Both the position numbers and the translations under genes were made by a program. A stretch of DNA of 64,000 nt from a virus. Where the stretch lies: positions 21,767-85,766 of IMG/VR virus record IMGVR_UViG_3300026382_000012. The stretch is one strand, 5' to 3'. Below, one piece after another: positions 1 through 64,000 of the stretch. The first letter of the stretch is position 1; each line of letters starts with the position of its first letter. The notes below the pieces were generated by a model. It ran no database searches and had not been told where the DNA came from. It saw only the letters and a program-made list of their open reading frames with translations.

Positions 1-22
1 TGTAATTAATTTTCAGAAATAT

Positions 23-325
23 TTGCGCTGGAATAAAGTCACAACGAAACATTTTAAACAGCTTAAAAAATATTTTACATTCTATTTTATAAATAGAGTA
101 GTTTCATATTTTAATATGATGGCTAGAAAATTTGATTTGCCGGTTATCAAAATAAGTGAATTAAATACTAGCAATATATCAGGCGAAATTAACGATAGAG
201 ATTTAAAAGCATGTCTAAATATGCTAAAAATAAACATTAACATAAGCAGAATAATTGAAAATAGAAATAAAAATAATAAAAATGTAATCGACGAAATAGA
301 GAAATATATACCAATTGTATTGTAA
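23..325 (+). CDS. Hypothetical protein, probably the 3' part of a gene starting before the window
   Basis: Open frame ending DEIEKYIPIVL, followed directly by the junction motif at 326-341. Confidence 0.55.
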   Translation: MRWNKVTTKHFKQLKKYFTFYFINRVVSYFNMMARKFDLPVIKISELNTSNISGEINDRDLKACLNMLKININISRIIENRNKNNKNVIDEIEKYIPIVL

Positions 326-347
326 AACTACTTTAAAGGAGACGGAA

Positions 348-827
348 GTGCAAGTAAAATTCGACGTGTTTGTTAAAGGAGATCAAGTACATGTATATCC
401 TTATATCGAATTCGAGAAGAAGTTATTATTTATCAAATATAAACAAAGATACGATTTGTTAGAAAGCGATAATATAGATAGCAACTATATGTATATGCCG
501 GCTGATGTTATAGAAAAAATTACTAATAATCGTAACGATATTCTTAAAATAAACGCACTGAATATCGAATTCTTAAATATAGAATTAGATTTATATAGAT
601 TTTGGCATAGTAATAAAAATAGTTTATCTACAACAATCCGCGCGGATATTCCTATAGAAACAAATGTTAAGCAGATAAGCAAAGATATAAAGAAGATAAA
701 AAAGTATATAACCAAATGGTTCAACAAACAATTAGATAGATTACATAAAAGATATCAAGATGAATTGGAAAAGGAAGATTATATTAAAAAATTTGAGGAT
801 GCTTTGAAGAAAGCAATTAAAGAATAA
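348..827 (+). CDS. Hypothetical protein
   Basis: ORF 315..827; GTG at 348 lies 6 nt after AAGGAG of the junction motif, so it is the likely start. Confidence 0.75.
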   Translation: MQVKFDVFVKGDQVHVYPYIEFEKKLLFIKYKQRYDLLESDNIDSNYMYMPADVIEKITNNRNDILKINALNIEFLNIELDLYRFWHSNKNSLSTTIRADIPIETNVKQISKDIKKIKKYITKWFNKQLDRLHKRYQDELEKEDYIKKFEDALKKAIKE

Positions 828-930
828 AATAATTGGGATATAAAACAATTTAAATTATAGATAGTGTAACTATTAAAAACATTACCTAGTATTCTTATGG
901 TATATTCAAACAACTTAAAGGAAGCGCAAG

Positions 931-1638
931 ATGAAGCTAACTATAAAACTTGATATTAACGGTATACATATACATGGTGATATAGGATTAATGAAACAAT
1001 TAAATAACGATTTATATAAATATGTTAATAGCATTATAAATAATAAATACTCTTTCGGCACAATAGTAGAAATATATGATAGTACATTCAAAGTAAGTTA
1101 TAAAAAGTTCTCGATATTTAGTGTATACAGAAATGTAGAAGACTTTAGTAACAAAATAAATAGATATTTGTCTATACTAAATACACTAGCATATATTAAT
1201 ATTGTTAAAAATAACAGCAACATTGAAGATATTGAATTTGATCTGTTAGATAAAGTTGTTAGAATCAATAATAATAATGACGCTCAAATTCAAATAGAAG
1301 ATTTAACAAAAGAAAGTATAATTATAAGATATTTTCATAATTTAATTTTAATTTATGAAGATAACAAATATGATTTGCATAAAATTACAGAATATATAAA
1401 TGAGCTTTATTCATCTGTACATAAAAATATTTATTCAAAATATTTAACCATAATCTCGGAACAAGAAAACGCAATATTTGAGATATTAACTCTTAATGTT
1501 GAAGATTTAACTTATAGAAAATATAGATTGGTCGATAACATATACGATGCAGTTATACATGGTATTTTAGGTGTATTATTTAACGATAATAAAATATTAA
1601 AAGAATTAGCGAATTTGCATAAATTGAAACTATTTTAA
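931..1638 (+). CDS. Hypothetical protein with the shared C-terminal N-x3-L-x2-F motif
   Basis: 235 aa, ends KELANLHKLKLF; degenerate junction motif at 909-924. Confidence 0.8.
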   Translation: MKLTIKLDINGIHIHGDIGLMKQLNNDLYKYVNSIINNKYSFGTIVEIYDSTFKVSYKKFSIFSVYRNVEDFSNKINRYLSILNTLAYINIVKNNSNIEDIEFDLLDKVVRINNNNDAQIQIEDLTKESIIIRYFHNLILIYEDNKYDLHKITEYINELYSSVHKNIYSKYLTIISEQENAIFEILTLNVEDLTYRKYRLVDNIYDAVIHGILGVLFNDNKILKELANLHKLKLF

Positions 1639-1654
1639 AGGAGGTAATTAAATC

Positions 1655-2377
1655 ATGAAGTGTTTGGAATGTAAAGGTGATTTAAAACTATACGGTGCCG
1701 CTGCTAGAAAATCACATAATAAATATTACTTAACATCCCTATGCTATATTTGTGAAAACTGCAATAAAATGAACATTTTTTCAACTAGACCAAAAATCAT
1801 ACCGAATTTAGATATTAACTTAATTTACATACCTTTTATGAAAGAGTTAGATCATATTAAAATATTGTTTCCTGCTAACAGAATTATTATACATGGTATT
1901 GATAAAAAAGATAAAGAGATTACTGTGCCTATGGCGTATGACACAAAAAATTTAGTCAATATTATCAATAACTTTAATCTTAATGATTTAGATTTGCAAT
2001 ATATCGACCCAGAATATAAATGTCTCAATTGTGGGTCAAGAGAACACAGAATTAATGGAATTAATATAAATATTTCTAAGAATTTTACAATTACACGGGC
2101 GATAATTAAATGTTCTAAATGTAAACAATCAAAAACATATAATTTTTATGATTCACCTATTCAAATACCACATATAGATATTATTAAGCAGAAGTACGAA
2201 AAATATGTTTCAAAATTAGATAAATATTGTATTTATTTATCAAATATGGGAAATGTAATATTATATGGACAAGATATAAATACAAGTTATAGACTGAGAT
2301 ATATCTTATACAAGTATAATAGAGATGAATACAACAATATTTTATTGCAAATTTATAGGCGCATAAAACTACTTTAA
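1655..2377 (+). CDS. Double zinc-ribbon protein (internal duplication)
   Basis: Four CxxC pairs (CLEC, CENC, CLNC, CSKC) in two similar halves; AGGAGG RBS. Confidence 0.75.
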   Translation: MKCLECKGDLKLYGAAARKSHNKYYLTSLCYICENCNKMNIFSTRPKIIPNLDINLIYIPFMKELDHIKILFPANRIIIHGIDKKDKEITVPMAYDTKNLVNIINNFNLNDLDLQYIDPEYKCLNCGSREHRINGININISKNFTITRAIIKCSKCKQSKTYNFYDSPIQIPHIDIIKQKYEKYVSKLDKYCIYLSNMGNVILYGQDINTSYRLRYILYKYNRDEYNNILLQIYRRIKLL

Positions 2378-2387
2378 AGGAGGCACA

Positions 2388-3077
2388 ATGAAAAAAATCG
2401 ACGTAGAAGAAGTTTTTATTGCGATAATTTTATGCGGTGTAATGTTATTTGCATCTGTAATATTCATATCAGTATCAATTAATGAACAAAAAGTCACAAG
2501 ATGTAAAGTAAAGGAAATAGAAACTAAAATTAGCAAAATAGAAGATATTGATAGAAGAATTAAAGATATCAATAAGAAAATTGATAATGTTGAAAAGAAG
2601 GTAGATAGCATAAATAAAAAGATTGATAAGTTTAATCATATTGCTAATAATATAGCTGCGATAATTAAACATGTTAATAATAAAATCGATAATAAAACCG
2701 CAAATATAATAGCATATAATATTATAGAGGCATCTCTCAAATATAAAGTGCCTATTGAATATATAATTTCTGTTATGTGGGTTGAATCTCATTTCAACCC
2801 ACATGCTTATAATAAGAGAACTAAATGTATCGGTTTAATGCAAGTAAATCCAAATATTTGGATATCAAACAATGAATTAAGTATTTTACTATACGGCATA
2901 AGAACTAATATTATGGTAGGTACATATATATTAAGATATTATTATGATAACTATGGTAACTGGAAAGATGCTATTATAGCATATTATGGTATGTCAACAT
3001 ATGCAAAGGAATATTATGTTAAAAAAGTATTATGGAAAGTGAAATGGGTAAAAAAGAAATTAGTTCAAAAAAGTTAA
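2388..3077 (+). CDS. Membrane-anchored lytic transglycosylase (SLT family), possible SAR-type endolysin
   Basis: N-terminal hydrophobic helix, coiled coil, then VESHFNP, GLMQV, NIMVGTYIL, AIIAYYG, YVKKV motifs. Confidence 0.85.
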   Translation: MKKIDVEEVFIAIILCGVMLFASVIFISVSINEQKVTRCKVKEIETKISKIEDIDRRIKDINKKIDNVEKKVDSINKKIDKFNHIANNIAAIIKHVNNKIDNKTANIIAYNIIEASLKYKVPIEYIISVMWVESHFNPHAYNKRTKCIGLMQVNPNIWISNNELSILLYGIRTNIMVGTYILRYYYDNYGNWKDAIIAYYGMSTYAKEYYVKKVLWKVKWVKKKLVQKS

Positions 3078-3099
3078 TACTACCTTAAAGGAGGCCAGA

Positions 3100-3972
3100 A
3101 TGATCAAACTAGATAGAGAAATAGTTTTTAGAAAACTTAAAGAACTTCCTACACTTTCTAAAGTTGAAATAGGTTGGGGGTTATGTTCTAAACAACCAGA
3201 TATAACAATTAATGGTAAACTATATGAAATTCCTCGGGATTTACATAAAGAACTTTATTCATCTGAATCGCCAATTAGTATAGGTAATGGAAGATATTTA
3301 CTATCCTATAAAAAATGTTTAAAGATTCGAAAATTTGTTATAGTAGATAAAAAATTAAGCAACTGGAAATATATAGGTGAGTTATCACATATATCTTCAT
3401 GGGGGCGTGATATAAATGATGAAGTATTTGACTGTCATATTCAACATTTATTTCTATTTCTAAATTTGGAAAGAAGACACGGTGATGTACTTCTAATTGA
3501 TAACAATATTCTTGTTATAAACGATTGTGCGAAATTTCGTATATTTTATCCAGAAATAGTAAATCTGAAAGATTTACTTTATAATAAATTTCCGCCACCT
3601 CCAAATGATGGTAAATTAGTATTTAAGGAAATTACTATTCAACCCCCTAAAAAACTTTTAAACAAATGGATACAACAAGTATGTAATACACATGGTATAA
3701 TGCCAGAAAATTGGAAGAAATATGGTAGAATAGTTAGAAAAGTACAAAGAAAAGCAGAATTATATGCTGCATGGAAATTATTAAGAAAAGGTAAACAAGT
3801 ATATCTTCCTAGTCATATAGTTTATTACGATGATGAAGCTAATTTGCATACATATTGTTTAGTAGGAACTCCAGCTATAAGAGGAGTATTTATTGCTGAA
3901 AAAGAAGATTATATTTTCGATATCTTCTCTACGAAAGAACCTGTTTATAAAATAAAAACTTCAGTGCTCTAA
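3100..3972 (+). CDS. Hypothetical protein
   Basis: 290 aa ORF with AGGAGG RBS inside a junction motif. Confidence 0.75.
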   Translation: MIKLDREIVFRKLKELPTLSKVEIGWGLCSKQPDITINGKLYEIPRDLHKELYSSESPISIGNGRYLLSYKKCLKIRKFVIVDKKLSNWKYIGELSHISSWGRDINDEVFDCHIQHLFLFLNLERRHGDVLLIDNNILVINDCAKFRIFYPEIVNLKDLLYNKFPPPPNDGKLVFKEITIQPPKKLLNKWIQQVCNTHGIMPENWKKYGRIVRKVQRKAELYAAWKLLRKGKQVYLPSHIVYYDDEANLHTYCLVGTPAIRGVFIAEKEDYIFDIFSTKEPVYKIKTSVL

Positions 3973-3984
3973 CTACTTTATGCT

Positions 3985-4100
3985 CCTCCATTCCTACTTA
4001 AACTTATTAAAAATTAAGTAGGAATTTTGGAGCACGGAGATTCATAAAGAACCTCATTACTACCCACTATCCCTTTAGATAGGGATTCGTGGGATACCTT
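3985..4100 (-). ncRNA. Putative omegaRNA (reRNA) scaffold of element 1
   Basis: GTAT-CCCAC-GAA-TCCCT..AGGGA-TA-GTGGG-TAGTAATG nested stems plus terminal hairpin ATTCCTACTTAA/TTAAGTAGGAAT; same layout as element 2. Confidence 0.7.
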
Positions 4101-5474
4101 TAAAAGTAGGTTATATAATGAACTCTGAATATCAGACATAAATATTCTTATAGGTCTCGCTAACTTATCCAGCCAAATATTAAAAGGCAAACAATTAACT
4201 ATATCCTTTCTGACTTTCTTAATGATGTTCAAAGCGCCGTTGCAATCGGCATTCCAGATTTTATTAAGTTTTAAATCTTTGAAAAGACCTCTTTTTATTC
4301 TCTTGCCGTTATAAGATTCTTTCTTTGATGGTTGTTCAGTTAAAGCTGAACATTTAGATGTATAAGATTCATCTACTTCCACAACTTTAATACCGAATTT
4401 CTCACATTTGTATTTTAATTGCTCAATTAACATTCTAAAAGGCAAATAAACAAAATTTTGATTTGTTCTATCACCCAAATTAATTTCTTGTTTACTTTCA
4501 ATTGCAGATTTACCTATTATAACATGCTTAATACCAAATAATAGAAATAAGGTAACTAATTTGGATGTAATTTGATGGAACATACTTTTAATTCTTCTTG
4601 CTCTATAACGTTCTAATTTACGCCTCAATATTTTATTTTCTCTTGATTGTAACTCAGCTTTGATTTTATTATACCATTGATTAAACGACTTAAACTCTTT
4701 ACCATTAATTATTAATGACTTAAATTCTGGATGATTGGAAACAATAGTCATGAGATTATCTAGTCCTAAATCTATACCAGCTACATATTTATCGTTCTTT
4801 ATATTAGATAATTTAGGAATGTGTATTTTATATACTACCTGTATGTAATAGTCGTCTAATTTCTTAACAACTCTCACAGAAGTGATTTTTTCCTCAAAAT
4901 ATTTAGGTAATTTGATTTTAATATTGGATTTTTTTGAATTTAATTTTAGTTGTATTACTCTACCTTTAGCTGATTCTATAATTTTAAATACTAAACTGCT
5001 AAATTCAATAGAGCAATTATTGACTCTTTCTATTTTCTTTGGTATTGGTGGTTTTGGCGGTGATTTAAATTTTGTTGGGTCTTTCTTATATTCATGAATA
5101 GCGGCGAAATATGATTTATAATTATTTGCTATTTCTTTGATTAATGCTTGAAATAAAGCATTGCCTAAATATTCTTTAATATTCTTTAGTTGTATATACA
5201 ATTGTTTGTTTATACTGTCTGTTAATAATTCAGTTTCATATTGTTTCTTGAGTGAGATTTTCTTACTATAATCGCCACGGTTATAAATTTTACCAGTAAA
5301 TAGTAAATTAAGATTTTGCAATGTTATACCTATTTTGACAAAAAATTTAAAATTTCTATTGATTAATAAATAAAACATATTCTTTGCATGGACATATGTC
5401 TTACATAACTTCATAACTTTCTTCTTTCTATCACCTCGAATTCTGATTTCCAGAATATGGTTGATTGTCTTCAC
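4014..5474 (-). CDS. tnpB: IS607-type TnpB RNA-guided endonuclease
   Basis: RuvC motifs GIDLGLDN, VIIG with downstream VDESYTS, NADCNGALNI. Confidence 0.93.
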   Translation of the reverse strand: MKTINHILEIRIRGDRKKKVMKLCKTYVHAKNMFYLLINRNFKFFVKIGITLQNLNLLFTGKIYNRGDYSKKISLKKQYETELLTDSINKQLYIQLKNIKEYLGNALFQALIKEIANNYKSYFAAIHEYKKDPTKFKSPPKPPIPKKIERVNNCSIEFSSLVFKIIESAKGRVIQLKLNSKKSNIKIKLPKYFEEKITSVRVVKKLDDYYIQVVYKIHIPKLSNIKNDKYVAGIDLGLDNLMTIVSNHPEFKSLIINGKEFKSFNQWYNKIKAELQSRENKILRRKLERYRARRIKSMFHQITSKLVTLFLLFGIKHVIIGKSAIESKQEINLGDRTNQNFVYLPFRMLIEQLKYKCEKFGIKVVEVDESYTSKCSALTEQPSKKESYNGKRIKRGLFKDLKLNKIWNADCNGALNIIKKVRKDIVNCLPFNIWLDKLARPIRIFMSDIQSSLYNLLLKVSHESLSKGIVGSNEVLYESPCSKIPT

Positions 5475-6077
5475 CTAATAACTCCTTTGCTTTCTGCTCT
5501 AATTCAGAAATTTTTTATAACTTCGCGCACCATATAATTTCATAGCGTAATAATGAATAAGATGAACTAATTCTTCAATTATATCTTTTGTAGTATCATC
5601 ATGATTATCAATCTGTGATATGACTATAAGTTCTACATCATGTAATTCACATAGTCTTTGTACTAGATCAAATCCAATTCTCGTAAGTCTATCTTTCGAA
5701 GCTATTATAACTTTATCTACAAGTTCATAACTTATTAGTTTAATTAATTCGGAAAATCCCTTTCTATTAAAATTAACAGATGAACCTACATCTGTTATAA
5801 TTTTGATTTTTCTAATGGTATTCCTAATTTATGACAAAATTGTTCGCAAAATTGAACCTGATTTTCTAAATGTTTTCTGTGACTTAGTCGAAACTCTAGC
5901 ATATATAATTGTATGTTTAGTTTGTAATTTGCCAAGCTGGTATAACTTACGAAGATGTTGTTCTGTATACCTTCTATGACCGCCTGGAGTGCGTTATGGC
6001 TGTAATAAATCATCGTATTTTCGCAATGTAGATATACTTAAACCTGTTAACTTACTAAATTCCTCCAAAGTATACAT
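5431..6077 (-). pseudogene. tnpA: IS607 TnpA (MerR-type HTH + serine recombinase), inactivated
   Basis: MYTLEEFSKLTGLSISTLRKYD..P*RTPGGHRRY..IIYARVST; in-frame TAA at 5994-5996 and two frameshifts (about 5875 and 5805); closely similar to intact tnpA at 28691-29329. Confidence 0.9.
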
Positions 6078-6190
6078 GATTCCTACTCCTTATTAATTTT
6101 TATAGTAGATTTTACTATCTTCTAATAGATTATTCACTATTTTTTTGTCTATTAATAGTACTGTTTTGTACTACATATAAGCAAAAATAA

Positions 6191-6229
6191 AAATACCTGG
6201 GGCGTATAAAAATACAACCCCAGGTATTT
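6191..6229. terminator. Hairpin, probable bidirectional intrinsic terminator after the tail tube gene
   Basis: AAATACCTGGGG / CCCCAGGTATTT stem with A/T tracts on both sides. Confidence 0.75.
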
Positions 6230-6238
6230 ATTAATTTA

Positions 6239-7024
6239 TTAGCTACCTATCGGCGATACATTATCGGTAACATTAAGCAGATTAGCTATAAGATCATCAG
6301 CGCCAATTGAAGATTTATTATCAGACGCAAATTTATTAAGGAAATCTGCAGCTAATTGTTTTAAATCAGGTTTATAATCATCTGTTAATGGATATCCATC
6401 AAATCTATATGTATATGTCATTACAACTTCAGATTGACCTGCAAGGTCATCATCTAGTGCATTTGATTGATCGTCTTGCGGTACTATACCTGGATACGCC
6501 CAAACATTTTCTATATGTTTAGGTGTAAATGTAGAAAATGCATTACCAGTTGTATATCTATTCATCGCGCCGATAGGCTTTGTTTTAATTACTATCATAT
6601 TTCCTTTATATTCTTTAGGAGTAAATTCATTTAGTGCAGACATGCCTGTATATGGATCAAATAACATATTAATCCATTTACTATGAATTCTCCATATTGG
6701 AGAATCTTGGTAATCATAATATGTTACAGAGATATCTCTGGAAAATGTAGAACCTGCGGCGTAAGAATGTTGTACGCCGCCCATAGCATTAAGATCAATC
6801 AAATTAAGTGTTTTCGAATGCGGTGTAAAATTAGTAGCTGTAGCTGAAATCCATTTTCTAGCAAATTCTCTTTCCTGATCATTAAAAATACCATCAGGAA
6901 GATCTATAATAACAAAGAAATATCCTTTTATTTTTGGATGTATTGCAGATTTACCTATATTAGCTCTTGTAATTACATCTGGACTATTAGTACCAATTAC
7001 ATTAATAAGTTCATCATATGCCAT
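6239..7024 (-). CDS. Tail tube protein (T4 gp19-like)
   Basis: Directly downstream of the sheath; tube-like pattern ISVTYYD..IWRIHSKWINMLFDPYTG..YPGIVP..MTYTYRFD. Confidence 0.75.
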   Translation of the reverse strand: MAYDELINVIGTNSPDVITRANIGKSAIHPKIKGYFFVIIDLPDGIFNDQEREFARKWISATATNFTPHSKTLNLIDLNAMGGVQHSYAAGSTFSRDISVTYYDYQDSPIWRIHSKWINMLFDPYTGMSALNEFTPKEYKGNMIVIKTKPIGAMNRYTTGNAFSTFTPKHIENVWAYPGIVPQDDQSNALDDDLAGQSEVVMTYTYRFDGYPLTDDYKPDLKQLAADFLNKFASDNKSSIGADDLIANLLNVTDNVSPIGS

Positions 7025-7061
7025 GATTCGTGGCTCCTAATTTTAAAATTATTAAGGAATA

Positions 7062-7084
7062 GGGCGGGAATATTATTCCCGCCC
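7062..7084. terminator. Near-perfect palindrome between sheath and tube genes
   Basis: GGGCGGGAATA-T-TATTCCCGCCC. Confidence 0.6.
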
Positions 7085-7100
7085 GAAATACAAAATTAAA

Positions 7101-9017
7101 TTATCTAACCTTTAAGGATACAACGATAAATTCAATAGCTCTAATGAATTTAACATCAAGATCAATATATAATGTACTACTTGTATCATCAAATCTTACA
7201 TTTAATTTATATTCTTTAATTGCTTCTTTTGTGAATAACGGGCCGCCTTCTAACCATTGTTTGAGATAATTATTAACTCTTCTATATGCTTCTTTAATTA
7301 CATTAGTAGTAGCTTTTCTTTGTAGTAGATCTTTAAGTATTTTTGGTATCTCTTTTCTAAATGTATGTATAACTTTTACAACATGCGCGCGCTGTAATAT
7401 AGAAAGTCTCTTATAAGTAGTGAATTGTGTTGGTATATAAGTACCATCAGGTTCTTTAATAGTTGGGTTGATCTGCCTATTGGTTAATTCATTAGCTTGG
7501 GCAAATATAGGAGAATAACTTAACTCAATAGGATCCTGAATAAATGCTTTAAACATAGCAACGGGTTCAGCAATACCTTGAGTATTATCTACATTTAGAT
7601 GACATTCAAGAGCATGATATGTGGGCGGGAACCAAACAGTTTTACCTGTATAAGGATCAGTCATTTTTCTATATTGGGAATATAACATAACATTGTATGT
7701 GGCATATGGTACATCATTTAATCTAGATTCAATATCTTGAGTATATTTAGTATTAAACGGCATAGAAATTAAACCTAATACATCCTCTCTTACATCACAG
7801 AATTCTCTCATTGCAGCCTTAACTGTGAGAGGATATCCTGGATCTACTACATAATCGATTGGATAATATTGATATTGTGTATCTAGTAATTTAACACAAT
7901 CTTCAGAATAAGTACCATTGAATACAGATGTTAATAATTTATTTGCGACGCTCCAATCCAATTTACCAAATGAATCAAATAGAGATCCATCGGAACCGTT
8001 TTCGAAGTTAATCTGATCAGAGAAAGATTCTACTACTAATTTTCTTGCATAAAGAGCTTCTACATCATTAGCACCGGCGCCATATAGAGATTTAACTTTA
8101 TCTTCATTTGCAATTACTCTGATAAATTCAGAATCTTCATTTATTCTAGTAACAATGTATAATTCTCTACCTGTAGTAGGATGTCTTACTGTATTGCCTG
8201 CAATTTTGTTTACTAAAGATGCAGTAATGGGGCCTTCTAATAATTTAACAGAACCATCTTCTTGTTCTTCATAAACATATATATCAACAAACATATATGG
8301 GAATAATGGATCACCTTTCTCATCTACATACATTTGTTCTAAAGTTGTATTTCTTACAAAAGATATTTTGATTTTGTTATAGAATTCGCCGCGACCAATT
8401 GGATAGAAAGTAAATACAGAATCATTAAATCCAGGATCACCTTTTAGTTCTTCTACTGAATTGGCATTAGATACAGAATCTAAAGTAACAACAGGTACTT
8501 TATGTACAATCGCGCCTGTATTAACACTTACAGGCTTATCTAATGTAATAGTATTACTAGAAGTATCAATATTAACAACAGTATATACATTGTTAATATC
8601 TTTATTAAAGAATATCTTATCATTTATAGAAATTTTAGATACATCATCTAATTCAATATCAGTAGCATCTGTATAATTGTTCTGTACTACAGGATTGGGC
8701 GAATAATCATTAATATTAACAGAAATTCTTTTATTAGCTAATGTTGCATCATCAGGCAATACTCTAATGAGATATACCTTATTAGTATATAGAGATGCTT
8801 TTAATGCAAAATGCAAACCAAATCCATATTTCTCAGGATCTGGTTTTCCATAAACTCTTTCAATTTGAGTAGGAGAACTCATTAATTCTATTGTTTTATC
8901 CGGGCCTTTTGGAGATAAAATTGGTATGAATACTACTCTATCGCCCGAGAAATTTGGTTCTACATAAGATACATCTTGAACATAGAATTGTATTTGGGGC
9001 ATAGTTGTTAAAGACAT
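7101..9017 (-). CDS. Tail sheath protein (T4 gp18-like)
   Basis: MPQIQFYVQDVS, SPKGP, YGKP, VYLIRV, YPIGRGEFYN, WFPPT, RQINP, RAIEFI; ATG at 9017 has an AAGGAG RBS. Confidence 0.93.
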   Translation of the reverse strand: MSLTTMPQIQFYVQDVSYVEPNFSGDRVVFIPILSPKGPDKTIELMSSPTQIERVYGKPDPEKYGFGLHFALKASLYTNKVYLIRVLPDDATLANKRISVNINDYSPNPVVQNNYTDATDIELDDVSKISINDKIFFNKDINNVYTVVNIDTSSNTITLDKPVSVNTGAIVHKVPVVTLDSVSNANSVEELKGDPGFNDSVFTFYPIGRGEFYNKIKISFVRNTTLEQMYVDEKGDPLFPYMFVDIYVYEEQEDGSVKLLEGPITASLVNKIAGNTVRHPTTGRELYIVTRINEDSEFIRVIANEDKVKSLYGAGANDVEALYARKLVVESFSDQINFENGSDGSLFDSFGKLDWSVANKLLTSVFNGTYSEDCVKLLDTQYQYYPIDYVVDPGYPLTVKAAMREFCDVREDVLGLISMPFNTKYTQDIESRLNDVPYATYNVMLYSQYRKMTDPYTGKTVWFPPTYHALECHLNVDNTQGIAEPVAMFKAFIQDPIELSYSPIFAQANELTNRQINPTIKEPDGTYIPTQFTTYKRLSILQRAHVVKVIHTFRKEIPKILKDLLQRKATTNVIKEAYRRVNNYLKQWLEGGPLFTKEAIKEYKLNVRFDDTSSTLYIDLDVKFIRAIEFIVVSLKVR

Positions 9018-9075
9018 GTCTAACTTCTCCTTCTTATACACAAAAAGATCAAAAAATAAGAATGGAAATTATTCT

Positions 9076-9549
9076 TTATTTATCAGGTTTATAATAGTAT
9101 TTTTTGAAATATCGATATATTAATTTTGATGCTTCATCAAAAGTAAAACCGGTTAGGTTGTATTTAGTTACAACATAAGATGCAAATATTTCTAAATATT
9201 TATTAACTTGTTCGTCTGAAGTGAACTTTCTTCTAATACAAGCTAGTTGTTCTCCATACGCCTCACACTCAAATTCAAATGTTTTTCTTTCAGACCATTT
9301 AGTTATACACCTGGGTAGAAATTTAAAGTATTTTAGCCATCTACCTAAAATATATTTTATAGGATTATTCCAAAATTGTTTTGAGTGTCTTATTTCATGC
9401 TGTATTAAACAATCATCATGACTATAATCTGGTCTAATAAAGTTAATAAATCCGATATTATAACCACTAAATCTTTTAGGAATAAAATCATCTGTAAATA
9501 TAACAATTATAGGAAAGATCTTCTTATATAACTTACAGAAGAATGACAT
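9076..9549 (-). CDS. Hypothetical protein with HExxH zincin-like motif
   Basis: IQHEIRHSKQ and downstream FECEAY. Confidence 0.65.
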   Translation of the reverse strand: MSFFCKLYKKIFPIIVIFTDDFIPKRFSGYNIGFINFIRPDYSHDDCLIQHEIRHSKQFWNNPIKYILGRWLKYFKFLPRCITKWSERKTFEFECEAYGEQLACIRRKFTSDEQVNKYLEIFASYVVTKYNLTGFTFDEASKLIYRYFKKYYYKPDK

Positions 9550-9591
9550 TTTTTATATCCGCCCGCAATTATTTATTATAAAACAAATAAA

Positions 9592-10218
9592 TTAGAATAA
9601 TAAATACCATTCTATTCTAACTTTATCAGATGGATCTATATATTTACCAGAAAAGCATACATGTGCAAATATACCTTTAACTTGATTATTAGAGTTATCT
9701 ACATAGAAAAGGGCTGCTTCTGATAATAGAAATGTAGATGTTAGATTATCATCTGATTTAGAAGGATTGACAACTAATGTTACTTTTGCAGTTGTATAAG
9801 AATTGGTTGTAGAATCTTTTATTATTTCTATTCCGCCGCCGTCTAGTGTTATTGGTTTTGCGGCGTATTCGATTGTATTACCTTGTTGATCTACATATGA
9901 TAGATAGTTTGTATTATTTTTAGCAAGTTGTATGCCTTTATAGATAGAATAGTCGTTATCAAGCGGGCCAACTAAAGCTGTTAGATTATCTGATTCAGTT
10001 CCACCTGAGCCGATGCCAAAATGTGTAATATTATAAGATCTTAAATCAGATGACGCACCAGTTGATACATTTAATACCTTTTGAACAGCAAATTCTCTAC
10101 CTTTATATACTACTAGATTATGTGTAGATTCTACTAATTCATCATTAACAAATAAATTAACCATATTAACTTTGTCTTTTAACTTTTTATTCTCAAAGAT
10201 TGGTATTATCTTTTCCAT
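9592..10218 (-). CDS. Baseplate or tail-collar-fibre-like structural protein
   Basis: HNLVVYKGR, HFGIGSGG, LSEAALF, FAHVCF, IEWYLLF pattern typical of phage fibre-anchor domains. Confidence 0.65.
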   Translation of the reverse strand: MEKIIPIFENKKLKDKVNMVNLFVNDELVESTHNLVVYKGREFAVQKVLNVSTGASSDLRSYNITHFGIGSGGTESDNLTALVGPLDNDYSIYKGIQLAKNNTNYLSYVDQQGNTIEYAAKPITLDGGGIEIIKDSTTNSYTTAKVTLVVNPSKSDDNLTSTFLLSEAALFYVDNSNNQVKGIFAHVCFSGKYIDPSDKVRIEWYLLF

Positions 10219-10232
10219 GACTGCTCCTAGTT

Positions 10233-12002
10233 CTAATTTATCATTATATTAACATAATCATTGATCATTATACGCGGCGATTTATCAACTACTATATCCT
10301 GACTCTTGACATCATTATTATAAAACTCTAGTTGATCTTGGTGTATTTTCTTATATCTAATACTATCAAGTTCATCAAATATACTAATGCTATTAGATTT
10401 AGTTAAATCTATTTCTAATGTAGAAATATCGTAAATAATGTTTCTTATTCTAATTAACATATGCAATATCAAAGTTTTAATATATTCAATTGGTGTATCA
10501 TCTTTATTTTCTATTTTTTGATAAATTGTATCAAGATGATCATCTATGTTTAAATTATCTTTTTTAGAGAAAGTATTATATAGACATGAAATATCAAGAA
10601 TATGTTGTAGTGATTTATTTAGAATAGATAAAATTGTTTTTTTGTCATATCTAATCGGCGCGTTATCAATATTCTGTTTTGTAATATATATAGATTTAAC
10701 AAAAGATTCAATATATAGATTTGTGAGTTTATCATTAATAGTCAATAGTATATAATCAACAATTTCACTTAAAATCAATATATTTACGGGCTTATAATAG
10801 TTGATAAATTGATATGAAATCCTTTCTTCAATTGGTATTTGTTCTGCAAATAAGTAGTTCTTGATAAAAATATCAATGTATGGCACGTTATAGAAATTTA
10901 TACTAATAGATTTTTTTGTTTTTATTATTAGGCTATATAAATCGTATTCTTTATTCGTAGAATTGTTATATACACTATTTAGATACTGTATTAATGCTGG
11001 GTATTTTGCATATAGATAAGATTGTAAGTCTATAAAATCATATTCTGTCGGCTGCGGGTGTGTTAATTGTGTGAACTTTTGCTTTATGTATTGTTTAAAT
11101 TTATCATATGTAGATTTATCCTTAATTTTATTGTATTTAGATATTACTGTTTCTATTTCTGAGAATGATATTGTATTATTCTCGGCGCTATATTGTACTT
11201 CTACAATTGAAGGTTGATTTATAGTTAATTTAGAAATATTTTTAAATAGAGCTACTATGTAATAGTAGATTCTAATTATATCTTCAAATTGAACCTCAAA
11301 TGTTTTATCGTAATATAAGATAACTTTTCTGCTCTTTAAATAATTAAATATTATCTGCGAAATTATCTCATTCATTAATGATATTGTTTGTTGGTTATTT
11401 GAAACGATTAATAAAATATTAGTTTTTTGAGGGGATACTGCGTTATTATTACGAAATTGTGTTAGCCACTCATTTTTTGTTATTAATAATTCAGGAATAC
11501 TATTGTATGCAGTATCATATGATATAATGGAATATTTACTTTCTAAACTTGCTGGAGGTTTGATAATCCATTCAGGAACTAAATAAACATCATCTAAGTC
11601 TTTATTATAAACAAGATTTAATTCCGCAATATAAATATCTTCGTCAAATAAATCTACTATATCTTTAATAAATTTAATAGTTGATTGGTCTGATAAAAAT
11701 AATTGTAGTGATTTTAGTATTTTTTGAATATCTACTATTGATAGTTTGTTAATTAAATGTTCTGGTATGCCGTAAGTTAGTAATATTTTTTTAGATAAAT
11801 CTATTGATGAAGTAAAATCATGAAAACTTAGTATTTCATCTAACTCTTTTGGAATATCCTCATATAAGTCCTTTAATAAATGATTCTTAATTATATCGAG
11901 AATAATAGATGTTATCAGAATATCATTATTATTAAAGTTGTTTAAATTAGTTTGGATTTGATTTATAAGCTCATTAATTTTATCTTTATCTATGGTTGCC
12001 AT
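10233..12002 (-). CDS. Putative baseplate or virion structural protein
   Basis: 589 aa ORF in tail module; function from context only. Confidence 0.55.
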   Translation of the reverse strand: MATIDKDKINELINQIQTNLNNFNNNDILITSIILDIIKNHLLKDLYEDIPKELDEILSFHDFTSSIDLSKKILLTYGIPEHLINKLSIVDIQKILKSLQLFLSDQSTIKFIKDIVDLFDEDIYIAELNLVYNKDLDDVYLVPEWIIKPPASLESKYSIISYDTAYNSIPELLITKNEWLTQFRNNNAVSPQKTNILLIVSNNQQTISLMNEIISQIIFNYLKSRKVILYYDKTFEVQFEDIIRIYYYIVALFKNISKLTINQPSIVEVQYSAENNTISFSEIETVISKYNKIKDKSTYDKFKQYIKQKFTQLTHPQPTEYDFIDLQSYLYAKYPALIQYLNSVYNNSTNKEYDLYSLIIKTKKSISINFYNVPYIDIFIKNYLFAEQIPIEERISYQFINYYKPVNILILSEIVDYILLTINDKLTNLYIESFVKSIYITKQNIDNAPIRYDKKTILSILNKSLQHILDISCLYNTFSKKDNLNIDDHLDTIYQKIENKDDTPIEYIKTLILHMLIRIRNIIYDISTLEIDLTKSNSISIFDELDSIRYKKIHQDQLEFYNNDVKSQDIVVDKSPRIMINDYVNIMIN

Positions 12003-13021
12003 TTTAGTTTATCCAACAAATATAATAAAACGATTATCTTTTCTAAATCAGAACTATAACTATTAATGTTAAAAGTATTATTTGATACGGATTCATCAAT
12101 TAAAGCATAATCTACATTGACTGGGCTTATTGATTCTTGAAAATATTGATTGTTTTGATAGTAATTCAAATCGCCGCCCGTGTTATTTAAATTATTATAG
12201 TCCTTAACAAAAATATTCTTAGGTTTAGGTAAATGTTTATAACCAAATGGCATATAAATATCTAAATGATGAAATTTCTTATTTGCTTTAGATATTGCAT
12301 CGTATATCCATTTATTGATTTCGTAAAAGACATATTTATTATCATTATATGTTATCTGAAGTAATTCGTCTGAAGTTAATAATGTTTTTAAATACTGTTT
12401 ATATTGTGTATTAATTATGTTAACAATTTTTGTTTTTAGCGAGTAATCCTCTAATGGTATATATTCTTCTTTCGCATAATCATAGATATATCTATTATTA
12501 ATATTTAAAGAAGCTAGAATATTATCTGGGTTGGAAGTATCAAGTTCAGTTAAAACAGGCGCGGGTTCTAAATCTAATTCATATACAGGCAAATCATTAA
12601 AATTATTTAACGGTACTCTAAAATTAGTTACTCTATATAATACTAGTTTTTGATCATTAGGTGTGTAAAATTGGACTAAATCACCAATATATACTTTTGG
12701 TATAGTGTATATTTGGATGTTAAAAATAGTTGAAAATCTAGAGAAATCTTTATCTTGTTCATTTGATGTCATATTAATGATAGGTGAAGTGTAAAATGCG
12801 GGCGTGAATTCATAAACATCAAATACAATACCTGTTAAATTCTTTCTGTATTTATCAAAAGTTAACAGTGCATCTTCATCATATGTAGACTTATCCAAAT
12901 TAATATTTAGATATCTAATAGGTATACTTGTTGTTTTAGCGTTCAAATAATATTTTGATATTCTAAGATATTCCTGGTATATATTTAAAACTTCTAATGG
13001 ATAATTGTACATATTATACAT
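11990..13021 (-). CDS. Putative neck or head-closure protein
   Basis: PKVYIGDLVQF..LYRVTN resembles head-closure/neck beta-barrel motifs; tail-module context. Confidence 0.4.
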   Translation of the reverse strand: MYNMYNYPLEVLNIYQEYLRISKYYLNAKTTSIPIRYLNINLDKSTYDEDALLTFDKYRKNLTGIVFDVYEFTPAFYTSPIINMTSNEQDKDFSRFSTIFNIQIYTIPKVYIGDLVQFYTPNDQKLVLYRVTNFRVPLNNFNDLPVYELDLEPAPVLTELDTSNPDNILASLNINNRYIYDYAKEEYIPLEDYSLKTKIVNIINTQYKQYLKTLLTSDELLQITYNDNKYVFYEINKWIYDAISKANKKFHHLDIYMPFGYKHLPKPKNIFVKDYNNLNNTGGDLNYYQNNQYFQESISPVNVDYALIDESVSNNTFNINSYSSDLEKIIVLLYLLDKLKWQP

Positions 13022-13060
13022 AACTTTTCTCTTTAAATGTTTAACATTAATTAAAAATAG

Positions 13061-13591
13061 TTAGAATGCTAAACTGATTACTGTGGTTTCAACATCAACT
13101 GTAAGCTCTATTAATATTGTTACTGTCGCGCGATCATACTGTTCTAAATTTTGAATTGTTATTTTATTAACTTTAACGTAAACACCAAATAAATCTTGAA
13201 TTTGAGATATTAAATCTGTTATTTCACTATTTATCGCTAATTGAACTATAGAAGTATTTCTTGTTTGTAGTTTTTCGTGTAGAGTAGTTCCGAATTCCGG
13301 ATCAAATGGATATGTACCTTTTCTTATCCTAAAAAAATTAGTTATATAGTTTCTAACAGCTTCTTTTATATCTGTTATATGTTTTAAATCATATTCACCA
13401 CACGCCAGAGAAATATCATGTACATTTGATAAACTATTATTTGTTTTTAATATAGTATTATTTAGATACTCATAAATAATCTCTCTTAAATTTAACGGCA
13501 AACTATCTACTTCTATTTTATCTTGAATTCTTATAGATAATGGTAACTGGTTTAAGATTGAAATAGGTAATTTCTTTGTTTCAATAATCAT
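13061..13591 (-). CDS. Baseplate wedge protein (gp25-like)
   Basis: NFFRIRKGTYPFDPEFGTTL signature. Confidence 0.85.
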   Translation of the reverse strand: MIIETKKLPISILNQLPLSIRIQDKIEVDSLPLNLREIIYEYLNNTILKTNNSLSNVHDISLACGEYDLKHITDIKEAVRNYITNFFRIRKGTYPFDPEFGTTLHEKLQTRNTSIVQLAINSEITDLISQIQDLFGVYVKVNKITIQNLEQYDRATVTILIELTVDVETTVISLAF

Positions 13592-13618
13592 GATTGGTTA
13601 CCTGTTGATTATAAAAAA

Positions 13619-14665
13619 TTAAAGTATTTTTTGCATTTGATGCATTTTCTGTTTTTGTATTTTAGTTTTCTGTTTAAATGAATCAATAAGCGTTTTACTT
13701 AACTTTTCAAAAACAGGATAAGGCAGGTTAATAAATTCATTAAATGATGTAAAATGATTTTCTGATACTGTATATAATGTTTCAAATAGACTAATATACT
13801 CATTTAGATATGATTCTTGTTTAGTTTTATGTTCAGTAATATTAATAAATTCTAATAGTGGTGATAATGATAATAGTATTGTGTTTTTACAATGAGGGCA
13901 TTTTAATTCGTATCTATAATTAGGGCAGTATACTTTAATATTATTTTGGTAGAAAAATAAAAGTTGATTATAGATATTAGCGGGCAAATTAACAATTAAC
14001 TCATATATTTCATCAGGCTTATCTAGTATTTCATTTTTATTAGAATCATTATCCGTAGTCAATATAATCTGTTTTGTGTGTAATGTTAATTCAGTATGTA
14101 TATCTAAAATAGATCCATATTTCTCTATATTATAGTTTATTGTTTCGGTAGTCAATCCGCGCACTTTTATAAGATATGTATATATATTTGGTATAAACAT
14201 TATGAATTTAATGCTAGTTTGATTATCTATTTTATATTCAAAATTGAAGTCGTATTCGAAATATGGTTTATTTTTATTCCATATTTTAATATTCTTTAGA
14301 CTAATAAATTCTTTCAAGGAAATATCATATTTAAAGTTATTCTCGCAAATGGGGCATTTAATTGGTTTTTCATATGAATCATTTGTTTCGTATGTGCATA
14401 ACGTATAAGTATATGCTATAGACTCTATTTCGTAATATGAGACATAATATAAGAAATTTTCAAATGTTGAGAAATATTCTTTAAATTGCACAGGAATCAG
14501 ATTAAAATTTTGATAGAATTTATGTAAAATAAACTGTAATTTCATTGAGAATGATAAATTATTTGCCGACCTTATCTCAATTAGATCTTTTATTTTTAAA
14601 GATGGGGCGCCTATTTCGGCCCCCAATATATTAAAGATAACAGTAGACGTATTATATTCTAGCAT
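13619..14665 (-). CDS. Baseplate hub assembly protein (T4 gp26-like), paralog 2
   Basis: CPIC and CPHC pairs, WNKNKPY; paralog of the adjacent gene with a C-terminal extension. Confidence 0.65.
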   Translation of the reverse strand: MLEYNTSTVIFNILGAEIGAPSLKIKDLIEIRSANNLSFSMKLQFILHKFYQNFNLIPVQFKEYFSTFENFLYYVSYYEIESIAYTYTLCTYETNDSYEKPIKCPICENNFKYDISLKEFISLKNIKIWNKNKPYFEYDFNFEYKIDNQTSIKFIMFIPNIYTYLIKVRGLTTETINYNIEKYGSILDIHTELTLHTKQIILTTDNDSNKNEILDKPDEIYELIVNLPANIYNQLLFFYQNNIKVYCPNYRYELKCPHCKNTILLSLSPLLEFINITEHKTKQESYLNEYISLFETLYTVSENHFTSFNEFINLPYPVFEKLSKTLIDSFKQKTKIQKQKMHQMQKIL

Positions 14666-14697
14666 ATTAAATTACCTACATATTACTTACGATCTAT

Positions 14698-15606
14698 TTA
14701 CATTAATACTCTTGTGATGAATTCAAAAATCGGATGATAGAATATTTCCGTTTCTTTTTCACATTCTGGGCATTTAATCTTATATGCATAGTTAGGAATA
14801 TATTTAGTAAATTCATCATTAAATCTATTTAATACTTCTTCAATAATATTTTCGGGCAAAGATTCTAATACAATTTTAATATCATACATATTATCAAGTA
14901 TGGTTTTATTTTCACCTTCGGGTTTATCTTTCTCAATAATTTCCATTGTATTGGTAATAAACAAACATCTTTCTACATTAGATGATGTTAATGTATATAA
15001 TGGCAAATTGGTTCTTTCATTAACTGACGTTTCATTCAAAATCTTTTTAGAAATTGCTATTTCATGATAAAGCGTTGCGATTTTAGTATTAAAAACAATA
15101 TCAATATTATCATCAAGTTGTAGGCTAATAGTATAAACATAATCAGTAAACGGTTTTTCTTTATCCCATGTTTTAGAAGTATTTTCAAAATTGGAATATG
15201 GTAATTTATCTATTTTATTAGTCGCCTCGCAATATGGACATACAAATTCATAATCCTTCATATATTCAAATGTAGCTATATTCAATGCATGGAATAACGC
15301 AATAACATCAAATATAGATTCTGATTTTAAAAATTTTTCAAATGTGATTATCTTGCTTTCATCTTCCTCGTTAACATTTTTACCTTCTAGTATATGGCTA
15401 TATATAGTGAAATATAATTTTTCAGTAATTTTAGATTCGGGCTTTCTAGGATTGATTATCTGTTTTAATTCTTGCTCATCTTTACCTTTCAATGGAGTAA
15501 TGGTATATTCATGTAAAGATATTGGTGTCTTAATTTTAGTATTTTTTGATTCAATTGATTTGTTAATGATGTTTAATACGCGCGATACTTTACCAATAGA
15601 AGACAT
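14698..15606 (-). CDS. Baseplate hub assembly protein (T4 gp26-like), paralog 1
   Basis: ITPLKGKDE, CPYC and CPEC pairs, WDKEKPF. Confidence 0.7.
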   Translation of the reverse strand: MSSIGKVSRVLNIINKSIESKNTKIKTPISLHEYTITPLKGKDEQELKQIINPRKPESKITEKLYFTIYSHILEGKNVNEEDESKIITFEKFLKSESIFDVIALFHALNIATFEYMKDYEFVCPYCEATNKIDKLPYSNFENTSKTWDKEKPFTDYVYTISLQLDDNIDIVFNTKIATLYHEIAISKKILNETSVNERTNLPLYTLTSSNVERCLFITNTMEIIEKDKPEGENKTILDNMYDIKIVLESLPENIIEEVLNRFNDEFTKYIPNYAYKIKCPECEKETEIFYHPIFEFITRVLM

Positions 15607-15650
15607 AAATTACCTCCTAATATATACAAGTTAGTTTTTTAATTTATTCA

Positions 15651-15662
15651 TATAGATATTAT
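15651..15662 (+). promoter_or_regulatory. Candidate phage promoter TATAGATATTAT
   Basis: 30 nt upstream of an isolated + strand gene; exact copies at 2173, 16993, 21445, 55339. Confidence 0.55.
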
Positions 15663-15692
15663 AATTAGAACCATTTTATTGGAGGTTAGATA

Positions 15693-16070
15693 ATGTACAA
15701 ATATATTATACTTTGGTATTACGACCCAGAAACAGGAAAACCTGTTTTTAGAGCAGGTGTTGAAATCAATATGGATAAATATGAAACTGGCCTCAATAAA
15801 TTAAAATTATATACATTACAATTCGGTCAAAATATGCATGAATTATTATCTGATGAATCAATAAAAGAAACTTTATTAAGTGATAAAGACATTAAATATG
15901 TTATTGATATAACAGAAACATTAATAATGCTTAAACTAATAAAAACCATTCAATGCACAAAAGAAACAATATTCGATGTAGATGAGTCATTAGGAAAAAA
16001 TTGGAAAGAGATGATGCAAGAAAACTTTGAATACTTTTACAATTTATTATCTAAATATGAAAATCTTTAG
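15693..16070 (+). CDS. Hypothetical protein (isolated + strand gene)
   Basis: 125 aa, GGAGG RBS, candidate promoter upstream. Confidence 0.75.
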   Translation: MYKYIILWYYDPETGKPVFRAGVEINMDKYETGLNKLKLYTLQFGQNMHELLSDESIKETLLSDKDIKYVIDITETLIMLKLIKTIQCTKETIFDVDESLGKNWKEMMQENFEYFYNLLSKYENL

Positions 16071-16096
16071 TATATAACTATAGCTATAACCTTAAA

Positions 16097-17344
16097 TTAA
16101 CAATACAATTCATAAAGAAATGTTCGACCGTATTTTTTATTGACACCAAAAAATGTCTGTGATGGTTTTGAGATTAGATTTTTATTGAAAGAATATTCAT
16201 CTATGCCTTTTAATGAACCATTAACTATTATGCCACCTAAAGGTCTATTAATAGTTAATGGTTGATGAAAATGCCCAATACAAACATAATGCACAGGCAT
16301 ATTATAAGAAGATAGCATTAGTTCTTGTTTATTAGTATAATCTCTTAACATACCGTAATATGGTATAGAATTCCAAATCCTAATATTATCGCCGTGACTG
16401 AATACTATATTATGATCTTGAATTGTGACGAAAATAAAGTTAGATTTAGGTATAAAGGATTTAAATTTGGGCTTATTAGGAATTTTATCCTGATTAAATA
16501 ATATTGAAATTTCTCTTTCGGTTATTTTATAAACTAAATAATCATAGGAAGATGATGGATCTTTATATTCTTTTTTCTTTGTGGTACGCCCATGGTTTCC
16601 AGGAACACCATAGAAATAAATTTCATCAAAATAATTGGATATGGTTAGAATAAATGAAGTTAATAATGTAGATGTATATAATATTTGATCTGCTATATTT
16701 AATGAATTAGTTTTATCTAATTCATCATGTAGATTATTACCAGATATCATATCACCTAAACAAACAATATGAATTCTTTTAATAGTTGAAATATTTCTAT
16801 GAAGCATAGTTAATTCTATTATTTTATTTGTTATTTTTTCTAATCTTTCGCGCGCGATTTCCTCATTATACTCATTTAAATATCCAACTACTTCAGGATT
16901 AACAGTTTCACCTATATGCCAATCAGATAATAATATTACTACATCTTCTTCATCTTTATTAATATCAATATCTATATTTTTTGTATTGCTTATATAGATA
17001 TTATTATTTTGAATATGAAATGGCTCTATTTGTTGTATATATTTCTCAATATTATTATTGATAAGGTTTAAAATATCATCATTATGTGATTTCTGTTTAG
17101 CTAGATTATTATATTTAGTTAATAATGATTTGTATTTGGATTCGTAATTTTTATATTTGGAATATATTTCCTCAAATGTACCGTTATACTCTTTAAATAA
17201 ATTTGCTAATTGACGTACTAGCTTAGCATAATATATTGATATATTATACTGTTTAGAAATTTTATGTGCGCCGATATGTTTATTAGTTTGTTGTTCTTTT
17301 TTATAAATCTCAGTAGCAATATGGTATAATTCGTTGATGTTCAT
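16097..17344 (-). CDS. Calcineurin-like metallophosphoesterase with N-terminal HTH/coiled coil
   Basis: SDWHIG, GDMISG, GNHGR, HGD, GHFH motifs. Confidence 0.9.
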   Translation of the reverse strand: MNINELYHIATEIYKKEQQTNKHIGAHKISKQYNISIYYAKLVRQLANLFKEYNGTFEEIYSKYKNYESKYKSLLTKYNNLAKQKSHNDDILNLINNNIEKYIQQIEPFHIQNNNIYISNTKNIDIDINKDEEDVVILLSDWHIGETVNPEVVGYLNEYNEEIARERLEKITNKIIELTMLHRNISTIKRIHIVCLGDMISGNNLHDELDKTNSLNIADQILYTSTLLTSFILTISNYFDEIYFYGVPGNHGRTTKKKEYKDPSSSYDYLVYKITEREISILFNQDKIPNKPKFKSFIPKSNFIFVTIQDHNIVFSHGDNIRIWNSIPYYGMLRDYTNKQELMLSSYNMPVHYVCIGHFHQPLTINRPLGGIIVNGSLKGIDEYSFNKNLISKPSQTFFGVNKKYGRTFLYELYC

Positions 17345-17357
17345 ATATAAACTCCTA

Positions 17358-17373
17358 AACTACTTTAAAGGAG
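17358..17373 (+). repeat. Gene-junction motif AACTACTTTAAAGGAG (representative copy)
   Basis: Exact copies at 326, 2367, 17358, 34042, 35687; variants at 909, 1628, 3078, 3971, 18141, 19392, 20543, 21565, 22937, 23601. Confidence 0.9.
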
Positions 17374-17378
17374 ACATA

Positions 17379-18140
17379 ATGGTTAAGTTTTGTTGTAAGA
17401 AAAACGAAAAGTTTATGCTGTCAGAACATGAAGTAATAAACCTAATTAACAAATATATTCATAATATGGTTGTATATATATTAAAGGCAACTATAGATTT
17501 TGATAGAATGGTTACACTAGAATTTGTTATGGATAATAAGTATTTATCAAATACAGTAATAGTTAATATTAATATGTTAATTGATAAAGAGACGATAAAT
17601 TCTAAAGATGTATATAATACAATAGAGAAATCCCTATATAAAATTACGCGGTTTGATTTTGAACATATTTATGATAGAATAAATGTTCAAGACTATGGTT
17701 TAAAGATTGATGAGTTTTTTATTCCGAATGATGTATTTAGTCTTATTGACTTTAATTCAAAATTTTACGTCAATGAAAGTATATATTCTATGTTATTGGT
17801 GCCGCCGCAATATATAGACGATTTTATAACAGAATCGGAAATAGACGATATACATGATAATCTTATCTTATTGATAGATGAGATCGAAGATGTAATTGAC
17901 GTTTGGAAATATCCTATTACTATTGTTTTATCCGGACATAATACTTACATATGCAGCAATACATTACGTATTGAAAAAATACCAATCTCTACACATAAGC
18001 TAAAAGATATATTATCTAACAAAGAATGGAATGAAGAGAAATTTAAATTAGTTGATTTCTTACTTAAACATCTGTATGGATTATATGATAAAGATATAAG
18101 AGATGTGGCCATGAATAAGTTAAAACTGCAAATACTATAG
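17379..18140 (+). CDS. Hypothetical protein, C-terminal motif group
   Basis: ATG at 17379 follows the junction motif; ends VAMNKLKLQIL. Confidence 0.8.
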   Translation: MVKFCCKKNEKFMLSEHEVINLINKYIHNMVVYILKATIDFDRMVTLEFVMDNKYLSNTVIVNINMLIDKETINSKDVYNTIEKSLYKITRFDFEHIYDRINVQDYGLKIDEFFIPNDVFSLIDFNSKFYVNESIYSMLLVPPQYIDDFITESEIDDIHDNLILLIDEIEDVIDVWKYPITIVLSGHNTYICSNTLRIEKIPISTHKLKDILSNKEWNEEKFKLVDFLLKHLYGLYDKDIRDVAMNKLKLQIL

Positions 18141-18161
18141 AACTACTTAAAGAGAGGAGCG

Positions 18162-18650
18162 ATGTTAGTTTATGCAACAATTAATAAAAAATATTCCACG
18201 TTTATAGAATCTAGAAAAATGAAAAAATTTATAGACAAAATTATTGATTTATTCAATAACAATGTATGCATTAACCTTACTGCATACGGATTTATAGACA
18301 TCGAAATTTACAGAATATTAACTAGAGATAAAGATAAAGAGAAGTTATTAATATTGGATATTGAGTTAAAACATATATTTAGTTTCATTTTAGAAATGAC
18401 TAATACTCAAGAAAATTGGAATAAGCTATTTAAGCTGACTAAAAATCCTACCAAGATAGTTAAATACGAATACATCTATAAAAGATTATCTAAAGAATCT
18501 CAATTTATTTATTTTGATTCAGAATTGTTGAAATTATTTGATCGCCCTATACCATTATTCAACTTAGAAATATTAGAATTATTCGATCGCGCAGTTTCAT
18601 TAAATGAAATAAAACAAAACATAAATAAAGCGAGAAAAACATGTACGTAG
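18162..18650 (+). CDS. Hypothetical protein
   Basis: 162 aa, GAGGAG RBS; short internal repeat LKLFDRPI/LELFDRAV. Confidence 0.7.
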   Translation: MLVYATINKKYSTFIESRKMKKFIDKIIDLFNNNVCINLTAYGFIDIEIYRILTRDKDKEKLLILDIELKHIFSFILEMTNTQENWNKLFKLTKNPTKIVKYEYIYKRLSKESQFIYFDSELLKLFDRPIPLFNLEILELFDRAVSLNEIKQNINKARKTCT

Positions 18651-19393
18651 TAAAGACAAGAAACGATACTTATATTTTAGAAACTAAAAAAGAATTATTA
18701 TCATTTCTAAAAAAGAACATAAGTAGATTTGAATATATTACAATTGAATATTTATTCGGCATTATGCTAGAAATACTTAATAACACCATAAATTCAGAAG
18801 TAATTGATATTTTGTTAAAAATGAGTGAATATAGCGCAGTAAATAATATTGCATTATATCGTAATAATGAATTGGCTATCAATAATTTAGTTTTTGAAAA
18901 ATGGAGTATTGATAGTCTCCGCAAGCTTCTTAAATATCTTAAACTCGATTACTATGATCCAAAAAAGATTTTTCAACTTGATTGGAAATTTATATTTAGA
19001 GATTTGAAAGATCTACTTAATTTCTTAGAGGATTCATATCTATGTGTTTCAAATACTAATAATAATCATTACATAATCGATCTAAGAAAACATATATCTG
19101 AAGATAGTATAATTAGTGTAAATAGTGATACATTCAAAATTCAAGAAATTGTCTATGGTGAAAAATGGAAAATTATACTCGATGAATTTGGTACGGAGTA
19201 TTTTTATATAATCGGCGGGCGCGATGATTTTCTAAACAAAATATCAACACTCCTATGTTCTATACAAAAATTTAATCTAGATATAGTTAAAAAACATATT
19301 ATTAAATATCTAGCAAAGCAACAAAAAAATACATTTACAATTGATATTCTTGATGAGCTTAGTAACTATATTAATATTGTTATGAAATTCTAA
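18641..19393 (+). CDS. Hypothetical protein, C-terminal motif group
   Basis: 250 aa; ends DELSNYINIVMKF. Confidence 0.8.
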   Translation: MYVVKTRNDTYILETKKELLSFLKKNISRFEYITIEYLFGIMLEILNNTINSEVIDILLKMSEYSAVNNIALYRNNELAINNLVFEKWSIDSLRKLLKYLKLDYYDPKKIFQLDWKFIFRDLKDLLNFLEDSYLCVSNTNNNHYIIDLRKHISEDSIISVNSDTFKIQEIVYGEKWKIILDEFGTEYFYIIGGRDDFLNKISTLLCSIQKFNLDIVKKHIIKYLAKQQKNTFTIDILDELSNYINIVMKF

Positions 19394-19415
19394 CTACTTT
19401 AAAGGGGGCGTAAAA

Positions 19416-19715
19416 ATGATTACAGCGTTTATTGAATTGTTTATTATTGTCAACCTTATCTCATTCGTAGTAACACTTATATTAGAAATAATAGATTACT
19501 TACAAAAAGATAAAACAGATAAAGAAGCAATTAAATTTGATGAAATTATGAAATATACAGCTAATATTACTAGATGTATTAGTTTTAATAACGAAATTTT
19601 AAATAGCATATTAAGAGGTATTGCTGTATTTGTGTGTCTCTTAATTACGCCCGGAATACTAATTGGTAGTAAATTGGCTAATGCAGTTTACAATAATATG
19701 AGTAAAACCAAATAG
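19416..19715 (+). CDS. Small membrane protein (two hydrophobic helices)
   Basis: Hydrophobic N-terminus and GIAVFVCLLITPGILIG; junction motif upstream. Confidence 0.7.
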   Translation: MITAFIELFIIVNLISFVVTLILEIIDYLQKDKTDKEAIKFDEIMKYTANITRCISFNNEILNSILRGIAVFVCLLITPGILIGSKLANAVYNNMSKTK

Positions 19716-19724
19716 GAACACGGT

Positions 19725-20534
19725 ATGTTCGTCATAAATAATTTAGATAATTTAATAATAGAGACAAATAACAAACATGCATTATTAAAAATATTAAATA
19801 AAATTTTTAATTCTGATTCGATTATTATTAAAGATAAAAAGAGAAGATACTACATAAATAATGTTAATCATAAAACTATTAAAGTACTAGAAAAAATATT
19901 GGATATCAGATTTAATTTTGAGAACGATATTGATATTTTGGAGATTACAGATAATCTTACATTATTGAAGATAAATCCCATTTGTAATTTTATCATTGAT
20001 AATTACTTTATAAACAATTTCGATAAAATTTCAAATGAAGATATAACCAATTGTCTAAATAATATTGTTAATAGTCAATATGTAACGCCGACGATTTACA
20101 TTAAAGACATAGTAAAATATACTAGAATAGAAAATAAATTAATTGGTAAAAAAGATTATAGCAAAGACTTATATGTAATTTATACAACAAATGATCCCGA
20201 TATTCTTACATTCATTATAAAATGCATCACAAAACATCACCTGAATATAGAAGAATTTATATTTGATCATTATGTATATGCAAATAAAATAATCTTTACA
20301 AAATCTATTTTCGAATATTACATCAAACGAGATAAAAATAATATGCTGAGGCTTCTAAAATACCCAAATATCATTAAACGATACAATAACCAAAAATTTG
20401 TGATTAAGATGCGTGATATATTTCCAGTTATGCTTTTTAATACTATTATGCCGCCGCAATATTGTATAGGAATAATAGATAGCAAAGAAAAATATACAGA
20501 AATTATTAACTACTTAAACATAAGTCGTCTATAA
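19725..20534 (+). CDS. Hypothetical protein, C-terminal motif group; paralog of 20565..21428
   Basis: Shared YVTP.IYI.DI.KY and EEFIF.HYVY.N; ends EIINYLNISRL. Confidence 0.85.
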   Translation: MFVINNLDNLIIETNNKHALLKILNKIFNSDSIIIKDKKRRYYINNVNHKTIKVLEKILDIRFNFENDIDILEITDNLTLLKINPICNFIIDNYFINNFDKISNEDITNCLNNIVNSQYVTPTIYIKDIVKYTRIENKLIGKKDYSKDLYVIYTTNDPDILTFIIKCITKHHLNIEEFIFDHYVYANKIIFTKSIFEYYIKRDKNNMLRLLKYPNIIKRYNNQKFVIKMRDIFPVMLFNTIMPPQYCIGIIDSKEKYTEIINYLNISRL

Positions 20535-20564
20535 AATCTAAAAACTACTTCAAAGGAGTACGAA

Positions 20565-21428
20565 ATGTACCAAATAATTACAACTAACGGAAAACAAACA
20601 AACTGCATAGCCATTGAAAATAAAGAAGATTTATATAAATTACTACATACCTTAACAATTAGTTCATATCAAATAAAAGACTTAAAACAAAATATAACAT
20701 GTTACATCTGCAATGTTAATGTAGTTAAAACAGATTACACAATCAAAATATTAGATAAAATATTTCAAGATACCAAGTTAAGTAGTAAATATAAACTATT
20801 CAGACTAGGACATGTCGATCAATATACATTTCTTGATATTATAGATGAAAAGTATAGTCATGAATATATATGCACAATAGACAGTTTGTATAATTGGAAA
20901 ATGAGATTTATTATCGATGAAGAATTCTTTAATAAGGATACAATAGCAGAATATATTTACAAAATAGATGAAGAATCCTATGTAACACCAGTCATTTATA
21001 TTAGCGATATAGAAAAATATATTGACTCCAGCAGTAAAATGGTATTAGATGATAAAGTTATATACGCCGCTAATAATATCAGCATTATTAAAAATTTGAT
21101 AAAATTAAAATATGATAAAGTTAAGCGGCTTTACTTGGAAGAATTCATATTTAATCATTATGTATATTTGAACGGGATAATATTTGCTAAAGATTTCTTT
21201 GAAGATATCATAATAAATGAAAATGCGCTAGATGATCTAAAGATGATATTAACTTGTGCTAAAGATATTAAGAAATACTTTGATCAAAATAATATAGTTG
21301 TTACTACTAATATCGCGCCGGTTTTCTTCTTTTCAGCACTTAAACCACTAAAATATACTATTGGTATAATAGATAACATGGAAAAATATAATCAGTTAAT
21401 CAATCACGCAAAACTAAGAATGCTATAA
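20565..21428 (+). CDS. Hypothetical protein, C-terminal motif group; paralog of 19725..20534
   Basis: Same shared blocks as 19725..20534; ends QLINHAKLRML. Confidence 0.85.
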   Translation: MYQIITTNGKQTNCIAIENKEDLYKLLHTLTISSYQIKDLKQNITCYICNVNVVKTDYTIKILDKIFQDTKLSSKYKLFRLGHVDQYTFLDIIDEKYSHEYICTIDSLYNWKMRFIIDEEFFNKDTIAEYIYKIDEESYVTPVIYISDIEKYIDSSSKMVLDDKVIYAANNISIIKNLIKLKYDKVKRLYLEEFIFNHYVYLNGIIFAKDFFEDIIINENALDDLKMILTCAKDIKKYFDQNNIVVTTNIAPVFFFSALKPLKYTIGIIDNMEKYNQLINHAKLRML

Positions 21429-21444
21429 AATTATCCAGCTTTCA

Positions 21445-21456
21445 TATAGATATTAT
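21445..21456 (+). promoter_or_regulatory. Candidate phage promoter TATAGATATTAT
   Basis: Intergenic exact copy, preceded by TTCA as at 15651. Confidence 0.55.
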
Positions 21457-21585
21457 TTAGAAAAAATATAAGGGAGGTCACGTTGGCAGGTATAATCTTC
21501 TTGAGGTAAATTGTGACTGTCTATAAACAATAAATGTTATATCTTATCCTATCTTATTTTTACAAACTACTTTAAGGAGGTTAAA

Positions 21586-22113
21586 ATGAAAAAGTACAAG
21601 GTTTTGATTGAGTTTAACAGGTATAATGAAGAAGGCAAATTTGAAGGGCATTCCAATAAATTACTTATTGTGGAAGCAAATGATATTGATGAAATTGATG
21701 AAGATTTTATTAGAGAAAATCTTGGATTTGAATTTGATTTTGATATAGTTATAGTATGCGAATATGATAAATATACTGATGATGAAATTTATGATATTTA
21801 TTTCGATTTGTGTATGTGTACAAGATTTTATGAGAAATATGATAAGCCGATTGTTTATAAGAAAAATTCAATTGGATATTATTTGAAACCGGGTGCGTTA
21901 AAGAATATAGAGCCCGATATGATTATCATATATGTTAATGATAGAATTAAGATAGTCAATCCAAATATGACGTTCTCTGAATTGGATAGATATATTCAAA
22001 AGAAATTCAATGATGAAATGAAAGATATTAAAATCTATTACGTATTCAATAAAAATGTTGAGTCTGATGATGATATTATATGTATTGATGAATGGGCTAG
22101 ATATGTAAATTAA
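21586..22113 (+). CDS. Acidic hypothetical protein
   Basis: 175 aa, AAGGAGG RBS, followed by a terminator. Confidence 0.8.
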   Translation: MKKYKVLIEFNRYNEEGKFEGHSNKLLIVEANDIDEIDEDFIRENLGFEFDFDIVIVCEYDKYTDDEIYDIYFDLCMCTRFYEKYDKPIVYKKNSIGYYLKPGALKNIEPDMIIIYVNDRIKIVNPNMTFSELDRYIQKKFNDEMKDIKIYYVFNKNVESDDDIICIDEWARYVN

Positions 22114-22114
22114 T

Positions 22115-22140
22115 TGGGGTTTCGTGCCCCATTTCTTTCT
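22115..22140 (+). terminator. Intrinsic terminator
   Basis: TGGGG-TTTCGTG-CCCCA followed by TTTCTTTCT. Confidence 0.65.
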
Positions 22141-22186
22141 TAATATTTTTAGAGGATAGATATAGATATTGTTGGAAGGTGATAGA

Positions 22187-22948
22187 ATGACGAACAAACT
22201 TTCATTACTAAACGATAATTTATTCTTTAATAATAATCAAATAGTCAAATCACAAAACCAAATATATGGCATTATTAAATTATTAGAATCAGTGCCCGGG
22301 GAAGTTATCCTACCAAATAAAAAATACATTAAACTAATAAACACTATATATGGATATCATTATAAAACTAACTTAGATGTTGATGATCTAATAGAGCTAA
22401 GTGATTACATCGAATATAAAGCAAAAATGACTTCCTTATTAGAAACAATTGAATGCTATCCTAACATCATTTTTACACCAAATAATGTTATTATTAATCT
22501 AGAATATAACGAATCGATAGCATTTACAATAAAAATTAGTCATTATTCAAATAAATCTAATAAATTAAATGTTATTCTTGAGGATGAACGTTTCGATGAA
22601 TTTAGATGCAATTATTATAACATAAATATATATTGCTCATATCTAAACTATGAAATCGGCAAAGAATATTCTAGAAAAATTTATTCTAAGTTTAAAATAT
22701 TAATTAATGCTTTTGAAGATCTAGATATCAGAATTTCTGTATTATTATCAAAATCAATATTCTATGTACTAATTAAACATTTTGATGTAATAGGTTCGTT
22801 TGCGAGAGTTTTTGAATATGGTGATTTAGAAAATAATAACTTTGAGCATAAGATGATTGAAATGTTGAGCGGGATAAAAAACAAAGATATTAAAGAATTA
22901 ATTACAAATACGGCACGATTAAAACATCTTCAATTAAAGCATTTTTAA
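22187..22948 (+). CDS. Hypothetical protein, C-terminal motif group
   Basis: ATG 22187 after GAAGGT; ends ITNTARLKHLQLKHF. Confidence 0.8.
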   Translation: MTNKLSLLNDNLFFNNNQIVKSQNQIYGIIKLLESVPGEVILPNKKYIKLINTIYGYHYKTNLDVDDLIELSDYIEYKAKMTSLLETIECYPNIIFTPNNVIINLEYNESIAFTIKISHYSNKSNKLNVILEDERFDEFRCNYYNINIYCSYLNYEIGKEYSRKIYSKFKILINAFEDLDIRISVLLSKSIFYVLIKHFDVIGSFARVFEYGDLENNNFEHKMIEMLSGIKNKDIKELITNTARLKHLQLKHF

Positions 22949-22957
22949 AGGAATATC

Positions 22958-23611
22958 ATGCCAGGAATAATCAAAGTTTTAGAAATAACTAAAAAGAAAA
23001 ATCGAATACAAAGAACACTAACAGAATTAATAGTTCCAAATAAATTAATACTTGCAAATACTAGAGGTATAGCATTATTAGATAAAACAGATAATGATGA
23101 ACAATTAGAAATAAATTATATTCATATTCTTCATTATAATATTCAGGAACTAATGAAATACTTTATAGAAAATTCAAGGAAATTATCACATTTATTAAAT
23201 CTTATAAAATTATTTATAGAAACTAACTGTTGCTTAACAATATGCCATAAAAAGAACAGCCCTATAAAAATTGATTTTTCTGTATATAATAGTACGTTAA
23301 TATTTTCAAGCTATAAAGAATTAAATAATTTCATTAAAAATAATGTATTTTATGAAAATATAGAACCAAGTTCCATTAATTTAATTACTTTCGAAGGTAA
23401 AAAAAATAGGCTAAATGAAATAAGAAATAAGTTGGCTAAAATAATTAATATATTAGATCTTGACATATTATACATGACTAATAAGTATGAATTAATAGAT
23501 ATTGATTATAGAACAGATGAAGAAATCATTAATATGTTTTTATGGTATCTGCATATAAACGGTAAACAATATGATACTATTAAAAATTTAATTACGTTAG
23601 AACATTTTTAA
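22958..23611 (+). CDS. Hypothetical protein, C-terminal motif group
   Basis: Ends DTIKNLITLEHF. Confidence 0.8.
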   Translation: MPGIIKVLEITKKKNRIQRTLTELIVPNKLILANTRGIALLDKTDNDEQLEINYIHILHYNIQELMKYFIENSRKLSHLLNLIKLFIETNCCLTICHKKNSPIKIDFSVYNSTLIFSSYKELNNFIKNNVFYENIEPSSINLITFEGKKNRLNEIRNKLAKIINILDLDILYMTNKYELIDIDYRTDEEIINMFLWYLHINGKQYDTIKNLITLEHF

Positions 23612-23623
23612 AGGAAATTTATT

Positions 23624-24079
23624 ATGTGGAAAGAAGTAATAACGGCCGGCGTAATTTTGGATAAAAAATTGCAAAAATTTAAAGAACTACATAATAAACT
23701 ATCCTACATAACAAAGTACGATATTGATGAATTATATATATGCACTAAAAATTGTTCATTTATAGTTTCTAAATTTAAAAATTATTATTTTAGATTATTT
23801 ATTCTTGACTCGGAAAATTTTGATTATGCAACATTAGAACATTTATGGGATACTACAATGCATATTATCAGAAATAAGTTTAGAAATATAAAAAATGTGT
23901 ACTATATCAATTTTAAGTATACAATAAATAATGTAGATATCGAAATTATGACTAAAAGAAATCACAATATAATTTACTTAAACAACATACATAACAAACA
24001 TAGTAGTTTACATTTTATCTGTGATAAAAATGATGAAATAATAAACCTCTTGTTTGCTAGTTTTTATAAATCTATCTAA
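23624..24079 (+). pseudogene. 5' fragment of an array gene truncated at IS607 element 2; paralog of 26498..27136
   Basis: MWKEVITAG vs MLKEVIAGD, LWDTT vs LWNTT, ICDKNDE vs VCNNDDE; similarity stops just before the element. Confidence 0.7.
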
Positions 24080-24111
24080 CGAAATTTAATTAATGCTAAG
24101 GAGGATTTATC

Positions 24112-24756
24112 ATGTCTAATAAATACTACACAACTAAGGAATTTATGCAAATTACCAAAATACCGAAATCTACTCTTTATAAGTATATAAAAGAAGGTAA
24201 AATAACACCTTATAAATTACCAAATAAACAATATAGATTTACAGATGAACACATAGAACAAATATTAAATATACATAAAAATATAGCTGATAATCATATG
24301 AAACTTAATATTATTTATGCGAGAGTTTCAAGTCAAACGCAGAAAAAATATATACAAAATCAAATTAAGTACTGCAAAGAATTTTGTATAAAGAACGGAA
24401 TAATTATTAATGATATTATATACGATATTTCATCCTCATTTAATTTTAATCGGCCCGGATTATTAAAAATCTTAAAATTATTAAAAGAAAATAAAATCAA
24501 TAATTTAATAGTATACAGTAAAGATCGTTTAACAAGATTAGCTTTTGATTTGTTTGATAATCTATTCAAAATATATAATGCGAATATAATTGTAATTGAC
24601 AATTCAGATATTCCTATAGATGAATTAGATAGAAAAGATTTAATTGACGAGTTAGTATCATTTATTCATTATATAACTTCTAAAATATATGGAAAACGAA
24701 AATATACTAAAAGCAAATTGAAGGAGATAATCAATGAAGAAATTAAGAAGAGTTAA
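24112..24756 (+). CDS. tnpA: IS607 TnpA serine-recombinase transposase
   Basis: N-terminal HTH, IIYARVSS, RPGL, SKDRLTR, DELVSFIH..IYGKR. Confidence 0.95.
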   Translation: MSNKYYTTKEFMQITKIPKSTLYKYIKEGKITPYKLPNKQYRFTDEHIEQILNIHKNIADNHMKLNIIYARVSSQTQKKYIQNQIKYCKEFCIKNGIIINDIIYDISSSFNFNRPGLLKILKLLKENKINNLIVYSKDRLTRLAFDLFDNLFKIYNANIIVIDNSDIPIDELDRKDLIDELVSFIHYITSKIYGKRKYTKSKLKEIINEEIKKS

Positions 24757-26050
24757 GCAAATTTTTAAAACAAAGAAATCGCTATATCATAAAGTTGAAA
24801 AAATTATGTGTTCATTTAACATAATTAAAAATGAAATGTATAATCTTGTTAATTATTATTATGATAAAACAGGTGATATTAAACCTTTTATAACTGGTAG
24901 AAATTTATATTACATAATTACTGGAAATAAAACACTACCATATCATGATCAAAACATACAACAAATATTAAACAATATACGAAATGCACAAATAATAAAT
25001 CAAAAAGTAAAAACTGATATTATTAATATTGCATGTGAAATAATTAGGCGCGAATTGAAATCTGTCGTAGGTAAATGGAAGAAAGGTCAAAAGGCTTCCT
25101 TGCCAAAACAAAAGAATTTTAATGATTTATTTACGTATTCATTAGAAATACCAAAACGAATGATTAAGGATTTAAGAAAAAGAAAGAGAAAACCTGAAAA
25201 TGCAATATTAATTACTATTCAAAAAGGCATTTATATTAAACTTAAAATTGATAAAAAATTTCCAAATATTAATTGCATAACAATTATCTGGAAAAGAGAT
25301 ATTGGTGTATACTTTAATATTATTTATGAAATAAATCAAGAAGATATTGCATTAAATAAAGATAATTGGATATCAATTGATTTAGGAATTAATAACTTCG
25401 CATCAATAGTTTCAAATCATATAGATTCTATTATTATCTCAGGCAAAAATTTGAAATCTTTTAATCAATGGTATAACAAATTATATGCTAAATTACAAAC
25501 AAAAGGTAATGATAAATTGAGAAGAATATTAACTGATTATCGTAAACGAAGAATTAAGATGTTTTATCATAATACTGCAAATAAGATTATAGATATCTGT
25601 TTGGATAATAATATAGGTAAAATTATAATAGGCAATCCAACTACATTGTTTCAGAAAAAATCTAAATATTCTAAGAAATCAAACCAAAATATTAGAATGG
25701 TAAATTTAGGAAAATTTATTAATATTTTAAGATATAAATGCGAACAATTTGGTATAGAATTTCATATTGTATCTGAAAATTATACATCTGTTTTGTCATC
25801 AATTACCGAAAATATCACAACATTTACATATGAATATCTAAAATCGATATATAGCAAACTCAAGAAAAATCGTATTAAAAGAGGTCTTTTTAAAGACCAT
25901 AAAATTAATAAAGTTTTTAATGCAGATTTAAATGGCGCATTAAATATAGCTAAACAAATAATAACAAATTTACATAAATTAATTCAAGAACAATTAGATA
26001 TATACATTGATAAAATTTCTAGGGCAAATAAATTAGTAATATATTTTTAA
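24734..26050 (+). CDS. tnpB: IS607-type TnpB RNA-guided endonuclease
   Basis: SIDLGINN, IIIG with VSENYTS, NADLNGALNI. Confidence 0.93.
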   Translation: MKKLRRVKQIFKTKKSLYHKVEKIMCSFNIIKNEMYNLVNYYYDKTGDIKPFITGRNLYYIITGNKTLPYHDQNIQQILNNIRNAQIINQKVKTDIINIACEIIRRELKSVVGKWKKGQKASLPKQKNFNDLFTYSLEIPKRMIKDLRKRKRKPENAILITIQKGIYIKLKIDKKFPNINCITIIWKRDIGVYFNIIYEINQEDIALNKDNWISIDLGINNFASIVSNHIDSIIISGKNLKSFNQWYNKLYAKLQTKGNDKLRRILTDYRKRRIKMFYHNTANKIIDICLDNNIGKIIIGNPTTLFQKKSKYSKKSNQNIRMVNLGKFINILRYKCEQFGIEFHIVSENYTSVLSSITENITTFTYEYLKSIYSKLKKNRIKRGLFKDHKINKVFNADLNGALNIAKQIITNLHKLIQEQLDIYIDKISRANKLVIYF

Positions 26051-26051
26051 C

Positions 26052-26154
26052 AAGTATTCCGTGAGTCCTTTAATAGGATAGCGGATAGTAATGCCTAGTA
26101 TTGGTTAATTATAACCAATACTAGAGACACCTAGTTAGGAATTAAAGAACTAGG
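26052..26154 (+). ncRNA. Putative omegaRNA scaffold of element 2
   Basis: GTAT-TCCGT-GAG-TCCT..AGGA-TA-GCGGA-TAGTAATG, then hairpins CTAGTATTGGTTA/TAACCAATACTAG and ACCTAGTT/AACTAGGT. Confidence 0.72.
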
Positions 26155-26440
26155 TACACTTATTGTTAATCACAATGATCCTGATATATTAAAAATAGTT
26201 GAAGAAATAACTGAAAAGTACATAGAACCATACTTAATCAAACTTTTTAATTCAACAAATACAGAAAAATTTGGCTTTTTGGTTGATTCAAAGAATTATA
26301 TTGATTATTATTTTATCGCGCGCGGTAAAATATTTGATGATTTCTACCGCGCTATTTATGAATTATCAAATATCAAAAACATCTTAAATATTAAATTTGA
26401 GGAGTTTAAAAATTTTCTGAAATTAATCCCTTTAATCTAA
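26153..26440 (+). pseudogene. 3' fragment (95 codons) of an array gene interrupted by element 2
   Basis: Start-less open frame GTLIVNHNDPDILKIVEEI..KFEEFKNFLKLIPLI* carrying the group C-terminal motif; not in the ORF track. Confidence 0.75.
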
Positions 26441-26497
26441 AATTAATATATTGAATCAATTTTTCAATTGTAAAGCAACAAATTACGGGCATGGTGT

Positions 26498-27136
26498 ATG
26501 TTAAAGGAAGTAATCGCGGGCGATTTTATACTAGACGAAATAAATAAAAAAGAACTACAAAATCTAGAATTTAAGATAACACAAATTACAGCAATATACG
26601 ACATAAACAAATATCATATCAAATCTAACGACTGTAAATTTATTATTACAAAAATTGATTTAAATAGTATTAGACTATTTGTTCAGTCTGATGCTGACTA
26701 TAAAATGATAAATCGGTTATGGAATACAACTGCTGGAATTATTAAAAAGTATTTTTGGGATATCTGCAATGTAGAAAGTCTCAAGATAGAGTATTTATTA
26801 AATGGTGCGCGTATTGAACTTTCATTTAAAAGTAAACTTAAACTTACAATAGATAATGTATACGAGAAATGCGCTGAGCCTCAAATTGTATGTAATAATG
26901 ATGATGAATCAAAACAAATATGCAAAAAACTCCTTGATAAATTTCCACAAATCAATTTTATTATACAATCAGACAATGATGTATTTTACTTTTATTGGAA
27001 AAACGCCGGGTGGTTTTACATAGATAGAACTAGTTTATGCAATAATATAAGTGCTATATATTATAGCATGTTATCTGATATGCGCGCAGAAATTGTAGAA
27101 GAGGTAATAAACTATGCTTCAATCCTGCTATTATAG
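26498..27136 (+). CDS. Hypothetical protein, C-terminal motif group
   Basis: Ends EEVINYASILLL. Confidence 0.8.
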   Translation: MLKEVIAGDFILDEINKKELQNLEFKITQITAIYDINKYHIKSNDCKFIITKIDLNSIRLFVQSDADYKMINRLWNTTAGIIKKYFWDICNVESLKIEYLLNGARIELSFKSKLKLTIDNVYEKCAEPQIVCNNDDESKQICKKLLDKFPQINFIIQSDNDVFYFYWKNAGWFYIDRTSLCNNISAIYYSMLSDMRAEIVEEVINYASILLL

Positions 27137-27235
27137 TACTTATCAAAACCCACATATTGTCGCTAAGTATATAAATTTAAGATCAGATCCTACTACTTTT
27201 GTCAGCCATAATAATATGATCAAAATACCATCCAT

Positions 27236-27342
27236 CCTCCTAATCTCCTACTCAATAATAATCTAACATAATACTTTGAGTAGGATTTCGGAGGACAAAG
27301 TAACTACCGTCCCAGGCCCTATATCAGGTTCCTGGTTGCTTT
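27236..27342 (-). ncRNA. Putative omegaRNA scaffold of element 3
   Basis: CCAGG..CCTGG stem, then terminal hairpin CCTCC..TCCTACTCAA/TTGAGTAGGA..GGAGG, similar to the right end of element 1. Confidence 0.65.
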
Positions 27343-28719
27343 TAATTCATTAACAATAAGTGAAATATTAGATTGTGTTAAAGTTGTTATATTAAACTTA
27401 ATTGGATTTGCTAATTTAATTAATTTTAGTTTATCAGAAAAATTTTTAAATGCGTTTTTATAAACGCATCTGATTATGTTAAATGCACCATTAATATCAG
27501 CATTCCATATTTTATTGATTTTAGGATCGAAATAAGAACCTCTGCCGTATTTACGATATATATGTTTTTCATATATTTTATTAGTAATTGCAGATTTAGC
27601 ACTAGTGTAATACTCTTCAACTATAGTTACTTTAATACCATATTTTTCACCTTTATATTTCAATTGATTTATTAAAACCGAAAATGGTATTGAATAAAAA
27701 TTCTGGTTATTTCTACTGCCAAGATTAATATTTTGTTTAGCAGAAGGCAAATCACCTATTATTATTTCATTTATTCCGTATTGTTTACATATTTGAATAA
27801 TTTTATTTGTAATCTGATGAAATACACTCTTAATTCTTCTATTTCTATATGCAAATAATTTGCGATACATATAAATTAAGTCTTTCTTTTTATCTTTATC
27901 AGTTTCCAAATCTATTTTACTTCGTAATTTGGCTAAATGTTTATTTGCCCACTGATTGAAAGATTTAATTTCATTACCGGAAATTATAAAACTTTTTAAA
28001 TTAGGATTATTACTTATTGCAGAAATCAAATTACTAATACCTAAATCTATACCTAATTTGTAATTTCCAGTAACATTTTCAAATTCTGATAAATCAACTT
28101 CATAATAAATATCCAAATAAATATCAGTTAAAGACATTCTAATACCAAATGTTTTTATATTATTTGGATCTATATACTTTAGTTTACTAAATTTGATATT
28201 AAAATGTAGATTTTTATCTTTTGTAGGTTTAATCAAATAAGTATTATCATCAATAAGTTTGAATTGCCTATGACAAAGTATATAATTTACATTGATTATT
28301 TTATCAAGCTTTTTAGGACGAGGTATACCAGGTTTATTTTCTATTTTACCATTTTTATACTTTTTAAGCAATGCAAAATAACTTTTATATTCTTTATCTA
28401 CTTGTTTATTGGTAGCTTGGAAAAAATCACTGCCATTATGTTTGTAAATATTTTGGATATTATTTATAATATTTATTAGTGATGAATCTAATTGAATTAA
28501 CTGATCGATTAACTCTTTATCTCTACAATTTGCAATCTTATCTCGTTGTTTTAAATCGAGATATTTAGATGTTAATTCAAAATATTTATTTATAAGTATG
28601 TAAAGTAAGTTTTTAAGATGTTGAAATCTTAATAAAGAAGAGCGGGCGATCTTTTTCTTATCACCCCGCAATCTAACAGATAAAACATACTTAACTTTCT
28701 TTTTCTTCAATTCCGACAT
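27319..28719 (-). CDS. tnpB: IS607-type TnpB RNA-guided endonuclease
   Basis: GIDLGISN, IIIG with VEEYYTS, NADINGAFNI. Confidence 0.93.
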   Translation of the reverse strand: MSELKKKKVKYVLSVRLRGDKKKIARSSLLRFQHLKNLLYILINKYFELTSKYLDLKQRDKIANCRDKELIDQLIQLDSSLINIINNIQNIYKHNGSDFFQATNKQVDKEYKSYFALLKKYKNGKIENKPGIPRPKKLDKIINVNYILCHRQFKLIDDNTYLIKPTKDKNLHFNIKFSKLKYIDPNNIKTFGIRMSLTDIYLDIYYEVDLSEFENVTGNYKLGIDLGISNLISAISNNPNLKSFIISGNEIKSFNQWANKHLAKLRSKIDLETDKDKKKDLIYMYRKLFAYRNRRIKSVFHQITNKIIQICKQYGINEIIIGDLPSAKQNINLGSRNNQNFYSIPFSVLINQLKYKGEKYGIKVTIVEEYYTSAKSAITNKIYEKHIYRKYGRGSYFDPKINKIWNADINGAFNIIRCVYKNAFKNFSDKLKLIKLANPIKFNITTLTQSNISLIVNELKATRNLI

Positions 28720-29329
28720 CTTTTAATACCTCATCTTTTAATTTTTTAATTTTTCTATAATTTCGTGTACCGTAAATCTTCATAGCATAAAGATGTATTA
28801 TACGTACTAATTCTTCTACAATATCTTGTACTCTGTCATATTTAATACTATCTTGATTTATAACTACCAATTCAATACCTAATATATCAAATAATGTTTT
28901 AAATAAATCAAAACCAATTCTAGCTAATCTGTCTTTATCAGCAATAACAATTCTTTTCGGTTTATAAATATAACATGTTTTTAGTAATTCTTTTAATCCT
29001 TTTCTATTAAAATTAACAGATGAACCAATATCTTTAATTATTTTAGATATTTGCCAACCATTAGCAATGCAATATTTTTCACAATATTCAATTTGATTTT
29101 CTAGATTATTCTTTTGTTTAGTTGTTGAAACTCTACAATAAATAATTGTATCGTAATTTTCTGATATATCTTTCTTTATTTTACCTAATTTATATAGTGT
29201 TTTTAAATGTTCATCTGTATATCTTCTTTTGCCACCAGGCGTACGCAATGGATTAAGAATATTATCATAACGACGCAAAGTTGAAATGCTTAGACCAGTT
29301 AATTTAGAAAATTCTTTTATATTATACAT
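28691..29329 (-). CDS. tnpA: IS607 TnpA serine-recombinase transposase
   Basis: GLSISTLRRYD..RTPGGKRRY, IYCRVST, KDRLARIGF, EELV..IYGTR. Confidence 0.95.
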   Translation of the reverse strand: MYNIKEFSKLTGLSISTLRRYDNILNPLRTPGGKRRYTDEHLKTLYKLGKIKKDISENYDTIIYCRVSTTKQKNNLENQIEYCEKYCIANGWQISKIIKDIGSSVNFNRKGLKELLKTCYIYKPKRIVIADKDRLARIGFDLFKTLFDILGIELVVINQDSIKYDRVQDIVEELVRIIHLYAMKIYGTRNYRKIKKLKDEVLKDVGIEEKES

Positions 29330-29923
29330 TTATTACCTCCTATTTCACTATTCAAAATACTACTCATTATTATATCGTAATATAGATTATATAACTAATG
29401 AGTAGATTTAACACAATAAATACCATTATGAAAATTCATTGCCGCTATTTATTGATCTATTAAATTTGCGCAGGGGTTTTGAGTATCAAACATTTGTAAA
29501 TAACCTAGAAATACTTATAACTTATAAAATAAACTTTAACGATATGGTTTTATATCTAGATGAAATTAATACATCAATTGATATTAATGGATCAACTCCG
29601 CGCAATATATTTTCGAATCTAGATTTTGAAAAGATAAAAATAAGTAAAAATATAACTTGGATTAGATACAACAATACAAACGAAAATATTGATAAAGATT
29701 TGATAATGAAGATACTAAATGCTATTAGAACATTAAGTAAATCTACTGTTTTTTACATACTAACATTTAATAACATGTTACTATTCAATGAAGATGCTCT
29801 CGATTATTATGAGATAAAAGAACATATTAATACGCCTAATTTTCTTAACTACATAGCAAGTAATATAAATGACATCCAGATATTTGATGAAGATTTAGTT
29901 AACTTTCTAAACGTGAAGAGGCT

Positions 29924-30631
29924 ATGATGCATATTGAATCAATAAGCTTGGATAATGCAGATAAACTATTACTAATTGCCGAAAGTAAGAAATATCTACT
30001 TTCAGCAGAGATAATAGAAAAATTAAAAAAGATACGCAGAAAAATACATATTGATCTAAACATAATTGATAGAGATAAAAATAGTTCATATATGTATATT
30101 GAAAATAACAAAGAACTAATGGTTGTATATATGTTTAACGAAAATATCAAAGAAGAGTTATTTAACGAATTTGTGAATAAGAAACTTGATTTCGCTCTAT
30201 TATTATTTGATGAGGATGATAAATATTCTGACTTTTTTAAATTTATTAGTTCTATTAAGAATTATGTTAGAATTATTGATTTTATTGATTCTTATTCTGA
30301 TGGGTATAATGTTAATATTTATTTTGATAAATATATTCCTGTTGTGCTGTCTTCTAATAATTTAGAAAAATTTAGATTTTATCGAACCGCTCGCGGATTT
30401 TACTTTATAAAAGAACACCTTTCCGAATATGAAGAACTAGAAGAAATTTTTAAATCATTTAAATATACATATATCGTAATCGATAAAATAATTACGATAT
30501 ATGATAGAAATAACTTTATCATGTCCATAAATATCTTATCTGAAGATTTTTACGAAGTCAAATGCCTATTATATAATGATATGCTTGACCCTTCGGAAGT
30601 CGAAAATTATGTAAGGTTCGAAAATGTCTAG
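29924..30631 (+). CDS. Hypothetical protein, C-terminal motif group
   Basis: Ends SEVENYVRFENV; overlaps both neighbours. Confidence 0.8.
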   Translation: MMHIESISLDNADKLLLIAESKKYLLSAEIIEKLKKIRRKIHIDLNIIDRDKNSSYMYIENNKELMVVYMFNENIKEELFNEFVNKKLDFALLLFDEDDKYSDFFKFISSIKNYVRIIDFIDSYSDGYNVNIYFDKYIPVVLSSNNLEKFRFYRTARGFYFIKEHLSEYEELEEIFKSFKYTYIVIDKIITIYDRNNFIMSINILSEDFYEVKCLLYNDMLDPSEVENYVRFENV

Positions 30632-31322
30632 TTCTAATAATTACTACCTCATTATAAACGAAAGCATTATGTACAATAAATTTACAGATACAATTATAAA
30701 AATAAATATAAACAGGCTTTTTAAACCAATACCTGCGTATAATGAATATAGAACATATATGAAAGTTTTTGAATTATCAGGAGATGAAAAATTATTTACG
30801 TTTGAAATCGATAACATTGCCATTTTGAAGATATATGTTAAAGAAAAAGATAATTTAGTTAATACCGTCAATAAATGGTTGAATAAAACTGAAATAAATA
30901 ATTTATTTGAAATGTTTTGTAATATAAAAACAAATGTTGAAGCGCATTATGATATTAACAATAATATTAAGACTATTAATATCAATAATCAGTTATATTT
31001 TGAACTTCCTTTTAATATAAAAATTAAGAAACTAGTCGAGCATTTACCAATATATGTCATCAACAAAAAGAATAATACCATTATAAGAAAAATACAGAAT
31101 TTATTCTACGAATTAAGTCGAAACTCGCGCCTAAGACACATCAATAATAATTTTATATTACTATGCTATAAAGATAAGATATATTATATTTGGGGCGATA
31201 CTATTATAGAATACACAGAACAAACCAAGCAAGATATAATATATGATGTTTTATATAAAATTTTGAATCTGAAAATAGAAAAGAATGCATTTATTAATCT
31301 TATGAAATTAACTAGATTCTAA
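30624..31322 (+). CDS. Hypothetical protein, C-terminal motif group; distant paralog of 33293 and 34926
   Basis: IIKININ vs ILKINIK, KDKIYYI vs EDKIFFV, KILNLKI vs KMLNLKI; ends AFINLMKLTRF. Confidence 0.8.
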   Translation: MSSSNNYYLIINESIMYNKFTDTIIKININRLFKPIPAYNEYRTYMKVFELSGDEKLFTFEIDNIAILKIYVKEKDNLVNTVNKWLNKTEINNLFEMFCNIKTNVEAHYDINNNIKTININNQLYFELPFNIKIKKLVEHLPIYVINKKNNTIIRKIQNLFYELSRNSRLRHINNNFILLCYKDKIYYIWGDTIIEYTEQTKQDIIYDVLYKILNLKIEKNAFINLMKLTRF

Positions 31323-31338
31323 CCTAACAAAAGAGGTT

Positions 31339-31923
31339 ATGATGTATACTTACCTAATAGCCACGCCATTGTATACGATAAATTACTATTCAGAAAATAA
31401 AAAGAAAGATCTAAAAGAAATCGAAGAAACATATTATAAACTAGTTAAAAAGAGTATCGAATTTTATAAGAAAATTTATAACACAAATAGTGATTTAAAA
31501 ATTGAAAATAGAAATGTGTCTTATCGTGAAAACTTTTGTTTAAATCTTAATGCATTATTAACATTAAGAAAATTAAACGGCGCGCGTATTGTAAGAGCTT
31601 TCTTTAGTACATCTTATACCTTATATGGAGTAAAAGTTAAATTATCAGATAAATATCTAGAAGAATTAATAAACGAAATCAGATACCTTATAAACATAAT
31701 AAATAAAACATACAAACAATACAGAAAAAATATTTCAATTTCACATGTTGATATTATATATGTTTTTAAAGCAGAAAATGAAATCTATAAAAAATTGAGG
31801 TTAGAATTACTAAATAACCGCGCAATATCAAAAGAGATAACCAACTTAAATATTTCTGATAGGCAAGCAGTAGAAATAGCAATAAAGGAGCTGTTTAATA
31901 AGGTTCTACTTACAAAACTTTAA
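31339..31923 (+). CDS. Hypothetical protein, C-terminal motif group
   Basis: Ends ELFNKVLLTKL. Confidence 0.8.
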   Translation: MMYTYLIATPLYTINYYSENKKKDLKEIEETYYKLVKKSIEFYKKIYNTNSDLKIENRNVSYRENFCLNLNALLTLRKLNGARIVRAFFSTSYTLYGVKVKLSDKYLEELINEIRYLINIINKTYKQYRKNISISHVDIIYVFKAENEIYKKLRLELLNNRAISKEITNLNISDRQAVEIAIKELFNKVLLTKL

Positions 31924-31944
31924 TACGGAAAAGAGAGGTATTAT

Positions 31945-32622
31945 ATGTTAAAATTTATTGAGAGTATATGGCTCTCAACAAAGTTATTCTTTAGCAAAGC
32001 AGATTGTTATTTTATCAATAACAAAAAAGGATATATTAAAGTTAAAACACGCCCGATACATTTTATATATAAAAATGAAAATTACAATTTTGCCATTATA
32101 CATATTCCATTTGAAGAAATAAAGATACTATATATCCCAGATAGAACTTTATTGCTAAATTTTAGTAACGAAACTGAGTTACATCATTGGATAAATACCG
32201 TTTTGCAATTAGTTGAAGATGAGATAATTTTGGAAGATCATTTTAATTCTTCTCTTACTATTGGGCATATAGAATATTGTAAAACTGCACCGATTGATGA
32301 GATATTAAGCAATTTTAAATTTGAAGAGCATGAACTTAATAAAACTGACAATACTATTAATATTGTCGCGCACCATAATGAAAACTTAGACGATATAATA
32401 ACATTTATAATTAATACTCTAAGAAACATATCAAATAGTATCTCAATTATTAATGATATATATGTAATAATTGGTTATGGCCAGATAACAATCAAATACG
32501 GTAAAAGAAAATTAACAAAATTGATAGAAAAGATTAAAGATACTGATATTTATATGTTGTTCATTAACGATATTAAGTTAATAGAATTAATTAAAAATCA
32601 TAATCTATTAAAGAAGTTATAG
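31945..32622 (+). CDS. Hypothetical protein, C-terminal motif group
   Basis: Ends LIKNHNLLKKL. Confidence 0.8.
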   Translation: MLKFIESIWLSTKLFFSKADCYFINNKKGYIKVKTRPIHFIYKNENYNFAIIHIPFEEIKILYIPDRTLLLNFSNETELHHWINTVLQLVEDEIILEDHFNSSLTIGHIEYCKTAPIDEILSNFKFEEHELNKTDNTINIVAHHNENLDDIITFIINTLRNISNSISIINDIYVIIGYGQITIKYGKRKLTKLIEKIKDTDIYMLFINDIKLIELIKNHNLLKKL

Positions 32623-32634
32623 AAAGAAACTGTA

Positions 32635-33315
32635 ATGTGGGAAGCAGAAACCTTTTATACATACACAGTAGCTTATAATATTAATAAAAATGTAAACATT
32701 AAAAAAGAACATTTAATTAAATTTATAGAATTAGTAGAATATTTTTCGGAAACTATAAACTTATATATAAGAGCATTCTATAAAACTCTAGTAACAGTAA
32801 AATACGATGGTTTAGTTATTAAACTGATATTCGATAAAAATATGACACAAAGAGAATATGATGAATTAATTGATAAATTAGATAAAATTACGCCTCAAGA
32901 ATTAAGAAATTTCTTTCACAATCAAATTACAAAAAATGTAGTTGAATACATAGAAATATTAGATTACGAATCAATCAAAATAGTATTTAAAAACTTAACT
33001 ACTTATATTTTAAGTATTGATGACATAAATAACTTTAAAGAGGGATATCGTCCGGAAAAATCCGTATTTTTGTTAAATAAGAGAAATCCGAATAATACTG
33101 AAATAATCAAAATAGTAGATAGGTTATCAAAATTATTTAATCATTATTTCTTAGTAATCGATAATATATTACTTATATATAACGATAGTTTAGATATATT
33201 AAAGATAATTACCCCTATTGACAAAATAAAAATTAATGATATAATTAGTCAGTTGACTTTTGAAAAGTTTACTCTAGAGGAACTGAATAATTATGAAAAA
33301 CTCCGTGCGCTTTAA
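32635..33315 (+). CDS. Hypothetical protein, C-terminal motif group; paralog of 34252..34923
   Basis: Long shared blocks (KFIELVE, LIDKLDKIT, SKLFNHYFLVIDN); ends ELNNYEKLRAL. Confidence 0.85.
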   Translation: MWEAETFYTYTVAYNINKNVNIKKEHLIKFIELVEYFSETINLYIRAFYKTLVTVKYDGLVIKLIFDKNMTQREYDELIDKLDKITPQELRNFFHNQITKNVVEYIEILDYESIKIVFKNLTTYILSIDDINNFKEGYRPEKSVFLLNKRNPNNTEIIKIVDRLSKLFNHYFLVIDNILLIYNDSLDILKIITPIDKIKINDIISQLTFEKFTLEELNNYEKLRAL

Positions 33316-34042
33316 ACAAACATTATATATAATTTTAGATAAAGAAAATCTATTAATATACGATAAAGATAAGATACTAAAAATCAATATAAAAGAAATC
33401 GAAATCGATGAAATATCTTATTTTAAAAAACACATCCTGAAATTATCATACAATAATAAAATATATTACGAATTTGAGTTTAGTAATTATAGAAATAATA
33501 GACAAAAAAAATTATCAATAGAGTATTGTACGAATAATGATAATATTGTAGATGTTGTTAATAAAATAATGAACAAAAAATCCATAATACCATTTATGTA
33601 TTATATAGCAAATGCAAAAATAGATAACTTAAATGTTATTATATCTGAAGACAATGATAATATAATCGAAATTAATGGAATCACTTTACGTGCACCGCGC
33701 ATTAAAACATCATATGATATAAGTTATTTTGCGTCGTCAACGTACATTCGTTATTTATGTATAAATACATATTCTGATAAAATACACAATAAATTGGGAG
33801 AGATATCGAAAAAAATAATAGATAAAATAAGTAATTTAAACATTCATAGTCCAATATTTACAATAGATTTTGATTATATAGTTTTTGAGAGCAGAATATT
33901 CTTCGTATTAAATAATTATATACGAGAAATAAAGGATGAATTAGATATACAAGAAATAATATTAATGTTTATGAAGAAAATGTTTAACTTAAAAATAAAT
34001 GATGAAGAGCATACATCATTACTTAAACTAATGATGCAATAA
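33293..34042 (+). CDS. Hypothetical protein; paralog of 34926..35687
   Basis: Shared ILDKENLL, YFKKHILK, FDYIVFE; ends EHTSLLKLMMQ. Confidence 0.85.
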   Translation: MKNSVRFKQTLYIILDKENLLIYDKDKILKINIKEIEIDEISYFKKHILKLSYNNKIYYEFEFSNYRNNRQKKLSIEYCTNNDNIVDVVNKIMNKKSIIPFMYYIANAKIDNLNVIISEDNDNIIEINGITLRAPRIKTSYDISYFASSTYIRYLCINTYSDKIHNKLGEISKKIIDKISNLNIHSPIFTIDFDYIVFESRIFFVLNNYIREIKDELDIQEIILMFMKKMFNLKINDEEHTSLLKLMMQ

Positions 34043-34064
34043 ACTACTTTAAAGGAGGTAAACG

Positions 34065-34239
34065 ATGGAAAAGAAAGTTAAGTATATTGTTAAAAAGAGT
34101 TGTACTAGGTCGTACATGATACGGTGATAAAGGTGTTTATAAAATGGAAACAAATAGACTATATGACACATACGAAGAAAAATTATTAGAAATTATCAAA
34201 GAAACCCCAAATCAAGATGGTCTACTAAAGAAATTGTAG
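34065..34239 (+). pseudogene. Degenerate remnant gene between the duplicated pairs
   Basis: Perfect junction motif and RBS then ATG; frame broken by a shift in an A-run and a TGA; last frame ends GLLKKL*. Confidence 0.5.
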
Positions 34240-34251
34240 GGAGAAGTTGCA

Positions 34252-34923
34252 ATGTGGAAAGTAGAAGCTTTTCATTCATATATAGTGGCTTACGACATTA
34301 ATGAAAATATAAATGTAAAAAGAGAACATTTAACTAAATTTATAGAATTAGTAGAACATTTCTCAGGAACTATAAATTTATATATAAGATTATTCTACAA
34401 ATTTTTAGTGTTGATAAAATGTGACGACTCAATTATTAAAATAATGTTTGATACTAGTATAACGCAAAATGAATACAATGAATTAATCGATAAATTAGAT
34501 AAAATCACGCACCGACTAAAAGAAATAGGAAATTTCTTCCATAATCCAGTCACAAAAAATATGGTCGGATATATAGAGATATTAGACTATAGATCAATCA
34601 AAATAGTATTTAAAAATTCAACTACTTATATCCTAAATATTGATGATATAAATAACTTTAAGGAAAAAGTAATACATAAAAAATCTATATTATTACTGAA
34701 TAAGAATAATCCAAATAATGTTAAAATAATTAAAACAATAGATAAATTATCGAAATTATTTAATCATTACTTCTTAGTAATCGATAATATGTTACTTATA
34801 TATAACAATAGTCTAGATGCGTTAATAACAGTTATCTCTATTGATAAAGTAGAGATTGACGATGTGATTAAACAATTAACTTTTGGATTATTTACCTCAA
34901 AGAACCTCAAAGGAGTTAAGTAG
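34252..34923 (+). CDS. Hypothetical protein; paralog of 32635..33315 with altered C-terminus
   Basis: High similarity; tandem ACCTCAAAG duplication at 34894-34912 shifts the last codons. Confidence 0.85.
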   Translation: MWKVEAFHSYIVAYDINENINVKREHLTKFIELVEHFSGTINLYIRLFYKFLVLIKCDDSIIKIMFDTSITQNEYNELIDKLDKITHRLKEIGNFFHNPVTKNMVGYIEILDYRSIKIVFKNSTTYILNIDDINNFKEKVIHKKSILLLNKNNPNNVKIIKTIDKLSKLFNHYFLVIDNMLLIYNNSLDALITVISIDKVEIDDVIKQLTFGLFTSKNLKGVK

Positions 34924-34925
34924 CT

Positions 34926-35687
34926 ATGAAAACCGCACGCCTATACACAATATTAGATAAGGAAAATCTACTAGTAAATGATAGTAACGAAATACTAAAA
35001 ATTAATATAGAAGAAATAGTTGATGAAATGGGTTATTTCAAGAAACATATTTTAAAATCATCATATAATAATAAAATATGTTACGAATTTAAATTTAACG
35101 AGTATGGAAATAGTAGACCGAAGAAATTATCAATAAAATATTATACAAATAATGACAATATTGTAGAAGTTGTCAATGAAATAATGAACGAAAAATCTAT
35201 AGTAGCATTTATATATTACATAGTTAATGCAAAAATAGACAAACTAAATGTTACTATATCTGAAGATAATGGAGTCATAATTAAAACCAACGAAATAACT
35301 TTACACGCGCCGCATATCAAAGCATTATGCAATACAAATCATTCTATTTTGTCATTTGCATTGCCATCAACATTTATAGCAAACACACATATTTGTAGTC
35401 TATGTATGAATACAAATTTTAGTAAGGCATATAATAAATCAGACAAAATAACAAGAAAAATAACGGATAAAATAAACAGTTTAAATATACACAAACTAAC
35501 ATTTACAATAAGCTTTGACTATATAGTTTTTGAAGATAAAATATTCTTCGTATTACATGACTATATACGAGAAATAAAAAATGACGCGGATATACAGGAA
35601 ATAGCATTGTTATATATAAAGAAAATGCTTAACTTAAAAATAACTGATGAGGAATACGCCACATTGTTTAAATTATTGATGTTGTAA
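34926..35687 (+). CDS. Hypothetical protein; paralog of 33293..34042
   Basis: Ends EYATLFKLLML. Confidence 0.85.
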   Translation: MKTARLYTILDKENLLVNDSNEILKINIEEIVDEMGYFKKHILKSSYNNKICYEFKFNEYGNSRPKKLSIKYYTNNDNIVEVVNEIMNEKSIVAFIYYIVNAKIDKLNVTISEDNGVIIKTNEITLHAPHIKALCNTNHSILSFALPSTFIANTHICSLCMNTNFSKAYNKSDKITRKITDKINSLNIHKLTFTISFDYIVFEDKIFFVLHDYIREIKNDADIQEIALLYIKKMLNLKITDEEYATLFKLLML

Positions 35688-35713
35688 ACTACTTTAAAGG
35701 AGGTTAGAATAAA

Positions 35714-36523
35714 GTGTTTAGTGCAATCGTACATAAATTACCTTACTTTCCTCACGCTAAATTATACAGTTGTGTAATAACTGAAGATAATAAGCTTATT
35801 TATAGCGGACTTATATATTCGCCACATGAAATATTAAAAAACATATCCAATAAAATATTCAAAGATGTTCTTGAATATCTAGTAACATCTGGATATATAA
35901 TTGATTGGGATAGTACTATTATTAAATTTGATCCTTTGCGAGAAGATATCTTTATTGACATGTCTAGATTATCAATACTTGGTTTTAGTAGAATTAAAAA
36001 TATGACCATTTCTACTAAACTGGAAGTATACCAAAAAGCGATACCTGACATATCTGATGTTTTAAAAATCGCTAGAGGACTTTCTTATGTATCATTTGCA
36101 TCATTGGAGGATATTTTAATATACATATCACAAGGCAATTCTAATTACATAAATATAGAAATAAGCAATACTGCTAGTACTATTGAAACTAAAAATTCGC
36201 GCGAATATTTTTCACAATTAAAATTCGAAAAAATTGAAACAGATAAGTTTTCATGGATAAAATATAACGATAGTACTATTAAAAAAGAATTGATATTGAA
36301 AGTAATAAGTATAATAAATACATTGATAAGAGCCGATGTAAAACCAAATATATTAACAATAAGTGATTTATTAGTAACATCCGGCGGTTATGTATTTAAT
36401 AAATACGAACTGGAAGAACGGATAGGATCATCAGATATGTTTAATTATATAGCCAGTAAGATAGATCATATAGAAGTTTTCGACGACGAATTAATCAACT
36501 TTATGAATATAAAGAAATACTAA
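35714..36523 (+). CDS. Hypothetical protein, C-terminal motif group
   Basis: GTG start after junction motif; FEKI..WIKYN..NYIAS shared with the IS-split gene; ends DELINFMNIKKY. Confidence 0.85.
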   Translation: MFSAIVHKLPYFPHAKLYSCVITEDNKLIYSGLIYSPHEILKNISNKIFKDVLEYLVTSGYIIDWDSTIIKFDPLREDIFIDMSRLSILGFSRIKNMTISTKLEVYQKAIPDISDVLKIARGLSYVSFASLEDILIYISQGNSNYINIEISNTASTIETKNSREYFSQLKFEKIETDKFSWIKYNDSTIKKELILKVISIINTLIRADVKPNILTISDLLVTSGGYVFNKYELEERIGSSDMFNYIASKIDHIEVFDDELINFMNIKKY

Positions 36524-36576
36524 TTAATGGTAGCTATAAATAGTACAAATATGAACTATACTAAAATAAAAAAATT

Positions 36577-36605
36577 TTGGGTGGGATAATAATTCGCCCA
36601 CCCAA
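36577..36605. terminator. Terminator hairpin between convergent gene blocks
   Basis: TTGGGTGGG / CCCACCCAA stem with an A-tract on the left (U-tract for minus-strand transcripts). Confidence 0.75.
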
Positions 36606-36607
36606 TA

Positions 36608-37429
36608 CTATGCAATTAATTCACTAAACAGAAATCTATATCTTTCTATGCCACTTTCAGCGAAAATTATATCTTTTATTTCGCTTTCTTTAACTACATC
36701 TTTTATATTTTTGATGACGTTAAAATTATATTCATTAATCCAATTTATAACTTCTGATGTTACATATACTTTATTGTCTACTAATAACCTATTTATTGAT
36801 ATTACTTCGATTACAGTTAATTCCATTGCTTGTGTAAGAATTCTTGAATATTCTTCTATATAACTATTAAAATCACCGTTATCTTTAGGATATTTTATTT
36901 TTGTTAGTACTATGTCTTTAAATTTATAGTAAAGTTTTTCGTGTGCTTGTATGAAATATTTAATAATTTTCTTTTGAAAATCATTATCAAGTTGCTGGCA
37001 TATCTTTTGTAATATTGTTGTGTATTTATCTTTATAATAATCTAGAATTAATTCAACTATGCGTTTAAATTGCGCGCATTCGTTATTTCTTTTTCTGATA
37101 ATAAACATGTATTTCATTAAATCTGAAATTGTTTGTATTGACTCGCGCCATACTCTAAATTTAACATCTAAAATATAATGACAAATGTAATCGAAATCAA
37201 AATTAGCATTTTCTATTAAACTTATAAACATAGAATGATTATATTCAAATTTAGAAATATTATTACTAGTAGTTATAGATAACTTAATAAATCTTGAAAA
37301 TTCTCTTTCGTCAATTAGTTCTATAAAGAAGTCATCGTAATTATTTACTAATTTAACTAATCTGCTGCATTCGTTACGATAAGGACATTTATTACATATA
37401 TCATTTTTTAGAAGAATTTCTCTCAGCAT
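36608..37429 (-). CDS. Hypothetical protein with N-terminal CxxC-x5-C
   Basis: CNKCPYRNEC. Confidence 0.7.
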   Translation of the reverse strand: MLREILLKNDICNKCPYRNECSRLVKLVNNYDDFFIELIDEREFSRFIKLSITTSNNISKFEYNHSMFISLIENANFDFDYICHYILDVKFRVWRESIQTISDLMKYMFIIRKRNNECAQFKRIVELILDYYKDKYTTILQKICQQLDNDFQKKIIKYFIQAHEKLYYKFKDIVLTKIKYPKDNGDFNSYIEEYSRILTQAMELTVIEVISINRLLVDNKVYVTSEVINWINEYNFNVIKNIKDVVKESEIKDIIFAESGIERYRFLFSELIA

Positions 37430-37478
37430 ATTCTAAAACCCTATATGGAATAAAGTTTAATTAAATACTATTTAAAAA

Positions 37479-37976
37479 CTAAAATGATACATCTCTCTTG
37501 GTATTGATAGTTTTGACACTATCATCAATTGATATTAATTTATTTTTAATATGTTCTAACTCTTTAGTAATAGCTTTAGTTTCAGATGTCAACTTTACTA
37601 TTTCTAATAATAATTCGGGAATTTTTTCGCGATGAAAATTAGAATCGTCATTAATTTTCCTAAGAATTGACTTAATATTTTCTTCTATGTATTCTATACG
37701 TACATTTAATTTCTCTATTTCGTTTAATATATTTGTTATATCGCGGCCGGTATTACTAATAACCACTTGTTTATTTACATTCTGTGTTGTTGGCTGCGGT
37801 GATTTTTTAGTACTCATATTAGAATTCTTACCCATAAGTGTAAGAAAAAAATCTTTATTTTGGACAATCACAATTACTAATAGAGCAATAATAAAAAGTA
37901 TCAAAACAAATTCTAAATTTGTCAATGTCTTTAATTTGTATGCGATAGCATCTGCAATAGAATCCGTCCATGCCAT
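37479..37976 (-). CDS. Membrane-anchored coiled-coil protein (possible holin or spanin-like)
   Basis: One TM helix FVLILFIIALLVIVIV followed by heptad repeats. Confidence 0.6.
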   Translation of the reverse strand: MAWTDSIADAIAYKLKTLTNLEFVLILFIIALLVIVIVQNKDFFLTLMGKNSNMSTKKSPQPTTQNVNKQVVISNTGRDITNILNEIEKLNVRIEYIEENIKSILRKINDDSNFHREKIPELLLEIVKLTSETKAITKELEHIKNKLISIDDSVKTINTKRDVSF

Positions 37977-38015
37977 TATAGTTCCTTTTGATACTGATAT
38001 AATACAAAAAATTAA

Positions 38016-38045
38016 ATGCCTCCGGGATTATAATCCCGGAGGCAT
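38016..38045 (-). terminator. Perfect 30 bp palindrome, terminator after the major capsid gene
   Basis: ATGCCTCCGGGATTA|TAATCCCGGAGGCAT followed by a T-tract on the minus strand. Confidence 0.8.
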
Positions 38046-38051
38046 CAATAA

Positions 38052-39578
38052 TTAAACATATGGATTATTAACAACTTTAACTACACCAAGTTTTCTAGGA
38101 TCTACAACTTCTACAGCAGTTCTAGACTTGAGATATTGCTTTGTAACGCCATTTACATCAGACTTATGGATATAGAGCGGTTTATAAACAACATCAACAA
38201 GAGCAGCGGCGGATTTATTATTTGCCTTATAAACTACATAAATCTTTCCTTCTTCAACAGAATCAGATTTAAATATTGTGAACTTAGTAAATTGAAGTGC
38301 GGAAGCAGCAGGTCCTAATTTTCCTTGTCCTTGTGTATTCATTTGAGCGGTAGCGAAAGACTGAAGAGCTTCTAGTGTAATTGCTGTCTTCCTATCTGTA
38401 ACAAGATATTGAGGTGTTACGTGCGCATTCTTCTCGATAGAAGAAGCAACAGCAAGAATCTTAGGTACTACGAGAGAGAATACATCTGCAATATTAGCAG
38501 GTGTGAGATAAGTAGGAATAGAAGAGTAATCTATAGTAGCAGTATTACCATATTTAGCCATATCAGGCTCAGAAAGTTTAAGAAGATCTGCTACATCTGC
38601 ATCTTTATTTAATTGGAATTGGAGTTTAACAACTTCCATAATGGAAGCAAGAAGATCTATGTTATAAATATCTTTAAAGTCTTGAACTTCTTCATCAATT
38701 AGTTCGATGAAGAATGTATTATCTTCATCGAGTTGAAGTTTGAGTTCATCTTCTACGTTGAGTTTAATTTTAACTTTTCCTTTATCGGCGCCGTATACGT
38801 TAATTCTACATTCTACAGTTGCATTTTGGAAGTCAATAGTATCAGAAGAATCAGTTATAATGTTTTTAGAAAGTACGATTTCGCCGGTTTCGAAGTTTAC
38901 ATTACCTGTAACAATTACATTAACAGTTTTACCGTCACCGGCAGCAGTAAATTGAGCTTCACCATAGAAGTTACCGGAGAAGTCTGCTCTGATAACTACA
39001 GGAAGATTTACTGTAGTAGTACTAGAACCATCATTATCTGTGAGAGTTAGTTTAGTAATAGCAAAGTATCTTTGATTAATTTTTGCTTTATCAGTTATAG
39101 AAAGTAGAGAGAAGAGATTTGTTTTACCTTCGCTAATAGTTTCAACTATTTTATTAGGCCTTACAGCGGTAGAAGAAGGAAGTTCTACTTTATCAAGAAC
39201 TGTGCCGTCGATTTTTATAACTTCACCGACAACAGATTTTCTTGGAATAGCAACTCTTTTCTGAGAAGTAGTAAATACAGTTAGAAGTTTAGAAATAAGA
39301 GGTGTTTGATATACATCTGCGAGTATTGGGAAGTACATAATCGCCCAAGCTCTTCCTTCACCAGTTAAGAGATCGCCGGATTCTTGAAGAACTTCTCTTT
39401 CCCTATAAGCTACTGTTTTAAATGCTTCTCTAGCATCTTTATCTTCAATAGCTTCAGAAAGTGCAGTGATAAAATCTTTAAATGCAGTATTATCTTTTAG
39501 AAATCCTACAGGATCAGATTCAATAAGAGATCTGTTTTGTTTAACATAAGAATCATACTGTTCCAATATTAAAGCCAT
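38052..39578 (-). CDS. Major capsid protein (T4 gp23-like)
   Basis: Follows portal and protease; EVQDFKDIYNID, YKPLYI..KSRTA; distinct high-expression codon style; strong RBS and terminator. Confidence 0.85.
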   Translation of the reverse strand: MALILEQYDSYVKQNRSLIESDPVGFLKDNTAFKDFITALSEAIEDKDAREAFKTVAYREREVLQESGDLLTGEGRAWAIMYFPILADVYQTPLISKLLTVFTTSQKRVAIPRKSVVGEVIKIDGTVLDKVELPSSTAVRPNKIVETISEGKTNLFSLLSITDKAKINQRYFAITKLTLTDNDGSSTTTVNLPVVIRADFSGNFYGEAQFTAAGDGKTVNVIVTGNVNFETGEIVLSKNIITDSSDTIDFQNATVECRINVYGADKGKVKIKLNVEDELKLQLDEDNTFFIELIDEEVQDFKDIYNIDLLASIMEVVKLQFQLNKDADVADLLKLSEPDMAKYGNTATIDYSSIPTYLTPANIADVFSLVVPKILAVASSIEKNAHVTPQYLVTDRKTAITLEALQSFATAQMNTQGQGKLGPAASALQFTKFTIFKSDSVEEGKIYVVYKANNKSAAALVDVVYKPLYIHKSDVNGVTKQYLKSRTAVEVVDPRKLGVVKVVNNPYV

Positions 39579-39630
39579 GTCTAATTACTCCTTTTTTGTT
39601 TAATAAATTTTTAAAATAATACAACATTAT

Positions 39631-41334
39631 TTACTTAAAATCATAGAAAATATGCTCAAAGAAAATAGCATCTAATATATCATTAGATGCTAAATTAAGA
39701 GATTCCTTAATTTCATTATAGTATTCTTTTAATAGATGGTTTAATAAAATATCTAGCTCATATTCAGAAATAATATCATTTTCGCTTAAAATACTATTTT
39801 CATTATATTTCTGATCTTCTAAGTATAATTCCTCTAATATAGAAGGTATTGAGTTTAGTTCTTGAATACATTCTTCTAGAGATTTATTATAGTTATTTAT
39901 TACTAAATTATCTATGTTGGTTAGATAAGATTCAATTTCATTTAAGTAGTAGTTTAATTGATAGTCTAAATCATCAATAGTAGTAGTTCCATATTCAAAA
40001 TCATCGTCTGTAATATAATCATCAATATTAGTAGTAGTGTTAATATTAGACTCTAGTAGGGAGCAATTATTGATATTATTATTTGAAAGATCTTCTAAAT
40101 CAAAATAATCTTCTAAAACTAGAATGTCTTTAGATTCATTTAATTTACGCGCCGCGATATTGTATATAGATTCAAATAACTCATCTATCTTATCTTCCAT
40201 ATTATCATCATTTAATATTTGCTCTAATAAATCTAAATCATTTTCAAAGGATTTTTCAATTGCATTATTTAATTGAATTGTAGGATCAATATCCATAGTA
40301 TCTTCATATTCTGCATTATCATCATTAATTATATCATTAGTATTTTTGCTTGTTAATAGAACTGGATCTGTAATAGGATTTAGAAATGGTTTATAATTAT
40401 TGGTTGATTGCATAGATAGTTTTATGGCGCGCCCGAATCCTACTAACGGATAAAATTCACAATTAGAATCTGCATTTGTTAATTTAGCATATCTATTTCT
40501 ACCTATAATAACTTTAACTAAATCATCTAATGATTTAGTTACACATTGATTATTATTACAAATAGTAACTTTATTGTTTTCTGGGTCGATAGAAATAGTA
40601 TATGCTTGTATATTTATATCATCAAAATTCTGTAGTGAAGATAAATCATCTTCATTTAAATCGTTAATAATCGCCCCGATTGGTAAATAAATAGTCTGTT
40701 TTGTTTTATTATCTTCTACAGAAGCATTTTCTATCAATAATTCATTACTATCTAGTTTAAATAGATTGATATCTTCATTTAAGAATTCTAGAATTCTTGC
40801 ATTAGAGTGTGAAGGATTTGATACTACATCATAAGTTATAGCTTTTATATCATCGCCTACTATTACTGTGCCGTCTGGACCGGGCATTACAGGCCCAAAT
40901 GCCCTTAATGAAAAACCTATATTTACACCATCTTTAATTAAACCATATAAATCTAGCCCTTTCTGATTTGTTAGTGTTTCACATTCAGCAATTACATATT
41001 TACCATCAAATTGTATATCTCTAATTAGGCAACAAACCTCTGAAAGTCTTATTTGTGCGGCTCTTCTTTTTAAAATATCTTGATCTTTAGTATTAACCCA
41101 AGGGTGATCTAATTCAGATAATAATTCTCTATTTTTTGCTTTTGGTTGTAGTTGTTGAACTACTTTTTCAAGAACAGATTTAGGATATATTCTCTTGTTT
41201 TGGTTGGGCGTATCAGCTTCTTGGAGAATTGTTTTGAATATTAATTTGTATTTATTATCGCCTACTTTTTTATCTTGTATGATTACAGGCTTCTCTGCAG
41301 GCGTATAAGCTTCTTCAATTATAAATTTAAGCAT
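39631..41334 (-). CDS. Prohead protease (T4 gp21-like) with long acidic C-terminal extension
   Basis: LQEADTPNQNKRIYP, ELDHP, IGFSLRAFG, YDVVSNPS; ATG 41334 has a GAGG RBS. Confidence 0.92.
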   Translation of the reverse strand: MLKFIIEEAYTPAEKPVIIQDKKVGDNKYKLIFKTILQEADTPNQNKRIYPKSVLEKVVQQLQPKAKNRELLSELDHPWVNTKDQDILKRRAAQIRLSEVCCLIRDIQFDGKYVIAECETLTNQKGLDLYGLIKDGVNIGFSLRAFGPVMPGPDGTVIVGDDIKAITYDVVSNPSHSNARILEFLNEDINLFKLDSNELLIENASVEDNKTKQTIYLPIGAIINDLNEDDLSSLQNFDDINIQAYTISIDPENNKVTICNNNQCVTKSLDDLVKVIIGRNRYAKLTNADSNCEFYPLVGFGRAIKLSMQSTNNYKPFLNPITDPVLLTSKNTNDIINDDNAEYEDTMDIDPTIQLNNAIEKSFENDLDLLEQILNDDNMEDKIDELFESIYNIAARKLNESKDILVLEDYFDLEDLSNNNINNCSLLESNINTTTNIDDYITDDDFEYGTTTIDDLDYQLNYYLNEIESYLTNIDNLVINNYNKSLEECIQELNSIPSILEELYLEDQKYNENSILSENDIISEYELDILLNHLLKEYYNEIKESLNLASNDILDAIFFEHIFYDFK

Positions 41335-41668
41335 TGTTTTCAACCTCAGTCTTCTTTTTAACAAATTGTCCTAACTTTGTTAATGTATTTATAATGTCGT
41401 CATATATAGCTAATACATCATTGGTTGTTAATGCATGTAACGCGGGTTTTATATCTTCAATAATATTAATTACATATTGAATATTGGGATATTTATCAAC
41501 ATAATTTGTTAATGTCTCTTTTATTTTTTCAATTTGATTTATAACGGTATATTTTAGTATATAATCAGATAGTAAAGATAAAGTCTGATTAGATGTTAAT
41601 TCGGGATTTTCTTCTTGTTGAATATTTTCAGATTCTATATCATTCTGTTCATATAGGAGGTAATACAT
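41327..41668 (-). CDS. Small head-module protein (prohead core-like)
   Basis: Between portal and protease; N-terminal LLYEQ. Confidence 0.55.
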   Translation of the reverse strand: MYYLLYEQNDIESENIQQEENPELTSNQTLSLLSDYILKYTVINQIEKIKETLTNYVDKYPNIQYVINIIEDIKPALHALTTNDVLAIYDDIINTLTKLGQFVKKKTEVENNA

Positions 41669-41693
41669 TTCAGTGCTCTCGTATTAAAATTTA

Positions 41694-43895
41694 CTAGAAC
41701 GGACTATTATTTTGATTATTCGGCGGCATATTTTGTGTTGTTATTTGTTGTAATTCATTTCTCTTATAGTCATCATTGGTTTTAAGAAATTCATCCCAAT
41801 CAATAGTAGGTATAAATTTCTTGAGGAATTTAATTATATCAATATTTTGGCCATCGGGTGTTGAAGATAACAACTGTAAAGTATTAGACATTGAAACAAA
41901 TACTGCATCAAGATATTGTAGTTGTAACATAACTGGTTGATTTAAGACTGCTTTAGCTATATCACTAGGTAATATTAAATTACTATCGGAATTCAAATAT
42001 GTTTCTTTATTCACAACTAAGTATATCTTATTGATTAATTCATTTATCTTATCAATGAATTGTTGTTGATAACTAGATATAGTCTCGGCCCATATTATAT
42101 TAGCAGTTACTAATTGTTCTCTTAATTCTACAGTATCAACTAAACCTAAATATGGACTAGGTACCTTAGATAAGGATATAATTTCACTTTTCAGAAAATC
42201 TAAATCCTGTATATCTACAGTTGGATCGCCTGTTTGTTGAACCATAAAATCTACAAAAGATCTACCATTTTTTTGTAATGTAATTAAATCTTTATAATCA
42301 GTTAATATTCTAGGTATAGCAGATAATGACCCAATTGAATCTATTGTAATAATTTTATTAGTTAGTTCTCTTTTTAATTGCTGGACTAAGTTACCTTGTT
42401 GTTGGGCGATGCCAACATCTAATATCCATTTTCTTATTACAGATGCTCTTGATATTTTAGTAATAACATTAGATAATAGTGTTAACATATATAACTTTGA
42501 GTAGAATATTAGTGGTTCTATTACAGATTGACCGTATGGCCAGTCTTGACTATCTATTATAAAATTAACTATTCTATCGGCCGGAACATATCTAACTTTA
42601 AATGAAAAGATCTTTTTCTCAACAAATAAATCTCTTATAATAGAGAAAAGTTGCTTATCATTCTTATATAGTGTTTGTAGTAAAAGTCTGGTTTTTTCTT
42701 GGTTAGTAGGTAATTTATCTAATTCATCTCTAAATCTTTCGTATAATTTAGAAATTATAAAATCTACGAATTTTTTATAATTTCTTTTAGCTTGTTCTTT
42801 AAGTGATAATGTAGATTCTTGTGACTGATTGAATATCTGTGATAAATACTTGGTTATATCGTATTGCGCGGATATATTTGAATTATTATTATCAGGTGAA
42901 AATATTAAATATCCTAAGATTTTTTGTTCATTATGTATTGGAATTACATAATGCGGCGAATATAAGCGTAATTCTATATTTGATAATGATTCAACTGTTA
43001 TCTTAGATATACATGTTTTTAATTTATCACTAATATTATTCTGTTGGTCTTTATCAGTATGTTCAGTATTTGTTTGTTCTTCTAGAAGCTGTAGTTGACT
43101 AGAACGCGCCGCATTTTCATATATAAATTCTTTATCATCAGGTAGTAGTGATAAATCAATATCAAATAATATATCTGCTATAAAACTAAATTTATCAAAA
43201 TCATCTAATTCATCATTATTAATATTTCGTTTAAATAGTTCTATTTTTTCTTCGATATAATTTAACCTTTCATGATAATCTTCTTGTAATAAATTATCAA
43301 TTCCTAATATCTCATTTTTATCAATTATTTCTACATAATAGTTTCCATATTTTAATGAATTAGGTACAATTCTATTTTTTAATTTATCTTCAATATCATA
43401 GTATGTTAGGATTAAGTTTATTTTTTTCTTAGTTAGTGAAATAAGAGAATCGTTAATGATATCTGATATACCTTCGTTTTCTTTTATTATTATAATTCTA
43501 TTAGTTATCGGATCTACTTTACATATTGATGTTATATATTGATGTATAACGCGCCGTGCGATTGGGAAAGAATCATGGACTTCTTCTATTTGTTTATAAT
43601 ATTGTAATCTATCCCTAGGAATAGATGTATCCTTATATAAGTTCGATATCTGATCATATATACTATGATATGCATCAGAATCATTTAGTTCATTATCACT
43701 TAAATTATCTTGTTGATTATTTTTAACTAGATCTATAATTCTTCTTAATACTTGTACTGATATTAAGTCTGAGTCTTCGGGATTATCTCTATTTAGTTTA
43801 TTTGGTTCTTTATCTATATTTAAAATTTCTGGAATAGCAGAAATATCTTCATTAGACTTCTGTATAAAAGATAAAATTTTATCAAATACCGCCAT
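41694..43895 (-). CDS. Portal protein (T4 gp20-like)
   Basis: LKYGNYYVE, PYGQSVIE, SRA..RKWILDVG, LSKVPSPYLG; ATG 43895 with GAGG RBS. Confidence 0.9.
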   Translation of the reverse strand: MAVFDKILSFIQKSNEDISAIPEILNIDKEPNKLNRDNPEDSDLISVQVLRRIIDLVKNNQQDNLSDNELNDSDAYHSIYDQISNLYKDTSIPRDRLQYYKQIEEVHDSFPIARRVIHQYITSICKVDPITNRIIIIKENEGISDIINDSLISLTKKKINLILTYYDIEDKLKNRIVPNSLKYGNYYVEIIDKNEILGIDNLLQEDYHERLNYIEEKIELFKRNINNDELDDFDKFSFIADILFDIDLSLLPDDKEFIYENAARSSQLQLLEEQTNTEHTDKDQQNNISDKLKTCISKITVESLSNIELRLYSPHYVIPIHNEQKILGYLIFSPDNNNSNISAQYDITKYLSQIFNQSQESTLSLKEQAKRNYKKFVDFIISKLYERFRDELDKLPTNQEKTRLLLQTLYKNDKQLFSIIRDLFVEKKIFSFKVRYVPADRIVNFIIDSQDWPYGQSVIEPLIFYSKLYMLTLLSNVITKISRASVIRKWILDVGIAQQQGNLVQQLKRELTNKIITIDSIGSLSAIPRILTDYKDLITLQKNGRSFVDFMVQQTGDPTVDIQDLDFLKSEIISLSKVPSPYLGLVDTVELREQLVTANIIWAETISSYQQQFIDKINELINKIYLVVNKETYLNSDSNLILPSDIAKAVLNQPVMLQLQYLDAVFVSMSNTLQLLSSTPDGQNIDIIKFLKKFIPTIDWDEFLKTNDDYKRNELQQITTQNMPPNNQNNSPF

Positions 43896-43951
43896 ATTGA
43901 AACTTGTCCTCTCTTTTTTATATAGATTAATTCCTAATAAGAAATTATAAC

Positions 43952-43973
43952 GGGGCGCGATAAACAACGCCCC
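43952..43973 (-). terminator. Weak hairpin after the small acidic gene
   Basis: GGGGCG / CGCCCC stem. Confidence 0.45.
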
Positions 43974-43981
43974 TGTAATAA

Positions 43982-44320
43982 TTACTCACCAGCAAATTCA
44001 GAAAGAAGTTTATCAAGTGCTTCCTCAAAAGAAGACTCAGATAAAGAGGTTTCATCTTCAATTTCAGTTTTAGCTTCAGTCTTAGATTCAGATTCAACCT
44101 TAGAATCAGAAGATTCATCGTTTACTGGTTCGTTCTTTTCAGTTTCTTGATTTTCTTCTTCAGAAAGTATTGCTTCAAGCATTTCTGCTGATTGTTTATT
44201 AGTTTCTTCAAGTATAGCTGTATAAGCAAGAGTTTCTTCAACAGATTTTTCAAAAAGTGTTATTGCATCCATAACAGATTCAGCAAGGATATCTATAACA
44301 AGTTCATCAAATTTCTTCAT
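43982..44320 (-). CDS. Small acidic prohead core or scaffold-like protein
   Basis: Very E/S-rich, repeated L-x-E sites (LAE, LFE, LEE, LSE); strong RBS. Confidence 0.6.
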   Translation of the reverse strand: MKKFDELVIDILAESVMDAITLFEKSVEETLAYTAILEETNKQSAEMLEAILSEEENQETEKNEPVNDESSDSKVESESKTEAKTEIEDETSLSESSFEEALDKLLSEFAGE

Positions 44321-44354
44321 GACTAATAACTCCTTTTGATATTAAATAAAAAAA

Positions 44355-46193
44355 TTAAATAATTGTATTATTGCTTGAATTAGATTTGATTTGTTCGGTT
44401 GATAATAATTGTTTATATGCTGTTTCAAAATTATAAACATTATGAATATATGATTCGATTAATTGTTGTTTTTCGATGGAAATTTTATAATCGTTATATA
44501 GTTCCTCTATATTATCATAAAAACGTAAGTTAAATTTGCTGAATAATAGATATTTTTTATCATTACTTGATAATGTTTTATCAGAATCTTTTACTTTAGT
44601 TATTGCATATTCGGCCGGCAATATTTGATTAATTAAATCATTATATTCTTCCGGCGTAGTATATTTATTTATAGGATAATACTCAAGAATATCTTCAATA
44701 TTAAAATCATATAGCTGTCTTAACATAAATATATAATCTGAGAACCTTACTTTTTTATAAGAATCACCTATAGCAGTATTAGAAAGAGGGACTTTTGGAT
44801 TTTCAGTTTCTCTTTTTAGTTGTGTAACTGATACAATAGGTATGTGATATTCTTTGGCAATCGATCTTAGATCTTTTATAATCTGCCCGTGCTCATCATA
44901 TTCTTTATCAAGTCTTTTTGAAGATGACATCAAATCAACATAATCTAATAAAATTAATCTAACACGATATCCCTTTAATTTTAAAATAGTTAGTGTATTT
45001 AGTAGATTAGAGGATGTATAATTACCATCTGATTGATCTTGTATCATATATAGTACTTTATCCTTAGTTATTGATTTAATAGAATCTACTTCTATATTAT
45101 GAAAAATAGTATTGACATATGATTTAAAGTAACTTATTATCTCGGAATTATTAGATTGTGTTTTTAACAAATAACGATATTTTTTATTTATTGTGTAATA
45201 GAGTTTTTTAATCGCGCGCGGCGGATAATTTCCAAAAATTGTAAATATTCTTCTAGATAGTTTTACTTTATTATCTTCTAGAGTGATATGTAATATCACA
45301 TCTTTTTCATCAAAATCATCTATATTAGTCTTAATAACACTTTTGCCTATATCAATTAACATTAATGACTTACCATGATTAGACGGCGCACAAAGTATAT
45401 ATGTATTTTCTGATTCTAATCCGCCCATTATATCATCTATGAATTTTAAACCAGTAGGTAATATATCATATTGATCTGTAATATAATCTGTAATAGTTTC
45501 TGATAATGTAGATGCTCCAAATGTAATTATTGAATGTTTTTCTAAAATATCATTTTTACTTTTTTCTTTAGATACTGATGATTCTACAATTTTAATATAA
45601 GAATTTTGTATGACTTCTTTAAATTGATTTAATAATGAATAGATCGACGTAATCTTATTCTCATTTATACTTTTTAGTAAAATCTCATAGTCCGCGGCGA
45701 TGTTATTTATATTCTTGATTTCGTTAAATAATTCTATTACGTCAAATATTTCTTTTAAATAAATATCAATTAAATCAGATCTTCCTTCATTAGTAATAGT
45801 ACTTATTTTCTGCTTTAGATTATTTATAAAAGTTTGTATCTTTTCAGAATTACTGTAGATAAGTTCAAATATATTATCTTTTTCAGATAAATTGTTAAAC
45901 AATGCAGAATTGCTTTCTTTAGCATTTAATATTTCTTTAGTAAATAGCAATATATGATATTTAGTTTCATTATTTAAAATCTGTTCTACTTTCGACTTAT
46001 CTATTACATTTAAATTCGATAGCTGTTCATATCTTATCTGCCTATAAATATCAATTATCTCATTTATAAATTGTTTAAATACTGGAATAACCGATTGAGT
46101 GTTTTTATTTAGAATTGTCACGGTATTAAGTTTTTCAAGAAAACTATCTGTGATAAACTTTTCAAATATACTTTTTTGAAGATCTGTGATCAA
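44355..46193 (-). CDS. DnaB/gp41-like replicative helicase
   Basis: LPTG..ID..GG, Walker A APSNHGKS, ITLED, LDYVDLM, VTQLKR, GDS. Confidence 0.88.
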   Translation of the reverse strand: MITDLQKSIFEKFITDSFLEKLNTVTILNKNTQSVIPVFKQFINEIIDIYRQIRYEQLSNLNVIDKSKVEQILNNETKYHILLFTKEILNAKESNSALFNNLSEKDNIFELIYSNSEKIQTFINNLKQKISTITNEGRSDLIDIYLKEIFDVIELFNEIKNINNIAADYEILLKSINENKITSIYSLLNQFKEVIQNSYIKIVESSVSKEKSKNDILEKHSIITFGASTLSETITDYITDQYDILPTGLKFIDDIMGGLESENTYILCAPSNHGKSLMLIDIGKSVIKTNIDDFDEKDVILHITLEDNKVKLSRRIFTIFGNYPPRAIKKLYYTINKKYRYLLKTQSNNSEIISYFKSYVNTIFHNIEVDSIKSITKDKVLYMIQDQSDGNYTSSNLLNTLTILKLKGYRVRLILLDYVDLMSSSKRLDKEYDEHGQIIKDLRSIAKEYHIPIVSVTQLKRETENPKVPLSNTAIGDSYKKVRFSDYIFMLRQLYDFNIEDILEYYPINKYTTPEEYNDLINQILPAEYAITKVKDSDKTLSSNDKKYLLFSKFNLRFYDNIEELYNDYKISIEKQQLIESYIHNVYNFETAYKQLLSTEQIKSNSSNNTII

Positions 46194-46221
46194 AATCAGA
46201 TACCTCCTCTAAAAGCAGAAA

Positions 46222-47514
46222 CTACTTTAGGAACATTAATTTATGTATATAAAATGCCTTTATAAAATCTAAATAATCATTTATGTTTACAATTAAATTT
46301 GTTTTAATCATATTGCCATCTATTTCAAATTTATAATCTTGAACATTAATATCCTGTATGTTTATATCATCATATGTTAGATCATCACATACATAATCAA
46401 TTAGTTTAAGCAGTATTAAAAATATATATTTTTGACTCAATCTACTATCTGCTGTAAATTCTGTATATGTATTATAGTTATTTGCTATTTGGTCTATTAA
46501 TATTGATTTAAATAACGCGCGCTTTAGATCATTATTAAAAACTATTACGTCGCTAATTGTATTTATAATATCTTCAAAATCACTCTTATTAAATTCAATA
46601 ACACAGTTATTAACTTTATCTCTTACTACAACAAAATTAAAGTTCTCTAGTTTGTACATTATATTGTGATATAAATGTAGCATCTGTGAATCAATATCCT
46701 TAATATAGTATCTTGATAACATTATATCATTAATATCATCGATTATATTTTGAAGACATGTTTTATAATCATTTGCAATTTTTGGTAATATATCTGATGA
46801 AGTTAGCTGTATATTTTCTAAATTATCTAGGTAGTATTTATACAGTAAATAAACAATATACTTTTGTAAAACTGGATATAATAATGAGTATGTAATATTT
46901 ACTTTTCTGAAAATTTTCTCATATAAATCATGTTTATTATAAATGTAAATAGAAAGTTCGGGCGGGAGTTGTTTAAAATAATGTTGAAAATCAACAATAA
47001 GCTTGTTATTAAACTGATCTAATTTATTTCTAAGTTGAGCGAATATATTTGGATTATCGGCTAAAAATTTTGAAACTTGCGTCTTTAGATTAACGTTAAT
47101 TGATATAAACAATAACGTATCATAAACTTTGGATTTATTATTAAAGAAAGATGGTAATTCAAGTATTAATTTGCTATTCCTTTGTTTAAGCGCAGAAATT
47201 ATATTAAATTTTCTTTTGAAAGATACAAATGTTTCATATCGATAGATTAGTGTATTATCATAAACATACTTAGCATACACATTTGTATTGTATTTTGAAA
47301 TGATTAAATTATCATCGGCCGTAAATTCATAGTTATTTAAAATTTCCGATGTATTGAAATCAATGTGGTTATTATAAATTATTGATATATCATTGAGATA
47401 GAGATATATTGCAAAAATATTACTTAGTTTTTTATTTATCACATAAGAAGATTTTGAATAAAGTTCAGGAAATTGTGTTTTTATATGTTGTACTGTATTG
47501 TTTATACTAAACAT
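46222..47514 (-). CDS. Hypothetical protein
   Basis: 430 aa ORF in the tail operon. Confidence 0.7.
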   Translation of the reverse strand: MFSINNTVQHIKTQFPELYSKSSYVINKKLSNIFAIYLYLNDISIIYNNHIDFNTSEILNNYEFTADDNLIISKYNTNVYAKYVYDNTLIYRYETFVSFKRKFNIISALKQRNSKLILELPSFFNNKSKVYDTLLFISINVNLKTQVSKFLADNPNIFAQLRNKLDQFNNKLIVDFQHYFKQLPPELSIYIYNKHDLYEKIFRKVNITYSLLYPVLQKYIVYLLYKYYLDNLENIQLTSSDILPKIANDYKTCLQNIIDDINDIMLSRYYIKDIDSQMLHLYHNIMYKLENFNFVVVRDKVNNCVIEFNKSDFEDIINTISDVIVFNNDLKRALFKSILIDQIANNYNTYTEFTADSRLSQKYIFLILLKLIDYVCDDLTYDDINIQDINVQDYKFEIDGNMIKTNLIVNINDYLDFIKAFYIHKLMFLK

Positions 47515-48772
47515 ATTCTACATCCATGTTGTTTAAAGAATTATCAATTTCACTTCTTTCTTTATCTATGTATCGGGTGGTTTTATCCAAATTAGTTTGT
47601 GAAATATTTGTTGTGTTTTGTTTTGATGTTAATGATAACTGTGTTGGTTTTGGTGTTGAAGCGTTGTTAAATTTTACTCTTGATTTAAAAAACGCACTTG
47701 AATCTTTATTTTTAATTGGTTGCGGGGCAAATGATTTGATTAACTTATCAACAGTTGGCATTGAATTATTATCAACATTAGTGATATCAAAATCACTTTT
47801 TGGCTTTGTTACCCATGAAACAACATCTTCTTTAGTCATATTAACATCAGGATCAACTGATAATGAGGAGAATAAATCTCTAATAGTTATATTTAAAATT
47901 ACTTTTAATGGTTGCTTATATACGTTGAATATTGTATTTTGACCGCCCCTATCTATTGTTATTGATTCAATTGCGGCTAATTGCATATAAAATAAACCAT
48001 GAGATCTTACTGATATGTATAATGGATATCCTATCGGACCATTCCAGTTAACAGGCGTACCTAATAGCAATAAAAATATCAACGGCCTAACAATCCAAAC
48101 CCAAACAGCTTCTGGTGCGCCATATGGTGTAGATAATACAACATTTAATGTTGTTCTTCTTGCATAACTAGTATTCTGCCATATAACTGGGAAATCTACT
48201 CTTAATCCAGATAATAATGAATCTATTGTTTTCAAATTAGACATTATAGAACTAGTTGATTGTTCGCCGCCTGTTAGCATTTTTAATACTTGATCGGGCG
48301 GCGCATATAATGTTCCTTTTACTGTTCTGACTGCTTCGCCTACCGGTCTAGTTATTGAGCCAATAGTTTTTTCAGTTAATGCTTTAGCAGTTCTACCAAA
48401 TACATTTTCGGAATATTCATTATTTACTGTTTCAGCTAATTGTGTATTATCTGTAAGATATAATCTTATGCCTTTAAATTGATCGCAACTCTCCGCTAAA
48501 CCAAATCTTTTTAACAAACCATTATAATATGAACAACCTTTATCAGGATCAGGAATATATAATTCTTTTAATACTTTAGCCAAAATACCTTCATCTTTTG
48601 TTTTTTTATCATCTTTTGCAACTTTTTTATTCAATTTCGGTATAACTGGTATAAAATCAACGACGGAAATATTTGAATAGATCAAATCTGTATAATAATT
48701 ATCAACATCTGTCCATTCATTAAAACCCCAAGGTATGCCTATATGTATAAATCCATCTTTCTCTATCGCCAT
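47507..48772 (-). CDS. Putative baseplate tube-cap/initiator protein (gp48-like)
   Basis: Follows tape measure; FPVIWQNTSY, AAIESITIDRGG, PLKVILNITIRDL; ATG 48772 lies downstream of the hairpin. Confidence 0.55.
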   Translation of the reverse strand: MAIEKDGFIHIGIPWGFNEWTDVDNYYTDLIYSNISVVDFIPVIPKLNKKVAKDDKKTKDEGILAKVLKELYIPDPDKGCSYYNGLLKRFGLAESCDQFKGIRLYLTDNTQLAETVNNEYSENVFGRTAKALTEKTIGSITRPVGEAVRTVKGTLYAPPDQVLKMLTGGEQSTSSIMSNLKTIDSLLSGLRVDFPVIWQNTSYARRTTLNVVLSTPYGAPEAVWVWIVRPLIFLLLLGTPVNWNGPIGYPLYISVRSHGLFYMQLAAIESITIDRGGQNTIFNVYKQPLKVILNITIRDLFSSLSVDPDVNMTKEDVVSWVTKPKSDFDITNVDNNSMPTVDKLIKSFAPQPIKNKDSSAFFKSRVKFNNASTPKPTQLSLTSKQNTTNISQTNLDKTTRYIDKERSEIDNSLNNMDVEYV

Positions 48773-48799
48773 TGTTCTAACACCTTCTGAAAATATAGA

Positions 48800-48820
48800 T
48801 GGGTGGGCTAAGCCCACCCA
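48800..48820. terminator. Near-perfect palindrome after the tape measure gene
   Basis: TGGGTGGGCT-A-AGCCCACCCA. Confidence 0.6.
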
Positions 48821-48864
48821 GAAATTTAATCTCTCAAATAGAAATCAGTTAAATCTACATCTAT

Positions 48865-51800
48865 CTAGTTATACTGATCGAAAATATTCTTATATATATA
48901 TTCTTCAAATGCAAATAAGGAATTATCAAACAATTTATTAATAAATAGTATTGTTTTAGTATCTATAATTTCCTTGATCTGTGCTATATTAGCTGTTTGT
49001 GGTGGAACTTGTGTATTAACTTCTGTTGTAGTTGTTTCTTTAGTAGTTTGTTCTTTAGTTGTCGATGTAGGCTCTTCTGTTTTTGTAAGATTTGCAATTG
49101 TATTATATACGTCTTTTTTGACAGATTCAGCATGTTGTTTTAAAGTGTTATAGAAATTAGTTGATTCTATTTTGCGCGCGACAGATTGAGCCTTACTTAA
49201 TATCTTTTTAACATATTTCTGTGTTTCTCTAGGTAGATGAGCAAATGCTAATGAGAAATTACCGTGATATTTCTCGTATAATCTTTTTACATTACCTTCA
49301 CCCCAGTTATATGCAGCAAGTGCCCATTGTATGCTGCCGCCAAATTTTTCTCTTAGATAATTCATATATGCTTTATAAGCCGCTTTTTGAGCTTTAACAT
49401 CAAATATATCAGGAATGCCTTCAAAATTCTTCAATTCAGGATTATACTTGGCAAATTTATCTTTATTAGTCCAAATATATTCCCACGTCTTAGGCATAAA
49501 TTGAGCTATTCCTTTAGCACCTTTTGGAGATACTGCATATGGATTTAAACTTGATTCTGCTTCTAATTGAGCTTGCGCAAGAATATCTGAGCCTGTAATA
49601 ATATCTGCTGCTTTTTGTTCTGGTTTATCGCCGAATATTTTAGATCTAAACCAATTGAATATTGATTTAGCTGTTTCTTTAGCTTTATGATAACCACTTT
49701 TAAGATGTTTAGCAACAGTATGAACTATTGATGTATCAGCTTTGTTCTGTTTTACACCTGCTATCTCTAATTGTATATCAGCAAGTCTTTCTGATCCCGT
49801 GGTGATTTTCGATGAACCTTCAGTTCCTATACCTAATCTATCTAATATTTCACCGACGCCGGGAATCTTTTTCAATAACCAAATAGCACCTTTAAATAAC
49901 TTACTTATACCAGATTTGATTGTTTTAAATAGTTTAATTGGTAATGAGAATATATATTCGAATGGTTTTAATATGAAATTAATTATCTTATCAAAATTAA
50001 AATCTTCAAATTTCTTCTCAAACCATTCTAATGCTGCCTTAGCTTTATCTTTAATATATTTAGGTGTTAAAGTCACAAAATCCCATATTTTATTAAGTAA
50101 AAATTTACCTATTTCTGCGCCGATTATGGAACCAAAAAATTCACCTATAGGGCCACCTACTAATCCTAATGCACCACCAATAGCACCACCTAATCCTGCG
50201 CCGATTACATCAATAGTACTACCACCTGTTAACCCTTCGGCTAATACAGCACCTATTCCAAATGGTAAAGCTCTCAATCCTATCTTAGCAGCGCCTTTTG
50301 TAAATAATTTACCTAATAACTTACCTATAAAACTACTTCCTAATTTACCTGATATATTAGAAGTAAAATTTTTAATAGATGCAGGTATTACTTTTTCAGT
50401 AAAGAAAATAAATAAAGGTTTAATTAACTTTTCCGAAATAATCGCCGATACTTTACCTAAGAATTTCTTACCATATAAATATCCAACACCAAATGCACCA
50501 GATAAGATATCAAAAATACTACTACCGTCTTCTTGTTTTTTCTGTTGTTCTTTGCTATATGATAAGCCCTTCTTTAGTAATTGATAAATACCGCCTATAT
50601 ATTCTAGTAATGATTTCTTATATCGTTTTTCTTCTACTTTTTCATATTGTTGTGAGACTTCTTTTTGTCTTTGTAATAACGATTCTGATTTAGCTTTGAC
50701 ATTAGTAATTATTTCTTTAATGTATTTTTTACCTAATTCTCTTAGATGATCATGAGATAATACAAATTCGCCCGGTCTTAATATTGATACGATTTTATCT
50801 TTACCTGTATCTATACCAGGAACTTCGCCACCCTTTGCAAATTTAGGTATATGCTTAATCTCTTTGATTGTATTTTTAATGAGATTAAATATATCTGTAG
50901 TATTAACTTTACTAATTTCTTCTAATAAACGTTCTGTTGGTTTATTATATGAATATGATAATAATGTGTGTTTTATCTGTCGGTTTCTATTCTTTATATA
51001 TTGTTCGAAATCGACTTTTTTCTTTTCAAGTTTTTCTAATATAGGTGATACTGCGCGTTTAACAGGCGAAATTATAAACTGTTCAATATAATCTGGATGT
51101 TTCTTCTGATCATATTTAACACTTATTTTTATTGGTTCTTCTTCTATGGATTCTTTTTGTCTTAATCTTTCTGTTATTGCGCGTCGTTTAATTGCTAAAT
51201 ACTTATCAATGGCATTAATAACTTTCTCTTTTTCATCTCTGATATTTTTAGGCAGAATTGTTAAAAAGGATTTATATATATCTCTTAAAATGAGATATAT
51301 ACCTTGTAGTGTTGAATCCATAGACTCAAGATAATCAATTTGTCTTTTATCTAACTCTAATTGCTGCTCATTTATACTTAATTGAATTTCTTCAATTTGT
51401 TTCTGCTTCGAAAATCTTTGTTTTACTTTCTCTTTTAAATCTATATAAGTTTCTTTTTTGAATAACTTAGGTATAGATGATATTACTTTTACTGAATTAT
51501 ATAATGCATTAAATACTGGAGCTTCCGTGAATGTTTCTTTAAAAGTAGTTTTAATATCTTTAAATATTTCTCTTGCTTCCTCTCTTTGACCCCTTAAATA
51601 CTTATAAATGCCTTTATATACGTTAAAGTTATATTTTACAATACCTTTTACAGTATCGCCTATAATATTAATAAATGATTTTTGGAATGGTTCATTAAGT
51701 TCTACATTAATAGATTCTTTGATACCAAATCCATATTTCCTAATAGCCATTAATTCTGAAAGCTGAGATCTATTTAAATCATATATACCTGATAATAGAG

Positions 51801-53496
51801 CAATTACTTTAGATTCGTATGATTTAGCCTGAGAAATAAGATATAGTGCATTAGTACCTAATAATGATGCTGTTGTGTAAGAAATACCTAATTCTTTAGA
51901 TATTTTTTGTCTTTCTTCATTTCTTGTTTTTTCGCGCTCGAGAATTTCTTTAATGAATTCTCGAGGATTCTTACCAGTTGCTATGTAGTTAATTAATTGT
52001 GTGAATGGATCGTATTTAACTCTTAATTTCTCTAAGAATTTCTGCGGCTTTTCAAACCAGTAAATATCTTCAGGTTCAACTTGTTTGCCATAGATTATAT
52101 CTCTACCTTCTTCTGAGCCAGTACGTTTTATTTCAGAAGATTGATGTAATAAGTTATATAGTAAAGGAATAATAGATGTATGTTGTTCTATAAGCATTAA
52201 TGTCTGTAATTGTAATACAGAAATAGGAACAACTCTATTATCTCTAGAAATTAATTGCATTAATAATGGCTGAAGTTGATATGATGCAGAAGTTTGTTGT
52301 TCTAATTCATAAGCATTTACATTCTTCGGACGATATTTTCTCATTGCAAAAGATCTAGCAAGTGCCGTTATCATACCAGTTGCAGCAAATACAGTAGCAA
52401 CTGGTACGGCTGGGTGAGTTATAATACTCGACAATAAATTACCTACTAACGGAAGATTATGTATACCGCCCAGATTCATTAAAGTTTTTGCTATTTCAGG
52501 ACTTATCGCACCGGATTTTACTGCTTCTTGTATTGCTGTTTGTGTAGTATATTTCTTAGCTAGTTCTATTAAACCAGTATTTGTTGTGCCGTAAGCTATA
52601 TAATTAGCTAACGAATTTAATCCTGTTATATTACCTAATACAGGGAAAAGTGTCTTAAATGGATTTAGATATTTACCAGCAAGAGCACCTGCATGTATTA
52701 ATGCATTGGGTATCCCAGTTGCATTAATAATATTCGAAGCAATAGATAATCCTTGTAACGGTAATAATGTTGGGGCTGATGCTAATTTTAATGCCAATGG
52801 TAAATGCGAGATACCAGAGACTGCAAAGGAAGAAGCTAAACCTAAACCTTTACCAAGCAATCCAGCAGTCATTAAAGATATCATAGGAATATAGAATAAT
52901 TTAGTAAAATCGTTAAGTATTCTATAACTCTGATACGCGTGTTCTGTTAATGGTAATGTATTACCATATGTCAATCTAGCTTTATTTCTTTCATAAATAC
53001 TTTTTAATACATCTGGAGATTTTTGTAACATATAATGAGTTAATACTAATCCTGTGAGGATATCAGGAGTTAATCCTGGCATAAAATGATGCAATGCGCC
53101 ATATACAAAAGACTTATTCATATAGCCATATTTAGCTGGATATAATAATCCTTGTGACCATAACATACCAACTGGTAGTGAAAGTCCAGGATGTATTTTA
53201 GATACCGCCATAGAAGGGTCTATACCTAATTTAAGTGTTTTGTATATCTTGTTATATTTTTCATAATGTTGATAATCTAATCTGCCCGTATCATAATTAC
53301 TTTCATAGGTTTGTTTTAATGTTTGACTGGTTTGAATATTTTGTTCTGCTTTTTGTACTTTAAGCTTCTCAATTTTCTGAAGTACTTCTAATAAATCTTT
53401 AGTATTATTTGCATATTGAGATTGGCTGGGATTATATTGTGGTTCCTGAATATAAACATTTGATTGTTGTCTATTTACAACAGCAGTATTAGCCAT
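48865..53496 (-). CDS. Tape measure protein with C-terminal lytic transglycosylase (SLT) domain
   Basis: 1543 aa; G/A-rich hydrophobic stretches, FAKGGEVPG..LRPGEFV, AESS.NP.AVSPKGAKGIAQFMP.T, ALAAYNWGEGNV, ETQKYV. Confidence 0.88.
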   Translation of the reverse strand: MANTAVVNRQQSNVYIQEPQYNPSQSQYANNTKDLLEVLQKIEKLKVQKAEQNIQTSQTLKQTYESNYDTGRLDYQHYEKYNKIYKTLKLGIDPSMAVSKIHPGLSLPVGMLWSQGLLYPAKYGYMNKSFVYGALHHFMPGLTPDILTGLVLTHYMLQKSPDVLKSIYERNKARLTYGNTLPLTEHAYQSYRILNDFTKLFYIPMISLMTAGLLGKGLGLASSFAVSGISHLPLALKLASAPTLLPLQGLSIASNIINATGIPNALIHAGALAGKYLNPFKTLFPVLGNITGLNSLANYIAYGTTNTGLIELAKKYTTQTAIQEAVKSGAISPEIAKTLMNLGGIHNLPLVGNLLSSIITHPAVPVATVFAATGMITALARSFAMRKYRPKNVNAYELEQQTSASYQLQPLLMQLISRDNRVVPISVLQLQTLMLIEQHTSIIPLLYNLLHQSSEIKRTGSEEGRDIIYGKQVEPEDIYWFEKPQKFLEKLRVKYDPFTQLINYIATGKNPREFIKEILEREKTRNEERQKISKELGISYTTASLLGTNALYLISQAKSYESKVIALLSGIYDLNRSQLSELMAIRKYGFGIKESINVELNEPFQKSFINIIGDTVKGIVKYNFNVYKGIYKYLRGQREEAREIFKDIKTTFKETFTEAPVFNALYNSVKVISSIPKLFKKETYIDLKEKVKQRFSKQKQIEEIQLSINEQQLELDKRQIDYLESMDSTLQGIYLILRDIYKSFLTILPKNIRDEKEKVINAIDKYLAIKRRAITERLRQKESIEEEPIKISVKYDQKKHPDYIEQFIISPVKRAVSPILEKLEKKKVDFEQYIKNRNRQIKHTLLSYSYNKPTERLLEEISKVNTTDIFNLIKNTIKEIKHIPKFAKGGEVPGIDTGKDKIVSILRPGEFVLSHDHLRELGKKYIKEIITNVKAKSESLLQRQKEVSQQYEKVEEKRYKKSLLEYIGGIYQLLKKGLSYSKEQQKKQEDGSSIFDILSGAFGVGYLYGKKFLGKVSAIISEKLIKPLFIFFTEKVIPASIKNFTSNISGKLGSSFIGKLLGKLFTKGAAKIGLRALPFGIGAVLAEGLTGGSTIDVIGAGLGGAIGGALGLVGGPIGEFFGSIIGAEIGKFLLNKIWDFVTLTPKYIKDKAKAALEWFEKKFEDFNFDKIINFILKPFEYIFSLPIKLFKTIKSGISKLFKGAIWLLKKIPGVGEILDRLGIGTEGSSKITTGSERLADIQLEIAGVKQNKADTSIVHTVAKHLKSGYHKAKETAKSIFNWFRSKIFGDKPEQKAADIITGSDILAQAQLEAESSLNPYAVSPKGAKGIAQFMPKTWEYIWTNKDKFAKYNPELKNFEGIPDIFDVKAQKAAYKAYMNYLREKFGGSIQWALAAYNWGEGNVKRLYEKYHGNFSLAFAHLPRETQKYVKKILSKAQSVARKIESTNFYNTLKQHAESVKKDVYNTIANLTKTEEPTSTTKEQTTKETTTTEVNTQVPPQTANIAQIKEIIDTKTILFINKLFDNSLFAFEEYIYKNIFDQYN

Positions 53497-53528
53497 GACA
53501 AAATACCTATCTATTTACTTTACTTTTA

Positions 53529-55295
53529 CTAAGTTAAAATAAATTCAAAACTAGATAAAAAATTATTTTCGTCATCATAATCCTTATCTACAATTAAATC
53601 ATTGATATCATTTGTATCTTTACGTTTTATCTTATCCTTTCTTGGATCGACTAATTGTATGTTTGATATTAATGATTTATATATTTTTCTTTGTTTTTCT
53701 TTTTGTTCTTGATCTATTATAATTTCACCTGATTTTATTAGTTCTTTTAATCCGAATGCAGCGAATGATGCTGCCATAAATAAGTCATCATGATAACCTT
53801 TCGCAGCTTGAATTTTTTGACCTTTTCTTTCTATAACATGTAATTCTGAGATTAAATCTTGTGATTTAATTCTTTTTGGGTTATTAATAATATATTCATA
53901 TAAACAGTCTATGATCAGCTCTTTATTTTTACCTGTTGTTGTAATACCATAATCTATACTACCTGATTTTTTGATTTGATAGTATAAATAAGATGAAAAA
54001 TCAAATTTTGTTTCATTGATTAATGCTTCAACTACTTGATTACCATATGAGTTATTTTCTATGAATAGTTTGAAGTTTGTTATTTTATAATCATTTATCA
54101 AGATTTGTGTGATTTGTTTTATAACATCAATAAATCTTTCTACCATTCCAAATCTATATTTTAATTCTGCTATTTGGTTGAAATTTTGATCAAAAATTTC
54201 TATTGCGGAATAGTCGCCTGCTATTGATTTAGCAGTATCTATACCAATTACATAGTAATCATTTTCATTAAATTCTTTAAATACTTTTAAACTCGCGCCG
54301 TATGATAATTGTATATAATCAATTGGTTTTTGGGGTTGTAATTCAGATAAAACTTCATCAGGAAATAATGACTCTTCAGAACCTAAAAACATCAAATCCA
54401 ATTCTTGATTTACTCTTCTTCTACCTTTAGCAGAAGTATAATATCCTAATTCTCTTTTCTGTTCTTCATACCATTTATCATCATATTGCGGGAATTCAGA
54501 CCAATGTATTCTAATTCTAATAAATGTATTTCTATACGGATTGTTCTGCAAAATTGTATTATATAATTCTTCAGGATCATCAGTTAACCAATCTTCATTA
54601 TCTAAATCATATAATTCTTCAATTGGTGTAGCGTATGAATATTGCTCATAGAAGAATCTGCCTTTACCTTCTTTACCATTAGGGGTTGAAATTAGAAATA
54701 TTCCGTATGGATAATTATGTTTTATTGCTTGTTCGCGGGCGGATCTTAATGCAGGTTGCGCAGCTGCCCATATCTCTTCAGCACCTTTAACAAATGCTGT
54801 TTCATCCCAAATAAGCAATGGAATATTCAAACCTCTACCAATAGTATTAGGATCAACATTAGAAGCCGGAACCATAATTGATATTTTAGAACCATTCTGG
54901 AATTCAATATATTCTAATTTCTCTCCTTTCCACTTTAAAGGGACTCTTAAAAAATCAGGCAATTGTTTATACATTGATTTTATAGTATTTAAGTTTTCTT
55001 TAGCTGATTCTTTTTTATAGTTAATTATAACAGTTTTATAGTTAGGATAAAATAAATTTGCCCATAATGCATATGCTAAAGCAAAAGTTGTTTTAAACGC
55101 ACGCCTCGAACCTAAAATAACTACATTATGAAATCTATATACTGTTTTTACTATCGCCCTATGTTTAGGTAATGTATTATCAAAAGTTAATTGAACATAT
55201 CCACCTACTACTGGCACCTTAACATAATTGAATATAAAATATAGTGGATTTAACTTACATTTCATCCATTCTTTTGCTAAATCCTGACTAGACAT
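53529..55295 (-). CDS. Terminase large subunit (T4 gp17-like)
   Basis: KCKLNPLYF, SRRAFKT Walker A variant, LIWDETAF, ISTPNG, GIDTA..DYS, IENN, HDDL. Confidence 0.95.
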   Translation of the reverse strand: MSSQDLAKEWMKCKLNPLYFIFNYVKVPVVGGYVQLTFDNTLPKHRAIVKTVYRFHNVVILGSRRAFKTTFALAYALWANLFYPNYKTVIINYKKESAKENLNTIKSMYKQLPDFLRVPLKWKGEKLEYIEFQNGSKISIMVPASNVDPNTIGRGLNIPLLIWDETAFVKGAEEIWAAAQPALRSAREQAIKHNYPYGIFLISTPNGKEGKGRFFYEQYSYATPIEELYDLDNEDWLTDDPEELYNTILQNNPYRNTFIRIRIHWSEFPQYDDKWYEEQKRELGYYTSAKGRRRVNQELDLMFLGSEESLFPDEVLSELQPQKPIDYIQLSYGASLKVFKEFNENDYYVIGIDTAKSIAGDYSAIEIFDQNFNQIAELKYRFGMVERFIDVIKQITQILINDYKITNFKLFIENNSYGNQVVEALINETKFDFSSYLYYQIKKSGSIDYGITTTGKNKELIIDCLYEYIINNPKRIKSQDLISELHVIERKGQKIQAAKGYHDDLFMAASFAAFGLKELIKSGEIIIDQEQKEKQRKIYKSLISNIQLVDPRKDKIKRKDTNDINDLIVDKDYDDENNFLSSFEFILT

Positions 55296-55338
55296 AATTA
55301 AAAATTATTCCTCCTTTTCAACTTTTGAATTTACATAG

Positions 55339-55350
55339 TATAGATATTAT
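55339..55350 (+). promoter_or_regulatory. Candidate phage promoter TATAGATATTAT
   Basis: Exact copy upstream of an isolated + strand mini-gene. Confidence 0.55.
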
Positions 55351-55398
55351 TTAATTGAAACTGAAATACCTTTATATATATAAAAAAGGAGTACTAAA

Positions 55399-55560
55399 AT
55401 GTATGTAACACTAATACTCTTAATGGCTATGATAATTATAGCAATTTACGAGTCATACAAGACAACCAGCGAATTAGAAAAAGAATTAGATACACTAGAA
55501 AAAGAGTTAGACGAAATAGAGTACGAAATAGAATACCAGATAAAGGAAATAGAAAAGTAA
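55399..55560 (+). CDS. 53 aa membrane-anchored acidic coiled-coil mini-protein (not in ORF track)
   Basis: AAGGAG RBS; MYVTLILLMAMIIIAIYESYKTTSELEKELDTLEKELDEIEYEIEYQIKEIEK*. Confidence 0.8.
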   Translation: MYVTLILLMAMIIIAIYESYKTTSELEKELDTLEKELDEIEYEIEYQIKEIEK

Positions 55561-55586
55561 TAGATGGCCGGATCCGGCCATCTATT
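55559..55586. terminator. Perfect 28 bp palindrome, terminator between convergent genes
   Basis: AATAGATGGCCGGA|TCCGGCCATCTATT followed by a T-tract. Confidence 0.8.
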
Positions 55587-55604
55587 TTTATTTTTGGTTA
55601 TGGT

Positions 55605-58154
55605 CTACTCAATAACATACACAATATCAATATTGTTTACATCCCACCAGAATAATACAGGATTAAATTTAGCAACATCTAATTTGTCTGTATAACTGGA
55701 TAATATTTTATCAAAATCATTCACAATAATATTATATTCGGGCGATAATACTTTAACATATTTAACATACTTATAGTTATGCACAAAATCCTCAATTTTT
55801 GATGTGTAAAATTCTATTTTTGTTGTTGTATAATTATCTGTTAAATACTTAGCTAAATCTAATTTTATTTGCTCAATATAATCATTAATAGAAATATTTG
55901 ATTGTGATAGTTGCTGTTTGTCAAAAACAACATAAAGCTTTAATTGTAGAGGTAAATTAATATAATCTGTAGGTATATCTTCTTTGAGATATTTTTGTGT
56001 CGGATATAATTCTAGCGTGTTATAAAATCTAAATGAATGTTGCACAGATGGTAGTCTATTTTCTGATAATTCTGTATTTACTAAAAGAGATTTTATTTTT
56101 GATTGTATGTATAATGGATCTACATTATATTCATCTTCGGAAATCATAGGTATTTGTATTATATAAGTATCGCCCGATGTTGAATCGATAAACTTCTTCA
56201 ATCTTAATAAATCCGCTAGGTTAAAAATAAACGTATGAGACTCTTTCTTATATTCAGCTATCTTGACATCACTAAGATAAACATTTATATCTATTGTTAT
56301 ACCGTTAAGTAATATATTAAAAATATCATCGGTAATTGAAATTGCATAAGTATATTTATTTGTGTCATTAAGTATTACATTATAAATGTTTAATTCGGGT
56401 ATAGTTAGCTGAAAATTATATGCAGATAGATCTGTGTTATCGTATGGTATTATACTAAAGTTAACATTATTGAAGTCATCATCGAAAGTAATTTTAAATA
56501 TAATATTCGGCACGATATTATTTTGATCTGCATAAATAATATCCATATAAATATCTTCTGTTAATATCAGATATCCATCATACGTATTTAATAAATCATT
56601 TTTCTTATATAGAAATGGAGATATTAAATTAACTCTTTCGTAGTCTAAATACTGTATTGGTGTATTCTTAGGTAGATTATCAATCTTTTTATCTAAAGTT
56701 ATAGTGTTATCATCAGAATTAATGTCAGTTACTGTATATACATTTGTTATATCGTTATTGAATACAATTTCTTGATTTTTATGAAACTTAGTTATATCAT
56801 TTACGGGGACTATGTTTGTATTTGATATAGTTTGTGTAGTATATACCTCTTCAGGAAATGGATAAGGAATTTTGTTCTGTTTTTGATAAGTATATCTAAA
56901 TTTGTATATATATTTAGAGTTGGAAGGATTAAATTCAGATTCTTTTAATGTTATTGAAATTGTCTTATATGGTTGATAATATGGGTTATATAACGCGCCA
57001 TAAATATAAATGTCGTTATCAACGAAATTAATTTTTTTGAATAAAAACTCGTAATTAAATAATGAAGAAAACAGTATCTTATAATCGTCAAACTTAACTA
57101 AATTATTTCTAGTTCTAATATACTTGAGGATATTTGATCTTAATTCTTCGGGCGTCTCAATATCACGCCCATCAGTAATTGGATTTAATACTTGTCCTTT
57201 TACAGCATCTTTACCAATAGTATAAGTATTATAAGTATTATCAATTCTTTTCTCTATAACGGTAATTTGATCTAATAATACTAATTCGCCGTTATAGAAA
57301 TTTGCATTAGAGCCTTTTGTTATCTTATACTTAATCTGAATTTCAGAATTTTGTGGTATATATCGCCCGATAATACCATTACCAAATTCAAGAACATATG
57401 ATTTTTCAGAAGTTTGAGAAATAAATACTACATTATCAGTATCAGAATAACCAAATTTAGTAAATGAAATATCAAATTTAGTAAACTCATCAGTATCGGG
57501 TGTTTTAACATAAATATCTATATCAGCAAGATAACCATCATCTATATTTAATTCGTATCTATAATATACACCATAATCATAGTATGGCATTGTAAATTCT
57601 ATTTGGTTGAAAATATATTGTTTAAGATATAGTAAATCTAATTCTATATATTCAATATCAGCATTAATAGGATCCGTTTTAATGACAATAGGTACTTTTT
57701 TAATACCCTCTTTTGAGTTATATACTGCATAATTATTATGTAATGATCTATGTATTGTTAATTCAGCATCTAAAGTCCATATAAGATTATTTATATTAAA
57801 TGTTGTTCCTTTCGGTATAGTAATAGTTCTAGAAACTATATTTGAATTGTCTATTTTTGGTAAATATATTTGAATGTTACCTTTATACGTCGCAGGATTT
57901 GCAAATAAAGGTTGATATCCAAATAACGCCGCGTGTAGGAGTAATGAAGAATATTCTTGGGCAGTTAAAGGAAGAAGTTCTTTATATAAGTAATTATAGT
58001 AGTATTCAGAGTCTTTTTTTATGTAACCTAATATATAAAGTAAATATCCAATAACACCTGTTTTTGAAATTTTAATATTATTTAATTCAAATTGTTCCTT
58101 TGCTATATTATAGTATTCATTAAGTAACTCATCAATTGTATAAGTTTTTAACAT
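55605..58154 (-). CDS. Baseplate wedge protein (T4 gp6-like)
   Basis: LHAALFGYQP, LEFGNGIIGRYI, YKITKGSNAN, GRDIETPEELR, LVKFDDY. Confidence 0.88.
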   Translation of the reverse strand: MLKTYTIDELLNEYYNIAKEQFELNNIKISKTGVIGYLLYILGYIKKDSEYYYNYLYKELLPLTAQEYSSLLLHAALFGYQPLFANPATYKGNIQIYLPKIDNSNIVSRTITIPKGTTFNINNLIWTLDAELTIHRSLHNNYAVYNSKEGIKKVPIVIKTDPINADIEYIELDLLYLKQYIFNQIEFTMPYYDYGVYYRYELNIDDGYLADIDIYVKTPDTDEFTKFDISFTKFGYSDTDNVVFISQTSEKSYVLEFGNGIIGRYIPQNSEIQIKYKITKGSNANFYNGELVLLDQITVIEKRIDNTYNTYTIGKDAVKGQVLNPITDGRDIETPEELRSNILKYIRTRNNLVKFDDYKILFSSLFNYEFLFKKINFVDNDIYIYGALYNPYYQPYKTISITLKESEFNPSNSKYIYKFRYTYQKQNKIPYPFPEEVYTTQTISNTNIVPVNDITKFHKNQEIVFNNDITNVYTVTDINSDDNTITLDKKIDNLPKNTPIQYLDYERVNLISPFLYKKNDLLNTYDGYLILTEDIYMDIIYADQNNIVPNIIFKITFDDDFNNVNFSIIPYDNTDLSAYNFQLTIPELNIYNVILNDTNKYTYAISITDDIFNILLNGITIDINVYLSDVKIAEYKKESHTFIFNLADLLRLKKFIDSTSGDTYIIQIPMISEDEYNVDPLYIQSKIKSLLVNTELSENRLPSVQHSFRFYNTLELYPTQKYLKEDIPTDYINLPLQLKLYVVFDKQQLSQSNISINDYIEQIKLDLAKYLTDNYTTTKIEFYTSKIEDFVHNYKYVKYVKVLSPEYNIIVNDFDKILSSYTDKLDVAKFNPVLFWWDVNNIDIVYVIE

Positions 58155-58186
58155 TGCTTCTTCCTATTTTCTTTTTGTAAAAATAA

Positions 58187-59086
58187 TTAAATATTCTTTA
58201 AGAAGTTATATAACTTCTCTTTGAAATCTCTTAGAAATATATTATTACCTGGATTTTCTATCGAAACGCCGCTTGCTTCTAATTCCGGATATGTAAATTC
58301 CTTGTAAAACGCACAAGTATAAGGTATATTAACTATTGTTAATTCGTTAGATGCTCTGTTTCCAATTATATCATTTGGTGTTAGATTAGTCGGAAATATA
58401 CCTGTGGCTCTTGCAAAATAAGTCAATTTAAAATCTGGTGAGAATTTTAAAATATAAGCACATGTAGCATAATCTATATTACCATCTGCTATATAGTCAG
58501 GACAATTAGGTATACCTAATTGAGATTTATTAACGGAAGCAGTTCTAGATATGTAATTTCCAGGTTTAATTATACCTTTAGATACTTCATTAATATATTC
58601 TACCCAAAGAGAATGTAATGAATATACATGCAAATACTTTGTATCAATATATTGTACTGTTAGATCATTAGTTATTTCAACTTCTTCGGCAGTTGGTATG
58701 CCGCCGGTTCTTAAATTATATTCGCCTACTTTTACTTGTATTGTTGGTAAAGTAACTTGCGTTGCAAGAAACGGTATTGCAGTATTGAGATAAGTAAAAA
58801 ATGCCTTTAAATTGTCAGGTGTACCTATAAAACCTTCAAAATCCGGAGATGATAAATGTGGTGGTGTTAAGAAAAATAATACATAACCATTTATATCAGG
58901 ATTATAGTCATCTAAGTTATAATAAAATGATTTAAATATATCAATTATATTTGGGTCTATTTTTTTTAAATACTCTTGTGACTTATCTAACCTATAATCA
59001 TATAACCATTTCATAAATGATTTTGCTGTTGTTATATCCTCTAATAGTAACATGACTACTATACTCAATATTTCTTTAGAACGCAA
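58187..59086 (-). CDS. Tail tube-like protein (gp54-like baseplate tube initiator); start uncertain
   Basis: Resembles the tube gene: PDINGY vs PKIKGY, LHSLWVEYI vs IHSKWINML, GIFP vs GIVP. Confidence 0.65.
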   Translation of the reverse strand: MRSKEILSIVVMLLLEDITTAKSFMKWLYDYRLDKSQEYLKKIDPNIIDIFKSFYYNLDDYNPDINGYVLFFLTPPHLSSPDFEGFIGTPDNLKAFFTYLNTAIPFLATQVTLPTIQVKVGEYNLRTGGIPTAEEVEITNDLTVQYIDTKYLHVYSLHSLWVEYINEVSKGIIKPGNYISRTASVNKSQLGIPNCPDYIADGNIDYATCAYILKFSPDFKLTYFARATGIFPTNLTPNDIIGNRASNELTIVNIPYTCAFYKEFTYPELEASGVSIENPGNNIFLRDFKEKLYNFLKNI

Positions 59087-60273
59087 ATAGTATTAATAAT
59101 ATTATAACCGATTAAATACGCTGCTGCCCTCAATATAGCAACTTTATTAGAGTAATTATCAATAGTTTTATTATATTTTCTCATTAAAATATCATTTAAT
59201 ATTTCTTTAAGGATTTCTTTAAATTCTTCAACATCTTTATTATGTTTAGAAGAAATTATTGTTTTATCGATTATATCGATAAGATTTTTATTCGAACATA
59301 ATACTTCAGGTTGATATACGCCTATCCTGTTAAGTAATATAACTATTAATTCTTGAAGTTTATCTTTATAAGTCGGATTATGTATTTCAGTAGATATTAT
59401 TTCTATTAATTTAATCGAAAGTTTTGTTTTTTTGTTAATATAATTGATTAAATCGCGCGGATATCTAGCATTTGTCGTTAACACAATATTACTAGCGACA
59501 AGTTCGGATATTTTATTAATCTGTGAGGATTTAGATTCTATATCAGTAATGGTTAATTCTGATTCATCTTGGTTTCCTATTACAGTTTTTGCTGTATGTA
59601 AAGCCTCACCGGATTTATGAGTTTCAAAATACAAATTTGCAAGGCCAGTATTTAATGCGTTATTAAATATTTGATCTATTCTCACAAAACATTGATTGAA
59701 AAACAATTTCAATTTTTTATAATCACTTAAAACATATGCACCATATTTTGAATCAATTGTATCAATAAAATATTTAACTATTAAATCTAGCGGAGATTTA
59801 TATTTCTTAACAAGATTCCTATTAGTCAATTTCTGATTAATAACATAATCCATTACTGATTTGTTACAATACTTAATATATTTATATTTTCGTCCATTCC
59901 ATAACCTAATAAGTATTAGAAATAGTGATAATTTAGCAAATTTATCAAGTTTTGCTTTCTTAAATACATAATATAAGAGGATAAGAATCTGGTAATATTC
60001 ATTACCATACATTTTGGAATTTTTTGGAAACCCGAATTCCTTTTCGAATATGTCTTTAAGTGTATTAATATCAATGCCTAATAAATCAATAAGTTGTTTA
60101 ACTTCTTTTTCAGGTATTTTAAATGACATACAATAACCATCATTTATCGCTTTATTAATAGCGTCTGTATATACAGATGTCGCTATTTGTTGTAATTTTT
60201 GTTGAATGATATTATTTGACTTAACTTCTTTAACTAGCTTGACTGCTATTTGTTTAAAACTGAGCGAATCCAT
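59065..60273 (-). CDS. Hypothetical protein, probably structural
   Basis: ATG 60273 with AGGAG RBS; about 400 aa. Confidence 0.7.
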   Translation of the reverse strand: MDSLSFKQIAVKLVKEVKSNNIIQQKLQQIATSVYTDAINKAINDGYCMSFKIPEKEVKQLIDLLGIDINTLKDIFEKEFGFPKNSKMYGNEYYQILILLYYVFKKAKLDKFAKLSLFLILIRLWNGRKYKYIKYCNKSVMDYVINQKLTNRNLVKKYKSPLDLIVKYFIDTIDSKYGAYVLSDYKKLKLFFNQCFVRIDQIFNNALNTGLANLYFETHKSGEALHTAKTVIGNQDESELTITDIESKSSQINKISELVASNIVLTTNARYPRDLINYINKKTKLSIKLIEIISTEIHNPTYKDKLQELIVILLNRIGVYQPEVLCSNKNLIDIIDKTIISSKHNKDVEEFKEILKEILNDILMRKYNKTIDNYSNKVAILRAAAYLIGYNIINTICVLKKY

Positions 60274-60353
60274 AATCCGTTTCTCCTGAAAGATAGTTAA
60301 CATAAATCCGAATGTTTTATGTATAATACGCTACTATTTGGGATTTAATAAAA

Positions 60354-60375
60354 TGGTACGCCGCGCGGCGTACCA
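60354..60375 (-). terminator. Perfect 22 bp palindrome terminator
   Basis: TGGTACGCCGC|GCGGCGTACCA followed by TTTT on the minus strand. Confidence 0.7.
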
Positions 60376-60378
60376 AAA

Positions 60379-61023
60379 TTAAGATAAAATCAAATCAATT
60401 ATCTTTCTTTTAACATCTCTATACTTTTCAAACATTTCATTAACTAAATCTTCATCTAAATCATTCTCTTTTATATAATCATCTATCTTTTCAACATACT
60501 TTCTATTGATGCCAGAAAATATTACTCTATCAAATAATTCATCGAGTATATTATATTTCTCTACATACTCAATTGACCTTTCTACATCACCAGATTCTTG
60601 AAGTTTTTGACTTAGCAAAACACTAGTTTTTTCAAATTTCGATCTTGATTTATTATGTTGAAGATCACTATAGATTCTTGAAATTTCCTCATTAAGAATA
60701 TCAGCTAGTTTACTAACTAATCTATGTTGTGTTAGAATATCATTTTCGTTTAATTCAAATGAACCATATATATGTGGGTAAAAATCTAATGATTCATATA
60801 TCTCAACTTCTATTTTATAGAGTTCATTAAGTAAGTCTTCTAATTCATTGGATTTGGCAATGATATTTCCATTAGAAAAATTTATAGAAATAAGTTCGAA
60901 AATTGTGGTATCGAACTCTAATTTATTTTCCATTAATTTATAGTCAAACTTAACATCTTTTTTATCTCTAATAGAATATTTATTTTCCTGGAGTATTTGT
61001 TTGATTTGTTCTATATTCATCAC
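60379..61023 (-). CDS. Acidic helical protein, possible prohead core or internal protein
   Basis: Many L/I-x-E sites (LQE, LME, IFE, LNE, IYE, IKE); AAGGAG RBS. Confidence 0.55.
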   Translation of the reverse strand: MMNIEQIKQILQENKYSIRDKKDVKFDYKLMENKLEFDTTIFELISINFSNGNIIAKSNELEDLLNELYKIEVEIYESLDFYPHIYGSFELNENDILTQHRLVSKLADILNEEISRIYSDLQHNKSRSKFEKTSVLLSQKLQESGDVERSIEYVEKYNILDELFDRVIFSGINRKYVEKIDDYIKENDLDEDLVNEMFEKYRDVKRKIIDLILS

Positions 61024-61044
61024 GAATATCTCCTTTTATTAAAA

Positions 61045-63264
61045 TTATTTAAACGGATCGAAAATCTTTAGTAGATGCACAACATTTTCTATACTTGTCT
61101 TTTCAACTTTATTCATATAAGGAAATTTATATGCAATAGATTGTCTATTAGATGAAACGGAGATTATAGAAGGAATCTTGCACTTTCTTACTATGAATTC
61201 TGTATTATATTTTAAATTTGAATTAATTGGTGTTATTATCTTTTTAGGTTCTAAATCATCCCAGTCTAGGTTTGTTATTATTTCTGGTCTGTAGGCTAAT
61301 ACTAAGCTGGCGATGAAATTAATTAATTGTTCAGGAAGTATCAATAAGTAATTAGGGAAAATTAATTCTTTAGTTAACTCTTTTTCGTCAATAGTATATT
61401 TAGTTACCTGTAAATAATTCAGAAACGACTTTAAATATTCACAAAGCACAAAACATATAATATTAGTTTGTATTGCGGCAAATATGTTATCTATAAATAA
61501 AACTATTTTCTCTTTAAATTTACTTGTTATTTCTGATTTCTTCTTAGTATTGATTCTATCGCCGCCCGATATTACACTCAGAATTTTCTCCTCTAACTTA
61601 CTTTCAAAGTAAGTAGTTAGTTCTGTTTCAAGATATATAATATAATCACTAAATATCGCAGAAATTTTATCAATAATAAACATTAAGTCATTACTAATAA
61701 CATTAAATATTTCCTTATTACTGGTAAATACATCAAAACCTAATTCTGATAATATCTTTTTGATATCGTTAGTTGTTTCTATTATCTTGCCTGACTTTTT
61801 ATACTTTTTGATATCTATTTTAAAACATGGTTCGATAATTTGTTTCTGCAGATTTGGTTCGCCGGCTTTAAATAAATCTATAAACGATTTAATTAGATAA
61901 CTATCATCAATATCACTTGCGTCGATATCACGTTTAAGTGTATCTATTCTAATCTTATCAATAATATAATCAATTGTTTCATCTATACTCTTCTTAATCA
62001 AAGGTAAAACATAAGTATTCAAATTAGGTAAATCTTTTAATTGACCGCATTTGTCTTTATTATCTTCTTCTAATTTAACTAGTTGATCGATATTATCTAT
62101 TATGAACTTTACGAGCTTTTCCTTATTGAAATTATAATAATCATTCTTATTAATCAAATTATCTAAATTTTCTTGTATGTTATTTAAAAGATATTCAGGT
62201 ACATCGTCTATTATACTTTTATCCTGTATGTTGATTAGGTTATTAATGTATTTAATTATTGACTCTTTAAATTTCTTCTGTGATAGAATTTTATATGAGT
62301 GTACTACATATTCTGAAAATCTATCGTTTAATTGTGATGAATAATAATGAATATTAGTGCATAATTTTAGGATTGTAAACGCCTGTTTTATTTCACTATT
62401 CGATAATTTATAATACATATCTATATATGAAGATTTAGATGTCTGGTTTATACTATCTAATTTATTGTAAATTGCGTCTAAATATAATGTGAAAAGTTTT
62501 ATCAAATAGATATTTTTCGGATTTAATCGGGCGCCGATTTTACTAAACCATCTCTTAACTCGTTCAAATAAATTCTTACCATCACCTTTTTCAGCACTAT
62601 CAATTAAATCCTGAATAGTTTTAGTCTTGAAAATTCTCTCAAGTCTATAAATATTAGCTAAATTATTTAACGGCAAATCAGTAATAATCGATGCCAACAA
62701 TATCATACCAAAAGCATAATCACTAACTTGATAATTCTTTGTACCTATTACTAATGGAATTCGTATACCATTAACTTCTTTATATGAAACAACTGCTTGG
62801 TATTGCTGATAATATGGATCTTTAAGTATAATATCTTTTAATCTTTTATACAGTTTAGAAGATTTAGAAGAAATTTGTTTTTCAATATCTGATGTTATTT
62901 GATATGTCAAGTAGTTGGAGGTGGTCATGGAAAGTTTTTCTTCGGCGCCCGGTTCTATTATTTTAGATGTTAATTTTTTTAAAATACTATCTTTCACAGT
63001 ACTTATTTCATCACTAATATCTAAAAGTTTCTCAGTTTGTGCTAAAATATTGTAAATATTAATCTCTTTCAATATACTCGCGGCGAAAAATCTTCTTAAA
63101 ATATTATGCAAATTATCTTTAGTAATACTATCTAAAATAATAGCAGGATATATAAAAACAATAGAATGTCTTAATCCACCCAATTCCTTTAGCGGATTCT
63201 CTAATTTTCTAATATCATTTTGTGTTATTTTAGTTATTTTTGAGAATTGTTTATTAACAATCAA
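61045..63264 (-). CDS. Hypothetical protein, probably virion structural
   Basis: 739 aa ORF with GAGG RBS in the structural block. Confidence 0.7.
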   Translation of the reverse strand: MIVNKQFSKITKITQNDIRKLENPLKELGGLRHSIVFIYPAIILDSITKDNLHNILRRFFAASILKEINIYNILAQTEKLLDISDEISTVKDSILKKLTSKIIEPGAEEKLSMTTSNYLTYQITSDIEKQISSKSSKLYKRLKDIILKDPYYQQYQAVVSYKEVNGIRIPLVIGTKNYQVSDYAFGMILLASIITDLPLNNLANIYRLERIFKTKTIQDLIDSAEKGDGKNLFERVKRWFSKIGARLNPKNIYLIKLFTLYLDAIYNKLDSINQTSKSSYIDMYYKLSNSEIKQAFTILKLCTNIHYYSSQLNDRFSEYVVHSYKILSQKKFKESIIKYINNLINIQDKSIIDDVPEYLLNNIQENLDNLINKNDYYNFNKEKLVKFIIDNIDQLVKLEEDNKDKCGQLKDLPNLNTYVLPLIKKSIDETIDYIIDKIRIDTLKRDIDASDIDDSYLIKSFIDLFKAGEPNLQKQIIEPCFKIDIKKYKKSGKIIETTNDIKKILSELGFDVFTSNKEIFNVISNDLMFIIDKISAIFSDYIIYLETELTTYFESKLEEKILSVISGGDRINTKKKSEITSKFKEKIVLFIDNIFAAIQTNIICFVLCEYLKSFLNYLQVTKYTIDEKELTKELIFPNYLLILPEQLINFIASLVLAYRPEIITNLDWDDLEPKKIITPINSNLKYNTEFIVRKCKIPSIISVSSNRQSIAYKFPYMNKVEKTSIENVVHLLKIFDPFK

Positions 63265-63299
63265 CTTAGATTACCTCTTCCAAAACGATAATACATATA

Positions 63300-63719
63300 T
63301 TAAGTATTCTTAGTTTTAATGCCATAAATTTCTTTAAAAAGTTTACCAATTTTATCTTGTCTATCCATTATTTTATCTACTAGTTCTTTGCCGCTACCCA
63401 AAGCAAATTCAACATCAGCTCTAGTCTGAATAGAATGATATTTCTGAAATGCATATTCAATCATTGCTCTATCTTCAGCAGGGATTTTATTTTTAGTGCT
63501 AGCAGGAAGTGCATTATAAATTCTAGATAACATTGCAAATATCAAAGAAATAGCTTTAGCATTATCAGCAACTGAATCATGTATATCAAAAACTTCTTCA
63601 TTTATTTTGTAACGTAGTTGATATTTCTTATGACTATAAGGTTTCTCATCTGGAATTTCTTTGATAACTTTTTTGAACATAAAAGGTTTAACTTGTTTCT
63701 TTTCTATTTTAAAAGCCAT
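63300..63719 (-). CDS. Hypothetical protein
   Basis: ATG 63719 with GGAGG RBS. Confidence 0.7.
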   Translation of the reverse strand: MAFKIEKKQVKPFMFKKVIKEIPDEKPYSHKKYQLRYKINEEVFDIHDSVADNAKAISLIFAMLSRIYNALPASTKNKIPAEDRAMIEYAFQKYHSIQTRADVEFALGSGKELVDKIMDRQDKIGKLFKEIYGIKTKNT

Positions 63720-63746
63720 TATTGTCCTCCAAATTTGTAATAGGAA

Positions 63747-63773
63747 GGACAGGTGAGAGTTACTCACCTGTCC
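63747..63773 (-). terminator. Hairpin overlapping the stop codon of the upstream gene
   Basis: GGACAGGTGAG-AGTTA-CTCACCTGTCC. Confidence 0.55.
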
Positions 63774-64000
63774 AAAGGTTAACTTTTAGGTTATTTACTA
63801 ATATGCCTTTGTTACCTTCAAGTTTTACTCTAATTGCTCTTCCATTCTTCCTAGCAGTCTTGTAAGTAGATTTAATGATATTATTTGTTTCATCATAGGT
63901 TCTGGATAGGAGAACTTGTTCAACTGTTCTATCAGGAACGATAAGTTTCGTTGGTGCTGAAGATTGAGTTGGGATATTGATAAGGTGTTTGTAACCTTCA
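63760..64000 (-). CDS. 3' end of a gene starting beyond the window (possibly a tail fibre or structural protein)
   Basis: Open frame EGYKHLINIP..RAIRVKLEG..LKVNLWTGE*. Confidence 0.6.
   Translation of the reverse strand, partial: EGYKHLINIPTQSSAPTKLIVPDRTVEQVLLSRTYDETNNIIKSTYKTARKNGRAIRVKLEGNKGILVNNLKVNLWTGE

Follow-up and report, generated by a model that had tools for sequence, protein, structure and literature searches.

The SspB XB peptide and the ssrA- and MuA-like ClpX signals each pair a variable body with a short C-terminal peptide that addresses the protein to an unfoldase. SspB has a long flexible linker ahead of its peptide, and ClpX signals occupy the 3–6 terminal residues; Flynn et al. 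reportedly described C-terminal ClpX recognition classes in 2003, ssrA-like LAA and MuA-like RRKKAI. In NorQD, the hydrophobic, position-dependent C-terminal end of NorD plugs into the concave face of the MoxR-type NorQ hexamer, and removing its last two residues abolishes co-purification with the NorQ ring (PMC13036017). The internal proteins of T-even phages come from a plastic locus and serve in anti-defence; diverse otherwise, they have in common only a capsid targeting sequence (CTS), an N-terminal peptide of ~10 residues that is read by one partner, loads the head and is cut by the prohead protease (PMC3012670). Encapsulin cargo proteins, unrelated to one another, share C-terminal targeting peptides that follow a flexible linker and dock inside an HK97-fold shell (PMC7925596).

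Here we describe at least 19 accessory proteins, otherwise unalignable, that end in one common 12-residue predicted α-helix, far beyond chance. As in the T-even set, a short terminal peptide is the sole conserved part of diverse, fast-evolving proteins, and we propose the same pattern of a plastic locus whose peptide is read by one partner. The family is best explained as lineage-specific, fast-diverging, non-structural accessory proteins, expanded largely by tandem duplication. The window, the whole 64,000-nucleotide stretch analysed, is part of an 85.7-kb record that is ~33% complete; coordinates marked "genome" refer to the record and plain coordinates to the window. The genome is that of an uncultured phage from a hydrothermal vent and is very AT-rich.

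A common C-terminal ending

The tail has the consensus [DE]-E-h-x-N-[YFL]-h-[KN]-h-x-x-h (h, hydrophobic). Conservation spans −12 to −1 only, with abrupt loss upstream of −12. A strict version of the pattern ([LIVMFYW/A] at −10, N at −8, [LIVMFYW] at −4 and −1) terminates 13 of the 88 non-overlapping ORFs of ≥80 aa in the record, against ~0.5 expected from its rate at internal positions (0.61%). The naive Poisson P is ~1e-14, and remains far below 1e-9 with detectable paralog pairs collapsed to one. Scored by leave-one-out PSSM, 11 of these 13 C-termini lie within the top 0.1% of 22,671 internal windows from non-member proteins. A six-frame census found 19 of 866 stop-delimited segments scoring ≥13.4 (next best, 7.5), all 19 being genuine long ORFs on the + strand; 18 of them formed the training set, and the C-terminal remainder of an insertion-split member (26135), which lay outside it, scores 14.2. 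Three carriers lie upstream of the window (genome 10057–10566, 13586–14005 and 19588–20445). None of 564 ORFs from 27 loci of other phages scores ≥8 with the tail PSSM.

The original prediction had listed 13 tails with Asn at −8 and six near variants; all are present in the sequence, and the excess over background frequency that it implied holds. Its observation that minus-strand structural proteins lack the motif also stands, with no convincing minus-strand carrier by strict pattern, PSSM or six-frame census of the record. The description "position-locked" survives in part. The motif does lie at or near the C-terminus, with Asn in 16 of 16 register-corrected representatives, but its register varies somewhat: in five clear carriers it is followed by 1–5 further residues, three of these proteins being in Table 1 and two upstream of the window (genome 10057–10566, +SK; genome 13586–14005, +EEK). 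This tolerance argues against a strictly carboxylate-dependent signal.

Table 1 Family members and neighbouring elements in the window
Feature	Position	Strand	Details
Family member, 235 aa	931..1638	+	Tail ...KELANLHKLKLF; last three codons overlap gene-junction element
Doubtful member, 240 aa	1655..2377	+	Four CxxC pairs; end ...IYRRIKLL, Ile for Asn
Family member, 253 aa from ATG at 17379	17379..18140	+	Tail ...DVAMNKLKLQIL; opens long array
Family member, 250 aa	18641..19393	+	Tail ...DELSNYINIVMK+F, register +1
Family member, 269 aa	19725..20534	+	Tail ...TEIINYLNISRL; paralog of 20565; low-confidence AlphaFold2 model
Family member, 287 aa	20565..21428	+	Tail ...NQLINHAKLRML; sole member with outside ortholog (P0100)
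Family member, 259 aa	22169..22948	+	Tail ...ELITNTARLKHL+QLKHF, register +5
Family member, 217 aa	22958..23611	+	Tail ...DTIKNLITLEHF
IS-interrupted member, N-terminal part, 151 aa	23624..24079	+	33% identical to paralog 26498 over 140 aa
IS607-like element splitting member 23624/26135	24112..26050	+	Serine recombinase 24112–24756, TnpB-like 24734–26050; read from translations
IS-split member, C-terminal remainder	26135..26440	+	Tail ...EEFKNFLKLIPL+I, register +1
Family member, 212 aa	26498..27136	+	Tail ...EEVINYASILLL
Second IS607-like element	27319..29329	-	TnpB-like 27319–28719, serine recombinase 28691–29329; adjoins truncated member 29439
Truncated member, 162 aa	29439..29927	+	Tail ...EDLVNFLNVKRL; aligns to residues 110–268 of 35714
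Family member, 235 aa	29924..30631	+	Tail ...SEVENYVRFENV
Family member, 232 aa	30624..31322	+	Tail ...NAFINLMKLTRF; full-length collinear paralog (28% identical) of 33293, 34926
Family member, 194 aa	31339..31923	+	Tail ...KELFNKVLLTKL
Family member, 225 aa	31945..32622	+	Tail ...ELIKNHNLLKKL
Family member, 226 aa	32635..33315	+	Tail ...EELNNYEKLRAL; tail codons overlap 33293 start
Degenerate member, 249 aa	33293..34042	+	Tail ...EEHTSLLKLMMQ; Ser for Asn, Gln last
Tail-less recent paralog of 32635	34252..34923	+	67% identical, dN/dS 0.25
Degenerate member, 253 aa	34926..35687	+	Tail ...EEYATLFKLLML; Thr for Asn
Family member, 269 aa	35714..36523	+	Tail ...DELINFMNIKKY; closes array

Constraint acts on the peptide

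Corrected information in the tail codons amounts to 5.85 bits at codon position 1, 5.74 at position 2 and 2.48 at position 3, and 0.83 of the latter is the T/C obligatory for Asn. Because the information is concentrated in positions 1 and 2, the constraint acts on the peptide and not on the DNA, bearing out an earlier suggestion of protein-level constraint. The same distribution largely refutes a nucleotide by-product, in which the common ending would stem not from a peptide but from a nucleic-acid signal, DNA or RNA, where genes end (the junction element, or the next gene's terminator or ribosome-binding region); we regard this as next to negligible. Its appeal comes from the junction element AACTACTTTAAAGGAGG, which in genes 931 and 1655 provides the three final codons (K-L-F/L, stop; in 1655 these codons are the element itself) and whose in-frame reading would give N-Y-F-K, like the motif core. 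These are just two tails, however: other copies start at or past the stop codon, one (17358–17374) sits ahead of the array's first gene, 17379, with no gene upstream, and Leu/Ile/Val/Phe at −4 and −1 are written with many different codons.

Relationships among the bodies

With the tail removed, the bodies show no likeness above control proteins by Smith–Waterman z-scores (p = 0.33) or by hhalign (p = 0.17), and leave-one-out HMMs built on the sequence ahead of the tail do not recover members, in agreement with the earlier remark that the proteins are mostly unalignable by eye. To judge from the sequences, tandem duplication clearly produced part of the family: paralog pairs form a gradient of 67, 63, 34–39 and 28% identity, collinear over their full length. 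Member genes are under purifying selection (dN/dS 0.18–0.29). At least two body types bear the tail, since two carriers, encoded outside the array, are small CxxC...CxxC zinc-ribbon proteins of 126–139 aa; the other type is Cys-poor, 194–287 aa. The only ortholog outside the genome, P0100, matches 20565 with 37% body identity, and its tail (...DEIVNHAKLRMM) retains the N, an L and the hydrophobic end.

A single diverged fold carrying no handle, possible though doubtful in our judgement, is the main rival to the docking handle that we develop below. The larger members would be old tandem duplicates of a single ancestor and the C-terminal helix their most constrained core element, with Asn buried; it would be visible only because the stop codon anchors the alignment for free, while indels mask conserved sites elsewhere. 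The zinc-ribbon carriers would then be explained by fusion, or by partial kinship with this C-terminal subdomain. The narrow sizes of the larger members and the continuous, collinear paralog gradient suit one old fold and count against a handle. So does the tail's attachment, with no flexible linker ahead of it in family members, and most positions around Asn in the N-terminal half of the helix are hydrophobic, as a core element would have them. AlphaFold2 models of two members (19725 and 30624) are poor (pLDDT 51 and 41); at this low confidence both draw a compact C-terminal part that the tail closes as its final helix, in the order helix, three strands, helix, tail helix. Where paralogs can be paired, identity in the tail does not exceed that in the body (25–58% versus 22–61%), so that only the pattern is retained, as it would be for a core helix too.

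Other results sit poorly with one fold. Three methods give no body likeness above controls, yet Asn −8 is retained in many lineages whose bodies have diverged past detection, and the tail also occurs on the clearly different, far smaller zinc-ribbon proteins. A hairpin common to the members just ahead of the tail had weak support, in 5 of 18 members against 5 of 58 controls. Gene 34252 has lost the helix, its end remodelled into a stop and the Shine–Dalgarno sequence of the following gene; the body is intact and still constrained, so the helix is not obviously required for the fold.

A putative docking handle and its neighbourhood

We tentatively read the tail as a docking handle for one shared partner, possibly the phage AAA+/protease machinery, and consider this quite possible if short of probable. 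If the tail is helical, the 3-4-3 spacing would place its invariant residues, E at −11, N at −8 and h at −4 and −1, on one face, and this common face would dock every member onto the partner while the bodies vary. We infer here the exposure of the helix, any binding by it and the identity of its reader. The best candidate would be the phage's own gene cluster for protein remodelling and proteolysis, which lies shortly before the window. This cluster, 8–15 kb into the record, comprises an HslU-like unfoldase (TIGR00390, 326 bits, full length), a MoxR AAA+ with a DUF2201 vWA/metallopeptidase (PHROG 1297 with PHROG 1314/DUF2201) and a true ClpP (TIGR00493, 335.7 bits, over cutoff). Tail-bearing genes flank the MoxR/vWA pair, one directly before MoxR and one directly after its vWA partner, and these have the best-scoring tails outside the arrays. 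An earlier suggestion of a protease or AAA+ partner gains circumstantially from this arrangement.

The most concrete model would have the tail dock on the MoxR ring as the NorD C-terminus does on NorQ; in both systems a MoxR AAA+ is paired with a vWA protein. NorQD has one docking cofactor, assisted in the pore by a vWA finger (PMC13036017), whereas ~20 non-vWA proteins would do so here. The tolerated extensions of 1–5 residues argue against recognition of a free C-terminus, the basis of the NorD precedent, and the tail is unlike the conserved ...[KR]IIKI end of the phage's vWA partner. The neighbourhood link is also post hoc and concerns two genes only. A MoxR AAA+/metallopeptidase-vWA pair and ClpP likewise occur in jumbo phages, with proposed roles in virion assembly or anti-host proteolysis; the excerpted text of that paper (Iyer et al. 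2021, PMC7824862) makes no mention of a family of tagged proteins, and it is we who infer the link to the tail.

The same machinery invites an improbable alternative, a C-terminal degron through which an AAA+ protease (the phage HslU-like ATPase and/or ClpP, or host ClpXP) would remove these early or middle proteins at a set time. Basic residues and then a hydrophobic terminus would act as in MuA-type ClpX signals, and K/R/N are indeed enriched at −5, −3 and −2 ahead of a hydrophobic last residue. The phage encodes both ClpP and the HslU-like ATPase, although HslU has no known pairing with ClpP; neither ClpX nor HslV was found in the 85.7-kb, ~33%-complete record. Pore-type recognition uses the last 3–5 residues, whereas constraint here is strongest at Asn −8 and the hydrophobic −10, and the +SK and +EEK extensions leave polar residues terminal on two good tails. 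The tail thus differs from the SspB and ClpX signals in its key positions (−10 and −8), its lack of a linker and its motif sequence. For the ClpP of jumbo phages, host proteins are the suggested targets (PMC7824862), and phages encode Clp-protease adaptor-like proteins, SPO1 Gp53 being adaptor-like for ClpC (PMC6873191).

The original prediction also drew an analogy to sliding-clamp-binding tails, which proved weak. Short hydrophobic C-terminal motifs common to several proteins recall those of T4 gp43, gp33 and gp55, or a PIP box, but both pieces of the split PolB end without the motif, N-x3-h-x2-h differs in spacing from Q-x2-h-x2-aromatic-aromatic, and ~20 ORFans of 200–290 aa on one clamp is implausible. 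No sliding clamp gene was found in the ~33%-complete record. We find this explanation hardly credible.

Expression class and comparison with other peptide-tagged sets

A + strand promoter-like element, ATATAGATATTAT, precedes replication/modification genes and tail-family arrays alike, which makes the members probable early or middle proteins rather than late ones. This placement, apart from the minus-strand structural genes, weighs against a capsid-loading signal, by which the tail would bring ~20 distinct proteins into the prohead, to be ejected into the host infected next. T4 internal-protein CTS or encapsulin cargo peptides would be the model, and T-even internal proteins (PMC3012670) and encapsulin cargo (PMC7925596) give it precedent. 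The phage encodes a T4 gp21-like prohead protease that might cut after the acidic −12/−11, where E/D are enriched, often with a hydrophobic residue two positions earlier. Glu −11 occurs in only about half of members, however, so such a cleavage site is not general, and the members are numerous and large (25–33 kDa). We consider capsid loading very unlikely. Compared with the T-even CTS, the tail is C-terminal, predicted helical and unrelated in sequence; encapsulin cargo peptides share its C-terminal position on unrelated proteins but follow a linker and another consensus, and nothing here suggests late expression or packaging.

Bacillus phage G, likewise a big phage, shows a large lineage-specific expansion of small accessory proteins within its genome too, amounting to ~35 zinc-ribbon proteins (PMC7824862). 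The zinc ribbon defines that set, whereas here the C-terminal helix is shared and most bodies have no zinc ribbon, although some tail carriers are zinc-ribbon proteins as well.

A shared C-terminal tail in the phage record

Every C terminus quoted in the original prediction is present in the sequence, and the motif drawn from them exceeds background: the strict pattern (Asn at −8 from the C terminus, hydrophobic residues at −10, −4 and −1) ends 13 of the 88 non-overlapping ORFs of at least 80 aa in the record, whereas its frequency at internal positions (0.61%) predicts ~0.5. With a leave-one-out position-specific scoring matrix (PSSM; close paralogues also omitted), 11 of these 13 C termini score among the highest 0.1% of internal windows. 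Among non-member proteins, the three highest-scoring ‘internal’ matches are all found 2–5 residues from a C terminus, which makes them additional members carrying short extensions. Scoring every stop-delimited segment of 30 aa or longer in all six frames (866 segments) gave a bimodal distribution, with 19 segments at 13.4 or above (all long + strand ORFs; 18 of them training sequences of the PSSM) and the next best at 7.5; the only untrained carrier, the fragment ending at 26440 of a member split by an insertion element (23624/26135), scores 14.2. As an outside control, 27 other phage loci encoding distant MoxR homologues were scored; none of their 564 ORFs reaches 8. The tail is a short, transplantable peptide common to about one-fifth of the fragment’s genes.

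Correcting the register for extended members shows that conservation spans −12 to −1 and then ends, with D/E at −12, mostly E at −11, Y/F/L/H/K at −7 and K/N/R at −5. Asn occupies −8 in 16/16 representatives, and residues are hydrophobic in 88% (−10), 100% (−4) and 94% (−1). An acidic start and basic end are consistent with helix capping. The tail is modelled as a helix in both AlphaFold2 predictions (pLDDT 51 and 41), on which residues −11, −8, −4 and −1 (3-4-3 spacing) would form a single face.

The constraint had been predicted to act on the protein, which codon usage bears out. Corrected information over the last 12 codons is 5.85, 5.74 and 2.48 bits at codon positions 1, 2 and 3, with 0.83 bits of the latter being the pyrimidine needed for Asn, and hydrophobic positions are encoded variously by TTR, CTN, ATH, GTN, TTY and TAC. 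That the tail is a by-product of a nucleotide-level signal is essentially excluded by this codon-position information. A gene-junction element, AACTACTTTAAAGGAGG, does occur at or just past stop codons (10 copies versus 0.2 expected, + strand only), its end forming the Shine–Dalgarno sequence of the next gene. Because one copy precedes the first array gene, with no + strand gene upstream of it, the element is part of gene starts, not gene ends; it provides the last three codons in genes 931 and 1655 only. Used as bait in IMG/VR, it returned only single chance matches on unrelated contigs of higher G+C.

Coordinates of features in the phage record and of related vWA-partner C termini at other phage loci (genome and L014 coordinates refer to the whole record, including genes upstream of the window)
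Feature	Coordinates	Strand	Details
Protein-remodelling cluster	L014:8338–14961		upstream of window
HslU-like AAA+ unfoldase	genome 8338–9735		TIGR00390, 326 bits over full length, under the 362-bit cutoff
MoxR-type AAA+ ATPase	genome 10600–11802		PHROG 1297 (E 1e-45), Pfam AAA/AAA_5
Metallopeptidase/vWA-like protein	genome 11851–13377		DUF2201_N + DUF2201, PHROG 1314
Bona fide ClpP	genome 14383–14961		TIGR00493, 335.7 bits, over cutoff
vWA partner, C terminus	L014:11851–13377		...SRIIKIR
vWA partners at distant phage loci, C termini	L016:5404–6762, L017:5620–6993, L019:8347–9708, L020:8502–9866		...GKIIKIEN, ...GKVINV, ...GKIIKIQ, ...GRIIRIN, respectively
CxxC carriers	genome 13586–14005 and paralogue 7941–8321		upstream of window; 126–139 aa, paired CxxC motifs
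Replication and DNA-modification genes	upstream of window	+	QueC/QueD, ligase, split PolB
ORFan arrays	inside window	+	
Myovirus structural and packaging genes		−	tail sheath, T4-type large terminase, gp21-like prohead protease, baseplate wedge
DnaB-like helicase		−	
AACTACTTTAAAGGAGG copies	window 326, 1628, 2367, 3078, 17358, 18141, 19392, 20543, 34042, 35687	+	gene-junction element
ATATAGATATTAT copies	genome 3733, 7229, 15484; window 2173, 15651, 16993, 21445, 22161 (variant), 55339		promoter-like element
IS607-family TnpB-like genes	window 4014–5474, 24112–26050, 27319–29329	−, +, −	
229-aa protein of first + strand array	window 2388–3077	+	

Variable bodies behind a constant pattern

BLAST links only five pairs of bodies (carrier proteins minus the tail); a sixth link joins member 30624 (members are named by their window start) with 33293/34926, to which it aligns collinearly from end to end with 28% identity. 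After removal of the last 12–14 residues, iterative HMM searches joined no subfamilies beyond the BLAST pairs, Smith–Waterman z-scores gave p = 0.33 against same-genome controls, and hhalign gave p = 0.17 with alignments that were not collinear. Leave-one-out HMMs of the 65 residues preceding the tail likewise joined no subfamilies. Paralogue identities descend through 67, 63, 34–39 and 28%, and a two-gene cassette is duplicated (32635–33293 and 34252–34926); the array therefore arose, at least in part, by tandem duplication. Relatedness among the bodies, originally described as mostly unalignable by eye, is thus partial and for the most part beyond detection, four tests having failed to link the subfamilies after tail removal. 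A dN/dS of 0.18–0.29 marks the genes as real and constrained.

Within paralogue pairs the tail is no more identical than the body; it is the pattern that persists, rather than the letters. A word-based homologue search with gene 20565 found no match, and an exhaustive HMMER search recovered only the protein itself, one orthologue and one fragment. The orthologue (P0100, 265 aa, from another assembly) ends ...NHAKLRMM, compared with ...NHAKLRML in 20565, over bodies of 37% identity.

Two small carriers upstream of the window bear paired CxxC motifs that are absent from array members, several of which have no cysteine or one; at least two kinds of body therefore bear the tail. The recent paralogue 34252 retains an intact body but lost its tail when a stop codon and Shine–Dalgarno sequence arose at its boundary with the following gene: comparing window 34880–34930 with 33270–33320 reveals an insertion that creates the stop and an AAAGGAG ribosome-binding site, whereas the tail of the counterpart 32635 runs into the beginning of the next gene. 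Since the pattern persists across two body types and on bodies that do not align, and a tail-less paralogue survives, we tentatively favour the tail being a docking handle, a reading that falls a little short of probable. Alternatively, the tail could be a core helix of one much-diverged fold; the lack of a linker before it, the duplication history and the conservation of pattern only would all suit such a helix, which we regard as possible but doubtful.

Structure prediction of the bodies, suggested alongside the original prediction, was attempted with AlphaFold2 on the two best three-sequence alignments. The two low-pLDDT models agree in the order of C-terminal elements (helix, three strands, helix, tail helix), weakly hinting at a common C-terminal subdomain among members. 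In a simple pattern test, a β-hairpin pattern upstream of the tail is marginally enriched (5/18 members versus 5/58 controls). Foldseek searches of the PDB with these models found nothing under E 0.25, a wide VIA-align comparison gave a best Z of 4.7 with no fold assigned, and the ESM Atlas held no usable neighbour. Neither the family nor the motif was found in Pfam or PHROGs, with no above-threshold match for 15 carriers and five neighbours; the literature was searched for analogies and context rather than for this motif.

Candidate readers of the tail

Upstream of the window lies a protein-remodelling cluster encoding an HslU-like unfoldase, a MoxR-type ATPase with its metallopeptidase/vWA-like partner, and ClpP. 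HslV and ClpX have no match in the 85.7-kb fragment (of a genome ~33% represented); to our knowledge, an HslU-like ATPase adjoining ClpP instead of HslV is unusual. The best two tails outside the arrays flank the MoxR/vWA pair, the gene directly before MoxR ending ...DEVVNRIKLTIL+SK and that directly after the vWA protein ending ...EDLVNIVKLILL+EEK. The MoxR ATPase itself was not counted as a carrier: its end (...TEIINDLKFV) is similar to the motif over the first nine positions but stops two residues early, and its score of 8.7 is one that internal matches reach by chance. An 88% relative of this ATPase ends ...TEIINDLKFA.

A precedent for C-terminal docking on such a ring is NorD, whose extreme hydrophobic C terminus docks on the MoxR-type NorQ; removing the last two residues loses co-purification (PMC13036017). 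As in that system, this record encodes a MoxR AAA+ alongside a vWA cofactor. Docking of the NorD–NorQ type calls for a conserved hydrophobic C terminus whose last residues are required; here 17 of the 19 carriers have a hydrophobic end, but five carry 1–5 extra residues, polar in two of these. Separately, phage MoxR ATPases, both here and at distant loci, have vWA/peptidase partners with a conserved basic–hydrophobic C terminus reminiscent of the NorD end docking on NorQ.

The encoded proteases, and the basic-then-hydrophobic end, could also suit a C-terminal degron. ClpX-type degrons (ssrA-like, MuA-like) hold their signal in the last 3–6 residues and read a free C terminus; the tail, in contrast, is dominated by positions −10 and −8 and tolerates the extensions +SK, +EEK and +QLKHF, some polar, which makes a degron improbable. 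Adaptors of the SspB type comprise a folded domain, a long flexible linker and a terminal peptide, whereas the pre-tail sequence here is not linker-like, and AlphaFold2 (at low confidence) places the tail helix contiguous with the preceding elements.

A clamp or polymerase had also been proposed as partner, a suggestion that fares poorly. The two parts of the split PolB terminate in ...ETYIDIVKD and ...KNNVLSFN, with low PSSM scores, and given a PolB without the motif, a clamp-binding role for the tail is hardly credible; gp45, PCNA and DnaN have no match in the 85.7-kb fragment, itself of ~33% completeness.

Short terminal addresses on diverse proteins are of a known kind; here we have a new C-terminal variant, in a lineage with almost no sequenced relatives. 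It is conceivable, if unlikely, that the carriers constitute a library of at least ~20 interchangeable adaptors, in which every body has its own host or phage target and the common tail plugs into the MoxR–vWA–peptidase, HslU-like unfoldase and ClpP. Such a library would be the bacteriophage counterpart of the substrate adaptors with which eukaryotic viruses direct host defence proteins to the degradation machinery. At least one report on jumbo phages describes the MoxR/peptidase–vWA pair and ClpP, proposing assembly or anti-host roles (PMC7824862). A reader within the phage AAA+/protease cluster would give a function to these genes, which recur in big phages with a role so far only proposed. 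Large phages are rich in fast-evolving ORFans that lack an experimental handle, to which the tail offers a direct entry point; identifying its putative reader would assign a process to ~20 genes of no known function at once.

Expression context

Structural and packaging genes occupy the − strand, and the replication/modification genes and arrays the + strand. Nearly all copies of the promoter-like element ATATAGATATTAT are on the + strand, where they precede replication/modification genes and lie both upstream of and within the arrays, which suggests one temporal class under a phage-specific signal. As the element is common to these two gene sets, the family looks early or middle, not late. 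This strand and promoter context argues against the tail being a capsid-loading signal, good though the formal analogy is with the T4-type capsid targeting sequence (PMC3012670) and with encapsulin cargo peptides (PMC7925596). In the T4-type system, too, a terminal peptide is the sole conserved part of diverse accessory proteins. The T4-type sequence, however, is N-terminal and is cleaved off at (L/I)-x-E by the prohead protease, whereas the tail is C-terminal with Glu at −11 in only about half of members. We consider capsid loading very unlikely.

The phage and its surroundings

The viral record is linear (85,766 bp, G+C ~25%), with a CheckV completeness of ~33%; the window covers its bases 21,767–85,766. 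Public assemblies include a 129,858-bp contig with the same proteins, and the tail sheath has a distant likeness to those of AR9, PBS1 and phiR1-37; the record therefore probably represents one part of a far larger hydrothermal-vent phage. The sequence occurs in runs labelled as hydrothermal vent metagenomes and in a second study without label; none of those listed is an RNA run. Contigs from four sequencing runs reveal strain variants. IMG/VR yielded no close relative when scanned with a family member, with the tail sheath or with a terminase relative, and no cultured phage is close. Terminase relatives of 80–91% identity are confined to very short contigs. Among JGI metagenomes, the terminase relative retrieved a 17-kb contig with structural genes only, and the family alignment matched nothing; a GTDB genome scan yielded a 26.5-kb Patescibacteria-binned contig, also with structural genes only.

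One IS607-like element splits a tail-family member and another adjoins a truncated member, so individual members are dispensable. The window holds three IS607-family TnpB-like genes, mutually 37–40% identical, two of which are accompanied by a serine recombinase. The first + strand array also encodes a 229-aa protein whose translation suggests a transmembrane segment at the N terminus, coiled-coil-like repeats and a lytic-transglycosylase-like motif (E-S...GLMQV).
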